The notes under the pieces: model-generated | Told to the model about the DNA's origin: nothing | Database searches by the model: none | Seen by the model: the letters and a program-made list of their open reading frames with translations, nothing else | Program-made: the position numbers and the translations under genes | Shown here: positions 1-64,000 of the stretch, one piece after another | Position numbering within the stretch: the stretch's first letter is position 1 | Layout of the letters: each line of letters opens with the position of its first letter | NCBI GenBank assembly: GCA_032718475.1 | Contig: JAUCBJ010006518.1 | Location: forward strand, 10,339 to 74,338 | Reading direction: 5' to 3' | Length of the DNA: 64,000 nucleotides | From: Nemertoderma westbladi | Taxonomy: Eukaryota; Animalia; Xenacoelomorpha

Positions 1-63
1 CAAGAGGACACATTGAGTAAAGGGCAAAAGGAGAGGAAGAATGTGGATGAGAGATTGCATGAT
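1..63 (+). CDS. MYH9/10: Myosin II exon (partial): [21 protein letters not shown]
   Basis: Open frame ending at a GTTAGT donor (64), phase 0. Confidence 0.85.
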
Positions 64-3000
64 GTTAGTATATACCTTAATATTAATATGTTACAGATGT
101 CATTGTGGCACGTATAGGTTAACTTTTTTCGACATTATTTTAATATAAAAGAGCCAGAGCAATTGCATTTTCATTTAATTAAACTAGTGAAACTTGCGTT
201 CAAAGTTACTAATCGAGCAACTTCAGACAATTGCCAATTATAGCAGTTCGCACACGCACACAGTACAATTGCAACTTTCCCTCTTAAGGCTTCTGCAAAG
301 TTTAGAAAATTATATTGTAACCAAAAATATTTATAATATCTAATATAAAGGAAATGGTAGTAATTTATGTTGTTTACATCACCTATAACGTGATTTGATA
401 TACCCCATTATAAGACATGGTCAAAACCCTCCAGCTAAGTGTTGACAATATAGGTGTGTGTGTAACTAACTCCGACACGTGTTATAATTATTTCTTTCAA
501 ATTTTTTATGCTATGGGCTGTGCAACCGTAAGAACCCTTCAACAACCAAATACATTTATTTTTTTTTCTCCTAAAGATCCAAAACCGACTGACGGAAGAA
601 GAAGACAAGGCTAAGCATTTATCCAAACAGAAAACCAAACAGGAGACCCTGATCCAAGATCTCGAGGAGAGAATCACCAAGGAAGAGAAGATCCGTCAGG
701 ATCTCGAGAAAGTCAAGCGGAAGTACGAAACTGAAATAAACGACCTTAACGAACAGCTGAATGAACTCCGGAACGAGTTGGCCGAACTGCGATTGCAACT
801 CGCGAGGAAGGAAGACGAGCTGAATCAGGCGTTGTACAGAGTAGATGAAGAGGCCGGAGCCAAAGTCGCCGCTCTCAAACATGCCCGCGAGTTGCAGATT
901 AATATCAGCGAGTTGCAGGAAGATTTGGATTCGGAGCGCGCGTCTCGGAGTAAAACGGAGAAGCAGAAGAGATCCATAGCCGAGGTTAGTGAGGCCGAAG
1001 TTTGTGAGGCCGAGCTTAGTAAGGCCGAGGTTTCAGTAAGTTGTATACAAACCCGTTACAATCAATGGTAATTATTAGAATGACAAATGTTTATCCTGAA
1101 ATACTGGAAAATCGTAACGTAAATGGTAACCTCCTATTATAAATAGTTTGAGGCCAGATAACCGGCCAGATCCGAACTTTAGTTAGAATAAGAATATCAT
1201 TTATATAGAAGACACTACAAAATAAAGGACAAAATACAAGGTAGAAAAAAATGTCACACAATTTTTCTGAAAATATTAACCCAGCCCACCCTGCTCACAC
1301 TTCGATCTTACAATCAATGGGACACGATGTTTGGTATGGGGTTATTCTACATAATTTTTATTATTTCTCTTAACTTAATTTGTTGTAGGAACTAGAACAG
1401 ATGCGAACGGATTTGGAGTTCCGAGAGGAATCTAAGCAACAGGCCCACGAACTGCGGGACAAACGGGAGACGGAGATGAAAGAGCTGAGGGTCAGTATAG
1501 AGGCGGATAACAAGGCGCACGAACAGCAGATAACGGAGGCCAGACAGAAATATAATAAAAGTTAGTATTTGTGTTTAAGTATTTGTATTTATTGGTGGTT
1601 GACCTACAACAGTGGCTGTATGTATATCAGTGCTATTGGCAGTGGGGAAGCCAGGATGTGGTTAAATTGATGACATACAAGATATTGGGTAGTATTTCCA
1701 GGTCTACCTTTTATCTTAAGAGCCGCTAGCATACATTAATGGGGTGAATACAAAACAAAGATACAAACACTATAAAGAACTACAAAACCCATGATGTGTT
1801 AACTTTCGTTTATTGTTTTGGTTCCCCCAACACGCCTCTGTAACGTGCCCCTTTAACTAACCTGCTCCTTTAAATGGCAATGGAACCTAACGCTCTTTGG
1901 GATGTAACGCTCTTTGTTATCTAACGCTCTTTGGGACAACGCGACTTTACCTGTTTGTTTTTTACAGGTCCTAAAGAGCGTCAAGTCCCAAAGAGCGTTA
2001 GGTCCCAAAGAACGTTAGGTCCCAAAGAGCGTTAGGTCCCAAAGAGCGTTAGGTTCCAAAGAGCGTTAGGTCCCAAACATAGTTAGGTCCCAAAGAGCGT
2101 TAGGTCCCAAAGAGCGTACGGTCCCAAACAGAGTTAGGTCCCAAACAGAGTTAGGTCCCAAAGAGCGTTAGGTCCTAAAGAGCGTCAAGTCCCAAAGAGC
2201 GTTAGGTCCCAGAGAGCTTTAGGTCCCAAAGAGCGTTAGGTCCCAAAGAGCGTTAGGTCCCAAAGAGCGTTAGGTCCCAAACATAGTTAGGTCCCAAACA
2301 GAGTTAGGTCCCAAAGAGCGTTAGGTCCCAAAGAGCGTTAGGTCCCAAAGAGCGTTAGGTCCCAAAGAGCGTTAGGTCCCAAACATAGTTAGTAAATAAG
2401 CAGGTTATTAAAGGAGCAGATTACAGAGGCGTGTTGGGGGAACCAAAACAATAAACGGAAATTAACATATGTTACAAGATTATGCAGGTTTACTTAATTG
2501 GGTCTTTGTTTTGTACTCATCCTACATTAATTAATGTGAGTACTATAATATTGATTTATAACGAAAACGCATAATAAATCTTATAAACTCGACGTGTATT
2601 TGTTATATTGGTAGACCTACATAATAATGTCAGTATGTGTTCTAGGCCCGTATATAGTTAGGCTAACTAAGCGCATGGCAGTTATATTAAAAGCAACACA
2701 TAATAATATAACATACCATTAATAATATTCCACGTACCTCCACCACTTAATTATCACTTATTACGTGAACCATAATCTAATGTAATGATATATTTAATTT
2801 GTAGAATTTCAGTTAAGTTTTGTTGTTTTATTTAAAGGAGTTTTTAAAGATAAATGGTCCTTAATTATTCCAAAATTCAGGGTCGATTTTTATCGGCGAA
2901 TTTTCAACATTCTGAATACTTTTATTGTTGAAGAGCTTCCAACTGATTTAACATCTGTTTTGTGAATATCTTTGTGTATTCGGCTTCCATATCTTTACCC

Positions 3001-6000
3001 CCCTTGGCTATAACTTCGCTTATCGCGTTACCGTATTCGCTCTGGAACCATTTAAACCAATGCTGGTTGAGCAGTAGAAGAGATCCATTCTTCCATAAAG
3101 CCTCCCCTTCAACGCTTTTATCGAGACCTTCAAACAAACTCTGCAATACATTTAGTTTCGCTTTGAGGATCGCGAGTCTTTCCTCAGGTTTAGTATTCCT
3201 CAGAAGAACTTGTTGTGTTGACAGTAGATTCTCCCGCTGAGCTCCGAACTTCGGCTCAACAAATCTCATCTTTATGAACTCCGCAGCTTTCTTCGGGAAG
3301 AATTCATTGAGTCCGAGTTGCTTCCAATCGTGGATGAGGGCTTCCCCGATTCCTGAGACGGCGTCGAATACTTCGTTAGCGAGTCGTTGGTCGGGGTTGA
3401 TGGGGTCCTTGAACCATGTGTGGAACCGGCACAACGACGCCAAACCCGCCACATCGATCAACGCGTAGGAGCGGAGGAAACCAGCCAACGCCTCGGGATC
3501 TTTCGCCAACTGCGGCCCCAGTGTCGATAACTTTCCGTTGTTTACTATATCTCCCTGGTAACCCAACTTTATATCATCTTCACGCATCAACACTCGCGAC
3601 TGCACTACAGACTTAAGCAGTCCAATAACATCGCTTTCAGATTTCTTGAAGACTTGGTTGAAATATTTGTTGTCTTTGTGGAATTTCTCAACGTTTTCAT
3701 ATATTCCGTCCCATATATTCCTCTCGATGTTAACTCCTATCTCCTTGGCAACTTCTACCATGTGTTTATGGAAGCTCGGGTCATCCTGGTTCACTCCGTA
3801 CATTTCTGTAAGTCGATTCTTCTCTTCGTTTAGCGAGGCATCGTCTGCGCGAAACAAAATTGTTTGATATTAAAAGTAGAAAACTGCGAAACGATTGTAT
3901 TTATTATATTACCACATTGATTGTAAAATTGGAAAGGAGTTCAAATATAACATTAACATAGAAATAAATAGTAACACGGCTTGATATTAATTGTTTAATC
4001 ATAAATTGGTAGACCGCACAGTATTCCAGAGAACTATGTTAAAATACTAATTAAACTAATAATACAAATAAAACCCTGAGAATACATTCAATACCGTCTG
4101 TGATCTTCCACATTAAAACCTTATACCAGTTTTAAAAATTTCCTTCAAAAGTTGTGTTAGTTAAAGTTGTGGATCCATACATCCCCGTGTATGTGGCCCG
4201 TTCCTCACCTACCTTGGTGGAACCATACATCCCCGTGTATGTGGCCAGTTCCTCGCCTACCTTGGTGGAACAATTCATCCCCGTGTATGTGGCCCGTTCC
4301 TCACCTACTTTGGTGGAACAATTCATCCCCGTGTATGTGGCCCGTTCCTCACCTACTTTGGTGGAACAATTCATCCCCGTGTATGTGGCCCGTTCCTCAC
4401 CTACTTTGGTGGAACAATTCATCCCCGTGTATGTGGCCCGTTCCTCACCTACTTTGGTGGAACAATTCATCCCCGTGTATGTGGCCCAGTTCCTCACCTA
4501 CCTTGGTGGAACAATTCATCCCCGTGTATGTGGCCCGTTCCTCACCTACCTTTGTGGAACAATTCATCCCCGTGTATGTGGCCCGTTCCTCACCTACCTT
4601 GGTGGAACAATTCATCCCCGTGTATGTGGCCCGTTCCTCACCTACTTTGGTGGAACAATTCATCCCCGTGTATGTGGCCCGTTCCTCACCTACTTTGGTG
4701 GAACAATTCATCCCCGTGTATGTGGCCCGTTCCTCACCTACCTTGGTGGAACAATTCATCCCCGTGTATGTGGCCCGTTCCTCACCTACCTTGGTGGAAC
4801 AATTCATCCCCGTGTATGTGGCCCGTTCCTCACCTACTTTGGTGGAATAATTCATCCCCGTGTATGTGGCCCGTTCCTCACCTACTTTGGTGGAACAATT
4901 CATCCCCGTGTATGTGGCCCGTTCCTCACCTACTTTGGTGGAACAATTCATCCCCGTGTATGTGGCCCGTTCCTCACCTACCTTGGTGGAACAATTCATC
5001 CCCGTGTATGTGGCCCGTTCCTCACCTACTTTGGTGGAACAATTCATCCCCGTGTATGTGGCCCGTTCCTCACCTACCTTGGTGGAACAATTCATCCCCG
5101 TGTATGTGGCCCGTTCCTCACCTACTTTGGTGGAACAATTCATCCCCGTGTATGTGGCCCGTTCCTCACCTACCTTGATGGAACAATTCATCCCCGTGTA
5201 TGTGGCCCGTTCTTCACCTACCGTGGTGGAACAATTCATCCCTGTGTACGTGGCCCGTTCCTCACCTACCTTGGTGGAACAATTCATCCCCGTGTATGTG
5301 GCCCGTTCCTCACCTACTTTGGTGGAACAATTCATCCCCGTGTATGTGGCCCGTTCCTCACCTACCTTGGTGGAACAATTCATCCCCGTGTATGTGGCCC
5401 GTTCCTCACCTACTTTGGTGGAACAATTCATCCCCGTGTATGTGGCCCGTTCCTCACCTACCTTGGTGGAACAATTCATCCCCGTGTATGTGGCCCGTTC
5501 CTCACCTACTTTGGTGGAACAATTCATCCCCGTGTATGTGGCCCGTTCCTCACCTACCTTGGTGGAACAATTCATCCCCGTGTATGTGGCCCGTTCCTCA
5601 CCTACTTTGGTGGAACAATTCATCCCCGTGTATGTGGCCCGTTCCTCACCTACTTTGGTGGAACAATTCATCCCCGTGTATGTGGCCCGTTCCTCACCTA
5701 CTTTTGTGGAACAATTCATCCCCGTGTATGTGGCCCGTTCCTCACCTACCTTGGTGGAACAATTCATCCCCGTGTATGTGGCCCGTTCCTCACCTACTTT
5801 GGTGGAACAATTCATCCCCGTGTATGTGGCCCGTTCCTCACCTACTTTGGTGGAACAATTCATCCCCTTGTATGTGGCCCGTTCCTCACCTACCTTGGTG
5901 GAACAATTCATCCCCGTGTATGTGGCCCGTTCCTCACCTACTTTGGTGGAACAATTCATCCCCGTGTATGTGGCCCGTTCCTCACCTACCTTGGTGGAAC

Positions 6001-9000
6001 AATTCATCCCCGTGTATGTGGCCCGTTCCTCACCTACTTTGGTGGAACAATTCATCCCCGTGTATGTGGCCCGTTCCTCACCTACTTTGGTGGAACAATT
6101 CATCCCCGTGTATGTGGCCCGTTCCTCACCTACCTTGGTGGAACAATTCATCCCCGTGTATGTGGCCCGTTCCTCACCTACTTTGGTGGAACAATTCATC
6201 CCCGTGTATGTGGCTCGTTCCTCACCTACTTTGGTGGAACAATTCATCCCCGTGTATGTGGCCCGTTCCTCACCTACCTTGGTGGAACAATTCATCCGCG
6301 TGTATGTGGCCCGTTCCTCACCTACCTTGGTGGAACAATTCATCCCCGTGTATGTGGCCCGTTCCTCACCTACCTTGGTGGAACAATTCATCCCCGTGTA
6401 TGTGGCCCGTTCCTCACCTACCTTGGTGGAACAATTCATCCCCGTGTATGTGGCCCGTTCCTCACCTACCGTGGTGCAACAATTCATCCCCGTGTATGTG
6501 GCCCGTTCCTCACCTACCTTGGTGGAACAATTCATCCCCGTGTATGTGGCCCGTTCCTCACCTACTTTGGTGGAACAATTCATCCCCGTGTATGTGGCCC
6601 GTTCCTCACCTACCTTGGTGGAACAATTCATCCCCGTGTACGTGGCCCGTTCCTCACCTACCGTGGTGGAACAATTCATCCCCGTGTATGTGGCCCGTTC
6701 CTCACCTACCTTGGTGGAACAATTCATCCCCGTGTATGTGGCCCGTTCCTCACCTACCTTGGTGGAACAACAATTCATCCCCGTGTATGTGGCCCGTTCC
6801 TCACCTACCTTGGTGGAACAATTCATCCCCGTGTATGTGGCCCGTTCCTCACCTACCTTGGTGGAACAACAATTCATCCCCGTGTATGTGGCCCGTTCCT
6901 CACCTACCTTGGTGGAACAATTCATCCCCGTGTATGTGGCCCGTTCCTCACCTACCTTGGTGGAACAACAATTCATCCCCGTGTATTTGGCCCGTTCCTC
7001 ACCTACTTTGGTGGAACAATTCATCCCCGTGTATGTGGCCCGTTCCTCACCTACCTTGGTGGAACAACAATTCATCCCCGTGTATTTGGCCCGTTCCTCA
7101 CCTACTTTGGTGGAACAATTCATCCCCGTGTATGTGGCCCGTTCCTCACCTACCTTGGTGGAACAATTCATCCCCGTGTATGTGGCCCGTTCCTCACCTA
7201 CCTTGGTGGAACAATTCATCCCCGTGTATGTGGCCCGTTCCTCACCTACCTTGGTGGAACAATTCATCCCCGTGTATGTGGCCCGTTCCTCACCTACCTT
7301 GGTGGAACAATTCATCCCCGTGTATGTGGCCCGTTCCTCACCTACCTTGGTGGAACAATTCATCCCCGTGTATGTGGCCCGTTCCTCACCTACCTTGGTG
7401 GAACAATTCATCCCCGTGTATGTGGCCCGTTCCTCGCCTACCTTGGTGGAACAACAATTCATCCCCGTGTATGTGGCCCGTTCCTCACCTACCTTGGTGG
7501 AACAATTCATCCCCGTGTATGTGGCCCGTTCCTCATCTACCTTGGTGGAACAATTCATCCCCGTGTATGTGGCCCGTTCCTCACCTACTTTGGTGGAACA
7601 ATTCATCCCCGTGTATGTGGCCCGTTCCTCACCTACTTTGGTGGAACAATTCATCCCCGTGTATGTGGCCCGTTCCTCACCTACCTTGGTGGAACAATTC
7701 ATCCCCGTGTATGTGGCCAGTTCCTCACCTACCTTGGTGGAACAATTCATCCCCGTGTATGTGGCCCGTTCCTCACCTACCTTGGTGGAACAATTCATCC
7801 CCGTGTATGTGGCCCGTTCCTCATCTACCTTGGTGGAACAATTCATCCCCGTGTATGTGGCTCGTTCCTCACCTACCTTGGTGGAACAATTCATCCCCGT
7901 GTATGTGGCCAGTTCCTCACCTACCTTGGTGGAACAATTCATCCCCGTGTATGTGGCCCGTTCCTCACCTACTTTGGTGGAACAATTCATCCCCGTGTAT
8001 GTGGCCCGTTCCTCACCTACTTTGGTGGAACAATTCATCCCCGTGTATGTGGCCCGTTCCTCACCTACTTTGGTGGAACAATTCATCCCCGTGTATGTGC
8101 CCGTTCCTCACCTACCTTGATGGAACAATTCATCCCCGTGTATGTGGCCAGTCTCGAAGTCCAGATGATGATGCCCCCAGAAGTAGTACTCGTCTCCCGT
8201 CAACGCCGTCGCGCGCTCCGCCACTTGCGTCATCAGCGCGATCGCGTAGGTATCTCGCATCTCTGTTGCCTCGATTGAGGCGAACCGAGCGTATGGATGT
8301 GGGTTATCGGTCGCTATCTGACACAGGTGATAGACCCCTCGCTTCAATCTAATTATTGAAACATTATACTTTTATTAGTTTATTTAATAGTATATAAGTT
8401 CTACTCTGTTTAGGTACTTGTAAATGCACAGTGGACTGTTAATTTTTAAGTTTCATTCTGTTTAAAAGAAAATTTCTAATTCATTACAAAAACACAACAT
8501 TCATTTTTACTATTTCCAAATTTTTTGGTCTTTCGGTGACAATTTTTATATATATTAAAATATTCCATTGACAAATCTTATAGTTTTAGAATTTTATATA
8601 CATATTCGTGTATTAAATGAAATCCACTAACTTGTCTGTTTCTCTGGCCATAATATATTGCATGTAGTCACTGAATGACCATTCCAAAACGTTATCAATA
8701 CCGAGTGTCTCCCAATCTCTTATAAACATATTAGAATGACTGGCGTCTCCAACAACGTGTTCGTTTATGGCTGAAATATATTTAATTGATAAAATGTAAT
8801 ATATTTTTTATATTTAGTCCTGTAATATAATAACTGGAAGTGAAACGTTGAATGCAATGTTAGTACTTTTTAGTAGAGGAAAGCTGTTGATATAAAATGT
8901 CTGAATGTTAACTGACATCAATCAGATTTCAACATTCAAATGTTAGACGTTCAATTTCGGCAGTGTAACCGTAACGTAGCATAATGTTATACCATATTTC

Positions 9001-12000
9001 TGTTACACGGCGGAAAATATTTTTAAATATTATGGCTTAGCCAATTATTATTGTATTATAATATGACCTAAAGCTCCTCGAAATGATCTTTACGAAAATG
9101 TAACATATTTTATTAATTCCACTGTAAGTGCCACAAAACTGAAACTAAAACAAGTCCTGTACCAACCTGTTTGATAAACACCCAATGGGCGTGGGTTCGG
9201 TTGGTACATTAGGAAGTGGGTATTGTAACTGGTAAACAACAACGTCATGTCGCTGCGAACCGCGCTGGCTGCAATCATTCGTTCCATTGGGTTGATGTGA
9301 TGGGCTTTGAACCAATTAGCGTTGAGGTTATTATCCCGGAAGGTTCCTGATTGGCTATCCAACGTGGTCTTAATAAATCTCCCGAAATCGGAAGAATTTC
9401 TGGACGAGATCTTCAAACCCCCGGGTTTACTGAGTAAACGGCTTACATGCATTAACGACATTGTATACTGCTTTAAGACGTTTATTAAAAAACAAAATGT
9501 TAAATAATTATTGATTAAGCTTATTAATTTTGAATATAATATATTTTTGTGTAATTTTTTTCGCCAAGCCGACACTGAATGAGTGCTGTGGAGTTTTACG
9601 TTCAATAAGTAGTGAACTTATCCAAACATCTGTTGGTGCTGATTTGATTTGTAAATTTACTTTACATATTCGATGAGCATGTGGTGTTACATAAACGTCT
9701 ACGAAGATTAGGTGTGTGCGTCGGCGTAACTGTGTTAGTGACGTTTTTCACGGGCGGAATAAATTACGTCGGTTGTATTGTGTAGTTGCTTTGCGTTTTG
9801 GCCGCCTTAACAACCAACAGCATACGCCTAGTTATCTTTATAACGTTGGTTTCTTGTATAATGAATGGATGTTTCCTGTTGCCTTACAACCTTTGTGACA
9901 TAATCCTCAAGTACCCGAGGACCCACAGATGGCGCTATTCAGCTATTGGCCCCGCTACTACAATTCATCATGTTCTAAATATTTTAATAAAAATTTCGGA
10001 TTTAAAAATCAAGCATTATTTACTCTGATAAATTGTACCGGTATTTGAATGTGGGGCGAGCCACGAAGTTGGCGGAGCCTTAGCGAATTGACACTGTTAG
10101 GGGGTGGGTCAATTTATGCAAATAGTTGTCGTCGTCGTCGTCGTCGTCGTTGTCGTCGTCGTCGTCGTTGTCGTCGTCGTCGTTGTCGTTGTCGTCGTCG
10201 TTACGATTTTGACATGCTAATAACTTTGTCGGATTTAAAGCTGCCAAGTTGAAAATTTGTAGGTATCAATATGAGCAAAAGTTGAGATTTTTGAGAGACT
10301 TTCAGACACCATCAGTGCAATGGTCTCCCGCTAGAGGGCCACATGTCTAAACATTAAATGGCCACCCATTTCTTTGCTTTTAATCCGTTTAAGCTGAAAC
10401 TTGGGAAGTATGTACTAGACCATTAGCTGTAAATTTCAAAGGAGGCTAATCTGTCTGCAGTTCTCCAGTCTGCCGCTAGAGGGCGAAATGTCCCGAATGT
10501 GAAATTATTCTTCCATTTAGTTGTTTATGATCTGATTACGCTGAAACTTGTCATATATGTACTAGATGACATCCTGAGTCTTTGTGTGGATTGTAATCGG
10601 TCCGAAGTTTTCCAGTCTCCCGCTAGAGGGCCACATGTCTAAACATTAAATGGCCACCCATTTCTTTGCTTTTAATCCGTTTAAGCTGAAACTTGGGAAG
10701 TATGTACTAGACCATTAGCTGTAAATTTCAAAGGAGGCTAATCTGTCTGCAGTTCTCCAGTCTGCCGCTAGAGGGCGAAATGTCCCGAATGTGAAATTAT
10801 TCTTCCATTTAGTTGTTTATGATCTGATTACGCTGAAACTTGTCATATATGTACTAGAAGACATCCTGAGTCTTTGTGTGGATTGTAATCGGTCCGAAGT
10901 TTTCCAGTCTCCCGCTAGAGGGCCACATGTCTAAACATTAAATGGCCACCCATTTCTTTGCTTTTAATCCGTTTAAGCTGAAACTTGGGAAGTATGTACT
11001 AGACCATTAGCTGTAAATTTCAAAGGAGGCTAATCTGTCTGCAGTTCTCCAGTCTGCCGCTAGAGGGCGAAATGTCCCGAATGTGAAATTATTCTTCCAT
11101 TTAGTTGTTTATGATCTGATTACGCTGAAACTTGTCATATATGTACTAGAAGACATCCTAAGTCTTTGTGTGGACAGTAATCGGTCCGGAGTTTTCGAGT
11201 CTGCCGCTAGAGGGCGAAATGTAGGAAAGTGATAACCTTTGCGAATTCCTTGATCTTAATCTATTTAAGCTGAATTTTGGAATATACAGTACCGGTATGT
11301 ACTAGACCACATGCCTCGTCTTTGTGAGGAAGGTGATCGATCCGTAGTTCTTTAATATGCCGCTAGAGGGCTAAATGTATGAAAGTGAAAACCTTCCAAC
11401 ATTTCGTTATTTATGATCCGTCAATCGGAAACTTGGTAGATATGTAATAGACCATAGGATGTGGCTTTGTAGGGAAACTAATCCTTCCTTCTTCAGTTAC
11501 CCAGTCTCCCGCTAGAGGGTTAACGTTTTCCGGGAAAATCTTCTCCTATGTTTTTATAATCCTTTCGAGTTGATACTTAGCATTAACTCATTTCACGTGC
11601 TGCGCGAAGGCCCCACTTCGTGTTGTGTTAGAATCTTACGTATTTAAACCATATCCCAGAATATAGTGTTAATGAGATTGCATGAAATTTGAAACAGAGA
11701 TAGTTTCATTCAACTCCTCTTGGGTGGGTGAGCCAGAATTTTTATTTTTGCTTTCAATCTTTAGCTACAAACGTTTGAAAAAGGTGTCTCCAGCGATATT
11801 ACACCAGTTACACCGCAGTTATTCTTCAACCTTATAGCTGTTTGTTGGTACCAATGGAAAGCTGGCCCTGCAAGGATTCCAAATATGTAACACAATGTGA
11901 ATTTTGTTGCAAGAACAACTGAGATATGGGCGATCAAAAGTTGCATTGTTTTGCATCTGCGCTGGGCTATTTTATTATATTTAATAAATACAACAATCTG

Positions 12001-15000
12001 GAATATATTGTTTATCCAAATACGTAGCTGCGCAACAATGCATTACATCTTTAATCATACTATTACGTAGCTATTCATACATTAATAAAATGGCCCAGAA
12101 TATGGTGTATTTATTTACATGATTGATTATTGGATGTTTTGTTTATACATCAGTTAATATATCGGCATTAGTTGTGTATATTCTATATATATATATATAT
12201 ATATATACTTTATTATATTGGTTTATTGTTTTAGTGGCTGCGGATCTTAATGAACAAATCGATAATCTAAGGAGGGCTAAAACGTCGTTAGAGAAATCAA
12301 AGCAAGCTTCTGAAAATGAGAGTAAGGAGCAAGGGAAAGAAATACAGGCGTTAATACAGGTAGGGAGCAAGGGAAAGAAATACAGGCGTTAATATAGGTA
12401 GGGAGCAAGGGAAAGAAATACAGGCGTTAATACAGATAGGGAGCAAGGGAAGGAAATACAGGCTTTAATACAGGTAGGGAGCAAGGGAAAGAAATACAGG
12501 CGTTAATACAGGTAGGGAGCAAGGGAAAGAAAGAAATACTGGCGTTAATACAGGTAGGGAGCAAGGGAAAGAAATACAGGCGTTAATACAGGTAGGGAGC
12601 AAGGGAAAGAAATACAGGCGTTAATACAGGTAGGGAGCAAGGGAAAGAAATACAGGCGTTAATACAGGTAGGGAGCAAGGGAAAGAAATACAGGCGTTAA
12701 TACAGGTAGGGAGCAAGGGAAAGAAATACAGGCTTTAATACAGGTAGGGAGCAAGGGAAAGAAATACAGGCGTTAATACAGGTAGGGAGCAAGGGAAAGA
12801 AAGAAATACTGGCGTTAATACAGGTAGGGAGCAAGGGAAAGAAATACAGGCGTTAATACAGGTAGGGAGCAAGGGAAAGAAATACAGGCGTTAATACAGG
12901 TAGGGAGCAAGGGAAAGAAATACAGGCGTTAATACAGGTAGGGAGCAAGGGAAAGAAATACAGGCGTTAATACAGGTAGGGAGCAAGGGAAAGAAATACA
13001 GGCGTTAATACAGGTAGGGAGCAAGGGAAAGAAATACAGGCGTTAATACAGGTAGGGAGCAAGGGAAAGAAATACAGGCGTTAATACAGGTAGGGAGCAA
13101 GGGAAAGAAATACAATACAAGCGTTAATACAGGTAGGGAGCAAGGGAAAGAAATACAGGCGTTAATACAGGTAGGGAGCAAGGGAAAGAAATACAGGCGT
13201 TAATACAGGTAGGGATGGAAGCAAGGGAAAGAAATACAGGCGTTAATACAGGTAGGGAGCAAGGGAAAGAAATACAGGCGTTAATACAGGTAGGGAGCAA
13301 GGGAAAGAAATACAGGCGTTAATACAGGTAGGGAGCAAGGGAAAGAAATACAGGCGTTAATACAGGTAGGGAGCAAGGGAAAGAAATACAGGCGTTAATA
13401 CAGGTACGGAGCAAGGGAAAGAAATACAGGCGTTAATACAGGTAGGGAGCAAGGGAAAGAAATACAGGCGTTAATACAGGTACGGAGCAAGGGAAAGAAA
13501 TACAGGCGTTAATACAGGTAGGGAGCAAGGGAAAGAAATACAAGCGTTAATACAGGTTGGGAGCAAGGGAAAGAAATACAGGCGTTAATACAGGTAGGGA
13601 GCAAAGGAAAGAAATACAGGCGTTAATACAGGTAGGGAGCAAGGGGAAGAAATACAGGCGTTGATACAGATAGGGAGCAAGGGAAAGAAATACAGGCGTT
13701 AATACAGGTAGGGAGCAAGGGAAAGAAATACAGGCGTTAATACAGGTAGGGAGCAAGGGAAAGAAATACAGGCGTTAATACAGGTAGGGAGCAAGGGGAA
13801 GAAATACAGGCGTTAATACAGGTTGGGAGCAAGGGAAAGAAATACAGGCGTTAATACAGGTAGGGAGCAAGGGGAAGAAATACAGGCGTTGATACAGGTA
13901 GGGAGCAAGGGAAAGAAATACAGGCGTTAATACAGGTAGGGAGCAAGGGAAAGAAATACAGGCGTTAATACAGGTAGGGAGCAAGGGAAAGAAATACAGG
14001 CGTTAATACAGGTAGGGAGCAAGGGAAAGAAATACAGGCGTTAATATAGGTAGGGAGCAAGGGAAAGAAATACAGGCGTTAATACAGGTAGGGTGCAAGG
14101 GAAAGAAATACAGGCGTTAATACAGGTAGGGAGCAAGGGAAAGAAATACAGGCGTTAATACAGGTAGGGAGCAAGGGGAAGAAATACAGGCGTTAATACA
14201 GGTTGGGAGCAAGGGAAAGAAATACAGGCGTTAATACAGGTAGGGAGCAAGGGGAAGAAATACAGGCGTTGATACAGATAGGGAGCAAGGGAAAGAAATA
14301 CAAGCGTTAATACAGGTAGGGAGCAAAGGAAAGAAATACAGGCGTTAATACAGGTAGGGAGCAAGGGGAAGAAATACAGGCGTTAATACAGGTTGGGAGC
14401 AAGGGAAAGAAATACAGGCGTTAATACAGGTAGGGAGCAAGGGGAAGAAATACAGGCGTTGATACAGATAGGGAGCAAGGGAAAGAAATACAAGCGTTAA
14501 TACAGGTAGGGAGCAAAGGAAAGAAATACAGGCGGTAATACAGGTAGGGAGCAAGGGGAAGAAATACAGGCGTTAATACAGGTTGGGAGCAAGGGAAAGA
14601 AATACAGGCGTTAATACAGGTAGGGAGCAAGGGAAAGAAATACAGGCGTTAATACAGGTAGGGAGCAAGGGAAAGAAATACAGGCGTTAATACAGGTAGG
14701 GAGCAAGGGAAATAAATATAGGCGTTAATACAGGTAGGGAGCAAAGGAAAGAAATACAGGCGTTAATACAGGTAGAGAGCAAGGGAAAGAAATACAGGCG
14801 TTGATACAGGTAGGGAGCAAGGGAAAGAAATACAGGCGTTAATACAGGTAGGGAGCAAGGGAAAGAAATACAGGCGTTAATACAGGTAGGGAGCAAGGGA
14901 AAGAAAAAATACAGGCGTTAATACAGGTAGGGATGGAAGCAAGGGAAAGAAATACAGCTGAGTTAATACAGGTAGGGAGCAAGGGAAAGAAATACAGGCG

Positions 15001-18000
15001 TTAATACAGGTAGGGAGCAAGGGAAAGAAATACAGGCGTTAATACAGGTAGGGAGCAAGGGAAAGAAATACAGGCGTTAATACAGGTAGGGAGCAAGGGA
15101 AAGAAAAAATACAGGCGTTAATACAGGTAGGGATGGAAGCAAGGGAAAGAAATACAGCTGAGTTAATACAGGTAGGGAGCAAGGGAAAGAAATACAGGCG
15201 TTAATACAGGTAGGGAGCAAGGGAAAGAAATACAGGCGTTAATACAGGTAGGGAGCAAGGGAAAGAAAAAATACAGGCGTTAATACAGGTAGGGAGCAAG
15301 GGAAAGAAATACAGGCGTTAATACAGGTAGGGAGCAAGGGAAAGAAAAAATACAGGCGTTAATACAGGTAGGGAGCAAAGGAAAGAAATACAGGCGTTAA
15401 TACAGGTAGGGAGCAAGAGAAAGAAATACAGGCGTTAATACAGGTAGGGAGCAAGGGAAAGAAAAAATACAGGCGTTAATACAGGTAGGGATGGAAGCAA
15501 GGGAAAGAAATACAGGAGTTAATACAGGTAGGGAGCAAGGGAGAGAAATACAGGCGTTAATACAGGTAGGGATCAAGGGAAAGAAATACAGGCGTTAATA
15601 CAGGTAGGGAGCAAGGGAAAGAAAAAATACAGGCGTTAATACAGGTAGGGATGGAAGCAAGGGAAAGAAATACAGGAGTTAATACAGGTAGGGAGCAAGG
15701 GAAAGAAATACAGGCGTTAATACAGGTAGGGAGCAAGGGAAAGAAATACAGGCGTTAATACAGGTAGGGAGCAAGGGAAAGAAAAAATACAGGCGTTAAT
15801 ACAGGTAGGGATGGAAGCAAGGGAAAGAAATACAGCAGTTAATACAGGTAGGGAGCAAGGGAAAGAAATACAGGCGTTAATACAGGTAGGGAGCAAGGGA
15901 AAGAAATACAGGCGTTAATACAGGTAGGGAGCAAGGGAAAGAAAAAATACAGGCGTTAATACAGGTAGGGAGCAAGGGAAAGAAATACAGGCGTTAATAC
16001 AGGTAGGGAGCAAGGGAAAGAAATACAGGCGTTAATACAGGTAGGGAGCAAGGGAAAGAAAAAATACAGGCGTTAATACAGGTAGGGATGGAAGCAAGGG
16101 AAAGAAATACAGGAGTTAATACAGGTAGGGAGCAAGGGAAAGAAATACAGGCGTTAATACAGGTAGGGAGCAAGGGAAAGAAATACAGGCGTTAATACAG
16201 GTACGGAGCAAGGGAAAGAAATACAGGCATTAATACAGGTAGGGAGCAAGGGAAAGAAATACAGGCGTTAATACAGGTACGGAGCAAGGGAAAGAAATAC
16301 AGGCGTTAATACAGGTAGGGAGCAAGGGAAAGAAATACAGGCGTTAATACAGGTAGGGAGCAAGGGAAAGAAATACAGGCGTTAATACAGGTAGGGAGCA
16401 AGGGAAAGAAAAAATACAGGCGTTAATACAGGTAGGGAGCAAGGTAAAGAAATACAGGCGTTAATACAGGTTGGGAGCAAGGGAAAGAAATACAGGCGTT
16501 AATACAGGTAGGGAGCAAGGGAAAGAAATACAGGCGTTAATACAGGTAGGGAGCAAGGGAAAGAAATACAAGCGTTAATACAGGTAGGGAGCAAGGGAAA
16601 GAAAAAATACAGGCGTTAATACAGGTAGGGATGGAAGCAAGGGAAAGAAATACAGGAGTTAATACAGGTAGGGAGCAAGGGAAAGAAATACAGGCGTTAA
16701 TACAGGTAGGGAGCAAGGGAAAGAAATACAGGCGTTAATACAGGTAGGGAGCAAGGGAAAGAAAAAATACAGGCGTTAATACAGGTAGGGAGCAAGGGAA
16801 AGAAATACAGGCGTTAATACAGGTAGGGAGCAAGGGAAAGAAAAAATACAGGCGTTAATACAGGTAGGGATGGAAGCAAGGGAAAGAAATACAGGAGTTA
16901 ATACAGGTAGGGAGCAAGGGAAAGAAATACAGGCGTTAATACAGGTAGGGAGCAAGGGAAAGAAATACAGGCGTTAATACAGGTAGGGAGCAAGGGAAAG
17001 AAATACAGGCGTTAATACAGGTAGGGAGCAAGGGAAAGAAAAAATACAGGCGTTAATACAGGTAGGGAGCAAGGGAAAGAAATACAGGCGTTAATACAGG
17101 TAGGGAGCAAGGGAAAGAAAAAATACAGGCGTTAATACAGGTAGGGAGCAAAGGAAAGAAATACAGGCGTTAATACAGGTAGGGAGCAAGGGAAAGAAAA
17201 AAGTACAGGCGTTAATACTGGTAGGGATGGAAGCAAGGGAAAGAAATACAGGAGTTAATACAGGTAGGGAGCAAGGGAAAGAAATACAGGAGTTAATACA
17301 GGTAGGAAGCAAGGGAAAGAAATACAGGCGTTAATACAGGTAGGGAGCAAGGGAAAGAAATACAGGCGTTAATACAGGTAGGGAGCAAGGGAAAGAAATA
17401 CAGGCGTTAATACAGGTAGGGAGCAAGGGAAAGAAATACAGGCGTTAATACAGGTAGGGAGCAAGGGAAATAAAAAATACAGGCGTTAATACAGGTAGGG
17501 AGCAAGGGAAGGAAAGAAATACAGGCGTTAATACAGGTAGGGAGCAAGGGAAAGAAATACAGGCGTTAATACAGGTAGGGAGCAAGGGAAAGAAAAAATA
17601 CAGGCGTTAATACAGGTAGGGAGCAAGGGAAAGAAAAAATACAGGCGTTAATACAGGTAGGGAGCAAGGGAAAGAAATACAGGCGTTAATACAGGTAGGG
17701 AGCAAGGGAAAGAAAAAATACAGGCGTTAATACAGGTAGGGAGCAAGGGAAAGAAATACAGGCGTTAATACAGGTAGGGAGCAAGGGAAAGAAAAAATAC
17801 AGGCGTTAATACAGGTAGGGAGCAAAGGAAAGAAATACAGGCGTTAATACAGGTAGGGAGCAAAGGAAAGAAATACAGGCGTTAATACAGGTAGGGAGCA
17901 AGGGAAAGAAAAAATACAGGCGTTAATACAGGTAGGGAGCAAGGGAAAGAAATACAGGCGTTAATACAGGTAGGGAGCAAGGGAAAGAAAAAATACAGGC

Positions 18001-21000
18001 GTTAATACAGGTAGGGAGCAAAGGAAAGAAATACAGGCGTTAATACAGGTAGGGAGCAAGGGAAAGAAAAAATACAGGCGTTAATACAGGTAGGGAGCAA
18101 GGGAAAGAAAAAATACAGGCGTTAATACAGGTAGGGAGCAAAGGAAAGAAATACAGGCGTTAATACAGGTAGGGAGCAAGGGAAAGAAATACAGGCGTTA
18201 ATACAGGTAGGGAGCAAGGGAAAGAAATACAGGCGTTAATACAGGTAGGGAGCAAGGGAAAGAAAAAATACAGGCGTTAATACAGGTAGGGAGCAAAGGA
18301 AAGAAATACAGGCGTTAATACAGGTAGGGAGCAAGGGAAAGAAAAAATACAGGCGTTAATACAGGTAGGGAGCAAAGGAAAGAAATACAGGCGTTAATAC
18401 AGGTAGGGAGCAAGGGAAAGAAATACAGGCGTTAATACAGGTAGGGAGCAAGGGAAAGAAATACAGGCGTTAATACAGGTAGGGAGCAAGGGAAAGAAAA
18501 AATACAGGCGTTAATACAGGTAGGGAGCAAAGGAAAGAAATACAGGCGTTAATACAGGTAGGGAGCAAGGGAAAGAAAAAATACAGGCGTTAATACAGGT
18601 AGGGAGCAAGAGAAAGAAATACAGGCGTTAATACAGGTAGGGAGCAAGAGAAAGAAATACAGGCGTTAATACAGGTAGGGAGCAAGGGAAAGAAAAAATA
18701 CAGGCGTTAATACAGGTAGGGAGCAAGGGAAAGAAATACAGGCGTTAATACAGGTAGGGAGCAAGGGAAAGAAAAAATACAGGCGTTAATACAGGTAGGG
18801 AGCAAAGGAAAGAAATACAGGCGTTAATACAGGTAGGGAGCAAGAGAAAGAAATACAGGCGTTAATACAGGTAGGGAGCAAGGGAAAGAAAAAATACAGG
18901 CGTTAATACAGGTAGGGATGGAAGCAAGGGAAAGAAATACAGGAGTTAATACAGGTAGGGAGCAAGGGAGAGAAATACAGGCGTTAATACAGGTAGGGAT
19001 CAAGGGAAAGAAATACAGGCGTTAATACAGGTAGGGAGCAAGGGAAAGAAAAAATACAGGCGTTAATACAGGTAGGGATGGAAGCAAGGGAAAGAAATAC
19101 AGGAGTTAATACAGGTAGGGAGCAAGGGAAAGAAATACAGGCGTTAATACAGGTAGGGAGCAAGGGAAAGAAATACAGGCGTTAATACAGGTAGGGAGCA
19201 AGGGAAAGAAAAAATACAGGCGTTAATACAGGTAGGGATGGAAGCAAGGGAAAGAAATACAGCAGTTAATACAGGTAGGGAGCAAGGGAAAGAAATACAG
19301 GCGTTAATACAGGTAGGGAGCAAGGGAAAGAAATACAGGCGTTAATACAGGTAGGGAGCAAGGGAAAGAAAAAATACAGGCGTTAATACAGGTAGGGAGC
19401 AAGGGAAAGAAATACAGGCGTTAATACAGGTAGGGAGCAAGGGAAAGAAATACAGGCGTTAATACAGGTAGGGAGCAAGGGAAAGAAAAAATACAGGCGT
19501 TAATACAGGTAGGGATGGAAGCAAGGGAAAGAAATACAGGAGTTAATACAGGTAGGGAGCAAGGGAAAGAAATACAGGCGTTAATACAGGTAGGGAGCAA
19601 GGGAAAGAAATACAGGCGTTAATACAGGTACGGAGCAAGGGAAAGAAATACAGGCATTAATACAGGTAGGGAGCAAGGGAAAGAAATACAGGCGTTAATA
19701 CAGGTACGGAGCAAGGGAAAGAAATACAGGCGTTAATACAGGTAGGGAGCAAGGGAAAGAAATACAGGCGTTAATACAGGTAGGGAGCAAGGGAAAGAAA
19801 TACAGGCGTTAATACAGGTAGGGAGCAAGGGAAAGAAAAAATACAGGCGTTAATACAGGTAGGGAGCAAGGTAAAGAAATACAGGCGTTAATACAGGTTG
19901 GGAGCAAGGGAAAGAAATACAGGCGTTAATACAGGTAGGGAGCAAGGGAAAGAAATACAGGCGTTAATACAGGTAGGGAGCAAGGGAAAGAAATACAGGC
20001 GTTAATACAGGTAGGGAGCAAGGGAAAGAAAAATACAGGCGTTAATACAGGTAGGGTGGAAGCAAGGGAAAGAAATACAGGAGTTAATACAGGTAGGGAG
20101 CAAGGGAAAGAAATACAGGCGTTAATACAGGTAGGGAGCAAGGGAAAGAAATACAGGCGTTAATACAGGTAGGGAGCAAGGGAAAGAAAAAATACAGGCG
20201 TTAATACAGGTAGGGAGCAAGGGAAAGAAATACAGGCGTTAATACAGGTAGGGAGCAAGGGAAAGAAAAAATACAGGCGTTAATACAGGTAGGGATGGAA
20301 GCAAGGGAAAGAAATACAGGAGTTAATACAGGTAGGGAGCAAGGGAAAGAAATACAGGCGTTAATACAGGTAGGGAGCAAGGGAAAGAAATACAGGCGTT
20401 AATACAGGTAGGGAGCAAGGGAAAGAAATACAGGCGTTAATACAGGTAGGGAGCAAGGGAAAGAAAAAATACAGGCGTTAATACAGGTAGGGAGCAAGGG
20501 AAAGAAATACAGGCGTTAATACAGGTAGGGAGCAAGGGAAAGAAAAAATACAGGCGTTAATACAGGTAGGGAGCAAGGGAAAGAAATACAGGCGTTAATA
20601 CAGGTAGGGAGCAAGGGAAAGAAAAAATACAGGCGTTAATACAGGTAGGGATGGAAGCAAGGGAAAGAAATACAGGAGTTAATACAGGTAGGGAGCAAGG
20701 GAAAGAAATACAGGAGTTAATACAGGTAGGGAGCAAGGGAAAGAAATACAGGCGTTAATACAGGTAGGGAGCAAGGGAAAGAAATACAGGCGTTAATACA
20801 GGTAGGGAGCAAGGGAAAGAAATACAGGCGTTAATACAGGTAGGGAGCAAGGGAAAGAAATACAGGCGTTAATACAGGTAGGGAGCAAGGGAAAGAAAAA
20901 TACAGGCGTTAATACAGGTAGGGAGCAAGGGAAGGAAAGAAATACAGGCGTTAATACAGGTAGGGAGCAAGGGAAAGAAATACAGGCGTTAATACAGGTA

Positions 21001-24000
21001 GGGAGCAAGGGAAAGAAAAATACAGGCGTTAATACAGGTAGGGAGCAAGGGAAAGAAAAATACAGGCGTTAATACAGGTAGGGAGCAAGGGAAAGAAATA
21101 CAGGCGTTAATACAGGTAGGGAGCAAGGGAAAGAAATACAGGCGTTAATACAGGTAGGGAGCAAGGGAAAGAAATACAGGCGTTAATACAGGTAGGGAGC
21201 AAGGGAAAGAAATACAGGCGTTAATACAGGTAGGGAGCAAGGGAAAGAAATACAGGCGTTAATACAGGTAGGGAGCAAGGGAAAGAAATACAGGCGTTAA
21301 TACAGGTAGGGAGCAAGGGAAAGAAATACAGGCGTTAATACAGGTAGGGAGCAAGGGAAAGAAATACAGGCGTTAATACAGGTAGGGAGCAAGGGAAAGA
21401 AATACAGGCGTTAATACAGGTAGGGAGCAAGGGAAAGAAATACAGGCGTTAATACAGGTAGGGAGCAAGGGAAAGAAATACAGGCGTTAATACAGGTAGG
21501 GAGCAAGGGAAAGAAAAATACAGGCGTTAATACAGGTAGGGAGCAAGGGAAAGAAATACAGGCGTTAATACAGGTAGGGAGCAAGGGAAAGAAATACAGG
21601 CGTTAATACAGGTAGGGAGCAAGGGAAAGAAATACAGGCGTTAATACAGGTAGGGAGCAAGGGAAAGAAATACAGGCGTTAATACAGGTAGGGAGCAAGG
21701 GAAAGAAATACAGGCGTTAATACAGGTAGGGAGCAAGGGAAAGAAATACAGGCGTTAATACAGGTAGGGAGCAAGGGAAAGAAATACAGGCGTTAATACA
21801 GGTAGGGAGCAAGGGAAAGAAATACAGGCGTTAATACAGGTAGGGAGCAAGGGAAAGAAATACAGGCGTTAATACAGGTAGGGAGCAAGGGAAAGAAATA
21901 CAGGCGTTAATACAGGTAGGGAGCAAGGGAAAGAAATACAGGCGTTAATACAGGTAGGGAGCAAGGGAAAGAAATACAGGCGTTAATACAGGTAGGGAGC
22001 AAGGGAAAGAAATACAGGCGTTAATACAGGTAGGGAGCAAGGGAAAGAAATACAGGCGTTAATACAGGTAGGGAGCAAGGGAAAGAAATACAGGCGTTAA
22101 TACAGGTAGGGAGCAAGGGAAAGAAATACAGGCGTTAATACAGGTAGGGAGCAAGGGAAAGAAATACAGGCGTTAATACAGGTAGGGAGCAAGGGAAAGA
22201 AATACAGGCGTTAATACAGGTAGGGAGCAAGGGAAAGAAATACAGGCGTTAATACAGGTAGGGAGCAAGGGAAAGAAATACAGGCGTTAATACAGGTAGG
22301 GAGCAAGGGAAAGAAATACAGGCGTTAATACAGGTAGGGAGCAAGGGAAAGAAATACAGGCGTTAATACAGGTAGGGAGCAAGGGAAAGAAATACAGGCG
22401 TTAATACAGGTAGGGAGCAAGGGAAAGAAATACAGGCGTTAATACAGGTAGGGAGCAAGGGAAAGAAATACAGGCGTTAATACAGGTAGGGAGCAAGGGA
22501 AAGAAATACAGGCGTTAATACAGGTAGGGAGCAAGGGAAAGAAATACAGGCGTTAATACAGGTAGGGAGCAAGGGAAAGAAATACAGGCGTTAATACAGG
22601 TAGGGAGCAAGGGAAAGAAATACAGGCGTTAATACAGGTAGGGAGCAAGGGAAAGAAATACAGGCGTTAATACAGGTAGGGAGCAAGGGAAAGAAATACA
22701 GGCGTTAATACAGGTAGGGAGCAAGGGAAAGAAATACAGGCGTTAATACAGGTAGGGAGCAAGGGAAAGAAATACAGGCGTTAATACAGGTAGGGAGCAA
22801 GGGAAAGAAATACAGGCGTTAATACAGGTAGGGAGCAAGGGGAAGAAATACAGGCGTTAATACAGGTTGGGAGCAAGGGAAAGAAATACAGGCGTTAATA
22901 CAGGTAGGGAGCAAGGGAAAGAAATACAGGCGTTAATACAGGTAGGGAGCAAGGGAAAGAAATACAGGCGTTAATACAGGTAGGGAGCAAGGGAAATAAA
23001 TATAGGCGTTAATACAGGTAGGGAGCAAAGGAAAGAAATACAGGCGTTAATACAGGTAGGGAGCAAGGGAAAGAAATACAGGCGTTGATACAGGTAGGGA
23101 GCAAGGGAAAGAAATACAGGCGTTAATACAGGTAGGGAGCAAGGGAAAGAAATACAGGCGTTAATACAGGTAGGGAGCAAGGGAAAGAAAAAATACAGGC
23201 GTTAATACAGGTAGGGATGGAAGCAAGGGAAAGAAATACAGCTGAGTTAATACAGGTAGGGAGCAAGGGAAAGAAATACAGGCGTTAATACAGGTAGGGA
23301 GCAAGGGAAAGAAATACAGGCGTTAATACAGGTAGGGAGCAAGGGAAAGAAATACAGGCGTTAATACAGGTAGGGAGCAAGGGAAAGAAATACAGGCGTT
23401 AATACAGGTAGGGAGCAAGGGAAAGAAATACAGGCGTTAATACAGGTAGGGAGCAAGGGAAAGAAATACAGGCGTTAATACAGGTAGGGAGCAAGGGAAA
23501 GAAATACAGGCGTTAATACAGGTAGGGAGCAAGGGAAAGAAAAAATACAGGCGTTAATACAGGTAGGGAGCAAGGGAAAGAAATACAGGCGTTAATACAG
23601 GTAGGGAGCAAGGGAAAGAAATACAGGCGTTAATACAGGTAGGGAGCAAGGGAAAGAAATACAGGCGTTAATACAGGTAGGGAGCAAGGGAAAGAAATAC
23701 AGGCGTTAATACAGGTAGGGATGGAAGCAAGGGAAAGAAATACAGGCGTTAATACAGGTAGGGAGCAAGGGAAAGAAATACAGGCGTTAATACAGGTAGG
23801 GAGCAAGGGAAAGAAATACAGGCGTTAATACAGGTAGGGAGCAAGGGAAAGAAATACAGGCGTTAATACAGGTAGGGAGCAAGGGAAAGAAATACAGGCG
23901 TTAATACAGGTAGGGAGCAAGGGAAAGAAATACAGGCGTTAATACAGGTAGGGAGCAAGGGAAAGAAATACAGGCGTTAATACAGGTAGGGAGCAAGGGA

Positions 24001-27000
24001 AAGAAATACAGGCGTTAATACAGGTTGGGAGCAAGGGAAAGAAATACAGGCGTTAATACAGGTAGGGAGCAAAGGAAAGAAATACAGGCGTTAATACAGG
24101 TAGGGAGCAAGGGAAAGAAATACAGGCGTTAATACAGGTAGGGAGCAAGGGAAAGAAATACAGGCGTTAATACAGGTAGGGAGCAAGGGAAAGAAATACA
24201 GGCGTTAATACAGGTAGGGAGCAAGGGAAAGAAATACAGGCGTTAATACAGGTAGGGAGCAAGGGGAAGAAATACAGGCGTTAATACAGGTAGGGAGCAA
24301 GGGAAAGAAATACAGGCGTTAATATAGGTAGGGAGCAAGGGAAAGAAATACAGGCGTTAATACAGGTAGGGTGCAAGGGAAAGAAATACAGGCGTTAATA
24401 CAGGTAGGGAGCAAGGGAAAGAAATACAGGCGTTAATACAGGTAGGGAGCAAGGGGAAGAAATACAGGCGTTAATACAGGTTGGGAGCAAGGGAAAGAAA
24501 TACAGGCGTTAATACAGGTAGGGAGCAAGGGGAAGAAATACAGGCGTTGATACAGATAGGGAGCAAGGGAAAGAAATACAAGCGTTAATACAGGTAGGGA
24601 GCAAAGGAAAGAAATACAGGCGTTAATACAGGTAGGGAGCAAGGGGAAGAAATACAGGCGTTAATACAGGTTGGGAGCAAGGGAAAGAAATACAGGCGTT
24701 AATACAGGTAGGGAGCAAGGGGAAGAAATACAGGCGTTGATACAGGTAGGGAGCAAGGGAAAGAAATACAGGCGTTAATACAGGTAGGGAGCAAAGGAAA
24801 GAAATACAGGCGGTAATACAGGTAGGGAGCAAGGGGAAGAAATACAGGCGTTAATACAGGTTGGGAGCAAGGGAAAGAAATACAGGCGTTAATACAGGTA
24901 GGGAGCAAGGGAAAGAAATACAGGCGTTAATACAGGTAGGGAGCAAGGGAAAGAAATACAGGCGTTAATACAGGTAGGGAGCAAGGGAAATAAATATAGG
25001 CGTTAATACAGGTAGGGAGCAAAGGAAAGAAATACAGGCGTTAATACAGGTAGGGAGCAAGGGAAAGAAATACAGGCGTTGATACAGGTAGGGAGCAAGG
25101 GAAAGAAATACAGGCGTTAATACAGGTAGGGAGCAAGGGAAAGAAATACAGGCGTTAATACAGGTAGGGAGCAAGGGAAAGAAAAAATACAGGCGTTAAT
25201 ACAGGTAGGGATGGAAGCAAGGGAAAGAAATACAGCTGAGTTAATACAGGTAGGGAGCAAGGGAAAGAAATACAGGCGTTAATACAGGTAGGGAGCAAGG
25301 GAAAGAAATACAGGCGTTAATACAGGTAGGGAGCAAGGGAAAGAAATACAGGCGTTAATACAGGTAGGGAGCAAGGGAAAGAAAAAATACAGGCGTTAAT
25401 ACAGGTAGGGATGGAAGCAAGGGAAAGAAATACAGCTGAGTTAATACAGGTAGGGAGCAAGGGAAAGAAATACAGGCGTTAATACAGGTAGGGAGCAAGG
25501 GAAAGAAATACAGGCGTTAATACAGGTAGGGAGCAAGGGAAAGAAAAAATACAGGCGTTAATACAGGTAGGGAGCAAGGGAAAGAAATACAGGCGTTAAT
25601 ACAGGTAGGGAGCAAGGGAAAGAAAAAATACAGGCGTTAATACAGGTAGGGAGCAAAGGAAAGAAATACAGGCGTTAATACAGGTAGGGAGCAAGAGAAA
25701 GAAATACAGGCGTTAATACAGGTAGGGAGCAAGGGAAAGAAAAAATACAGGCGTTAATACAGGTAGGGATGGAAGCAAGGGAAAGAAATACAGGAGTTAA
25801 TACAGGTAGGGAGCAAGGGAAAGAAATACAGGCGTTAATACAGGTAGGGATCAAGGGAAAGAAATACAGGCGTTAATACAGGTAGGGAGCAAGGGAAAGA
25901 AAAAATACAGGCGTTAATACAGGTAGGGATGGAAGCAAGGGAAAGAAATACAGGAGTTAATACAGGTAGGGAGCAAGGGAAAGAAATACAGGCGTTAATA
26001 CAGGTAGGGAGCAAGGGAAAGAAATACAGGCGTTAATACAGGTAGGGAGCAAGGGAAAGAAAAAATACAGGCGTTAATACAGGTAGGGATGGAAGCAAGG
26101 GAAAGAAATACAGCAGTTAATACAGGTAGGGAGCAAGGGAAAGAAATACAGGCGTTAATACAGGTAGGGAGCAAGGGAAAGAAATACAGGCGTTAATACA
26201 GGTAGGGAGCAAGGGAAAGAAAAATACAGGCGTTAATACAGGTAGGGAGCAAGGGAAAGAAATACAGGCGTTAATACAGGTAGGGAGCAAGGGAAAGAAA
26301 TACAGGCGTTAATACAGGTAGGGAGCAAGGGAAAGAAAAAATACAGGCGTTAATACAGGTAGGGATGGAAGCAAGGGAAAGAAATACAGGAGTTAATACA
26401 GGTAGGGAGCAAGGGAAAGAAATACAGGCGTTAATACAGGTAGGGAGCAAGGGAAAGAAATACAGGCGTTAATACAGGTAGGGAGCAAGGGAAAGAAAAA
26501 TACAGGCGTTAATACAGGTAGGGAGCAAGGGAAAGAAATACAGGCGTTAATACAGGTAGGGAGCAAGGGAAAGAAATACAGGCGTTAATACAGGTAGGGA
26601 GCAAGGGAAAGAAATACAGGCGTTAATACAGGTAGGGAGCAAGGGAAAGAAAAAATACAGGCGTTAATACAGGTAGGGAGCAAGGGAAAGAAATACAGGC
26701 GTTAATACAGGTAGGGAGCAAGGGAAAGAAATACAGGCGTTAATACAGGTAGGGAGCAAGGGAAAGAAATACAGGCGTTAATACAGGTAGGGAGCAAGGG
26801 AAAGAAATACAGGCGTTAATACAGGTAGGGAGCAAGGGAAAGAAATACAGGCGTTAATACAGGTAGGGAGCAAGGGAAAGAAATACAGGCGTTAATACAG
26901 GTAGGGAGCAAGGGAAAGAAATACAGGCGTTAATACAGGTAGGGAGCAAGGGAAAGAAATACAGGCGTTAATACAGGTAGGGAGCAAGGGAAAGAAATAC

Positions 27001-30000
27001 AGGCGTTAATACAGGTAGGGAGCAAGGGAAAGAAATACAGGCGTTAATACAGGTAGGGAGCAAGGGAAAGAAAAAATACAGGCGTTAATACAGGTAGGGA
27101 GCAAGGGAAAGAAATACAGGCGTTAATACAGGTAGGGAGCAAGGGAAAGAAATACAGGCGTTAATACAGGTAGGGAGCAAGGGAAAGAAATACAGGCGTT
27201 AATACAGGTAGGGAGCAAGGGAAAGAAATACAGGCGTTAATACAGGTAGGGAGCAAGGGAAAGAAATACAGGCGTTAATACAGGTAGGGAGCAAGGGAAA
27301 GAAATACAGGCGTTAATACAGGTAGGGAGCAAGGGAAAGAAATACAGGCGTTAATACAGGTAGGGAGCAAGGGAAAGAAATACAGGCGTTAATACAGGTA
27401 GGGAGCAAGGGAAAGAAATACAGGCGTTAATACAGGTAGGGAGCAAGGGAAAGAAATACAGGCGTTAATACAGGTAGGGAGCAAGGGAAAGAAATACAGG
27501 CGTTAATACAGGTAGGGAGCAAGGGAAAGAAATACAGGCGTTAATACAGGTAGGGAGCAAGGGAAAGAAATACAGGCGTTAATACAGGTAGGGAGCAAGG
27601 GAAAGAAATACAGGCGTTAATACAGGTAGGGAGCAAGGGAAAGAAATACAGGCGTTAATACAGGTAGGGAGCAAGGGAAAGAAATACAGGCGTTAATACA
27701 GGTAGGGAGCAAGGGAAAGAAATACAGGCGTTAATACAGGTAGGGAGCAAGGGAAAGAAATACAGGCGTTAATACAGGTAGGGAGCAAGGGAAAGAAATA
27801 CAGGCGTTAATACAGGTAGGGAGCAAGGGAAAGAAATACAGGCGTTAATACAGGTAGGGAGCAAGGGAAAGAAATACAGGCGTTAATACAGGTAGGGAGC
27901 AAGGGAAAGAAATACAGGCGTTAATACAGGTAGGGAGCAAGGGAAAGAAATACAGGCGTTAATACAGGTAGGGAGCAAGGGAAAGAAATACAGGCGTTAA
28001 TACAGGTAGGGAGCAAGGGAAAGAAATACAGGCGTTAATACAGGTAGGGAGCAAGGGAAAGAAATACAGGCGTTAATACAGGTAGGGAGCAAGGGAAAGA
28101 AATACAGGCGTTAATACAGGTAGGGAGCAAGGGAAAGAAATACAGGCGTTAATACAGGTAGGGAGCAAGGGAAAGAAATACAGGCGTTAATACAGGTAGG
28201 GAGCAAGGGAAAGAAATACAGGCGTTAATACAGGTAGGGAGCAAGGGAAAGAAAATACAGGCGTTAATACAGGTAGGGAGCAAGGGAAAGAAATACAGGC
28301 GTTAATACAGGTAGGGAGCAAGGGAAAGAAATACAGGCGTTAATACAGGTAGGGAGCAAGGGAAAGAAATACAGGCGTTAATACAGGTAGGGAGCAAGGG
28401 AAAGAAATACAGGCGTTAATACAGGTAGGGAGCAAGGGAAAGAAAATACAGGCGTTAATACAGGTAGGGAGCAAGGGAAAGAAATACAGGCGTTAATACA
28501 GGTAGGGAGCAAGGGAAAGAAATACAGGCGTTAATACAGGTAGGGAGCAAGGGAAAGAAATACAGGCGTTAATACAGGTAGGGAGCAAGGGAAAGAAATA
28601 CAGGCGTTAATACAGGTAGGGAGCAAGGGAAAGAAAAATACAGGCGTTAATACAGGTAGGGAGCAAGGGAAAGAAATACAGGCGTTAATACAGGTAGGGA
28701 GCAAGGGAAAGAAATACAGGCGTTAATACAGGTAGGGAGCAAGGGAAAGAAATACAGGCGTTAATACAGGTAGGGAGCAAGGGAAAGAAATACAGGCGTT
28801 AATACAGGTAGGGAGCAAGGGAAAGAAATACAGGCGTTAATACAGGTAGGGAGCAAGGGAAAGAAATACAGGCGTTAATACAGGTAGGGAGCAAGGGAAA
28901 GAAATACAGGCGTTAATACAGGTAGGGAGCAAGGGAAAGAAATACAGGCGTTAATACAGGTAGGGAGCAAGGGAAAGAAATACAGGCGTTAATACAGGTA
29001 GGGAGCAAGGGAAAGAAATACAGGCGTTAATACAGGTAGGGAGCAAGGGAAAGAAATACAGGCGTTAATACAGGTAGGGAGCAAGGGAAAGAAATACAGG
29101 CGTTAATACAGGTAGGGAGCAAGGGAAAGAAATACAGGCGTTAATACAGGTAGGGAGCAAGGGAAAGAAATACAGGCGTTAATACAGGTAGGGAGCAAGG
29201 GAAAGAAATACAGGCGTTAATACAGGTAGGGAGCAAGGGAAAGAAATACAGGCGTTAATACAGGTAGGGAGCAAGGGAAAGAAATACAGGCGTTAATACA
29301 GGTAGGGAGCAAGGGAAAGAAATACAGGCGTTAATACAGGTAGGGAGCAAGGGAAAGAAATACAGGCGTTAATACAGGTAGGGAGCAAGGGAAAGAAATA
29401 CAGGCGTTAATACAGGTAGGGAGCAAGGGAAAGAAATACAGGCGTTAATACAGGTAGGGAGCAAGGGAAAGAAATACAGGCGTTAATACAGGTAGGGAGC
29501 AAGGGAAAGAAATACAGGCGTTAATACAGGTAGGGAGCAAGGGAAAGAAATACAGGCGTTAATACAGGTAGGGAGCAAGGGAAAGAAATACAGGCGTTAA
29601 TACAGGTAGGGAGCAAGGGAAAGAAATACAGGCGTTAATACAGGTAGGGAGCAAGGGAAAGAAATACAGGCGTTAATACAGGTAGGGAGCAAGGGAAAGA
29701 AATACAGGCGTTAATACAGGTAGGGAGCAAGGGAAAGAAAAAATACAGGCGTTAATACAGGTAGGGAGCAAGGGAAAGAAATACAGGCGTTAATACAGGT
29801 AGGGAGCAAGGGAAAGAAAAAATACAGGCGTTAATACAGGTAGGGAGCAAGGGAAAGAAATACAGGCGTTAATACAGGTAGGGAGCAAGGGAAAGAAATA
29901 CAGGCGTTAATACAGGTAGGGAGCAAGGGAAAGAAATACAGGCGTTAATACAGGTAGGGAGCAAGGGAAAGAAAAAATACAGGCGTTAATACAGGTAGGG

Positions 30001-33000
30001 AGCAAGGGAAAGAAATACAGGCGTTAATACAGGTAGGGAGCAAGGGAAAGAAATACAGGCGTTAATACAGGTAGGGAGCAAGGGAAAGAAATACAGGCGT
30101 TAATACAGGTAGGGAGCAAGGGAAAGAAAATACAGGCGTTAATACAGGTAGGGAGCAAGGGAAAGAAATACAGGCGTTAATACAGGTAGGGAGCAAGGGA
30201 AAGAAATACAGGCGTTAATACAGGTAGGGAGCAAGGGAAAGAAATACAGGCGTTAATACAGGTAGGGAGCAAGGGAAAGAAATACAGGCGTTAATACAGG
30301 TAGGGAGCAAGGGAAAGAAATACAGGCGTTAATACAGGTAGGGAGCAAGGGAAAGAAATACAGGCGTTAATACAGGTAGGGAGCAAGGGAAAGAAATACA
30401 GGCGTTAATACAGGTAGGGAGCAAGGGAAAGAAATACAGGCGTTAATACAGGTAGGGAGCAAGGGAAAGAAATACAGGCGTTAATACAGGTAGGGAGCAA
30501 GGGAAAGAAATACAGGCGTTAATACAGGTAGGGAGCAAGGGAAAGAAATACAGGCGTTAATACAGGTAGGGAGCAAGGGAAAGAAATACAGGCGTTAATA
30601 CAGGTAGGGAGCAAGGGAAAGAAATACAGGCGTTAATACAGGTAGGGAGCAAGGGAAAGAAAAATACAGGCGTTAATACAGGTAGGGAGCAAGGGAAAGA
30701 AATACAGGCGTTAATACAGGTAGGGAGCAAGGGAAAGAAATACAGGCGTTAATACAGGTAGGGAGCAAGGGAAAGAAATACAGGCGTTAATACAGGTAGG
30801 GAGCAAGGGAAAGAAATACAGGCGTTAATACAGGTAGGGAGCAAGGGAAAGAAATACAGGCGTTAATACAGGTAGGGAGCAAGGGAAAGAAATACAGGCG
30901 TTAATACAGGTAGGGAGCAAGGGAAAGAAATACAGGCGTTAATACAGGTAGGGAGCAAGGGAAAGAAATACAGGCGTTAATACAGGTAGGGAGCAAGGGA
31001 AAGAAAAATACAGGCGTTAATACAGGTAGGGAGCAAGGGAAAGAAATACAGGCGTTAATACAGGTAGGGAGCAAGGGAAAGAAATACAGGCGTTAATACA
31101 GGTAGGGAGCAAGGGAAAGAAATACAGGCGTTAATACAGGTAGGGAGCAAGGGAAAGAAATACAGGCGTTAATACAGGTAGGGAGCAAGGGAAAGAAATA
31201 CAGGCGTTAATACAGGTAGGGAGCAAGGGAAAGAAATACAGGCGTTAATACAGGTAGGGAGCAAGGGAAAGAAATACAGGCGTTAATACAGGTAGGGAGC
31301 AAGGGAAAGAAAATACAGGCGTTAATACAGGTAGGGAGCAAGGGAAAGAAATACAGGCGTTAATACAGGTAGGGAGCAAGGGAAAGAAATACAGGCGTTA
31401 ATACAGGTAGGGAGCAAGGGAAAGAAATACAGGCGTTAATACAGGTAGGGAGCAAGGGAAAGAAATACAGGCGTTAATACAGGTAGGGAGCAAGGGAAAG
31501 AAATACAGGCGTTAATACAGGTAGGGAGCAAGGGAAAGAAATACAGGCGTTAATACAGGTAGGGAGCAAGGGAAAGAAATACAGGCGTTAATACAGGTAG
31601 GGAGCAAGGGAAAGAAATACAGGCGTTAATACAGGTAGGGAGCAAGGGAAAGAAATACAGGCGTTAATACAGGTAGGGAGCAAGGGAAAGAAATACAGGC
31701 GTTAATACAGGTAGGGAGCAAGGGAAAGAAATACAGGCGTTAATACAGGTAGGGAGCAAGGGAAAGAAATACAGGCGTTAATACAGGTAGGGAGCAAGGG
31801 AAAGAAATACAGGCGTTAATACAGGTAGGGAGCAAGGGAAAGAAATACAGGCGTTAATACAGGTAGGGAGCAAGGGAAAGAAATACAGGCGTTAATACAG
31901 GTAGGGAGCAAGGGAAAGAAATACAGGCGTTAATACAGGTAGGGAGCAAGGGAAAGAAATACAGGCGTTAATACAGGTAGGGAGCAAGGGAAAGAAAAAA
32001 TACAGGCGTTAATACAGGTAGGGAGCAAGGGAAAGAAATACAGGCGTTAATACAGGTAGGGAGCAAGGGAAAGAAAAAGTACAGGCGTTAATACAGGTAG
32101 GGAGCAAGGGAAAGAAAAAATACAGGCGTTAATACAGGTAGGGAGCAAGGGAAAGAAATACAGGCGTTAATACAGGTAGGGAGCAAGGGAAAGAAATACA
32201 GGCGTTAATACAGGTAGGGAGCAAGGGAAAGAAAAAAGTACAGGCGTTAATACAGGTAGGGAGCAAGGGAAAGAAAAAAGTACAGGCGTTAATACAGGTA
32301 GGGAGCAAGGGAAAGAAAAAAGTACAGGCGTTAATACAGGTAGGGAGCAAGGGAAAGAAAAAAGTACAGGCGTTAATACAGGTAGGGAGCAAGGGAAAGA
32401 AAAAGTACAGGCGTTAATACAGGTAGGGAGCAAGGGAAAGAAATACAGGCGTTAATACAGGTAGGGAGCAAGGGAAAGAAATACAGGCGTTAATACAGGT
32501 AGGGAGCAAGGGAAAGAAATACAGGCGTTAATACAGGTAGGGAGCAAGGGAAAGAAATACAGGCGTTAATACAGGTAGGGAGCAAGGGAAAGAAATACAG
32601 GCGTTAATACAGGTAGGGAGCAAGGGAAAGAAATACAGGCGTTAATACAGGTAGGGAGCAAGGGAAAGAAATACAGGCGTTAATACAGGTAGGGAGCAAG
32701 GGAAAGAAAAAAGTACAGGCGTTAATACAGGTAGGGAGCAAGGGAAAGAAATACAGGCGTTAATACAGGTAGGGAGCAAGGGAAAGAAATACAGGCGTTA
32801 ATACAGGTAGGGAGCAAGGGAAAGAAATACAGGCGTTAATACAGGTAGGGAGCAAGGGAAAGAAAAGTACAGGCGTTAATACAGGTAGGGAGCAAGGGAA
32901 AGAAAAAAGTACAGGCGTTAATACAGGTAGGGAGCAAGGGAAAGAAAATACAGGCGTTAATACAGGTAGGGAGCAAGGGAAAGAAAATACAGGCGTTAAT

Positions 33001-36000
33001 ACAGGTAGGGAGCAAGGGAAAGAAAAAATACAGGCGTTAATACAGGTAGGGAGCAAGGGAAAGAAATACAGGCGTTAATACAGGTAGGGAGCAAGGGAAA
33101 GAAATACAGGCGTTAATACAGGTAGGGAGCAAGGGAAAGAAATACAGGCGTTAATACAGGTAGGGAGCAAGGGAAAGAAATACAGGCGTTAATACAGGTA
33201 GGGAGCAAGGGAAAGAAATACAGGCGTTAATACAGGTAGGGAGCAAGGGAAAGAAAATACAGGCGTTAATACAGGTAGGGAGCAAGGGAAAGAAATACAG
33301 GCGTTAATACAGGTAGGGAGCAAGGGAAAGAAATACAGGCGTTAATACAGGTAGGGAGCAAGGGAAAGAAAAATACAGGCGTTAATACAGGTAGGGAGCA
33401 AGGGAAAGAAAGTACAGGCGTTAATACAGGTAGGGAGCAAGGGAAAGAAATACAGGCGTTAATACAGGTAGGGAGCAAGGGAAAGAAAATACAGGCGTTA
33501 ATACAGGTAGGGAGCAAGGGAAAGAAAAAAGTACAGGCGTTAATACAGGTAGGGAGCAAGGGAAAGAAATACAGGCGTTAATACAGGTAGGGAGCAAGGG
33601 AAAGAAATACAGGCGTTAATACAGGTAGGGAGCAAGGGAAAGAAATACAGGCGTTAATATAGGTAGGGAGCAAGGGAAAGAAATACAGGCGTTAATACAG
33701 GTAGGGAGCAAGGGAAAGAAATACAGGCGTTAATACAGGTTGGGAGCAAGGGAAAGAAATACAGGCGTTAATACAGGTAGGGAGCAAGGGAAAGAAATAC
33801 AGGCGTTAATACAGGTAGGGAGCAAGGGAAAGAAATACAGGCGTTAATACAGGTAGGGAGCAAGGGAAAGAAATACAGGCGTTAATACAGGTAGGGAGCA
33901 AGGGAAAGAAAAAGTACAGGCGTTAATACAGGTAGGGAGCAAGGGAAAGAAATACAGGCGTTAATACAGGTAGGGAGCAAGGGAAAGAAATACAGGCGTT
34001 AATACAGGTAGGGAGCAAGGGAAAGAAATACAGGCGTTAATACAGGTAGGGAGCAAGGGAAAGAAAGTACAGGCGTTAATACAGGTAGGGAGCAAGGGAA
34101 AGAAAAAGTACAGGCGTTAATACAGGTAGGGAGCAAGGGAAAGAAAAAAGTACAGGCGTTAATACAGGTAGGGAGCAAGGGAAAGAAATACAGGCGTTAA
34201 TACAGGTAGGGAGCAAGGGAAAGAAATACAGGCGTTAATACAGGTAGGGAGCAAGGGAAAGAAATACAGGCGTTAATATAGGTAGGGAGCAAGGGAAAGA
34301 AATACAGGCGTTAATACAGGTAGGGAGCAAGGGAAAGAAATACAGGCGTTAATACAGGTTGGGAGCAAGGGAAAGAAAAAATACAGGCGTTAATACAGGT
34401 AGGGAGCAAAGGAAAGAAATACAGGCGTTAATACAGGTAGGGAGCAAGGGAAAGAAATACAGGCGTTAATACAGGTAGGGAGCAAGGGAAAGAAATACAG
34501 GCGTTAATACAGGTAGGGAGCAAGGGAAAGAAAAAATACAGGCGTTAATACAGGTAGGGAGCAAAGGAAAGAAATACAGGCGTTAATACAGGTAGGGAGC
34601 AAGGGAAAGAAATACAGGCGTTAATACAGGTAGGGAGCAAGGGAAAGAAATACAGGCGTTAATATAGGTAGGGAGCAAGAGAAAGAAATACAGGCGTTAA
34701 TACAGGTAGGGAGCAAAGGTACAGGTAGGGAGCAAAGGAAAGAAATACAGGCGTTAATACAGGTAGGGAGCAAGAGAAAGAAATACAGGCGTTAATACAG
34801 GTAGGGAGCAAGGGAAAGAAATACAGGCGTTAATACAGGTAGGGAGCAAGGGAAAGAAAAAATACAGGCGTTAATACAGGTAGGGAGCAAAGGAAAGAAA
34901 TACAGGCGTTAATACAGGTAGGGAGCAAGGGAAAGAAAAAATACAGGCGTTAATACAGGTAGGGAGCAAGGTAAAGAAATACAGGCGTTAATACAGGTTG
35001 GGAGCAAGGGAAAGAAATACAGGCGTTAATACAGGTAGGGAGCAAGGGAAAGAAAAAAGTACAGGCGTTAATACAGGTAGGGAGCAAAGGAAAGAAATAC
35101 AGGCGTTAATACAGGTAGGGAGCAAGGGAAAGAAATACAGGCGTTAATACAGGTAGGGAGCAAGGGAAAGAAATACAGGCGTTAATATAGGTAGGGAGCA
35201 AGGGAAAGAAATACAGGCGTTAATACAGGTAGGGAGCAAGGGAAAGAAATACAGGCGTTAATACAGGTATAGGGAGCAAAGGAAAGAAATATAGGCGTTA
35301 ATACAGGTAGGGAGTAAGGGAAAGAAATACAGGCGTTAATACAGGTAGGGAGCAAGGGAAAGAAATACAGGCGTTGATACAGATAGGGAGCAAGGGAAGG
35401 AAAGAAATACAGGCGTTAATACAGGTAGGGAGCAAGGGAAAGAAATACAGGCGTTAATACAGGTAGGGAGCAAGGGAAAGAAATACAGGCGTTAATACAG
35501 GTAGGGAGCAAGGGAAAGAAATTCAGGCGTTAATACAGGTTGGGAGCAAGGGAAAGAAATACAGGCGTTAATACAGGTAGGGAGCAAGGAAAAGAAATAC
35601 AGGCGTTAATACAGGTAGGGAGCAAGGGAAGGAAAGAAATACAAGCGTTAATACAGGTAGGGAGCAAGGGAAAGAAATACAGGCGTTAATACAGGTAGGG
35701 AGCAAGGGAAAGAAATTCAGGCGTTAATACAGGTAGGGAGCAAGGGAAAGAAATACAGGCGTTAATACAGGTAGGGAGCAAGGGAAAGAAATACAGGCGT
35801 TAATACAGGTAGGGAGCAAGGGAAATAAATACAGGCGTTAATACAGGTAGGGAGCAAGGGAAGGAAAGAAATACAAGCGTTAATACAGGTAGGGAGCAAG
35901 GGAAAGAAATACAGGCGTTAATACAGGTAGGGAGCAAGGGAAAGAAATACAGGCGTTAATACAGGTAGGGAGCAAGGGAAATAAATACAGGCGTTAATAC

Positions 36001-39000
36001 AGGTAGGGAGCAAGGGAAGGAAAGAAATACAAGCGTTAATACAGGTAGGGAGCAAGGGAAAGAAATACAGGCGTTAATACAGGTAGGGAGCAAGGGAAAG
36101 AAATTCAGGCGTTAATACAGGTAGGGAGCAAGGGAAGGAAAGAAATACAGGCGTTAATACAGGTAGGGAGCAAGGGAAAGAAATACAGGCGTTAATACAG
36201 GTAGGGAGCAAGGGAAAGAAAAAATACAGGCGTTAATACAGGTAGGGATGGAAGCAAGGGAAAGAAATACAGGCGTTAATACAGGTAGGGAGCAAGGAAA
36301 AGAAATACAGGCGTTAATACAGGTAGGGATGGAAGCAAGGGAAAGAAATACAGGCGTTAATACAGGTAAGGAGCAAGGGAAAGAAAAAAGTACAGGCGTT
36401 AATACAGGTAGGGATGGAAGCAAGGGAAAGAAATACAGGCGTTAATACAGGTAGGGAGCAAGGAAAGAAATACAGGCGTTAATACAGGTAGGGATGGAAG
36501 CAAGGGAAAGAAATACAGGCGTTAATACAGGTAGGGATGGAAGCAAGGGAAAGAAATACAGGCGTTAATACAGGTAGGGAGCAAGGGAAAGAAAAAATAC
36601 AGGCGTTAATACAGGTAGGGAGCAAGGGAAAGAAATACAGGCGTTAATACAGGTAGGGAGCAAGGAAAAGAAATACAGGCGTTAATACAGGTAGGGATGG
36701 AAGCAAGGGAAAGAAATACAGGCGTTAATACAGGTAGGGAGCAAGGGAAAGAAATACAGGCGTTAATACAGGTAGGGAGCAAGGGAAAGAAAAAATACAG
36801 GCGTTAATACAGGTAGGGATGGAAGCAAGGGAAAGAAATACAGGCGTTAATACAGGTAGGGAGCAAGGGAAAGAAATACAGGCGTTAATACAGGTAGGGA
36901 TGGAAGCAAGGGAAAGAAATACAGGCGTTAATACAGGTAGGGATGGAAGCAAGGGAAAGAAATACAGGCGTTAATACAGGTAGGGAGCAAGGGAAAGAAA
37001 AAATACAGGCGTTAATACAGGTAGGGAGCAAGGGAAAGAAAAAATACAGGCGTTAATACAGGTAGGGAGCAAGGGAAAGAAATACAGGCGTTAATACAGG
37101 TAGGGAGCAAGGGAAAGAAATACAGGCGTTAATACAGGTAGGGAGCAAGGGAAAGAAATACAGGCGTTAATACAGGTAGGGAGCAAGGGAAAGAAATACA
37201 GGCGTTAATACAGGTAGGGAGCAAGGGAAAGAAATACAGGCGTTAATACAGGTAGGGAGCAAGGGAAAGAAATACAGGCGTTAATAGAGGTAGGGAGCAA
37301 GGGAAAGAAATACAGGCGTTAATACAGGTAGGGAGCAAGGGAAAGAAAAAAGTACAGGCGTTAATACAGGTAGGGATGGAAGCAAGGGAAAGAAATACAG
37401 GCGTTAATACAGGTAGGGATGGAAGCAAGGGAAAGAAATACAGGCGTTAATACAGGTAGGGAGCAAGGGAAAGAAATACAGGCGTTAATACAGGTAGGGA
37501 GCAAGGGAAAGAAATACAAGCGTTAATACAGGTAGGGAGCAAGGGAAAGAAAAAATACAGGCGTTAATACAGGTAGGGAGCAAGGGAAAGAAATATAGGC
37601 GTTAATACAGGTAGGGAGCAAGGGAAAGAAATACAGGCGTTAATACAGGTAGGGAGCAAGGGAAAGAAATACAGGCGTTGATACAGATAGGGAGCAAGGG
37701 AAAGAAATACAAGCGTTAATACAGGTAGGGAGCAAGGGAAAGAAAAAATACAGGCGTTAATACAGGTAGGGAGCAAGGGAAAGAAAAAATACAGGCGTTA
37801 ATACAGGTAGGGATGGAAGCAAGGGAAAGAAATACAGGCGTTAATACAGGTAGGGAGCAAGGGAAAGAAATACAGGCGTTAATACAGGTAGGGAGCAAGG
37901 GAAAGAAATACAAGCGTTAATACAGGTAGGGAGCAAGGGAAAGAAAAAATACAGGCGTTAATACAGGTAGGGAGCAAGGGAAAGAAATACAGGCGTTAAT
38001 ACAGGTTGGGGAGCAAGGGAAAGAAATACAGGCGTTAATACAGGTAGGGAGCAAGGGAAAGAAATACAGGCGTTAATACAGGTAGGGAGCAAGGGAAAGA
38101 AAAAATACAGGCGTTAATACAGGTAGGGATGGAAGCAAGGGAAAGAAATACAGGCGTTAATACAGGTAGGGAGCAAGGGAAAGAAATACAGGCGTTAATA
38201 CAGGTAGGGAGCAAGGGAAAGAAATACAAGCGTTAATACAGGTAGGGAGCAAGGGAAAGAAAAAATACAGGCGTTAATACAGGTAGGGAGCAAGGGAAAG
38301 AAATACAGGCGTTAATACAGGTTGGGAGCAAGGGAAAGAAATACAGGCGTTAATACAGGTAGGGAGCAAGGGAAAGAAATACAGGCGTTAATACAGGTAG
38401 GGAGCAAGGGAAGGAAAGAAATTCAGGCGTTAATACAGGTAGGGAGCAAGGGAAAGAAATACAGGCGTTAATACAGGTAGGGAGCAAGGGGAGGAAAAAA
38501 ATTCAGGCATTAATACATGGTACTAAGAAACAATAATGGTACTAACAAACAATAATGGTACTAACAAACAATAATGGTACTAACAAACAATAATGGTACT
38601 AACAAACAATAATGGTACTAATAAACAATAATGGTACTAATAAACAATAATGGTACTAACAAACAATAATGGTACTAATAAACAATAATGGTACTAACAA
38701 ACAATAATGGTACTAACAAACAAAAATGGTACTAACAAACAATAATGGTACTAACAAACAATAATGGTACTAACAAACAATAATGGTACTAATAAACAAT
38801 AATGGTACTAATAAACAATAATGGTACTAACAAACAATAATGGTACTAACAAACAATAATGGTACTAATAAACAATAATGGTACTAATAAACAATAATGG
38901 TACTAACAAACAATAATGGTACTAACAAACAATAATGGTACTAACAAACAATAATGGTACTAACAAACAATAATGGTACTAACAAACAATAATGGTACTA

Positions 39001-42000
39001 ATAAACAATAATGGTACTAACAAACAATAATGGTACTAACAAACAATGATGGTACTATAACAAACAATAATGGTATTAACAAACAATAATGGTACTAACA
39101 AACAATAATGGTACTAACAAACAATAATGGTACTAACAAACAATAATGAAACAATAATGGTACTAAGAAACAGATGGTACTATAACAAACAATAATGGTA
39201 GTAACAAACAATAATGGTACTAACAAACAATAATGGTACTGACAGACAATAATGGTACTAACAAACAATAATGGTACTAACAAACAATAATGGTACAAAC
39301 AGACAATAATGTTACTAACAAACAATAATGGTACTAACAAACAATAATGGTACAAACAGACAATAATGGTACTAACAAACAATAATGGTATTAACAAACA
39401 ATAATGGTACAAACAGACAATAATGGTACTAACAAACAATAATGGTACTAACAAACAATAATGGTACTAATAAACAATAATGGTACTAAGTAACAATAAT
39501 GGTACTAACAAACAATAATGGTACTAACAAACAATAATGGTACTAACAAACAATAATGGTACTAACAAACAATAATGGTACTAACAAACAATGATGGTAC
39601 TAACAGACAATAATGGTACTAACAAACAATAATGGTACTAACAAACAATAATGGTACTAACAAACAATAATGGTACTAACAAACAATGATGGTACTAACA
39701 GACAATAATGGTACTAACAAACAATAATGGTACTATAACAAACAATAATGGTACTAACAAACAATAATGGTACTAACAAACAATAATGGTACTAACAAAC
39801 AATAATGGTACTATAACAAACAATAATGGTATTAACAAACAATAATGGTACTAACAAACAATAATGGTACTAACAAACAATAATGGTACTAACAAACAAT
39901 AATGGTACTAACAAACAATAATGGTACTAACAAACAATAATGGTACTATAACAAACAATAATGGTATTAACAAACAATAATGGTACTAACAAACAATGGT
40001 GGTACTAACAGACAATAATGGTACTAACAAACAATAATGGTACTAACAAACAATAATGGTACTAACAAACAATAATGGTACTAACAAACAATAATGGTAC
40101 TAACAAACAATAATGGTACTAACAAACAATAATGGTACTATAACAAACAATAATGGTATTAACAAACAATAATGGTACTAACAAACAATAATGGTAATAA
40201 CAAACAATAATGGTACTAATAAACAATAATGGTACTAACAAACAATAATGGTACTAACAAACAATGATGGTACTAACAAACAATAATGGTACTAACAAAC
40301 AATAATGGTACTAACAAACAATAATGGTACTAACAAACAATGATGGTACTATAACAAACAATAATGGTATTAACAAACAATAATGGTACTAACAAACAAT
40401 AATGGTACTAACAAACAATAATGGTACTAACAAACAATAATGGTACTAACAAACAATAATGGTACTAACAAACAATAATGGTAATAACAAACAATAATGG
40501 TACTATCAAACAATAATGGTACTAACAAACAATGATGGTACTAACAAACAATAATTGTACTAACAAACAATAATGGTACTAACAAACAATAATGGTACTA
40601 ACAAACAATGATGGTACTATAACAAACAATAATGGTATTAACAAACAATAATGGTACTAACAAACAATAATGGTACTAACAAACAATAATGGTACTAACA
40701 AACAATAATGGTACTAACAAACAATAATGGTACTAACAAACAATGATGGTACTAACAAACAATAATGGTACTAACAAACAATAATGGTAATAACAAACAA
40801 TAATGGTACTATCAAACAATAATGGTACTAACAAACAATGATGGTACTAACAAACAATAATTGTACTAACAAACAATAATGGTACTAACAAACAATAATT
40901 GTACTAACAAACAATAATGGTACTAACAAACAATAATGGTACTAACAAACAATAATGGTATTAACAAACAATAATGGTACTATCAACCAATAATTTTATT
41001 TATTTATTTTAATGCAACAACATTAGCCAATCAAGGCTTTAGCTGGATATTGACCGACAAACAACCAACAACAACCAACATTGTTCAATGAACATATAGC
41101 ATATTCTTATGCACCGGTTAAGATATTTGGCGCCTTTAAAAATGTAACAAAATCTGCGCAAATATACCACTATATAACAGCTAAAGGGAAAGCAAACTAA
41201 AGTTGCAACGTGGTAAAATAAAAATACCAAACCAACCCAGCGCTTATTATTTGTAAAGTAGCATTTGTAATAAAAATTAGTCCAACAAATTATTAGGCGT
41301 ACTACAAAAATTGAACGTAACAACGTTTTTAGAGAATATAAACTATAATTACTTTTTTATTTTATTTACTCTGATTACTTTTTACCATAGGATAAAAGTG
41401 ACCTGGATAAAAAGAAGAAGAATTACGAAGTTCAACTGCAAGATATACAGTCTCGTCTGGGCGTCTCTGAGAAGGCAAAGGCCGATCTGGAAGTCAGGGT
41501 ATCTAGGCAACAGACTGAAATCGAGGCGTCATTGGCCCAATTAGAGAAAGAAGAAAGTATGATAGCCGTCTTACAGAGAACCAATACCACGTTAGTAATT
41601 TAGTTTTGGTTAGTTAGTTAGACTGTTTGTTAGCTATAGTTAATCAGGTAGAATAATCTCCGAAATTACCCAAAACTTATAAGATTATGACTTAGTTAGT
41701 AGTCAGACATGGCTGTGATAGGCTTAGGATTACAAGATCATAATATCCTCTATACGTTCTAGTCGTACTCAAGGATTTATTAACTCGAGGATTTATTAAC
41801 TCAAGGATTTATTAACTCAAGGATTTATTAACTCAAGGATTTATTAACTCAAGGATTTATTAACTCGAGGATTTATTAACTCGAGGATTTATTAACTCGA
41901 GGATTTATTAACTCGAGGATTTATTAACTCAAGGATTTATTAACTCAAGGATTTATTAACTCAAGGATTTATTAACTCAAGGATTTATTAACTCGAGGAT

Positions 42001-45000
42001 TTATTAACTCGAGGATTTATTAACTCGAGGATTTATTAACTCAAGGATTTATTAACTCAAGGATTTATTAACTCGAGGATTTATTAACTCAAGGATTTAT
42101 TAACTCAAGGATTTATTAACTCAAGGATTTATTAACTCAAGGATTTATTAACTTAAACACTGAACTTGATCTTCACCATTTATTAGTAACACTGAACTCT
42201 ACCATGTTTATAGTTTATAGAAGTATGATGGATGTATTCGTATTGTATCTGTTTTATATGATACTTTGTATGATGGAAGATATACGAATAAAATTAATAA
42301 ATAAATAAATATATTAAGTGTATTTTATTATCTGGTTACAAGCTGTATTTCCAGTGAAAAGCATTGGGACATGTCCCACTTGTAACTGAAATTATTCGAA
42401 AAATTTCCCACATATTGTAGTTACAGACATGGGACAAAAGGTTACAGGTGGGACACACATTTATCGCAATCTGGACTCATTCTACAATATATTCAAGCTT
42501 CGACACAATATACACTGAATTCTACACACTCTAAGCTTTCAGAAAATATATTGGTTATTGGGGTTTTCGAAAAAAAAAATTATTGTAAAAAATCTTCTAA
42601 TTTTGGCAACTTTTTTGTGTTTCCAGCCTAATAGACTTTATAGCAAATCGGTTCTCTAAATGTTAGTTTAGCGTCAAGGGAATATGTTTTGTTTCACAGC
42701 ATCCAGAATGAATGCACTGACGCCCAGGAGTTACTGGCTGATGAGACCCGACTTAAACTGCAGTTACAGACGAGATTGAGGCAGTTGGAGTCCGATAAAG
42801 AAGGATTACAGGACCAGTTAGAGGAAGAAGAACAGCTGAAAAGGAATTTAGATAAACAGTCAGCGACTCTTCAACAACAGGTAGGAGTGAGTGAAAATAA
42901 AGCCACGAGGATCAGAACACTGTAAAGTACTTTGCAACAACTATGTATGAAGTTTTCATATATTATAAGTGATAGAAACTGCACAAATTAAATTTGTTGC
43001 TGTATAAATAAATGTAAAAATAAACATAAATTATGTTATAAAAAGGTTACCTTATATTTAAACTGGCGTTTGGAGCAATGTTAATAGTTTATAGCTACTG
43101 GTTATTAAGGGCTACCGGTAGGTAATGCATTAGGCCTATCTTGCTGTCAGGCAATTATTAATAATTTCCAACATTGTTTATGTGGTAACCATTGACGGCG
43201 TGTTGTAAAGTCACGCTAATGGGACATTACATAAATAGTAATACACCAATACAATACTAAATGTACAGGCTGTAATGTCCTCAAAAGCTGTAAAGTGCTA
43301 AATTGCAACTCACTGTTAATACTAACGGCATTGAATAATGTTACAATGTTGGAATAATAACTATTTACATGTGTGTAAAGTAGCACTTTACAGAGTGATG
43401 ATCCGAGTGGCTTTGTTACACGAACGAACGTTAGTGAGTGAGTGAAAATAAAGCCACGAGGATCAGAACACTGTAAAGTACTTTGTAACAAGTATGTAAG
43501 TAGTTTTATTCCAAAATGTTAAAATTACGAAATGATTGTATATATATTATAAGTGATAGAAACTGCACAAATTATATTAGTTGCTGTATAAATAAATGTA
43601 AAAATGACATAAATTATGTTATAAATAAGTTACCTTATACGTAATGCTACAATTTTGGAATAAAGTTAGTAACTCATGTAGTACCGGTATTTAATTCTAG
43701 AAATAAATAATTTATTATTTCGCATTATCCCAATAACACGTAGGGTGGCATTACATTGTCGGGACCGCTCAATAATAATACCATTACACTAATGATATCC
43801 CATTACTGAAACTGAAAAGGCCCTGTTTTCGAATTATCGAATTAGCTCCAACCTGCACACCTAGCTCCATTTACTGCCGCTGTTTTTTAAACAATTGATA
43901 CAAATATTTGTATCTCTGAATCTCATTATCTATTAATAATAAATCAACTCTTTAACCGTAATTTGTATGCAGATTTCGGATCTTAAAAAGAAAACTGACG
44001 ACGATTCCATTGCTATAGAAGCTGTCGAGGATGCGAAGAAGAAGTTGTTGAGAGAGATGGACGCCCTGACAGCCAGGATGGAGAACCTGTCAGCAGACAA
44101 CGAAAAGCTAGAGAAAACTAAGAGAAGACTTCTCGCAGAGCTGGACGACTCTGTGTTGGAGATCGACCATCAACGCGGCAAGGTATCTAATTCTTTATAT
44201 TTTGTTAATGAAAACTTTCCGAAACATTGGCCGTACATTGGCGTTACATTATAAACTATCCGAAACATTGGCCGTACATTATTTGTCTTAGGGACGGTAT
44301 TTCATTTACACCGAGCAGTTTGCTTAAAAAACGAAACTTTATTTTTTTTAATATTACACTATATTGTTTGTGAGGGGTTGCAGTGGAAACTACATTTCAG
44401 CCATTCGGCGAAATGGCCCCCACCACGCCGTGATGAAATCTATCGATGTTTTTTTTTACTATAGTGATGTAAAGTGCTAATTATAGCAACGTTTGCGTTG
44501 ATTGTATTTATTATAATTTTGGAACTTTGAAATAAAATTTGTTTATTTTCATTTAGGTCGCCGAGTATGAGAAGAAACAGAGGAAATTTGATCAACATTT
44601 GAATGAAGAAAAATTAAAATCGGAAAGTTTGTCATCCGAGAAAGAAAGATGCCAGTCTGATGGTAAGTTCAGTTGAGAGAAAAATACGTGGGCGTTGCGT
44701 TGTGAGGTTCACAGTTTAATCGTAATTTATATTATTTAAATTTTTATATTATTATTATTAAAGTTAATTAAACGATAAGACGGATAGTATGTGTTGAGTG
44801 GCGATAATAAATGGCAATTTAATTTTATAGTGAGACAAAAAGACACTCAAATACTTTCAATTTCGCGGGATTTGGAAGAACTTCGGGAACGTTATGATGA
44901 ACAGGAACGAGCCCATAGGAACATGAAGAACGAGTACGATAGTCTAATATCGAGCAAGGACGACGCCGGGAAAAATGTAGGTTAAATGTAGAACGAGTAC

Positions 45001-48000
45001 GATAGTCTAATATCGAGCAAGGACGACGCCGGGGAAAATGTAGGTTAAATGTAGAACGAGTACGATAGTCTAATATCGAGCAAGGACGACGCCGGGAAAA
45101 ATGTAGGTTAAATGTAGAACGAGTACGATAGTCTCGTATCGAGCAAGGACGACGCCGGGAAAAATGTAGGTTAAATGTAGAACGAGTACGATAGTCTAAT
45201 ATCGAGCAAGGACGACGTCGGGAAAAAGGTAGGTTAAATGTAGAACGAGTACGATAGTCTAATATCGAGCAAGGACGACGTCGGGAAAAAGGTAGGTTAA
45301 ATGTAGAACGAGTACGATAGTCTAATATCGAGCAAGGACGACGCCGGGAAAAATGTAGGTTAAATGTAGAACGAGTACGATAGTCTAATATCGAGCAAGG
45401 ACGACGCCGGGAAAAATGTAGGTTAAACGTAAACGTAGCCGGGGGTGTAATTAGGTAATACACACCCAGAAAAAGTAAAATATACGAATAAGTAAGGAAA
45501 GCAACCTTCCTCTACCTGTTTAATAGATTATTTGATTATTCCATATGTTTTAGGTGCACGAACTGGAGAGGGCTAAGCGATCGATGGACGCCCAGTTAGC
45601 TGAGCTAACGAACCAGTTGGAGGAAACTGAAGACCAGTTGCAACTGGCGGAGGACGAGAAACAGAGGTTGGAGGTGAACTTCTCGGCGGCCAAGGCGGCC
45701 CACGAACGGGAACTGCAGGCCAAGGATGAGCAGGCGGAAGAGAAGAGGAAGAGCATCCTGCGACAACTGCGGGAGATGGAGACCGACCTGGAAGACGAGC
45801 GGAAGCAAAAGTCGTCCGCGATAGCCATGAAGAAGAAATACGAAGCGGATCTAAAGATACTAGATAGTCAGCAGGACATTGCCAATAAGAATAAGGAGGA
45901 CGCTCTCAGACAGTACCGTAAGATTTCGGGTAAGTTCTAATTATTATTATACTATAAAGTTATAGTTTGTTGTGTTTAATAGAAATTGTTATTTATTTAG
46001 TAATTAATAATTGTTTGTTATTGCATAAACCAAACCCATTGAACTAGATTACAGTATACATACAGACGGTGTTGTTTAGGCCTACCTACTCGAACCGGTA
46101 GCTGCAGTTCCTGAGTAGCGTGAACATACACTGTTTCGACATACCGGTACTGAGGCCTATCGACTAACTACGGTGTGCGGAGATGTAGGCCTACTGTTGT
46201 ACCGGTACACTATACAGATGGTCAGAGAAGTGAAAGTATGCTGCTGTGGGAGACCTGTACCAGGAGTACCGGTAACATGCCTAACTAATATGCTGTGTCC
46301 TATGGGCTCTACTGTAATTTTACCCTCCGTAATAACAAATCCACCCGCCGTATAAAGCGTCATTATGTGCATCCTCTTCCATCTCTTTGGAGTTACATAA
46401 TATTTATCCTCGTTATTTGGATGGTTCCTATTTATATATAAATGTGAACTTTTCAGGACAAGTGAAGGAATTACAGCGGGAATTAGATGACGTTTCTAGA
46501 CAACGAGATGAAATGGGGGCTTCTTCTAAGGAAGCGGAGAGAAAGGCGAGATCATTGGAAGGCGATATCAAACAGCTTCAAGATGTTAGTTATAGGCCTA
46601 ATTCTAATAAAAATAAATAAATAATTATCTATATTAAAATATATAACCCCCAACCCAGGCAACAACTATTACTATCTCAGCTATTGTGTTGCTGCCGTTC
46701 CCACACCGTACACCCCAATTTACGTTAATATATTTAAGGTAAGGAACAGGTTACTGTGGCACGCTATTCTAACCAAAACAATAAACTAAAGTCAATAGAA
46801 CACGTTAGTTATATATCGACCCCCTCCATAATCTATATCTGTAACAAATTATGAGGTGGTGATTGGTAACCTAATTCAATAACGATTTGTCTTTAATATT
46901 ATTATCTTGATTTTTTTAATTGAATTAATTTTAATTATTGTGGTCTTTATCGGTTGTTACATCTACTACTCTACAGGAACTTATTGCGGCGGAGCGACAA
47001 CGCAAAGCCGTTGAGGCTGAGCGAGACGAGTTGGCGGAAGAGACGGCCGGGTTAGCTAGTAACCGTGGCAACGCACTCGACGAGAAACGCCGACTCGAGT
47101 CGAAAATACAGCAGTTGGAAGACGATCTGGAGGAGGAGCAATCGAACGTATCGCTGTTCCAAGAAAAGTTAGAATGTTCAAATATTTCTACAATAATTTG
47201 TCGCTATCAGTTATTGTTTAAGTTTAGGTAATCCTACATCAAACTTTGTGTTGCAGATCGCACAAGTCGCAGCAGCAAGTAGATACGCTGACCACTGACC
47301 TAGCAACCGAACGATCTATCACGCAGAAGCTTGACAACGACAGACTCATGTTGGAACGACAGAATCGCGACCTCAAGCAGAAGCTGCAAGACTTCGAGGA
47401 AACTCAGAAGTCGCGAATGAGAACAACGATCCAGGGACTGGAGCAGAAGCTCAACCAGGCCGAGGAGCAGTTGTCCGCCGAGTCCAGGGACCGACAGGCC
47501 GCTAGTAAATCAAACAGAAAATTGGAGAAGAAAATAAAAGATTTGATCATGCAATCAGAAGACGAAAGAAAACAAGCCGATGTGTACAAGGAGCAGGTAG
47601 GTGGAGGTGTACAACTCTTAAACACCTCCCAGTGGGTTGTCGATCACATAAACTGCAGCTGGTTTGGGTTATAAACACCCACAATCTCTCTGGGTCCATG
47701 ATTTATCAATGAATATACGTTAGAGGTTACAGCCCAAACAATTATAACTCTATTGGTTGCAACCCAGATGTGATCCCATTGGTTACTAAAATCCAACCCT
47801 GCTGACTTACATATTGTAGCGACAACTATTATACCTAACAACAGTTACACATACACAGTTTGTTGTTGTTCCATTAGATCTCCTAGGTTACTGGATTACA
47901 ATTAATTTGTTGTTGATTAGGTTGATAAATACAACCACCGGCTGAAAGCGCAGAAGAGGCAGTTAGAAGAAACCGAGGAAGAAGTTACCAGGGTGAACGC

Positions 48001-50744
48001 ATCCAAGAGAAAATTACAGAGGGAGTTGGATGACGTTACCGAACAGAATGACACGTTACAGAGAGAAGTTACAACTCTACGTAGCAAAGCCAGGTTGGTT
48101 GATTTCAAATATAGTGATATATAGATAGAATACAACGCTAACTACACTAACCAAATCACACTAGGTATGTTACTTCTAGCTATGCTACCACTAACTGCCC
48201 TAAGTATGCTACCACAACTAACTACTAGAGTTGAAACAGAGACTTGTAACTGTTCTCTGATCTCTGGATTCTCCGGGCTAGTTTTTGGTCTCCGGATAGG
48301 TCTCTGGTTCCCGGGTATTGAAAACAGACATTTTACCCAGAGATCAGTGATTTGACAAATTAGAAATATATTTTTAAAAATAGATCCTGTACAACACAAA
48401 ATGTGAAATGAAGATAATTTTTCACAAATTTTTTACAATTATTTGTTTAATTTTTAACTATTTTACTTACCCCACTTCAACACAATTATGTATTCACTTT
48501 TACACTATTTCTAATAAATGTACCGATAATCTTTTATTTAATTAATTTAAGGTGCGTTTAATTTTAATTTAAATTAGCACCTAAAGATGGTTCTTATTTA
48601 AGGATTAAGGGCGCTTAATTTGAGCACTCATAAAGTTTAATAGTGAAAGAAAGGGCTGTTCTCCATTCAATTTGTTATAGGATAGATAATATGAAGACCA
48701 AATGGAGAGAACGAGCGTAACGAGGCTTGTAAATGGGGCCAGTATAGAGCACTATACCTGTGCACTAAGTATTCGTAAATGACTAAGTTTATAGTATATT
48801 GAAATGTATATGATTTGAACAATTGTAAAATAAATGCCTTTAATTAACAAAGTACCGGTACCTATGGCGCAAAACAAAATTATGTTACATATTATTAACA
48901 ATAACAAAATAAGAACGAATTAATAAACAAATAACCAAATTAATATTAATTAAGCCCCCCAAACTGTACGTGCACTTATTTTCTTACAATGGGTAAGGGT
49001 TGAAATGGGTTGGATTTACTTTACTGTAATTGAACCATAGAAAAATAGTTCTAAGGCCGTATGTACCTGTTTGTGTTATAGGGGAGTAATCAAATTGTAA
49101 GTAGAAAAATAAGCAAAGTCTCTGATCTCCGGCTCTGGTCTCCGGTATTTTTCAAAATAATTCTCCGGGTAGGGCTCTGGTTCACCGGGATTAAGAAAAA
49201 CAGGTCTCTGTTGCAACTCTACTAACTACACTAGTTGTGCTATTACTAACCACACTAGCTATGCTACCACTAACCACACTAGCTATGCTACCACTAACCA
49301 CACTAGCTATGCTACACTAACCACACTAGCTATGCTACCACTAACCACACTAGCTATGCTACCATTAACCACACTAGCTTTGCTACCACTAACCACACTA
49401 GCTATGCTACCACTAACAACACTAGCTATGCTCCCGCTAACCACACTAGCTATGCTACACTAACCACACTAGCTATGATACCACTAACCACACTAGATCT
49501 GCTACCACTAACCACGCTAGCTATGCTCCCGCTAACCACACTAGCTATGCTGCACTAACCACACTAGCTATGCTACCACTAACCACACTAGCTCTGCTAC
49601 CACTAACCACGCTAGCTATGCTACCACTAACCACACTAGCTATGCTACCACTAACCACACTAGCTATGCTACCACTAACCACGCTAGCTATGCTACCACT
49701 AACCACACTAGCTATGCTACCACTAACCATACTAGCTATGCTACCACTAACCACACTAGCTTTGCTACCACTAACCACACTAGCTATGCTAGCACTAACC
49801 ACACTAGCTTTGCTACCACTAACAACACTAGCTATGCTCCCGCTAACCACACTAGCTATGCTACACTAACCACACTAGCTATGCTACCACTAACCACACT
49901 AGCTCTGCTACCACTAACCACGCTAGCTATGGTACCACTAACCACACTAGCTATGCTACCATTAGCCACACTATATATGCTCCCGCTAACCACACTAGCT
50001 AAGATACTACTAACCACACTAGCTATGTTACCACTAACAACACTAGTTATGCTACCACTAACAACACTAGTTATGCTACCACTAACAACACTAGCTATGC
50101 TCCCGCTAACCACACTAGCTATGCTACACTAACCACACTAGCTATGCTACCACTAACCGCACTATCTATGCTACCACTAACCACACTAGCTATGCTACCA
50201 TTAACCACACTAGCTATGCTACCACTAACCACACTAGCTATGCTACCACTAACCACACTGGCTATGCTACCACTAACCACACTAGCTATGCTATAACTAA
50301 CCACACTAGCTATGCTACCACTAACCACACTAGCTATGCTACCACTAACCACACTGGCTATGCTACCACTAACCGCACTAGCTATGCTACCATTAACCAC
50401 ACTAGTTATGCTACCACTAACCGCACTAGCTATGCTACCACTAACCACACTAGTTATGCTACCACTAACCGCACTAGCTATGCTACCACTAACCGCACTA
50501 GCTATGCTACCACTAACCACACTAGTTATGCTACCACTAACCGCACTAGCTATGCTACCATTAACCACACTGGCTATGCTACCACTAATCGCACTAGCTA
50601 TGCTCCCACTAACCGCACGTTGTGTGTATCCTTTCTAGGGGCGGCGGCGGCAGGTCCGCTCCATCTCGATCCTACGCTCCTCGACGCACCGCCGCTGCAG
50701 ACACCGGCGACGGTGGGGACACACCCGACGGTGACGAAGATTAG
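1..50744 (+). CDS. MYH9/10: Myosin II heavy chain, non-muscle type (MYH9/MYH10/zipper-like); 3' part of gene, 15 coding exons, 5' end lies outside the window
   Basis: Exons 1-63, 577-984, 1389-1560, 12235-12359, 41391-41590, 42700-42880, 43973-44182, 44557-44662, 44831-44976, 45554-45929, 46457-46584, 46977-47167, 47257-47596, 47921-48093 and 50639-50744 are all GT-AG. Phases are compatible and they sum to 2925 nt (974 aa + stop). Hallmark rod motifs include [53 protein letters not shown] and [10 protein letters not shown] short acidic non-helical tailpiece ends the protein. Confidence 0.95.
577..984 (+). CDS. MYH9/10: Myosin II exon [13 protein letters not shown]...KQKRSIAE
   Basis: Poly-T tract + AAG acceptor; GTTAGT donor at 985; heptad coiled coil. 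Confidence 0.93.
979..1040 (+). repeat. Degenerate 15-bp tandem repeat (~4 copies, GCCGAG|GTTAGTGAG) spanning the exon-end/donor junction
   Basis: gccgaggttagtgag gccgaagtttgtgag gccgagcttagtaag gccgaggtttcagtaag. Confidence 0.7.
1389..1560 (+). CDS. MYH9/10: Myosin II exon [10 protein letters not shown]...EARQKYNK
   Basis: TAG acceptor at 1388, GTTAGT donor at 1561, phase 1. Confidence 0.92.
1795..2470. mobile_element. Foldback/MITE-like element with ~75-bp inverted arms enclosing a 17-bp minisatellite
   Basis: 1795-1870 (GTTTATTGTTTTGGTTCCCCCAACACGCCTCTGTAAC...) is the reverse complement of 2399-2470. A weaker outer inverted repeat lies at ~1730-1760 / ~2502-2540. No TSD identified. Confidence 0.65.
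1965..2392 (+). repeat. 17-bp tandem repeat (TAGGTCCCAAAGAGCGT) x ~25
   Basis: Directly visible; about 3 inverted partial copies (TAACGCTCTTTGGGA) at 1888-1938. Confidence 0.95.
2922..3844 (-). CDS. Nested HDO gene terminal exon ([12 protein letters not shown]...LEALQQ*)
   Basis: TTTTGTTTCGCGCAG acceptor, phase matches exon 3; ORF 2922..3857; AATAAA on minus strand at 2832-2827. Confidence 0.88.
2922..9461 (-). CDS. Nested antisense gene: heme-oxygenase-like diiron oxidase (AetD/BesC-type HDO) with duplicated domain, 529 aa, 4 coding exons
   Basis: Exons 9461-9167, 8770-8632, 8348-8116 and 3844-2922 are GT-AG with phases 1/2/1 and total 1590 nt with no internal stop. Motifs: [11 protein letters not shown]...[28 protein letters not shown]. 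Family assignment comes from recalled similarity to AetD-like proteins, not from a search. Confidence 0.85.
4163..8150 (-). repeat. 48-bp minisatellite (~83 copies) made of the last ~34 nt of HDO exon 3 plus its donor site
   Basis: Minus-strand unit GGCCACATACACGGGGATGAATTGTTCCACCAAG|GTAGGTGAGGAACG; the first copy is the coding exon end ([11 protein letters not shown]). Confidence 0.97.
8116..8348 (-). CDS. Nested HDO gene exon 3 (KLKRGVYHL...IEATE...[19 protein letters not shown])
   Basis: TTAG acceptor, AAG|GTAGGT donor, phase 1; corresponds to ORF 8108..8347. Confidence 0.88.
8632..8770 (-). CDS. Nested HDO gene exon 2 ([46 protein letters not shown])
   Basis: TTTCAG acceptor, GTTAGT donor; open in the required phase; absent from the supplied ORF track. 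Confidence 0.85.
9167..9461 (-). CDS. Nested HDO gene coding exon 1 ([15 protein letters not shown]...LGVYQT)
   Basis: ATG at 9461, preceded by an acceptor-like AAG/CAG (probable 5'UTR intron); donor CAG|GTTGGT, phase 1. Confidence 0.8.
10126..10202 (+). repeat. (GTC/GTT)n microsatellite
   Basis: Directly visible. Confidence 0.95.
10322..11560 (+). repeat. ~146-bp satellite subunits arranged as a 292-bp dimer (3 near-identical dimers plus ~3 diverged monomers)
   Basis: CCGCTAGAGGG recurs at 10328, 10473, 10620, 10765, 10912, 11057, 11204, 11360 and 11509. Confidence 0.92.
10328..11521 (+). promoter_or_regulatory. Cluster of 9 co-oriented CTCF-like motifs (CCGCTAGAGGGC)
   Basis: Matches the CTCF core CCRSYAGRKGGC (last copy has one mismatch). 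Three copies have CTGCAGTTCT starting 18 bp upstream, resembling the CTCF upstream motif. Binding is not demonstrable from sequence. Confidence 0.5.
12185..12207. repeat. (TA)n microsatellite
   Basis: Directly visible, just upstream of a myosin acceptor. Confidence 0.9.
12235..12359 (+). CDS. MYH9/10: Myosin II exon (M)[41 protein letters not shown]
   Basis: TTTTAG acceptor; CAG|GTAGGG donor; phase 1 in, phase 0 out. Confidence 0.92.
12326..38518 (+). repeat. 38-bp satellite, ~26.2 kb, ~680 copies; unit = last 34 nt of the myosin exon + GTAG
   Basis: Unit GGAGCAAGGGAAAGAAATACAGGCGTTAATACAG|GTAG; the first copy encodes [11 protein letters not shown]. Confidence 0.98.
38518..40995 (+). repeat. 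19-bp minisatellite (TGGTACTAACAAACAATAA) x ~130
   Basis: Directly visible; abuts the 38-bp array; consensus contains TACTAAC. Confidence 0.97.
41391..41590 (+). CDS. MYH9/10: Myosin II exon [18 protein letters not shown]...LQRTNT
   Basis: Long T-rich tract + TAG acceptor; GTTAGT donor, phase 2. Confidence 0.92.
41767..42153 (+). repeat. 16-bp tandem repeat (ACTCAAGGATTTATTA) x ~24
   Basis: Directly visible; two variants (A/G). Confidence 0.96.
42700..42880 (+). CDS. MYH9/10: Myosin II exon [20 protein letters not shown]...TLQQQ
   Basis: CAG acceptor, CAG|GTAGGA donor. Confidence 0.93.
42885..43638 (+). repeat. Dispersed direct repeat of ~170-200 bp (42885-43057 and 43436-43638)
   Basis: GAGTGAGTGAAAATAAAGCCACGAGGATCAGAACACTGTAAAGTACTTTG... 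occurs twice. Confidence 0.85.
43973..44182 (+). CDS. MYH9/10: Myosin II exon [11 protein letters not shown]...DHQRGK
   Basis: CAG acceptor, AAG|GTATCT donor. Confidence 0.93.
44557..44662 (+). CDS. MYH9/10: Myosin II exon [19 protein letters not shown]...CQSD
   Basis: TAG acceptor, GTAAGT donor; conserved EKKQRKFD. Confidence 0.94.
44831..44976 (+). CDS. MYH9/10: Myosin II exon (V)RQKDTQ...SSKDDAGKN
   Basis: TAG acceptor, GTAGGT donor. Confidence 0.94.
44927..45427 (+). repeat. 63-bp tandem repeat x8: last 50 nt of exon + first 13 nt of intron
   Basis: AGAACGAGTACGATAGTCTAATATCGAGCAAGGACGACGCCGGGAAAAAT|GTAGGTTAAATGT. Confidence 0.97.
45554..45929 (+). CDS. MYH9/10: Myosin II exon VHELERAKR...RQYRKIS
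   Basis: TTTTAG acceptor, GTAAGT donor. Confidence 0.95.
46457..46584 (+). CDS. MYH9/10: Myosin II exon (G)[11 protein letters not shown]...KQLQD
   Basis: TTTCAG acceptor, GTTAGT donor. Confidence 0.93.
46977..47167 (+). CDS. MYH9/10: Myosin II exon [10 protein letters not shown]...SLFQE
   Basis: CAG acceptor, GTTAGA donor, phase 2. Confidence 0.92.
47257..47596 (+). CDS. MYH9/10: Myosin II exon (K)[11 protein letters not shown]...DVYKEQ
   Basis: CAG acceptor, CAG|GTAGGT donor. Confidence 0.94.
47921..48093 (+). CDS. MYH9/10: Myosin II exon [17 protein letters not shown]...TLRSKA
   Basis: TAG acceptor, CAG|GTTGGT donor. Confidence 0.93.
48226..49221. mobile_element. Non-autonomous hAT-type DNA transposon (MITE), 996 bp
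   Basis: 21-bp TIRs TAGAGTTGAAACAGAGACTTG / CAGGTCTCTGTTGCAACTCTA (2 mismatches); perfect 8-bp TSD CTAACTAC at 48218-48225 and 49222-49229; subterminal TCTCCGG/TCTCTGG repeats. Confidence 0.88.
49222..50618 (+). repeat. 24-bp minisatellite (CTAACCACACTAGCTATGCTACCA) x ~58; degenerate copies also at 48138-48225
   Basis: Directly visible; ends 20 nt before the last myosin acceptor. Confidence 0.96.
50639..50744 (+). CDS. MYH9/10: Myosin II terminal exon, non-helical tailpiece (R)[34 protein letters not shown]
   Basis: CCTTTCTAG acceptor, phase-2 match, TAG stop. Confidence 0.88.
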
Positions 50745-50821
50745 TTGCCTAGCAACCAGACACACAAACTATTCCCGCACATGGCTGCTCTTATTCTGCT
50801 GAAGCTTCATTGGTTCTGGTT

Positions 50822-50827
50822 AATAAA
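50822..50827 (+). terminator. Candidate polyadenylation signal AATAAA of the myosin gene
   Basis: First AATAAA after the stop codon; AT-rich context, so weak evidence. Confidence 0.35.
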
Positions 50828-51764
50828 TTAATTGTTGTGCCTAAAAACCTGTTTAAAACAAATGACCCCACCCATACCAACCTGCTGTCTGTCCCATGTC
50901 TAGAATCGGTAGCAATTTTTTAGTATTTAATAATGATATCAGTATAAGTCTGCCAAATGGGGGTATTAATTATATATCGTGTGCAAATTAATTAGTTTGG
51001 TATTAATTAATAATTGTTATTGGGGTTCTTTATTAATTAATTTGTGCTGGTGTGTCTATTACTTGCGAATTTATGCTCTGAGTTTGTAATTAATTAATCC
51101 GCTTTCTCATCTAATTATCTAACAATCTTTTAGGTGGGCCATAATTTTTGGTTTCTATATTTTAATATTATTATTGTAGGCCTACAATTTTTGCCATAAC
51201 TTAGCTCAACCATTATTTGATTTCCTGAAACTTAAATTATAACCATTCCTATATTGCATGAAGCTTGTTATAGAATAGAATGAAATAACATAGAAAATAG
51301 AATAGACATAGAATAGACATAGAAAACAAATAGAATGAAAAATCCAAAAATATCCTAGTGTGGTGCCAGTGTTATTGTAGATTTAGAAGTCTATTGATTT
51401 TCGTCTCCTTTGGTATGAATTACATACGTAAAGGTTTTGGTTAATAGCTAACAAAATTATTGTTAAAAACCAATAATTAGCGATCCAATCATTCAATTAA
51501 GAGTCCCTATTAGAGCTTGTGACGTCACATCATTATGATTTTTCATAAATAGTTTTCATTAATAATATTCACTGGATGTAAAATGTTATTTGTATTGATT
51601 TCGGTTTATGATTTAATGATAAATTATCGACTATATTGTGGATATTGTTTGGTTTCAATTATTTGACGCGATTTTAGGAAATTCATTGTTTGAATCATTC
51701 CAAGATAGACTATTTATCCGTATTAATAATTGTATTGGCGTAGAAACTTGTGCGGAATTATTTA

Positions 51765-51778
51765 CGCCCCCTAGTGAC
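51765..51778 (-). promoter_or_regulatory. Single CTCF-like motif (GTCACTAGGGGGCG)
   Basis: Near-consensus match ~1 kb downstream of the myosin stop. Confidence 0.3.
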
Positions 51779-54700
51779 GCGGTAGCCCAACGATTTACTA
51801 TACCCAGCTCCATCTAATGGTATTTTGTTGTATTGCCGAATTCATTGGGTGTGTTTGTGACCCACGCTAGGCGGATTTTAGCTTAGGTATATCAAATAAT
51901 TTCAACGTACATTGTCTTGTCTCTTTTGTCAGCTATATATGTTATTATAAAATAATTATATTATTATATTTACTATTCTATTATTTACAGTGATTTGAGT
52001 ATTATAATGTTGGATACAGAATGACGTCACTTGACCTTTTTGTTATGCTTATTGAAGGCGCACATCACAATTGGAAAATAAAAGGTTGTGGAAATACACA
52101 TTCTGAAAATCGCGAATTCATTCAGCAAGGGAGACAACCTCCCCCCCCCCCCCCCCCCATTTTTGCGGTAGCTAATAGAATTGTGCTACGCGGCAGCCAC
52201 GTTTTATTTACTCACCTCTAACAACTATTATAGTCCAAAATTCAGTGAAATAATTAAGGTTTGCAAAATGTTACCCATCGGGGACAACATTATTGTGTTA
52301 CCCAGTGTAAAATTTTTATGACATATGGTGCATATGTATTACACCGGGGACAGTCTACCAAATTTGTCATTATTGTGCGGTTGACACTATTGTTGTTACC
52401 TATTTAACTGAGCTGCTGAGTGCTGATGGTGGACCGGACCCCATCTCAATATATGAGCTCTACAAAATGTATTACGAACACAATGTGAATACTAGCTCCT
52501 ATTGTAAGACCGCTATAAGATAGAGTCTTTGAAGGAATGTAATTTAGTGGGGTTGAATTAAAACATTACGGCGCGAAATACAGAAAAGTAGCAAAACTGG
52601 ATTAATTTTTTTGTAAATAAATAAAGTTTCTCAAAACCCAACGTTTTATAGGACTATTATTCGATAAAATAAAAGTAAGCGGAAAATATCGCTTTTTTCA
52701 CTCATTGTAAATTTAGCGAAATTCAACTATTCTGTACGAGTGGTTGAGTTTTACACGAGCAGGCAGGTTTTTGGCACGAGCGAAGCGAGTGTTACAATGC
52801 CAACGAGATTTTTTTTTTCAGAAAAAAAAATAGTTAAAAAAAATAATTTTTTAAACTAATTTTCTGGTAATTAGTGAAAATATTTAGAGTAATTAACTCA
52901 ATTTTAAAAATATTAGTGAGAAAAAGAGCCTTTGTCAAATAATTACATAATATTCTCACAAAGAATAGGTAGGACCAGGTTGGAGACAAGCCTATTACCG
53001 AAGGGAGACTTGATCTCCAAAAATCGTTCTGAAGAACAATTAAATGAATTTTTCAATGCCGTTTTAACTTTATCACATTACATTTATGATTTCTATCATT
53101 ATGTGAAAGTTTGAGAATATCAACCTTTAAACTTTTTAAATTAAACCAATAATTCATATTTTCAAAAAAGCATCAAGTCTCCCTCAATGTGGGGAGACTT
53201 GACCCCTAGGGTGGGAGACTTGAATCCCCATTCGCATTTTTGTGAATTTGTACAAAAATCCATTAGAGGTGAAATAATTACATGTTCAACATCAACATTA
53301 AAAATGCGATTATTATTTTGTCAAATTATTATCCCAAATTTTATATAATAATATGGTCGTTCAAGTGGTTCTAACAAAATCGAAATAAATAATGAAAGTC
53401 CATTAAAACTGCAATAAAATGTAACTCAGCAAGGCACTTTGTAATAATAATATAATAATATTAATAATACTTCACCAGCTAAAAGCATGTCTTAAAGTGT
53501 GGAATCTTATAAAAAAATAAAATCCGACAAAAACGACATTTACTTTTAACCCAGAAAACGTTTATTCGCAAAAAAATAACCAAAAGGTAATAAAACATTG
53601 TTGCCTACAAGTATTTTGAACATTTTTGTGCGGATAGTATTGTCAAATAATTTACAATAGTTTTTGAGTTATTCAAAGAATCAAGTCTCCCTCATTTATT
53701 GTAGGAACTGATCTAGTCTCACTCTCCCAAAAGGGTTATCCTTAGTTTCACAAAGGGAACAGGACCAGGTTGCGATGGAGACCAGCTCTATAATTGAACT
53801 GTTTATCGTCTCAAAGAGAATGGATCAATATGTTTGATAATTTTGTATCAGCTAATTACCTCTCTCTCACACAAATTTGTAACTCCGTTCAGATATAACC
53901 TTATGTTTTTCAGCCATATGGATCCTATTCATAACTTTATAATATTTCACTATAACATGAAATTCCAAATAATTCTTGTTTGTTTATTTATCACTTGTAT
54001 TTGATTAGCTCTAGGCACCAATATCCCGAGCGAGGGCGGTCGGGGTCTTTGCAATCTACACATCTGATGGCGTCTCCGACAAAGCCACAAGAAGATCTCG
54101 AGAAATTGGAGCCCTTATCAGAACCAACTGAATGAAACAATAATATCCGCATAATGTTTACCTGTTAAATGTATTTTTTGACTCTGGGTCATATTGTATG
54201 GCAAACATTTGGTATTTTTATTTGCTAATATTTTCGCCTATGTGAAGAATACCAGGTTTTCACTTTTCGTTCGAAATTTTGTTGAAATTTATTATGAAGA
54301 ATTTTGTATTTTTTTTATAAATTTCTCCGTAGCGATAATTATACCGCTACTTCGAGGTTCGCCCCACTTTCCATTTAATATGAATCAAGTGGTCTCGGAA
54401 CATTTCTGTTCTGTAACCTGCTCAATAAAAATTGCTTGCTTTTATTAATGTTAGTCCGAATTCCGTAAGAAAAATATCATCCATGTTAAAAATAAATCAA
54501 TATCTAACTAATCAAATTCACAATAATTTTCTTGGGACGGCCGACCCAAGAAAAATTAATTTAGGAACTTAACTTCGGTGATAGGGAGCAGTGGAGCAAT
54601 AACCAATATAATATTAGGCCTACTAAGTAAAAAATAATTTCTTACATGAAAAAAAACATTTATTACACACGTAAAAAATATATTTTAAGACGTAAAAAAT

Positions 54701-55976
54701 TATTTATTAGTCGAAAAATGTTAAATTTGTAGAGTTACAGTAGAAATATTGACGAATAAAAATACCAAATGTAGGCCTGCCGTATGCCATATTATTTTGT
54801 TAATGGCGCTACTTTCAAGTTTGATGCATGACGCTATGCTATATTAGTATTTGTGAAAACATTAATTATGCTTAAAATTATACCGTACCAGTAATAGAGT
54901 CCAGTCTAATATCAATTTATGTAGGCCTACGCGAAGAGAAGCCTACGCGTAGCTCATAATGTATTGAGACTATTTAAATAACTTAAGTTACTTCATACTA
55001 GTGTTTAAACGGGATCAGACTTTTCGGGATTTCCGGGATCGGGACCGGGATTACCACACTCGGGATCCAGATTTTCGTGTTCGGGATTGCAATTTTGAAT
55101 AAAAATATCTTAAAGTTTTCAGTATATTGCTGTGTTAGTTTAAAATGGGTTTTTGGCAAAATTATATCACTTTAAATCACACTGCTGAAATATTAATGGG
55201 AAAATTATTTATTCTACATATGTGATGCTGTATTTCAATGCTACCACCTTCCCCTTGCGTATTTGAAGCTTGTATTACTGTATTGGCTACAGTTGTACTG
55301 TAGTCGGGACATCGCTGGGAAAGGATTGCTATGTGAGAACTGTTGGTACATTTGCGGTTCAGTGACAAAAACCTATCCCCTATTCCCTGCCCTGTCGTCT
55401 ATTTCTAGGCCGATTGACACATATCAGTCATATGGGTAACTTTAAGAAAAATCCAAAATAGTGAATTTTCAACATCGATCATCATTACAGAAAATCATGA
55501 TTTTTTAATGGATTTTTTTGTTGAAATTACAATTTTTACTAGTTATCAAATTGCACAATTTCTTGAATTTTCCTGCAATTCGTCTGATTATCTATCTACA
55601 TACAGACACACCCTATGTTGGGTATATTTAATGAGGTGACAATTGTACGGTAAGACCATCCGATTTTACCTTTCACGCAGCACGTAAAAAAAAACGCGCA
55701 TACGTTTTCATTCATTCTTATCTTCTTGTCTTTTATAAGTACTGCAGGTCTACTGTACGACTACACTGTAAAACTGCACACTAATAGTCAAGGGATCCCT
55801 TGCGGATATTGGGATATTTATTGGTTTTGTCCACCCGTCTGCCCTTCAGTGTAACCCGTTCATTTACTAACCTGCATAATCCTCTTGCAACAATGGATAG
55901 CTTTCTGACTTTCGTTTAATGTTTTGGATTCATCCGCCTGGTTTAACGCTCATTTACCTACAGTACTACTATTTTA

Positions 55977-56522
55977 GTGTCAGGTGAGGACCTTCGAATA
56001 CGTAAGGGAAAGGCATGGGCAGCCTTGAATAGGCTTTCCAGGATTTGGAAGTCACCGAGAATTAATCGGAAACTTAAGGTCCGATTATTTAGAGCAGCAG
56101 TAGTTCCAGTACTCCTCTACGGGAGTCCATGCTGGGCTCTAACTGCTGAGGACACCAAATCTCTGGGTGGCACATTCACAAGAATGCTACACCGGGTTCA
56201 TTGTGTCAAGTACAATGCACACATCTACAACCAGACACTATATAACATTGGAGGTGTCTCATTGGTTCCCCCAAGCTTGACACTAGAACAAAATCGCCTC
56301 CGCTTTGCAGGACATTGCTTTCGCCGTGAGGACCAGCCAGTGCATAATCTTGTACTTTGGCAGCCTCATGGAGTGAATAAGCATGGTGGACAGCCCATGA
56401 CTTTCTTGAGACGCATCTTAAAGGACACTGGCCTTAAAGATTCGGATGATCTAGCAAATGTCATGGGTGATAGGGAGTTGTGGCGGTGCAATTTTGTTGA
56501 CAAGCCGGCACAGCATTCTTAA
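55977..56522 (+). mobile_element. 5'-truncated non-LTR retrotransposon (RTE-like), C-terminal post-RT region
   Basis: RKGKAWAALNRLSRIWKS...LKVRLFRAAVVPVLLYGSPCW...RLRFAGHCFR...DRELWR is typical of the RTE-clade ORF C-terminus. Confidence 0.85.
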
Positions 56523-56738
56523 AAATGCAGCTGCAATGCAGCATGCCGATCCTAGTAGTACTACTATTTTAAACGTGCTGACGTGTAAACCTTTGTTTAT
56601 TGTTTTGGTTATATCCTTACGTCGTTGTCGCGATAAAGTAATTCGGACTCAGTAAAATGACGTTTTATTCATTCTATCATAAACTCGGTTTTCGTTTTAT
56701 GCGATATTTTAAAAATTAATATCTTTGTTTTCAAGTCA

Positions 56739-57016
56739 AAGTAAGTAAAGTAAAGTAAATTTTCTTCGGCCGCTAGGTCAGGGATTACGCACAAAGTCTG
56801 ACGACTTATTTCCAGTGCGGTCCCCCCAGAACTTTACTCCCCAGAGGAAACTCCAGTACTCATTTAGCTACCAATTAAGGATGCAAGGCAGAGCTGCGCC
56901 CTGGCTGGCCCCTTTAAAGCATTCGTGCCGAAATGAAAACTGCCCTGGCCCATGTGAGGATCGAACTCACGACTACAGGAGATGTGAATTCAATGCAACC
57001 ACTACACCAAGGTGGA
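56739..57016 (-). mobile_element. tRNA-derived SINE
   Basis: Minus strand: A box TGGTGTAGTGG (57009-56999), B box GTTCGATCC (56966-56958), ~270-bp body, (TTTAC)n tail. Confidence 0.7.
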
Positions 57017-57109
57017 ACCTTGGCGAATATAACAGCTCACACAGCTTCCAACTCACCTCTGCACTCTGATCCATTACTAACCGGGCAATGGTGACTTCAG
57101 TTTAAGTTT

Positions 57110-58730
57110 AGGTGATTTCAGGATCGCAATAATTTTTCTTGTCCGTTTAAATCCTTTTTTTTGTCCTTTTTTTTTACTTTTTATGTCCTTTTTTTTTTAC
57201 TTTTTATGTCCTCCACAAATCTACCGTTGGGTTCCTTGCTACCGGTTTCTCTACTGCTGTTCTCTTAGGCTATAAGTACCGGTATTAGCTGATTAGTATA
57301 TATAGAGCACTATTTTGCAGTATTGCATTGTATGTAGGTATAAACTATAAAGCATATGCCTTAGAAATAATTATACTGTCTGACTGTATTATACTACATT
57401 ACAGAATTAGGTATTGACTCACTGATTCTGTGATATGTACAGTTTGTTGTAAATATGATAGGCCTAATTGCTGAATTGTGATAAAGTAGTCCATAGTATA
57501 AGTCATTTTGTTTTATTCACTGTTCAACTTTCTCCTGTTTATTATGTGCAGTTTTGTTTATACGCTTCTATGACAGCGGTATCTCCACCCACATAATATA
57601 GTAATAATAATGTAGTAGTTAATTTATTATAATAGTAATTTATTAATTACGGTAATTTCAGAATTTTAGTACCGGTACCGGTTTTACATACTTTATTGTT
57701 ATGTTCATGACATTTATTGTTTATTTATTGTTTTGGTTAGAAAATCCTGCCTCTGTAACATGCTCCTTTCCCTAATTTGGTAAAGTGACCGTTTATTGTT
57801 TTGGTTAGAAAGGCCCGCCTCTGTAACCTGCTCCTTTCCCTGATTTGGTAAAGTGACTGTTTATTGTTTTGGTTAGAAAATCTCGCCTCTGTAACCTGCT
57901 CCTTTCTCTAAAATGGTAATGTTATCGTTTATTGTTTTGGTTAGAAAATCCCGTCTCTGTAACCTGCTCCTTTCCCTGATTTGGTAAAGTGACTGTTTAT
58001 TGTTTTGGTTAGAAAATCCCGCCTCTGTAACCCGCTCCTTTCCCTCAATTAGTTGAATGATCGTTTATTGTTTTGGTTAGAAAGGCCCGCCTCTCTGCCT
58101 CTGTAACCTGCTGCTTTCCCTGATTTGGTAAAGTGACTGTTTATTGTTTTGGTTAGAAAATCCCGCCTCTATAACCCGCTCCTTTCCCTCAATTAGTTGA
58201 ATGATCGTTTATTGTTTGGGTTAGAAAGGCCCGCCTCTGTAACCTGCTCCTTTCCTTCATTTGGTAAAGTGACTGTTTATTTTTTGGTTAGAAAATCCGG
58301 CCTTAATCCTTAATCCTTTCCATCAATTGGTAATTGTTTTTGGCTATAAAATGAGTGTTTTGATACGTTATGTGGTAATCGATTATCGACAACAACCACA
58401 AACTATTAAATTTAGAGTCTTTTACCACAGGCGCATATGGAAATCTATCTCATAGTTTATAAATCATGGAATTTTGAATGTTTGGCACAGGCATAGTGAA
58501 ACCAACTGTCCGACAGACCAGAAATAAACAAATTTCGAATGTTTTGGCATAGGCTTGTTGAAATCAACTGTCTGACAGTCTAGAAATCAGCAGTGTGACA
58601 GTTTGAAGAAATACATACATAAAAAGGACAACAAAAGTCATTAAAAGGACAACAAAGGTCATTATGCACAATTCGTAAAAAAAGGACAAAAAAAGTCAAA
58701 TAAAAGGACATAAAAAATCACTGCCTTTCA
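57110..58730. mobile_element. Probable non-autonomous DNA element with inverted subterminal repeats
   Basis: Clusters of TTGTCCTTTT/TATGTCCT at 57135-57215 are mirrored by AAAAGGACAA/AGGACATA at 58620-58715; exact ends and TSD not resolved. Confidence 0.4.
57720..58345 (+). repeat. ~68-bp tandem repeat x ~9 (GTTTATTGTTTTGGTTAGAAA..CCCGCCTCTGTAACCTGCTCCTTTCCC...)
   Basis: Directly visible; same motif as the arms of the 1795-2470 element. Confidence 0.92.
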
Positions 58731-59809
58731 GGATTAGCAGATTAGGAGGGTCCCCTATTTGACACAAGTGCCCTAAAGTAAACTCAATGATGGGCTTTGG
58801 GACTATATATCACGGCTTGAAGTAAATGACTGTAATATATTATTCTTCCTTCAGTATGATTGTACCGTTTTCTACGGTCACGCTCACGTTACGCCTACAC
58901 TGCTACACCCCCACCTACCAACACACCCCTACATACAGTATACATGCTGACATGTACCGTCCTGCCATAAAGCCAATACATCTGACTGTCGACCCTCAAG
59001 CTCAAACTATTGATTCTCAATTACTGAATTATATTATGTTTCCTATCTCTCGTTTATTGTTTTGGTTCCTTTCAACCCGCCTCGGTAAACCTTCTTCGTT
59101 ATTAACTAACAGGTGTAAGTGTAGGCGTACCGGTGGCGTTTCGTTTACTCCCGTTTTAATTAGGGTTTCGGACCACCACTAGACTGCTAGACTAGAAGTA
59201 TGTAGGCCCTAGTTCTGTAGTTACAGTTACTTTGGACTTAGGCCTACTCAGCAACATTCTGAGGCTGACATGCAGTAGTAGGCCTAGCTGCCTAGTGTTA
59301 CTGCTACTGCTACAGGCTGACTCACAGATTGAGCGGCTAAGGCGAATTTTTCATTCAACGTCGCGTCGCTCTTCGCATTGGCAATCCCTCCTTGTGTGGC
59401 GTGTGGCGCCATCACCAAGTCTCAAGTCACCCTACGCCGCCATCATTTCATTTAGCCCTTACAACAGTACATACTGCTGTACTGCAGTACTGTATAGATT
59501 TATCCTTATGAATGCGGGCGGATGCATCGACTGAAATCGATCTGCGATGGATACCGGTAGGGCAGGCAGGTTAACTGTATAACTTTACCAAACAGAATAA
59601 TGAAATGAGTGAAAGTACCGGGTGGCTAAATTATTAATTATTTCTTTTGATAGTACCGATTTATTTTAATTTTTTATTTAGATTTACAATGTAGTACTGT
59701 AGTAGGCTTTTAATTTAATTACTACCATATTGGAATGAGATGCCCTACTGCCCTATGCTATACCGGTATATATATATTAATTACCCAGTACCATAGTATT
59801 TTTGGAAAA

Positions 59810-61180
59810 ATGTTATTGAATTCCAAAAATAATTCACCGAAACTTAATAAATCACCTGGATTAATTATAAAGAGAGACGAAGCTGACGGCGGCCATTATT
59901 CTGTAAATGTTGTCCCTGTATTATATAATGATGATATTTCCGAAGAATCTTATTTTATTGCAACACAGGAAAACAACAATTTAGACTTTGACTTTCCCTA
60001 CGGTATTGAAACTGAAGACCTGGATATTCATGATAAGAGTTATATTCATGTTAAATCGGAAACTGGTTATGGACCATCTGATGCCAGGACCTCTATAGAG
60101 CAAAATTATTATAGTCAAACCTCGCCTGAGAACGTTCCTCATTGTAGTGCAACTGATATCTCGCCTGAGAACGTTCCTCATTGTAGTGCAACTGATACCT
60201 CGCCTGATAACGTTCCTCATTGTAGTGCAACTGATATTTCTCCTGGGAACGTTCCTCATTGTAGTGCAACTGATATCTCTCCTGTGAACGTTCCTCATTG
60301 TTTTGCAACTGATACCTCGCCTGAGAACGTTCCACTTTGTAGTGCAACTGATATCTCTCCTGGGGGGAACGTTCCTCATTGTTGTGCAACTGTTACCTCG
60401 CCTGGGAACGTTCCCCATTCTAGTGCAACTGATTCCTCGCCTGGGAACGTTCTTCATCGTAGTGCAACTGATACCTCGCCTGGGAACGTTCCACGTTCTA
60501 GTGCAACTGATACCCCTTCATTTGGTGAGATACCTAATAACCGAATCAAGTTTAATTGCGTTGATTGCGGGAAAGAATTCAGCAACAAAGGCAATCGGAG
60601 CAGACACATCAACACTATTCATAAGGATACTAAGAAGTTCAATTGCATTTATTGTGATAAATCATTTACACAGAAAAGCCACCTGAATCTTCACGTTGAA
60701 TCTGTTCATTTTGGAATCAAGTATAAATGCGATGATTGTGATAAGTTGTTTACCCAGCAAATCGACTTAAGCAGACACGTCGACTCCATTCATAAAGGCC
60801 TTAAGTTTAATTGTTTTGATTGTGGGAAATTATTTTCTTCCAGGTACGGTTTACAGTTACACATTAAATCAGTTCACGACGAAATCAAATATAAATGCGT
60901 TGTTTGTGATAAACTATTTACCCAGCAAAGCAACTTAAAAAGTCACGTCGACTCTGTTCATAAATGTATTAGGAAGATAAAATGCTTTGATTGTGGGAAG
61001 GGATTCCGAGATAAAGGCCACCTTAACTGTCACATCGATACTGTCCACAAAGATGTTAAGAAGTTCAATTGCTTTGACTGTGGGAAATCATTTACTTCTA
61101 AGCGGGGCGTACAGTACCATATAGAATCATCTCACAAAAATAGTAAAAATATAAAAATAGCGCCGGAAATAGTATCATAA
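59810..61180 (+). CDS. C2H2 zinc-finger protein (7 fingers, C-X2-C-X12-H-X4-H) with a 13-aa repeat region
   Basis: ORF 59735..61180; likely start MLLNSK at 59810 after acceptor-like AGs; seven consecutive fingers from 60551 onward. Confidence 0.9.
   Translation: MLLNSKNNSPKLNKSPGLIIKRDEADGGHYSVNVVPVLYNDDISEESYFIATQENNNLDFDFPYGIETEDLDIHDKSYIHVKSETGYGPSDARTSIEQNYYSQTSPENVPHCSATDISPENVPHCSATDTSPDNVPHCSATDISPGNVPHCSATDISPVNVPHCFATDTSPENVPLCSATDISPGGNVPHCCATVTSPGNVPHSSATDSSPGNVLHRSATDTSPGNVPRSSATDTPSFGEIPNNRIKFNCVDCGKEFSNKGNRSRHINTIHKDTKKFNCIYCDKSFTQKSHLNLHVESVHFGIKYKCDDCDKLFTQQIDLSRHVDSIHKGLKFNCFDCGKLFSSRYGLQLHIKSVHDEIKYKCVVCDKLFTQQSNLKSHVDSVHKCIRKIKCFDCGKGFRDKGHLNCHIDTVHKDVKKFNCFDCGKSFTSKRGVQYHIESSHKNSKNIKIAPEIVS
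60119..60515 (+). repeat. Coding 39-bp minisatellite x10 (SPENVPHCSATDT)
   Basis: Visible in both DNA and protein; frame preserved. Confidence 0.95.
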
Positions 61181-62145
61181 TTAATTATGTTAGTTGTGAT
61201 AAGTAATGAAATGGTCCTTGTTCAGTCCTAGTTCCGGAGTTCGAACCCCTTCGTCGACTCTTCACCCGTATTATCTGCATCGAGGCTACCCGGTTACTCA
61301 TCTACCGGGACGGCTAGCAAAACAAGAATCTAAAGGGCGCGGGAAACTGTTGCACATCAGTAGCGAGCATTTCTCTATCAGCAGTCGCATTGATTCTATA
61401 ACGCTCTCGAACAAAAATTCCATTAGCGATAACAATTATAATAATCCTTATATTTTATGTTAAAATTAATTAATTTGTTGTTTAAGTTTGTTGTTCTAAT
61501 CATTTGCTAATAGATTAAGTAAAGTTGACACTCAATTACGCGTTTATTATATACTGAGTGTATGAATATGATACATTGATAATATTACTGTGATTATTTA
61601 TTGGAATTGGCTTGTCATTGTCCTTTCTTTCTCTAATTTTTCATGAAATTTTCATTTTTCTCATTTCTAATTTCTCTCATTTTTTAAGAGGTAGTAGAAA
61701 ATTTTATACATTTTCATGTTACTTGCCTAAATCTGATATTTTCTTATATCTTTGTATCTATTGACTCTTTTGAATTTCAACTTTTAATTTTCTGAATATA
61801 ACTAATATATAATAAAAGTTTACTTTAGAGAATTACTCACAGTTATTTGTACCCTGCAATTGTACATCGGGTAGTCTAAACCTTACTTGTTTGTTGTTAT
61901 TCTCCTTATGGACTTCTTTCCTTTCTTGTATCCACATCTCAATCACTTAAGGGATAAATAATAAAGACTCTGAATTTAATCTAAACTGTTTTTATATTTT
62001 TCCATAGCAGTATCTCTATGTTAATCAACCTCACCTCATCGCCTCATCGTCTTGATTTGGATGTGAAGCGATTATACTAACAAGAAACACATAATCGACA
62101 AACAGCAATCTGATTATATTAACTTTATAGACATTTTTAGTAGTG

Positions 62146-62796
62146 ATGAGTTCAGAAGAATTAACATCGTCCTGTTTGGGCAAAAAATCTTACTGGTGTG
62201 GCATTTATAGGGACGACTTTAACAATTACATGGATACAGGCGACCCTGGCGAGGAATGGTATGGTATGGGCTGTGTCAGCCGAGTTATTAAATGGATTGT
62301 AAAAGCGAATAAGTTTACCGCGGGGCCGATAGTTGATGTAGGTTGCGGTAACGGTATGCTTCTTATTAAACTAGCGGCGTTAGGCTTCACTAATCTTGTC
62401 GGTATTGATTACTCTTCTGAGGCTATAGATCTCGCTAGATGTATTGCTTCATCTAAAGATGAAAGCAATATAGAATTTCAGGTTGGCGATATTTTAGAGA
62501 AACAGAAAGACATTTTCTTGCATAAGTTTTGCTTATGTTTGGACAAGGGAACTTACGACGCGATCAGTTTGGGGGATAATTCCTTCGCAAATCGACAAAT
62601 CTACATATCTAACATTCGATCTCTTCTCCAAACCGATGGGCATCTATTTATAACTTCTTGTAATTGGACTTGTGAAGAATTAAAGGAACATTTTCGGGCC
62701 ACTTTTTATTTTGTCGAGGAGATACAGAGCCACAAGTTTACGTTCGGTGGCGTATCAGGGAAAAACGCAACGTCCGTTGTATTCAGATGTGCGTAG
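62146..62796 (+). CDS. EEF1AKMT2: EEF1A lysine methyltransferase 2 (METTL10/Efm4-like), single coding exon
   Basis: LGKKSYW, GDPGEEWYG, SAM-binding VDVGCGNG, GIDYS, LDKGTYDAISL, ITSCNWT and FTFGGVSG are family-diagnostic motifs. Confidence 0.93.
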   Translation: MSSEELTSSCLGKKSYWCGIYRDDFNNYMDTGDPGEEWYGMGCVSRVIKWIVKANKFTAGPIVDVGCGNGMLLIKLAALGFTNLVGIDYSSEAIDLARCIASSKDESNIEFQVGDILEKQKDIFLHKFCLCLDKGTYDAISLGDNSFANRQIYISNIRSLLQTDGHLFITSCNWTCEELKEHFRATFYFVEEIQSHKFTFGGVSGKNATSVVFRCA

Positions 62797-64000
62797 GGAA
62801 ATAGATTTTGGTGCCGGGTGCGTTATTTTGGGCTGTAGGGTGCGTTATTTTGGGCTGTAGGGTGCGAATTGCAGTAATAATATCATGTGCAGTACGTACA
62901 GTACATATAATAAATTCAACTATTATTAACATCGCAAAGCGTGTTGTTTTATGTTAATGACGGTGTGAAGGTATGTTTCTGTACAAAATTGTCGATGTGT
63001 TATGTCATTGAATAGGCGAATACTATAGACAGACCGAACCATATTGTTATCACACCACTCTCGACGCAATCAAAATTAATCTATCTCCTCACTCCGGGAA
63101 AAATCGACGCATATATTTTGAGCCAATATTTTTAAAAATAAATTAGAATTCTGACTCATCACTTAATAGTCGAAAAAAACAACCATCTCTATTATTAATA
63201 TTTAAATAATTAATTAAAGATTGTTTTGGTACAAATGATAAGAAAGGGTTAGGCTGGGCAGTGAAAATGACTTACGGCATCGCAGATTTGGGGGGGGGGG
63301 GGGGGGGGGGGGCTCTGGATGGACTCAATCAGAATTCATCCTCTCTCCAGGGCAAACATAACATCTGATTAGGCCTACACTGCTCCTTAAAATAAACTTG
63401 TAACTTTCGTTTATCGTTGTGGTTAAAAGCTACCGGTACTATGTCTGTCCTAACTCATGGAAAAATTAACACTGATATTCGATATAAATTCGCGGTGATA
63501 GGACTGGACGCAAAATTACCAATTTACTGTAGGGAAAGGAGCAGGTTACACTGGCCTTTTATTCTTCCAAAGCAATACACAAAATCAATGGAACATGTTA
63601 CGTACTTTTATGTTTGAGAGTAATCAGCTGTTATTTGTGTCGATTTTCCCCTGGAGAGGGATGAATTTTGATTGCTTCGATAGTATGAAATCTCCTATCT
63701 GAAAAACTGGGGTATAAACTAATAATATGGTTCCGTCTAGCTATATACAGTAGTATTACAGGTGTAAAGCCGTAGGCCTATTTAGCAATATTGAGATTTT
63801 GTAAATTTGCAATCACTGTAACAAACAATTACATCAATAGTGTTGTACCTTTGATGCTGTCAAATTATGGAGTGCTGTAATTAATTTCGTCGCAATGTCT
63901 GTATGGATACAGCGATATCCTGGATAAATTTCGCACTGTTTTGTTTCCCAGGTCATTAATTTTCAACGTTAGTGCTTACTCAAACCCAGCGGCACAATTT

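Follow-up and report, generated by a model that had tools for sequence, protein, structure and literature searches.

Genes and tandem arrays in the window

The window, that is the whole 64-kb stretch of DNA that was analysed, carries a gene for a non-muscle myosin II heavy chain, which has a Pfam Myosin_tail_1 match (E 2.8e-41), is collinear in tblastn with a 1,969-aa non-muscle myosin and is 61% identical to its best named match. A second gene lies antisense, on the minus strand, within a myosin intron; no Pfam family, no match among longer proteins and no usable Atlas match was found for it, and its seven homologues are all distant and unnamed. Another of the best named matches in the window is EEF1AKMT2 (50% identity), and the best named protein matches together (45-61% identical) are scattered across many phyla. 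The original prediction placed four tandem arrays at exon ends of two genes, on both strands, with donors at 985, 8115 (minus strand), 12360 and 44977. TRF recovered all four at these places, and in every case the first unit is the terminal part of a real exon, three of these exons belonging to the myosin gene and one to the nested gene. All array copy numbers given here derive from one assembly. The donors so occupied had been counted as four of 17; we mapped 16 donors, and the window may contain one more, upstream in the minus-strand gene.

The smallest array (979..1032, plus strand) has a 15-bp unit and is degenerate (3.6 copies, 82% matches, TRF score 80). Its first unit consists of the last 6 exon bases (GCCGAG) and the first 9 intron bases (GTTAGTGAG), with the donor at 985; gap-free collinearity with the homologue P0001 suggests an exon end at 984 and an acceptor at 1389. 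The largest array (12322..38497, plus strand) comprises 673.6 copies of a 38-bp unit (94% matches) over 26.2 kb and takes up 26,138 of the 29,031 bases of the intron at 12360-41390. It follows a myosin exon at 12235..12359 on the plus strand, which is supported by an X5 contig over 12235-12350, by its tblastn context and by its splice sites, and whose terminal 38 bases form the first copy of the unit. The first copy had been described as exon end plus donor, which is true of the other three units, but the 38-bp unit is entirely exonic. Unit 1 ends precisely where the exon ends, so that the donor GT opens unit 2, and the exon copy carries GTAAGG as the counterpart of the donor GT. As the unit has GTAAGG at its start and CAG at its end, each unit junction reads CAG/GT (the slash marks the boundary). 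Immediately downstream in the same intron, TRF finds a 19-bp array of 130 copies (38512..40994, plus strand) with TACTAAC in every unit, which stops 395 bases short of the acceptor; the 3' portion of this intron thus consists of the 19-bp array, some 395 unique bases and the acceptor CCATAG/G. In the 38-bp consensus unit, which ends in GGCGTTAATACAG before the next GTAGGG, 29 of the 38 bases are purines, and we rejected the idea that the array is a series of recursive splice sites (ratchet points) because the unit lacks a pyrimidine tract.

The 48-bp array of the nested gene (4169..8149, minus strand; 82.6 copies, 96% matches) has a unit of 34 exon and 14 intron bases. The exon in which it begins (8116..8348, minus strand) is supported by an X5 contig over 8116-8305 and by its splice sites, and copy 1 is formed by its terminal 34 bases; loose ends of contigs fall around it at 8116, 8348 and 8632. 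The next exon (2922..3844, minus strand) has the acceptor GCGCAG/AC, an open reading frame that runs to a stop and a match to a loose end, and the array occupies 3,947 of the 4,271 bases of the intervening intron (8115 down to 3845). The 63-bp array (44923..45435, plus strand; 8.2 copies, 97% matches) has a unit of 54 exon and 9 intron bases; the last 54 bases of the myosin exon at 44831..44976 (plus strand, X5 contig over 44830-44976) are its copy 1, and it takes up 459 of the 577 bases of the intron at 44977-45553. Microhomology between exon and intron had been noted at the junctions of the large arrays. The sequences are there, as the starts of units 1 and 2, which differ at one base; the 63-bp array is the only one whose far flank can be set against the unit start (ACGTAAACG versus ATGTAGAACG).

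When ten array units, including those of the four donor arrays, were compared across the window, each was confined to its own array, except that two inverted 17-bp arrays match each other and that one degenerate copy of the 24-bp unit was found. The four donor-array units have no dispersed copies within the 64-kb window, which speaks for a local origin. The 24-bp unit itself forms an array of 58.5 copies (TRF; 49221..50618, plus strand) at the acceptor end of the intron before the final myosin exon (start at 50639), whose reading frame joins across that intron. The last unit of this array places CACTAAC about 24 bases upstream of the acceptor AG, so that its anchor is a likely branch point and not a donor.

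Donor choice in front of intact decoys

Evidence for splicing comes from run X5, which is recorded as "DNA?" but contains spliced contigs and was treated as RNA-like. Its contigs contain at least eight GT..AG joints, one CT..AC joint (equivalent to GT..AG on the minus strand) and a number of loose ends. Such joints could alternatively stem from a retrocopy in DNA, but the DNA runs X1-X3 lack them among the joints listed. Around the 63-bp array the joints 44661>44830 and 44976>45554 are both GT..AG, and the second bypasses the whole array. At the 48-bp array, the 30 letters of an X5 loose end before 8116, when reverse-complemented, are identical to the exon start at 3844. The first donor is hence used for the 63-bp and 48-bp arrays; minor isoforms that use decoys would be invisible in contigs. 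At the 38-bp array the junction AATACAG/GATAAAAGTGACC is present in X5 contigs, but this splice is not assignable to one copy because the exon-end bases repeat exactly: the last 34 bases of the exon ending at 12359 recur unchanged at six places up to 12700, and the last 27 occur 433 times in the window. A loose end at 12668 was considered as a sign of decoy use and rejected, the 27-34 bases that precede it being identical at six places that include the exon end. We infer that the first donor is used at the 38-bp and 15-bp arrays as well, which for the latter is suggested by protein collinearity. X5 gives no cover inside the 48-bp array (7900-8060) or the 63-bp array (44996-45457) and some over the 38-bp array; missing cover was not counted as evidence, except for the contig that joins across the 63-bp array.

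Long, near-identical arrays are hard to assemble and short-read contigs are unable to span them, and it might be supposed that the arrays or their sizes are artefacts of assembly. DNA contigs of X1 and X2, which are different samples from different studies, both end at 8121, inside unit 1 of the 48-bp array, and an X1 contig also ends at 12355; short-read contigs of three samples break at array borders. That contigs of two further samples break at identical exon-array borders speaks against an artefact, as does the word depth over the units, which far exceeds that of the flanks (summed depth in X2 of 1,542 and 8,997 over arrays versus 20.6 in flanks, a depth that is not a copy number). The RNA joints, moreover, confirm both sides of the introns, and an artefact is extremely improbable.

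GTAGG had been noted at the donors of all three large arrays, and we found the same (GTAGGG, GTAGGT and GTAGGT); in all, five of the 16 mapped donors are of this type. Behind the real donors lie 638 decoy GTAGGG donors in the 38-bp array (629 of them as CAG/GTAGGG), 77 decoy GTAGGT donors beyond 8115 in the 48-bp array and seven decoys in the 63-bp array, five of which read AAT/GTAGGT like the real donor and two AAG/GTAGGT. The decoys of the 38-bp array have the same sequence as the real donor, those of the 48-bp array are equal to it or one base weaker (42 AAG/ and 32 AAA/), and two of the seven in the 63-bp array are stronger. Because decoys may be equal to, slightly weaker or stronger than the real donor, we conclude that the donor is chosen by position and not by strength. 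A selective filter with strict choice of the first donor had been proposed on the basis of the sequence; the X5 joins at 44976>45554 and 8116->3844, the intact decoys of equal or greater strength and the behaviour of the human F7 gene discussed below all support it.

The GT of the decoys is well preserved. Non-consensus bases occur at the two positions in 6/502 and 0/502 units of the 38-bp array, compared with a position average of about 0.8%, and in 0/75 and 0/75 units of the 48-bp array. In these two arrays the GT varies no more than other positions of the unit, and no selection against decoys was seen; the array copies are young or homogenised, and their decoy GTs are free of selection. In each of the three large arrays, read-through beyond the first donor runs into an in-frame stop within a single unit, as originally reported, and RNAs spliced at a decoy would thereby become candidate targets of NMD. 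Across the 15-bp array the frame remains open, and the decoys there, together with a GTAAGT at 1036, would yield in-frame insertions that escape NMD.

It could be argued that arrays of this kind are retained for a function, the U1-binding sites suppressing premature cleavage and polyadenylation, tuning the speed of splicing or soaking up U1 snRNP. The presence of 629 intact CAG/GTAGGG sites in one intron of a gene with spliced X5 contigs, and the lack of decay in decoy GTs, would accord with such a role. Identity is however high everywhere and not just at the donor bases, a pattern that fits recent expansion or concerted evolution in the absence of selection, and the sole common variant of the 48-bp unit (32/75 units) weakens the donor at position -1. 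It is highly unlikely that the arrays are maintained for a function of this type.

Origin and growth of the arrays

Each array opens with the final bases of an exon and then repeats the 5' splice signal into the intron. We consider it probable that the four are local minisatellites which arose by slippage-type duplication across the exon-intron boundary and were tolerated through choice of the most upstream donor. Tandem duplication spanning the boundary would be the likely origin and the preference of the spliceosome for the most upstream donor the likely cause of persistence. Growth to 83 and 674 units may then have proceeded by ordinary minisatellite expansion, through unequal exchange or replication slippage, with concerted evolution homogenising the units and the copies behaving as inert intron sequence. 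Use of a decoy in the three large arrays would introduce a stop within one unit, and the RNA would probably be degraded. Three introns that were probably short at first, with about 120-410 bases outside the arrays, have probably grown in this manner to lengths of 577 bases, 4.3 kb and 29 kb.

Enlargement of pre-existing introns is the most likely course of events, and it is at the 38-bp array that a different history deserves consideration. There the unit is wholly exonic and two joined units create a new CAG/GTAAGG donor, as might be expected if an exon segment had been duplicated in tandem to give rise to the 29-kb intron (intron gain of the Rogers type). The 3' part of that intron, comprising the 19-bp array, some 395 unique bases and the acceptor CCATAG/G, is unrelated to the unit; the duplicated unit is therefore not the source of the acceptor, contrary to this model. 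At the other large arrays, too, a duplicated exon segment does not account for the entire intron with its two splice sites, as the 48-bp and 63-bp units include intron bases. Birth of the intron by this route is exceedingly unlikely.

Slippage followed by tolerance leaves two features poorly accounted for. Eleven arrays were found in these genes and four of them lie on donors, compared with 0.63-0.93 expected under uniform seeding (P for four or more 0.0009-0.004, calculated post hoc for one window); none of the 11 lies across an acceptor AG. Furthermore, each of the three large arrays lies on a GTAGG donor, so that three of the five GTAGG donors carry a large array and none of the 11 others does (hypergeometric 0.018, by hand and post hoc). 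Both figures would be explained if the birth or growth of minisatellites were mechanistically coupled to 5' splice sites, for example because the polymerase pauses, R-loops form or the non-template DNA is rich in G at GTAGG donors. In their sense strand the arrays are rich in G and purines (the 38-bp array has a GC skew of +0.53, the 48-bp array one of about -0.22 on the plus strand, or +0.22 in the sense of the gene), and a fifth array is anchored on a likely branch point, which again favours coupling. On the other hand, this is a single window that was picked for its oddness, and the tests were devised after it had been seen. Without their arrays the introns here are short, with the result that any seed falls near a splice site, and arrays that touch exons catch the attention of readers; in addition, the remaining seven arrays of these genes touch no donor, three of them forming one cluster at 1841-2383. 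We regard coupling to donors as unlikely on present evidence. A broader proposal, namely that splice signals (GTAGG donors and at least one branch point) are the preferred sites at which tandem arrays of this animal arise or grow, and that introns expand by tens of kb, starting at their own splice sites, through a process coupled to splicing or transcription, with hundreds of intact U1 sites per transcript acting in cis on RNA processing, appears quite doubtful. Our literature search found no published genome-wide test of splice sites as seeds of minisatellites.

Relation to known boundary-spanning minisatellites

The design of the arrays had been taken as new. It is an already described class, however, that of the boundary-spanning minisatellites reported from amphioxus and human (PMC3087553, PMC3902484, PMC1557585). 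The arrays consist of minisatellite-sized units placed head to tail within a gene, they carry copies of the splice signal into the intron and, in two of the four (the 63-bp and 48-bp arrays), splicing takes place at the most upstream site. The locus is thus a further example of a described oddity and is notable for the size of its arrays and their clustering, its two genes holding four arrays on donors and one on a likely branch point.

In amphioxus, "mirage" minisatellites are described in Adh3, troponin C, the globins BflGb6 and BflGb9, and PGBD5, with units of 10-160 bp that span an exon-intron boundary and normal splicing of the mRNA (PMC3087553, PMC3902484). Mirages and the arrays described here share boundary-spanning units that multiply a splice signal and occur in several genes of a genome. 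Mirages are discussed as a route of intron evolution, and somatic or allelic instability has been shown for Adh3. The three and six units given for BflGb6 compare with 83 and 674 here; the present arrays lie four within 45 kb, and their host, to judge from protein matches of 45-61% identity, is not Branchiostoma.

The same literature outlines the Rogers-type model, in which an exon segment containing AGGT is duplicated in tandem and an intron is gained (PMC3087553). As in that model, a duplicated exon end makes the donor, the 38-bp unit being purely exonic with a CAG/GT junction; unlike in the model, the duplicate is the source of neither the acceptor nor the 3' part of the intron. An intron with a few hundred non-array bases can evidently reach 29 kb by way of one local repeat.

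The closest parallel in splicing is intron 7 of the human F7 gene, where a 37-bp VNTR of 5-9 repeats carries four exon bases per unit and experiments on IVS7 showed that the most upstream donor is used exclusively or for the most part, even where downstream "pseudo-sites" fit the consensus better (PMC1557585). The same study also lists boundary VNTRs in the interferon-inducible 6-16 gene, CBS IVS13, LMNB2 and PDGF, and states that in 6-16 and CBS the first one or two decoys are used as well (PMC1557585). The arrays described here resemble that of F7 in that the first monomer lies across the boundary, the decoys follow the real donor and the upstream site is used (in two arrays, from contigs); they differ in the exon share of the unit, which ranges from 6 to 54 bases and in the 38-bp array takes up the whole unit, and in reaching up to 674 repeats. 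The myosin gene therefore presents a natural extreme of the F7 experiment, in which more than 600 identical, intact donors stand behind the real one in a single pre-mRNA, and the mature RNA made from a pre-mRNA with over 600 decoys still has the exon-exon junction expected of normal splicing.

Repeat arrays at the donor sites of two overlapping genes

On the plus strand of the window lies a non-muscle myosin II heavy-chain gene, represented by its tail half; it is collinear in tblastn with a 1,969-residue myosin homologue and includes one exon matching Myosin_tail_1 (Pfam, E 2.8e-41). The closest named proteins are 45-61% identical and are found across many phyla, so that the DNA comes from an animal to which no annotated genome is close, and Branchiostoma is excluded as the host. 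A second, expressed gene of at least four exons is nested antisense (2922-9580) within the myosin intron at 1561-12234. Its minus-strand exons (9167-9580, 8632-8770, 8116-8348 and 3844-2925) were placed from ORFs, splice sites and contigs of X5, a run recorded as "DNA?" but with spliced contigs, and used here as RNA-like. The product has seven homologues, all distant and unnamed (25-34% identity), and no Pfam family was found for it.

TRF returned 30 rows of tandem repeats in the window, including all four arrays that the original prediction had located at an exon end and its 5' splice site, and this observation is confirmed. On the plus strand these are a 15-bp array of 3.6 copies (979-1032, 82% matches), a 38-bp array of 673.6 copies (12322-38497, 94% matches) and a 63-bp array of 8.2 copies (44923-45435, 97% matches); the 48-bp array (82.6 copies, 4169-8149, 96% matches) lies on the minus strand, that of its gene. 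Printed in register, the 15-, 48- and 63-bp units comprise 6, 34 and 54 exon bases plus 9, 14 and 9 intron bases, respectively. The 38-bp unit corresponds exactly to the last 38 bases of the exon and the next unit begins with the donor GT, the sequence being GTAGGG in the repeats as against GTAAGG in the exon itself. This array occupies 26 kb (674 units), or 90% of a 29-kb intron, array sizes being those of one assembly. Contigs of two DNA runs that come from separate samples and studies, X1 and X2, both stop at 8121, within unit 1 of the 48-bp array, and X1 has a further contig end at 12355; word depth, summed across the arrays, greatly exceeds that of single-copy flanks (e.g. 1,542 and 8,997 against 20.6 in X2) and is not a measure of copy number.

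Ten units, including those of the four donor arrays, have no copies in the window outside their own array, with two exceptions: one degenerate 24-bp copy, and two 17-bp-unit arrays (1887-1936 and 1966-2383) that match each other in opposite orientation, 30 bases apart. Word depth in DNA contigs reaches 10^3 to 10^5 times that of single-copy flanks at 9993-12085, 42686-43840 and 46613-46843, and these intron stretches, including a 292-bp array of 3.1 copies (10323-11222), are likely to be members of highly repeated dispersed families. Past the myosin gene lie a C2H2 zinc-finger ORF (59714-61180; zf-C2H2, Pfam, E 1.9e-32), with a coding 39-bp repeat of 10 copies before the fingers (60119-60514; 13-residue units such as SPENVPHCSATDT), and an intronless ORF resembling EEF1A lysine methyltransferase 2 (METTL10; 62131-62796; best named matches at most 50% identical), which could be a retrogene or could naturally have a single exon.

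Donor census and use of the first donor

Sixteen donors were mapped, 12 from X5 evidence (the listed joints and loose ends at 12359/12668, 8632/8348 and 8116) and four (984, 1560, about 47166 and about 48093) from collinearity and GT..AG ends only. Their usage is unusual, with GTTAGT at 5/16, GTTAGA at one, GTTGGT at two, GTAGG at five and the classic GTAAGT at only two; T at position +3 is therefore common in introns of this animal. We counted 11 arrays of period at least 15 within the two genes (570-50750), leaving out overlapping TRF rows of one array, a (GTC)n run and arrays past 50750. If each array is reduced to a single unit and seeds fall uniformly, the expected number of donor arrays is 0.63-0.93, against four observed (P(>=4) 0.0009-0.004; leaving out the 292-bp array, 0.0001-0.0006). 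The three large arrays do sit on GTAGG donors, as originally stated, occupying 3/5 of these against 0/11 of the others (hypergeometric 0.018, calculated by hand). Both tests are post hoc and made on one window flagged beforehand as odd-looking. A bias of arrays toward donors may exist, but these tests do not establish it.

Part of the original interpretation, strict choice of the first donor, is supported for two arrays. One 1,380-base X5 contig joins 41389-41590, 42700-42877, 43970-44180, 44830-44976, 45554-45928 and 46456-46585, every listed joint being GT..AG, and none of these joints appears in X1-X3 among the joint rows listed. The joint 44976>45554 bypasses the entire 63-bp array, and the first donor is therefore used. 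A 590-base X5 contig on the minus strand covers 8305-8116 and then continues beyond, its 30 loose letters matching, when reverse-complemented, the exon sequence starting at 3844; thus the GTAGGT used is that of donor 8115, which heads a series of 78. The junction at the 38-bp array (..AATACAG/GATAAAAGTGACC) is present in X5 contigs and was placed at 12668 by the tool, and the spliced copy is not assignable because the last 34 bases of the exon recur exactly at six places up to 12700, and the window has 433 occurrences of its last 27 bases. Frame is preserved here by the first donor alone, since 38 is not a multiple of three and each unit contains a stop. The 15-bp donor (984/985) was placed by gap-free collinearity with the homologue.

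Decoy donors and branch-point-like arrays

Later units carry intronic donor copies (decoys) behind the first donor: 638 GTAGGG in the 38-bp array, 629 of them as CAG/GTAGGG; 77 GTAGGT in the 48-bp array, 42 preceded by AAG, as at the real donor, and 32 by AAA; and seven GTAGGT in the 63-bp array, five preceded by AAT like the real donor and two by AAG, a better match. Given this resemblance, differences in site strength cannot explain why the first donor is chosen. Of the 667 anchor intervals in the 38-bp array, 502 have a length of exactly 38 bases, and in these the two GT positions are off consensus in six and zero units, not above other positions; in 75 of 82 intervals of the 48-bp array GT is invariant, the sole common variant being G/A at position -1 (43 and 32 units). 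The decoys are therefore neither decaying nor specially kept. In all three large arrays, as had been claimed, read-through beyond the first donor meets a stop within one unit; it is open across the 15-bp array. Directly after the latter stands a consensus GTAAGT (1036-1041), in frame and 51 bases (17 codons) past donor 985, a candidate alternative donor that could insert 17 residues into the myosin rod; 15-bp decoys, like this site, would add residues in frame if used.

A 24-bp array of 58.5 copies (49221-50618, plus strand, TRF) stops 20 bases short of the last myosin exon (start 50639). Its last unit contains CACTAAC, the likely branch point, with the acceptor AG about 24 bases further downstream, and the array looks like a 3'-end counterpart of the donor arrays. 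Degenerate 24-bp copies at 48140-48230, 50-140 bases behind donor 48094 and with the main array about 1 kb further downstream, suggest that a once short intron, mostly of 24-bp repeat, may later have been split by insertion. Directly behind the 38-bp array is a 19-bp array of 130 copies (AATAATGGTACTAACAAAC; 38512-40994, plus strand, TRF) with the branch-point consensus TACTAAC in each unit, so that donor-like motifs (about 640) and branch-point-like motifs (about 130) occur together in one intron. It is unlikely that the 38-bp array has a role in recursive splicing, as its unit is without a pyrimidine tract.

Origin of the arrays and relation to known systems

Duplication, expansion and tolerance together are the most likely account of the donor arrays. 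Local slippage-type duplication over the exon-intron boundary would come first; the sequence flanking the 63-bp array on its far side (ACGTAAACG) is similar to the beginning of the unit (ATGTAGAACG), consistent with an array seeded between short direct repeats. Expansion and homogenisation would follow as in ordinary minisatellites, and the arrays would be tolerated owing to use of the first donor and to the stop that RNA spliced at a decoy would contain. It is also possible that their origin was coupled to splice signals, as may be suggested by the scale of the 38-bp array within a single intron, the clustering of four donor arrays across two overlapping genes, the fifth array at the likely branch point of the last myosin intron, and TACTAAC in every 19-bp unit. 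Gain of the 29-kb intron by tandem duplication of an AGGT-bearing exon segment (Rogers-type) is unlikely, because the 38-bp unit shows no relationship to the 3' part of the intron or to its acceptor.

No genome-wide study of boundary arrays was found in the literature searched. The design belongs to a class already described, to which this locus adds a further case; scale and clustering are its unusual features. Members of this class include the amphioxus 'mirage' minisatellites, with units that cross an exon-intron boundary and mRNA splicing reported to be normal (PMC3087553). For the 37-bp VNTR at the donor of human F7 intron 7, 50 constructs are described in which the most upstream donor alone was chosen, even against better downstream sites (PMC1557585), and this parallels the use of the first donor in the 63-bp and 48-bp arrays.

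Follow-up and report, generated by a model that had tools for sequence, protein, structure and literature searches.

One intron of a non-muscle-myosin-II-like gene of Nemertoderma westbladi carries a 26-kb array of a 38-bp unit that starts inside the preceding exon and remakes the splice donor of that exon at nearly every joint. Probably, this is a very large minisatellite of the "mirage" type, in which only the upstream-most donor (12359|12360) is predicted to be used and the other donors, about 670 in number, would be silent passengers. In kind, the array is known (a junction-spanning minisatellite), and it is an unusually large example; chance is no concern for an array of 26 kb. All coordinates refer to the window, i.e., the entire 64,000-nt stretch of DNA analyzed, and the features described lie on its plus strand.

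By its sequence, the host gene is non-muscle-myosin-II-like, with only the rod inside the window and the motor domain outside it. Two Myosin_tail_1 matches (E 4.7e-43 and 7.4e-32), together with 14 exon pieces that align in order to residues 991-1929 of P0004 (a myosin II of 1,966 aa), show a coiled-coil myosin tail that is collinear with the rods of known class II myosins. P0001, the best representative match, was unusable as a reference (1,205 aa, with internally repeated myosin segments), and P0004 was taken instead. Exon 2, located by tblastn at 589-996, corresponds to P0004 residues 1015-1150, and the three following rod exons, namely exon 3 (1389..1560), exon A (12235..12359, 125 nt) and exon B (41391..41590, 200 nt), align gap-free to residues 1147-1203, 1205-1245 and 1246-1313, respectively, exon A being matched over residues 1206-1241 and exon B from residue 1247 on. 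The best PDB matches were Myosin-9 for exon A (residues 1200-1238) and Myosin-11 for exon B (residues 1252-1309); a homologue search of exon B against longer proteins gave 105 candidates, 0 of them at E <= 0.001. The best-scoring junctions of exon A are the acceptor TTTTAG|TGG and the donor CAG|GTAGGG, and exon B ends at the donor CAC|GTTAGT.

As read from these alignments, protein collinearity requires the splice 12359->41391, which also has the best score of every in-frame GT..AG combination within 90 nt (154 vs. 136 and 123). A donor placed at 12321|12322 (AGA|GTAAGG), which would make the array wholly intronic, was considered and rejected, as it would break the reading frame at 41391 and cost 13 collinear residues. 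The donor CAG|GTAGGG is of an ordinary type for this myosin gene, GTAGGN being found at 4 of its 13 donors.

The gene is expressed, which answers the question, raised in the preliminary description, of whether this myosin copy is transcribed at all. The evidence comes from run X5, which is labelled "DNA?" yet behaves as RNA when placed on the window. A spliced X5 contig of 3,793 nt covers exon A, with zero depth in the intron at 12125-12224; the loose end ahead of 12235 matches the final 30 nt of exon 3, and the one past 12360 matches the beginning of exon B. At the latter joint, ...TTAATACAG, ending in ACAG, is followed by the first 30 nt of exon B (...ACAG|GATAAAAG). The joint would read alike whichever copy supplied the donor, because the 34 nt common to all copies are longer than the 31-letter words of the contigs; two X5 records match two places.

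Monomers were cut by wrap-around alignment, regex tiling having been dropped since it caught only exact copies. Delimited in this way, the array runs from 12322 to 38511 and comprises 675 monomers, a length given by a single assembly; Tandem Repeats Finder likewise reports one array (12322-38497, period 38, 673.6 copies, 94% matches, 3% indels). The monomer is 38 nt long in 509 cases (19-45 nt in the remainder), and 388 of the 675 are identical to the consensus, with 58 distinct monomer sequences overall. The final 38 nt of exon A (12322-12359) form monomer 1 and differ from the unit by one mismatch (GTAAGG vs. GTAGGG), and positions 5-38 of the unit are exactly the last 34 nt of the exon, confirming the reported identity of exonic context between the copies and the true donor. 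The array thus starts inside the exon at 12322, and not at 12326 as initially given, with its first monomer at the border of exon A, a position fixed by protein collinearity, and the rest running into the intron. A scan of metagenomes with the 33-nt joint of the unit gave 0 matches.

The intronic part of the array (12360..38511) consists of 674 monomers whose joints remake the authentic donor through the intron with the consensus CAG|GTAGGG. Counting the authentic donor, 630 of the 674 joints read CAG|GTAGGG; GT is kept in 667 and the AG|GT arrangement in 666, and CAG|ATAGGG occurs in seven. The original wording of some 680 identical donors is too strong for an array with 388 identical monomers and 58 variants among 675. 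The unit is, as had been noted, purine-rich and free of a polypyrimidine tract (76% purine, longest pyrimidine run of 2), and the GC skew is about +0.53 over 26 kb.

The complete intron (12360-41390) measures 29,031 bp, of which the 38-mer makes up 26,152 bp (90.1%), in agreement with the roughly 90% first estimated. Directly adjoining is a second array (38512..40994, 2,483 bp) of a 19-mer (AATAATGGTACTAACAAAC) in 130 copies, with 89 exact TACTAAC and 113 GGTAC, which is poor in AG (12 in 2,483 nt); this TACTAAC-rich array, filling most of the remaining intron, was absent from the preliminary description. The sole unique part of the intron is its last 396 nt (40995..41390), which hold a real polypyrimidine tract and the acceptor (..TACTTTTTACCATAG|GAT). 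The 19-mer array is likely to represent the start of the ancestral intron, which would have been about 400 nt long.

Reading on from exon A in frame, the intron stops at TAA (12390-12392), so that, as proposed, only the first donor keeps the protein; owing to the same stop, transcripts from later donors may be removed by nonsense-mediated decay. Where several strong donors compete, the one nearest to the acceptor can win. Such an outcome would be fatal here, so that an unusually firm early commitment to the first donor is needed, a point that counts against the reading preferred here. The extra donor signals are likely ignored. The first donor may be picked by exon definition or by a 5'-to-3' commitment, as shown experimentally for intron 7 of human F7 (IVS7), where, as reported, the pseudo-sites are functional yet silent and the most upstream site is chosen (PMC1557585). 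By this analogy, the suggestion that the repeated donors are decoys fits the known behavior of the repeat class.

The closest parallel is the 37-bp minisatellite of F7 intron 7, described along with arrays in IFI6 (also called 6-16), CBS IVS13, LMNB2 and PDGF (Borensztajn et al. 2006, PMC1557585), all of which share with the myosin array a border-spanning first monomer and sequence-identical pseudo-donors. According to that report, in F7 IVS7 and the four other human genes only the upstream-most one to three donors are used (PMC1557585). The F7 and myosin units are of nearly the same length (37 vs. 38 bp), and later donors lead to premature stops in both. They differ, however, in copy number (5-9 in F7 and up to about 25 in the other genes there vs. 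675 in myosin) and in the make-up of the unit, which in F7 combines 4 exonic with 33 intronic nt (PMC1557585), as against 34-38 exonic nt out of 38 in myosin. Exclusive use of the first site was established for F7 by experiment in mammalian cells with 5-9 copies (PMC1557585); for the myosin gene, with 674 copies over 26 kb, we infer it.

The amphioxus "mirages" of Adh3 and the globin genes BflGb6 and BflGb9 (Ebner et al. 2010, PMC3087553) are likewise border-spanning tandem repeats with short units (10-72 bp in Adh3) and diverged edge copies, attributed to unequal exchange; several occur per gene, and splicing is described as undisturbed. They have few copies (3-6 in BflGb6) and lie at donor as well as acceptor borders, whereas arrays in the myosin gene span 3 of 13 donors and 0 of 13 acceptors in the window. 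The 25-bp VNTR of human ABCA7 intron 18 (De Roeck et al. 2018, PMC5954066) also begins with the authentic donor GT, is long and variable, and its second-unit donor reportedly shows low-level use that leads to a frameshift and a premature stop. Unlike the myosin array, it is C-rich and purely intronic except for the GT, with a reference allele of 592 bp (23.7 units), and longer or shorter alleles differ in how often the following exon is skipped and in disease risk, as shown by correlation (PMC5954066), effects not known for the myosin array. A many-fold inflation by tandem repeats of introns that must still undergo transcription and splicing is described for the Drosophila Y-linked genes kl-3 and kl-5 (PMC6508621); there, however, the introns are filled over megabases with simple satellites that have no relation to splice sites, and are served by a dedicated expression programme, in contrast to 26 kb derived from the exon's own end.

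Two smaller arrays of the same type are present in the myosin gene. The first (979..1032) has 3.6 copies of a 15-mer with 6 exonic and 9 intronic nt, and spans the authentic donor GAG|GTTAGT (984|985). The other (44923..45435) has 8.2 copies of a 63-mer with 54 exonic and 9 intronic nt; its authentic donor AAT|GTAGGT (44976|44977) is followed by 7 pseudo-donors, 2 of which read AAG|GTAGGT. Donors are covered by 3 of 11 arrays, which is above uniform placement (P about 0.007, a rough and post hoc estimate) and hints at a bias or filter beyond simple neutrality. The occurrence of two more donor-spanning arrays in one gene, as well as the prior description of the class, weakens the notion of an unusual special device.

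The 38-mer array likely originated from replication slippage, which may have occurred between the GTA at 12322 and a GTA at the old intron start, and likely grew afterwards by unequal exchange. Within the array, a block of 33 monomers (20 of them non-consensus) recurs at an offset of 3,427 bp, and two shorter blocks (18 and 12 monomers) recur at one of 10,278 bp; runs of up to 34 identical monomers are found, and divergence is seen in the first and last copies. Of the 509 monomers with the 38-nt length, 6 vary at the donor G1 and 0 at T2, within the range of 0-25 at other positions; this gives no signal either way of selection on the donor GT, in what is a weak test, as the copies are not independent. 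The array would be carried without a selected function.

Three other explanations were weighed, all of them improbable. The one that survives best, although unlikely, is that all or part of the array length is an assembly artefact, or that the 38-mer is a dispersed satellite misplaced at this locus. The dependence on one assembly leaves room for this, the blocks that recur inside the array at 3.4 and 10.3 kb might conceivably be false duplications, and contigs built from 31-letter words are too short to span the array. On the other hand, the unit is the end of exon A itself, and the array was therefore born at this locus. A DNA contig of 170 nt from X1, which may be the source sample, passes from 12219 into the array without a mismatch, and array words reach a high summed depth in each of two DNA studies (X1/X3 and X2), these depths being neither copy numbers nor expression levels. 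Moreover, the 58 variants and the long runs of identical monomers look like a natural satellite.

There is a slim chance that the array is a functional RNA element, i.e., that the nascent intron soaks up U1 snRNP and SF1/U2, or that it slows or gates myosin expression by forming R-loops on its purine-rich strand or by the time that its transcription takes. An essential cytoskeletal gene would then tolerate 673 full-context copies of its donor spread over 26 kb; error-free use of the first donor would mean that 5' splice-site commitment in this animal is fixed before decoys matter, with the array RNA as a putative strong sink for U1 and SF1/U2, or as an R-loop-prone brake, and with array length tuning myosin II output. 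A sink of this sort would draw on about 667 U1-type donors of ordinary strength for the gene, not hidden by structure (-14 kcal/mol per 152 nt), and on the directly adjoining array with its 89 copies of the branch-site motif TACTAAC; the GC skew and purine content over 26 kb, as well as the array words found in the RNA-like run X5, also agree with a functional RNA. Yet one gene's intron is a small sink compared with the U1 pool of a cell, and 29 kb adds only minutes at usual elongation rates. The donor positions provide no evidence of selection, and like arrays with few copies occupy two other donors of the same gene and are described in unrelated genes and animals (PMC1557585, PMC3087553), which points to a mutational by-product.

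Least of all do we favor recursive splicing, in which the AG|GT joints would serve as zero-length exons and the intron would be spliced out in many steps, with the donor remade each time. The AG|GT arrangement, earlier taken as the basis for this proposal, is indeed present at 666 of the 674 joints, and the ratchet points described in long introns of Drosophila and human genes show the same juxtaposition of acceptor and donor sites, from which a donor would be remade (PMC8605326; bioRxiv 10.1101/006163). Unlike those points, the myosin unit lacks a polypyrimidine tract and an AG-free zone, its sites are 38 nt apart, and it belongs to a recent array instead of being a conserved single site. The 20 nt before the AG contain 6 pyrimidines, vs. 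10-17 (median of 13) in the 13 real acceptors of the gene, and six AGs fall in each 38-nt unit, at most 12 nt apart, so that no AG is singled out, whereas the real acceptors here are preceded by 20-120 AG-free nt. A working 3' splice site has a polypyrimidine tract and an AG-free stretch after the branch point, and the unit offers neither. Steps of 38 nt are also shorter than any workable intron, and no long intron was in need of ratchets, because the array would have expanded one of formerly about 400 nt, all of which makes this proposal very unlikely and leaves it without support from the sequence.

Overall, donor-repeating minisatellites are the cleanest natural test of how the spliceosome chooses among identical sites. 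The cases studied have 5-25 copies, whereas the myosin intron presents 674 joints over 26 kb in a hardly dispensable gene, with two small arrays of the same kind beside it. For genome annotation, the locus is a warning that satellites can grow from the end of an exon and lead gene finders and assemblers astray. Exclusive use of the first donor would carry the rule that the most upstream site wins two orders of magnitude further and into an animal outside the mammals; otherwise, the locus would reveal the amount of mis-splicing that a gene of this kind can bear.

The 38-mer repeats form a single array, which Tandem Repeats Finder places at 12322-38497 (period 38, 673.6 copies, 94% matches, 3% indels) and which wrap-around alignment to the consensus GTAGGGAGCAAGGGAAAGAAATACAGGCGTTAATACAG resolves into 675 monomers over 12322-38511. 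Monomer length is 38 nt in 509 of the 675 and 19-45 nt in the remainder; 388 monomers match the consensus exactly, and the 58 distinct sequences include a most frequent variant (72 copies) with three additional A. The first monomer (12322-12359) is the final 38 nt of exon A, encodes 13 residues and departs from the consensus by a single mismatch (GTAAGG vs. GTAGGG); the array thus consists of the exon's own terminal sequence, amplified in tandem. Every joint between monomers presents a copy of the authentic donor, ...ACAG/GTAGGG (the slash marks the exon/intron cut), preceded by an identical stretch of at least 34 nt. With the authentic donor 12359/12360 counted among the 674 joints, CAG/GTAGGG occurs at 630, CAG/GTTGGG at 18, TAG/GTAGGG and CAG/ATAGGG at 7 each, CAG/GTACGG at 6, and six further forms once apiece; GT is kept at 667 joints and AG/GT at 666. 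The preliminary description, which spoke of about 680 identical donors in the same 34-nt exonic context, was thus right on the context and, in substance, on the donors, but its count and claim of full identity give way to 674 joints, 630 of them with an identical 9-mer.

The + strand of the window encodes a myosin II heavy chain rod, with Myosin_tail_1 matches at 45554-45937 (E 4.7e-43) and 47255-47596 (E 7.4e-32). Using the Myosin_tail_1 exon as query, we retrieved a 1,966-aa myosin (P0004); its residues 991-1929 are matched, in the same order, by fourteen exon pieces lying between positions 4 and 48094. Exon 3 (1389-1560, +) corresponds to residues 1147-1203, exon A (12235-12359, +) to residues 1205-1245 and exon B (41391-41590, +) to residue 1246 onward, the alignment being gap-free at both joints; in the PDB, exon A matches Myosin-9 residues 1200-1238 and exon B Myosin-11 residues 1252-1309. 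When every in-frame GT..AG pair at most 90 nt from both exon cores was scored, 12359->41391 ranked best (154 vs. 136 and 123). Protein collinearity and this score together therefore define the array-bearing intron as 12360-41390 (29,031 bp), the 11 other complete introns in the window measuring 89-1,109 nt save one of 10,674 nt, likewise array-bearing. The exon A frame, read into the intron, meets a TAA at 12390-12392, so that only the first donor yields the conserved protein, as had been proposed from the sequence. Further along the window, a 488-aa open frame (59714-61180, +) holds zf-C2H2 zinc fingers (E 1.9e-32) behind a 39-nt coding repeat (x10, 60119-60514), a 221-aa frame (62131-62796, +) holds a Methyltransf_31 domain (E 1.1e-20), and a frame at 55947-56522 has only a below-threshold DUF6451 match.

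The sequencing run X5 is not on record as RNA, and its nature was judged from its contigs over 11700-12440, where it behaves as RNA: a 3,793-nt contig spans 12235-12350 of exon A, the intron directly upstream (12125-12224) has zero depth, one loose end before 12235 is the exact last 30 nt of exon 3, and one loose end behind 12360 is the exact start of exon B. The gene is therefore expressed, which settles the earlier reservation that this myosin copy might not be transcribed. Exon B at 41391 follows a donor of ...TTAATACAG context, a joint that does not assign the donor copy, as the 34 nt common to all copies exceed the 31-letter contig words and two X5 records fit two places. Array words are also present in DNA contigs of runs X1, X3 and X2 (two studies), and a 170-nt X1 contig runs mismatch-free from 12219 to 12355; X1 may be the source sample. 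Upstream of exon A, at ~11725-12100, thousands of diverged X1-X3 DNA contigs with very high summed depth, many joints and loose ends mark what is likely a high-copy interspersed repeat.

For the donor copies, decoys and recursive-splicing ratchets had been proposed earlier, with a U1 snRNP sponge and an expression delay put forward as further possibilities for the array RNA. RNA of the array, which has GC skew of ~+0.53 and AT skew of ~+0.52 along its whole length, is nearly without structure (-14 kcal/mol per 152 nt, z -2.65), and the donor copies are therefore exposed rather than masked. Stepwise removal of the array through its AG/GT joints finds the required arrangement in place, but is unlikely because the acceptor half of the unit is poor: the 20 nt before its AG hold 6 pyrimidines against 10-17 (median 13) in 13 real acceptors of the gene, and AG recurs at six positions per 38-nt unit, while real acceptors are AG-free for 20-120 nt before them. 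The purine richness and missing polypyrimidine tract noted previously are evident in a purine share of 76% and a longest pyrimidine run of 2. Selection of the first donor would then have to depend on its position, through exon definition or 5'->3' commitment, and the array copies are likely silent decoys.

The 38-mer array terminates at 38511 in degenerate copies and directly abuts a second array, a 19-mer (AATAATGGTACTAACAAAC, x130, 38512-40994, +), so that only 396 nt of the intron (40995-41390) are unique. Within the 2,483 nt of the 19-mer array, TACTAAC, the optimal branch-site motif, occurs exactly 89 times, GGTAC 113 times and AG just 12 times. In the rotation GGTACTAAC... this array begins at the presumed ancestral intron start and may be an older donor-side array. 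Behind its last copies, a T-rich tract (TTTTATTTATTTATTTT, 40995-41026) with its first AG at 41025-41026 (CATTAG) resembles a cryptic 3' splice site, lying 365 nt upstream of the real acceptor; the X5 contig shows use of 41391. The ancestral intron would have been ~400 nt long, and the first duplication probably arose by slippage between two GTA triplets, one at 12322 and the other opening the old intron, as the last copy reads ...ATACATGGTACTAAG.

Variant monomers are grouped in recurring blocks. A 33-monomer run (15248-16545, 20 of them non-consensus) recurs exactly at 18675-19972, offset by 3,427 bp, and runs of 18 and 12 monomers reappear 10,278 bp away; unbroken stretches of identical consensus monomers reach 34 at most. 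Such blocks fit the pattern expected of unequal exchange and argue against trivial assembly stutter, without proving array length. Of the 509 monomers that are 38 nt long, 6 vary at G1, none at T2 and 0-25 at any other position, a variation in which no selection for or against the donor is seen, although the copies are not independent.

Two further donors of the gene are spanned by arrays. A 15-mer array (x3.6, 979-1032, +; 6 nt exon plus 9 nt intron per unit) covers donor 984/985 (GAG/GTTAGT), GT being lost in one later copy and kept in another at 1029/1030. The 45 nt up to this fourth-copy GT are stop-free and in frame, and its use would add 15 residues to the coiled coil. A 63-mer array (x8.2, 44923-45435, +; 54 nt exon plus 9 nt intron), which reiterates a 17-residue peptide, covers donor 44976/44977 (AAT/GTAGGT) and holds eight donors in total; two of the pseudo-donors (45228/45229 and 45291/45292, AAG/GTAGGT) are nearer consensus than the authentic one. 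Altogether, 3 of the window's 13 donors but none of its 13 acceptors are spanned by arrays; the probability that at least three of the gene's eleven arrays would cover a donor under uniform seeding across the array-collapsed 13.6 kb is ~0.007 by a rough, post hoc estimate. A simple filter may account for this: a duplicated donor border would be harmless if the first donor wins, and a duplicated exon interior or acceptor would not. Elsewhere, a 48-mer array (x82.6, 4169-8149) inside the 10.7-kb intron 3 is donor-like on its minus strand (CAAG/GTAGGTGAGG) and has no similarity to exon ends of the gene (best score 7), and a 24-mer array (ACTAACCACACTAGCTATGCTACC, x58.5, 49221-50618) lies beyond the last myosin exon seen, its period leaving several frames open on both strands.

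Counterparts are known. As described by Borensztajn et al. (2006; PMC1557585), the first monomer of the 37-bp minisatellite of human F7 IVS7 contains the exon 7 border, exactly as in Nemertoderma westbladi, and its 4-8 pseudo-donors are identical to the authentic one; in fifty constructs the pseudo-sites proved functional, yet the most upstream site was chosen, and IFI6 (25 pseudo-sites), CBS IVS13, LMNB2 and PDGF are given as further cases. PMC5954066 describes a 25-bp VNTR in ABCA7 intron 18 that opens with the donor GT, low-level use of its second-unit donor leading to a premature stop, and PMC3087553 describes amphioxus "mirages", several per gene (Adh3 units of 10-72 bp), that leave splicing undisturbed. 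The Nemertoderma westbladi array is a very large, new example of this known kind of minisatellite, set apart by its size (675 copies, 26 kb), a unit that is exonic almost throughout, the essential gene that hosts it and the adjoining TACTAAC-rich array.

What the first reader, a model, noticed from the sequence alone, without database searches (positions are those of the whole stretch)
38518..40995. ~130 copies of the perfect branch-point heptamer TACTAAC directly after the donor satellite
Seen: the donor array switches with no spacer to a 19-mer, TGGTACTAACAAACAATAA, on the sense strand. The consensus contains TACTAAC and no AG, and the array ends ~400 nt before the real acceptor (41390). Knowledge: UACUAAC is the optimal U2-pairing branch site and the SF1/Quaking (STAR) binding motif; UACUAAC with a nearby UAAY half-site resembles a Quaking response element. 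Inference: the intron is laid out as a magnified intron, [donor]n-[branch point]n-acceptor, possibly compensatory or a STAR-protein landing pad.
Basis: partly seen in the sequence, partly recalled or inferred. Interest (0 to 1): 0.7.

Follow-up and report, generated by a model that had tools for sequence, protein, structure and literature searches.

The report
Myosin intron minisatellite carrying branch-point motif
A 19-letter DNA unit repeated about 129 times inside a 29-kb intron of an animal myosin gene carries the textbook splicing branch-point word in 89 copies, but it lies too far from the splice site and is too freely mutated to be the working signal, so it is likely a passenger of a repeat expansion in a gene whose splice-site neighbourhoods are repeatedly amplified.

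Summary
The array is real (38518-40995, 129 units, no spacer after the 38-mer donor array, ends 395 nt before the acceptor), but only 89 units carry TACTAAC and 12 AGs occur in it. It lies in intron 3 (12360-41390) of a non-muscle myosin II heavy-chain gene; one contig of run X5 joins an exon-3-type end to 41391. It fails as the working branch site: last heptamer 450 nt from the acceptor, 16 AGs between, no pyrimidine tract, and a normal candidate (CTCTGAT) sits at -20. The heptamer is no better conserved than the rest of the unit, broken variants were re-amplified, and five of its seven bases are predicted to pair. The 89 copies are one founder (about 0.3% per array by chance). The junction suggests the founder was the old intron start (G|GTACTAA); inferred only. 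What remains odd: four arrays in the window span donors, in each gene's direction, and a 24-mer array ends on intron 13's likely branch point. Splice-signal-seeded expansion is therefore possible (about 25%), but untestable without the genome. Precedents: F7 boundary VNTR; Gomafu UACUAAC repeats.

The parts
38518..40995 (+). 19-nt minisatellite, 129 units, 89 with TACTAAC; multi-unit blocks repeated (a pair of heptamer-broken variants 6 times, a 5-unit block twice)
38498..38527 (+). Junction: degenerate last 38-mer unit ends ...TTAATACA, then T, then GGTACTAAG; keeps the donor register (38-mer has AATACAG|GTAG). Inferred old donor or microhomology joint
   Evidence: sequence; alignment AATACAGGTA/AATAATGGTA (19-mer vs 38-mer overall not significant, p=0.83)
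12322..38517 (+). 38-nt array (673.6 copies): last 38 nt of exon 3 plus donor; only the first donor keeps the frame open (1 of 658 donor-like sites)
12235..12359 (+). Myosin exon 3 of the window, ends CAG|GTAGGG
12360..41390 (+). Intron 3, 29,031 nt, about 98% tandem array
   Evidence: contig join in run X5
41010..41209 (.). Dispersed repeat abutting the array through an AT-rich tract; several contigs with unlike flanks in 4 of 4 runs
   Evidence: tables 5, 7, 8
41369..41375 (+). Likely working branch site CTCTGAT, about 20 nt before the acceptor, followed by a T-rich tract (predicted, not mapped)
41391..41590 (+). Myosin exon 4; a contig of run X5 covers only this exon and joins it to an exon-3-type end and to exon 5 (42700)
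49221..50618 (+). Comparison case: 24-nt array whose last unit holds CACTAAC 30 nt before the intron-13 acceptor (50638)

Best explanation
The 19-mer array is an intronic minisatellite, likely grown from one local 19-nt founder by slippage and unequal exchange, and its TACTAAC is likely a passenger rather than a working or selected branch site. Shown: it lies in intron 3 of a myosin II gene that still gives an open 953-residue tail, and the intron is spliced to 41391. Inferred: the founder was the start of the ancestral intron (CAG|GTACTAAC...), left behind when the exon-end/donor 38-mer expanded upstream of it; splicing uses the first donor (as in human F7) and the local CTCTGAT site, so both arrays are tolerated.
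For: 14 exons join to 953 codons with one terminal stop, 470 of 949 identical to P0001; Myosin_tail_1 in 3 of 3 exons scanned. One X5 contig covers exon 4 only and joins an exon-3-type end to 41391. Last TACTAAC is 450 nt from the acceptor with 16 AGs between array end and acceptor; distant branch points are marked by absence of AG (PMC1431707, abstract). Downstream of array heptamers pyrimidine fraction is 0.32 and T 0.17, against 0.53-0.88 and 0.41-0.71 at 14 of 14 real acceptors. 40 of 129 units lack the heptamer; 29 substitutions fall in its 7 sites against 24 in the other 12, plus a TA insertion in 8 units; 9 of 16 distinct changes lie inside (p=0.09 for excess, so no depletion); the two units nearest the acceptor are both broken. 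UGGUACUA of one unit is predicted to pair with that of another, leaving UACUA 84-100% paired. The junction keeps the donor register, and the 63-mer array likewise ends on a donor copy followed by unique intron.
Against: A founder holding exact sense TACTAAC is a 0.3% event per array, about 2% over eight arrays, and the old-donor origin does not remove that coincidence. Two of three short non-exonic arrays in the myosin introns carry sense ACTAAC (rough post-hoc p 2e-4; 6e-3 for CTAAY). GTACTA lacks the +5 G seen in 12 of 13 donors here. The 48-mer donor array ends mid-unit, not on a donor copy, so the junction register is not a general rule. The fold is not exceptional among tandem arrays: 87 of 1000 shuffled-unit arrays fold as well. 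No orthologous intron was seen, so the ancestral state is untested. The X5 join rests on one contig, and its 27 letters cannot tell which donor copy is used.
Confidence: 0.6

Rival explanations
1. Splice signals seed the expansions in this animal: repeats arise preferentially where the spliceosome engages nascent RNA (donors and branch points), and the 19-mer is the amplified branch point of a once short intron 3, later pushed away from the acceptor by insertions. Origin is biased; present function is not required.
For: Four arrays (15, 38, 63 nt on +; 48 nt on - in a nested gene) span a donor in the direction of their gene; rough p 4e-4 for 4 of 8. The 24-mer ends on CACTAAC at -30 of the intron-13 acceptor. 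A dispersed repeat sits between the 19-mer and the acceptor. A T-rich tract and an AG (41025) follow the array.
Against: Even without the dispersed repeat about 180 nt with 7 AGs remain before the acceptor. The gene's other introns show no strict branch consensus: exact sense TACTAAC once in 10,793 nt of unique intron. One window only; tests are post hoc; survival of harmless duplications can mimic a mutational bias. CTAAC is the reverse complement of GTTAG, the donor of 5 of 13 introns, so the motif can be read either way.
Confidence: 0.22
2. The array is a selected STAR-protein (SF1/Quaking) landing pad or decoy on the nascent myosin transcript, working like Gomafu, that tunes or rescues splicing of the giant intron.
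For: 89 UACUAAC, 99 of 129 units with core plus half-site, against 3-8 copies in Gomafu, which binds SF1 and delays splicing in vitro (PMC3116199, sections 6, 8). Tandem ACUAAC lets QKI repress splicing (PMC13004596, passages). Satellite-filled giant introns need dedicated RNA-binding proteins in Drosophila (PMC6508613, part 1 of 2).
Against: Heptamer not spared from mutation and broken variants re-amplified; predicted pairing hides five of seven bases; the QKI/SF1 cases act 34-43 nt from the 3' splice site, not 450; an excised intron is short-lived, unlike Gomafu (established knowledge). No binding data exist.
Confidence: 0.08
3. The 19-mer belongs to a dispersed satellite or transposon-borne repeat family and was joined to the 38-mer array by microhomology (AATA..GGTA), on either strand at random.
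For: Other arrays in the window sit inside inverted-repeat elements (17-mer within arms 1794-1856 and 2408-2470); a dispersed motif CTAACCAAAACAATAA resembles the unit (8 copies outside the array); a dispersed repeat abuts the array; X1 holds a unit variant absent from this array.
Against: Best match of the 19-mer elsewhere in the window (score 29) is within the range of 40 shuffled units (23-31). At least one other copy of the adjoining repeat has a long contig flank (1,101 nt left over in X2 record 9), which a tandem array would break. The X1 variant can be an allele of this same array.
Confidence: 0.1

Closest known systems
Human F7 intron 7 37-bp VNTR (PMC1557585, abstract read)
   Same: Minisatellite whose first unit spans the exon-intron boundary, leaving many identical silent donors; the most upstream is used. 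Matches the 38-mer array next to this finding and explains why it is tolerated.
   Different: Here about 670 copies plus a second, different array; the 19-mer spans no active boundary; F7 abstract mentions no branch-point array.
Gomafu/MIAT tandem UACUAAC repeats (PMC3116199, abstract and sections 6, 8)
   Same: Tandem UACUAAC in a transcript; could bind SF1 or Quaking.
   Different: Gomafu repeats are 3-7 per transcript, exonic in a stable nuclear RNA, kept across vertebrates and shown to bind SF1. Here 89 copies in an excised intron, with no conservation or binding data and free decay of the motif.
Distant branch points with AG exclusion zones (PMC1431707, abstract section)
   Same: Branch motif up to about 400 nt from the acceptor.
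   Different: Those have an adjacent pyrimidine tract and no AG up to the acceptor; here 16 AGs and no tract.
Satellite-filled giant introns of Drosophila Y-loop genes (PMC6508613, part 1 of 2)
   Same: Intron made almost wholly of tandem repeats and still spliced.
   Different: Those are up to megabases and testis-specific; this is 29 kb in a myosin gene, with units derived from local splice-site sequence.

Membership tests
Working U2 branch site of intron 3 | Match to the branch consensus on the sense strand | tested here: met
   89 TACTAAC
Working U2 branch site of intron 3 | Within about 40 nt of the acceptor, or distant with no AG in between | tested here: not met
   450 nt; 16 AGs between array end and acceptor; criterion from PMC1431707
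Working U2 branch site of intron 3 | Followed by a pyrimidine tract | tested here: not met
   Y 0.32, T 0.17 after 89 heptamers against Y 0.53-0.88 at 14 acceptors
Working U2 branch site of intron 3 | Lariat formation at the motif's A | not testable with these tools
   only contigs were available
Gomafu-type SF1/Quaking decoy | Tandem UACUAAC (or core plus UAAY half-site) in a transcript | tested here: met
   89 and 99 of 129 units, inside a spliced intron
Gomafu-type SF1/Quaking decoy | Motif kept while surrounding sequence diverges | tested here: not met
   within the array the heptamer varies at least as much as the rest; across species not testable
Gomafu-type SF1/Quaking decoy | Motif single-stranded and accessible | tested here: inconclusive
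   UACUA predicted paired, branch A and C free; prediction only, and 87 of 1000 shuffled-unit arrays fold as well
Gomafu-type SF1/Quaking decoy | Stable nuclear RNA that binds SF1/QKI | not testable with these tools
   no raw RNA reads or binding data
Exon-intron boundary VNTR (F7 type) | First unit spans the active donor | tested here: not met
   met by the 38-mer, not by the 19-mer, which lies 26 kb downstream; a former boundary is inferred only
Intronic minisatellite | Head-to-tail unit of 10-60 nt with interspersed variants and repeated multi-unit blocks | tested here: met
Intronic minisatellite | Length or unit polymorphism between individuals | tested here: inconclusive
   one X1 contig with a variant absent from the window; allele or second locus not separable

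The most novel reading that the evidence does not exclude
In this animal the splicing signals themselves seed satellite DNA: donors and branch points are amplified in place and in the direction of transcription (four donor arrays, the 24-mer ending on a branch point, and this 19-mer), so introns grow into magnified copies of their own signals, and the UACUAAC array becomes a by-product sink for SF1/Quaking on the nascent transcript.
Probability: 0.25. Interest if true: 0.7.

Novelty: new member of a known kind. Interest (0 to 1): 0.33.

Why it matters
As it stands it is an ordinary kind of repeat with an eye-catching word. It still shows that a 29-kb intron with about 660 spare donors and 89 optimal branch motifs is spliced to the right acceptor, a natural test case for first-donor choice and for acceptor-anchored branch selection. 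If the genome-wide test showed that arrays start at splice signals with sense bias, it would link spliceosome engagement to a mutational route for intron growth, which I did not find described in the searches made.

Tried and rejected
No whole genome is held, so the genome-wide strand test could not be run. No RNA holder was listed; X5 is labelled DNA? but its contig pattern is that of spliced RNA. Absence of contig cover over the array, the junction or the intron is no evidence (repeats skipped, records filtered; 7 loose-end rows dropped by the tool). A 24-nt pattern of the array found 0 stretches in metagenome contigs. Seven loci (41-45% identity over 51 residues of coiled coil) were judged chance or remote and not used. 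Protein search gave no close relative (29 hits, best 61%), so no orthologous intron. Derivation of the 19-mer from the 38-mer: not significant (p=0.83). Antisense-donor reading (the minus strand reads TTT|GTTAGTA, the donor of introns 2 and 4): no minus-strand exon is evident and the first two units in that direction lack GTTAG; not favoured. Pairing of array RNA with the gene's own donors: -2.3 kcal/mol for intron 3, at best -9.8 for others, no control run; rejected as weak. Intron gain by exon duplication: intron ends do not resemble the flanking exons. A first exon model with off-by-one boundaries had 28 stops and was corrected. Earlier findings: three look-ups returned nothing. Paper searches with no hit. 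Atlas search of the nested protein: no usable hit.
Full report
Observation. Tandem Repeats Finder gives a 19-nt array at 38512-40994, 130.3 copies, directly after a 38-nt array at 12322-38497; the sequence shows no spacer. Split by register there are 129 units, 70 of them the exact consensus; 89 contain TACTAAC and 99 ACTAAY. The array holds 12 AG dinucleotides although the consensus has none. So the position, strand and unit are right, and the count of perfect heptamers is overstated by about 40. The window-wide excess (103 against 16 in shuffles) only reflects amplification; the fair unit of chance is one founder, 0.29% for sense TACTAAC in a random circular 19-mer of unique window DNA.

Host gene. 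Three of three exons scanned match Pfam Myosin_tail_1; exon 1 is closest to myosin-9/10/11 among solved structures. Fourteen exons (577-50744) with GT-AG ends join to 953 codons with one terminal stop, 470 of 949 positions identical to a spider non-muscle myosin, P0001. The best database hit is 61% identical, so the animal has no close relative among the hits. Intron 3 runs 12360-41390. Only the first of 658 donor-like sites in the 38-mer array keeps the frame open, as expected if the most upstream donor is chosen, which is the published behaviour of the F7 boundary VNTR (PMC1557585, abstract). In run X5, labelled DNA? by the tool, one contig covers exon 4 only, continues into exon 5 and begins with 27 letters of the exon-3/38-mer end: the intron is spliced to 41391. 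Those letters cannot tell which donor copy is used.

Is the array the branch site? The last TACTAAC starts at 40940, 450 nt before the acceptor, and 16 AGs lie between the array end and the acceptor AG. Known distant branch points have no AG in that span (PMC1431707, abstract section). The 25 nt after the 89 heptamers are 32% pyrimidine and 17% T, against 53-88% and 41-71% at the 14 real acceptors. A normal candidate, CTCTGAT at 41369-41375, precedes a T-rich tract at the acceptor. The compensatory reading fails on these three counts; lariats could not be examined.

Is the heptamer selected? Among 117 units of 19 nt, 29 substitutions fall in the 7 heptamer sites and 24 in the other 12; 8 more units have a TA insertion inside it. 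The splitting rule fixes two heptamer sites, which biases towards conservation, yet none is seen. By distinct changes, 9 of 16 are inside (p=0.09 for excess). A pair of broken variants recurs 6 times and a block with two broken units twice; intact shares by third are 27, 31 and 31 of 43; the last two units are broken. Folding predicts an 8-bp UGGUACUA self-pair between units (-21.4 kcal/mol for six units, z -4.85 against dinucleotide shuffles), with UACUA paired and the branch A free. Against the fairer null of shuffled-unit arrays, 87 of 1000 fold as well, so the fold is a caution and no finding.

Origin. The last 38-mer unit ends TTAATACA, then T, then GGTACTAAG, in the register of AATACAG|GTAG. 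The simplest account is that the ancestral intron began CAG|GTACTAAC, that the 19 nt from the donor onward expanded, and that a duplication of the exon end at the shared GTA made the 38-mer and a new first donor. The 63-mer array ends the same way, on a donor copy followed by unique intron, but the 48-mer does not. GTACTA lacks the +5 G of 12 of 13 donors; the exception is AAG|GTATCT. A microhomology joint between two unrelated arrays gives the same junction. No ortholog could be read, so this step is inference, and it does not explain away the 0.3% coincidence.

Context that keeps a bolder reading alive. Arrays of 15, 38 and 63 nt span myosin donors on the plus strand, and a 48-nt array spans a donor-like site on the minus strand at the end of an open frame that joins in frame to a 315-codon frame across 4.3 kb (a nested gene, not confirmed by RNA). 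A rough model gives p 4e-4 for 4 of 8 arrays spanning a donor (the 17-mer, the GTC run and arrays beyond the myosin gene were left out). The 24-mer array in intron 13 ends on CACTAAC 30 nt before the acceptor. Two of three short non-exonic arrays (19, 16, 24 nt) carry sense ACTAAC, p 2e-4, or 6e-3 for CTAAY. These tests are post hoc and come from one window; the 17-mer left out has CTAAC on both strands of its element. Also CTAAC is the reverse complement of GTTAG, the donor of 5 of 13 introns, and two donors read TACTAAC on the minus strand, so the word is common currency in this genome. A survival filter (extra donors downstream and extra branch motifs upstream are harmless, extra acceptors are not) may account for part of the pattern; that is inference.

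Comparison. It works like an ordinary intronic minisatellite and meets that family's sequence features. It is not a member of the working or distant branch-point class (two defining features tested and not met). It resembles Gomafu/MIAT, whose 3-7 tandem UACUAAC bind SF1 and delay splicing in vitro (PMC3116199, abstract and sections 6, 8; also passages in PMC10950597), and the tandem ACUAAC elements 34-43 nt from an acceptor that QKI uses (PMC13004596, passages); binding here is possible but untested and motif conservation is not met. Tandem repeats that alter splicing are catalogued in humans (PMC10078293, passages), and satellite-filled introns in flies (PMC6508613, part 1 of 2). Searches combining satellite, branch point and TACTAAC, or repeats enriched near splice sites in invertebrates, gave 0 papers; two searches listed none on branch-point arrays (listings and abstract starts only).

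Verdict. Real array, overstated count, most likely a passenger motif (0.6). Seeded expansion at splice signals 0.22-0.25, selected STAR pad 0.08, dispersed family 0.1. Interest 0.33; the genome-wide strand and position test would settle whether it deserves 0.7.

Noticed in passing
window 979-1032, 12322-38497, 44923-45435 (+) and 4169-8149 (-): Four arrays are tandem copies of an exon end plus donor, each in its gene's direction: 3 of 13 myosin introns and one intron of a nested gene. Probably more interesting than the 19-mer itself.
   Followed up: partly
window 48138-48225 and 49221-50618: 24-nt ACTAAC array fills most of intron 13 and ends on the likely branch point at -30; it is split by an element of about 1 kb with 25-nt inverted ends at 48223-48247 and 49200-49224.
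   Followed up: partly
window 2922-9617, minus strand: Probable nested antisense gene in myosin intron 2 (open frames 9617-9093, 8371-8111, 3869-2925; the last two join in frame). No Pfam family for the 315-aa frame, a below-cutoff hit for the 175-aa frame, no Atlas hit. No RNA check.
   Followed up: partly
window 1794-2470; 57724-58303; also 46769, 56600, 59060: Foldback-like element with 63-nt inverted ends and an internal 17-nt array; its end motif (TTTATTGTTTTGGTT) recurs in a 68-nt array and as dispersed copies.
   Followed up: partly
window 41010-41209: Dispersed repeat next to the array; another copy lies on a deep contig of run X5 (41027-41061), so the family may be carried in transcripts.
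   Followed up: no
myosin donors, e.g. 985, 1561, 41591, 46585, 47168: GTTAG is the commonest donor (5 of 13), GTAAG only 2 of 13; +5 G in 12 of 13.
   Followed up: partly
window 41767-42153; 10323-11222: A 16-nt array in intron 4 (TATTAAC in the unit) and a 292-nt unit in 3.1 copies in intron 2, neither at a splice site.
   Followed up: no
window 59714-61177 and 62131-62793: Downstream open frames: a C2H2 zinc-finger protein with an in-frame 39-nt repeat, and a methyltransferase.
   Followed up: no
window about 55960-56520: Text resembling the 3' part of a decayed LINE (reverse-transcriptase tail-like peptides in broken frames; recalled resemblance, not tested).
   Followed up: no
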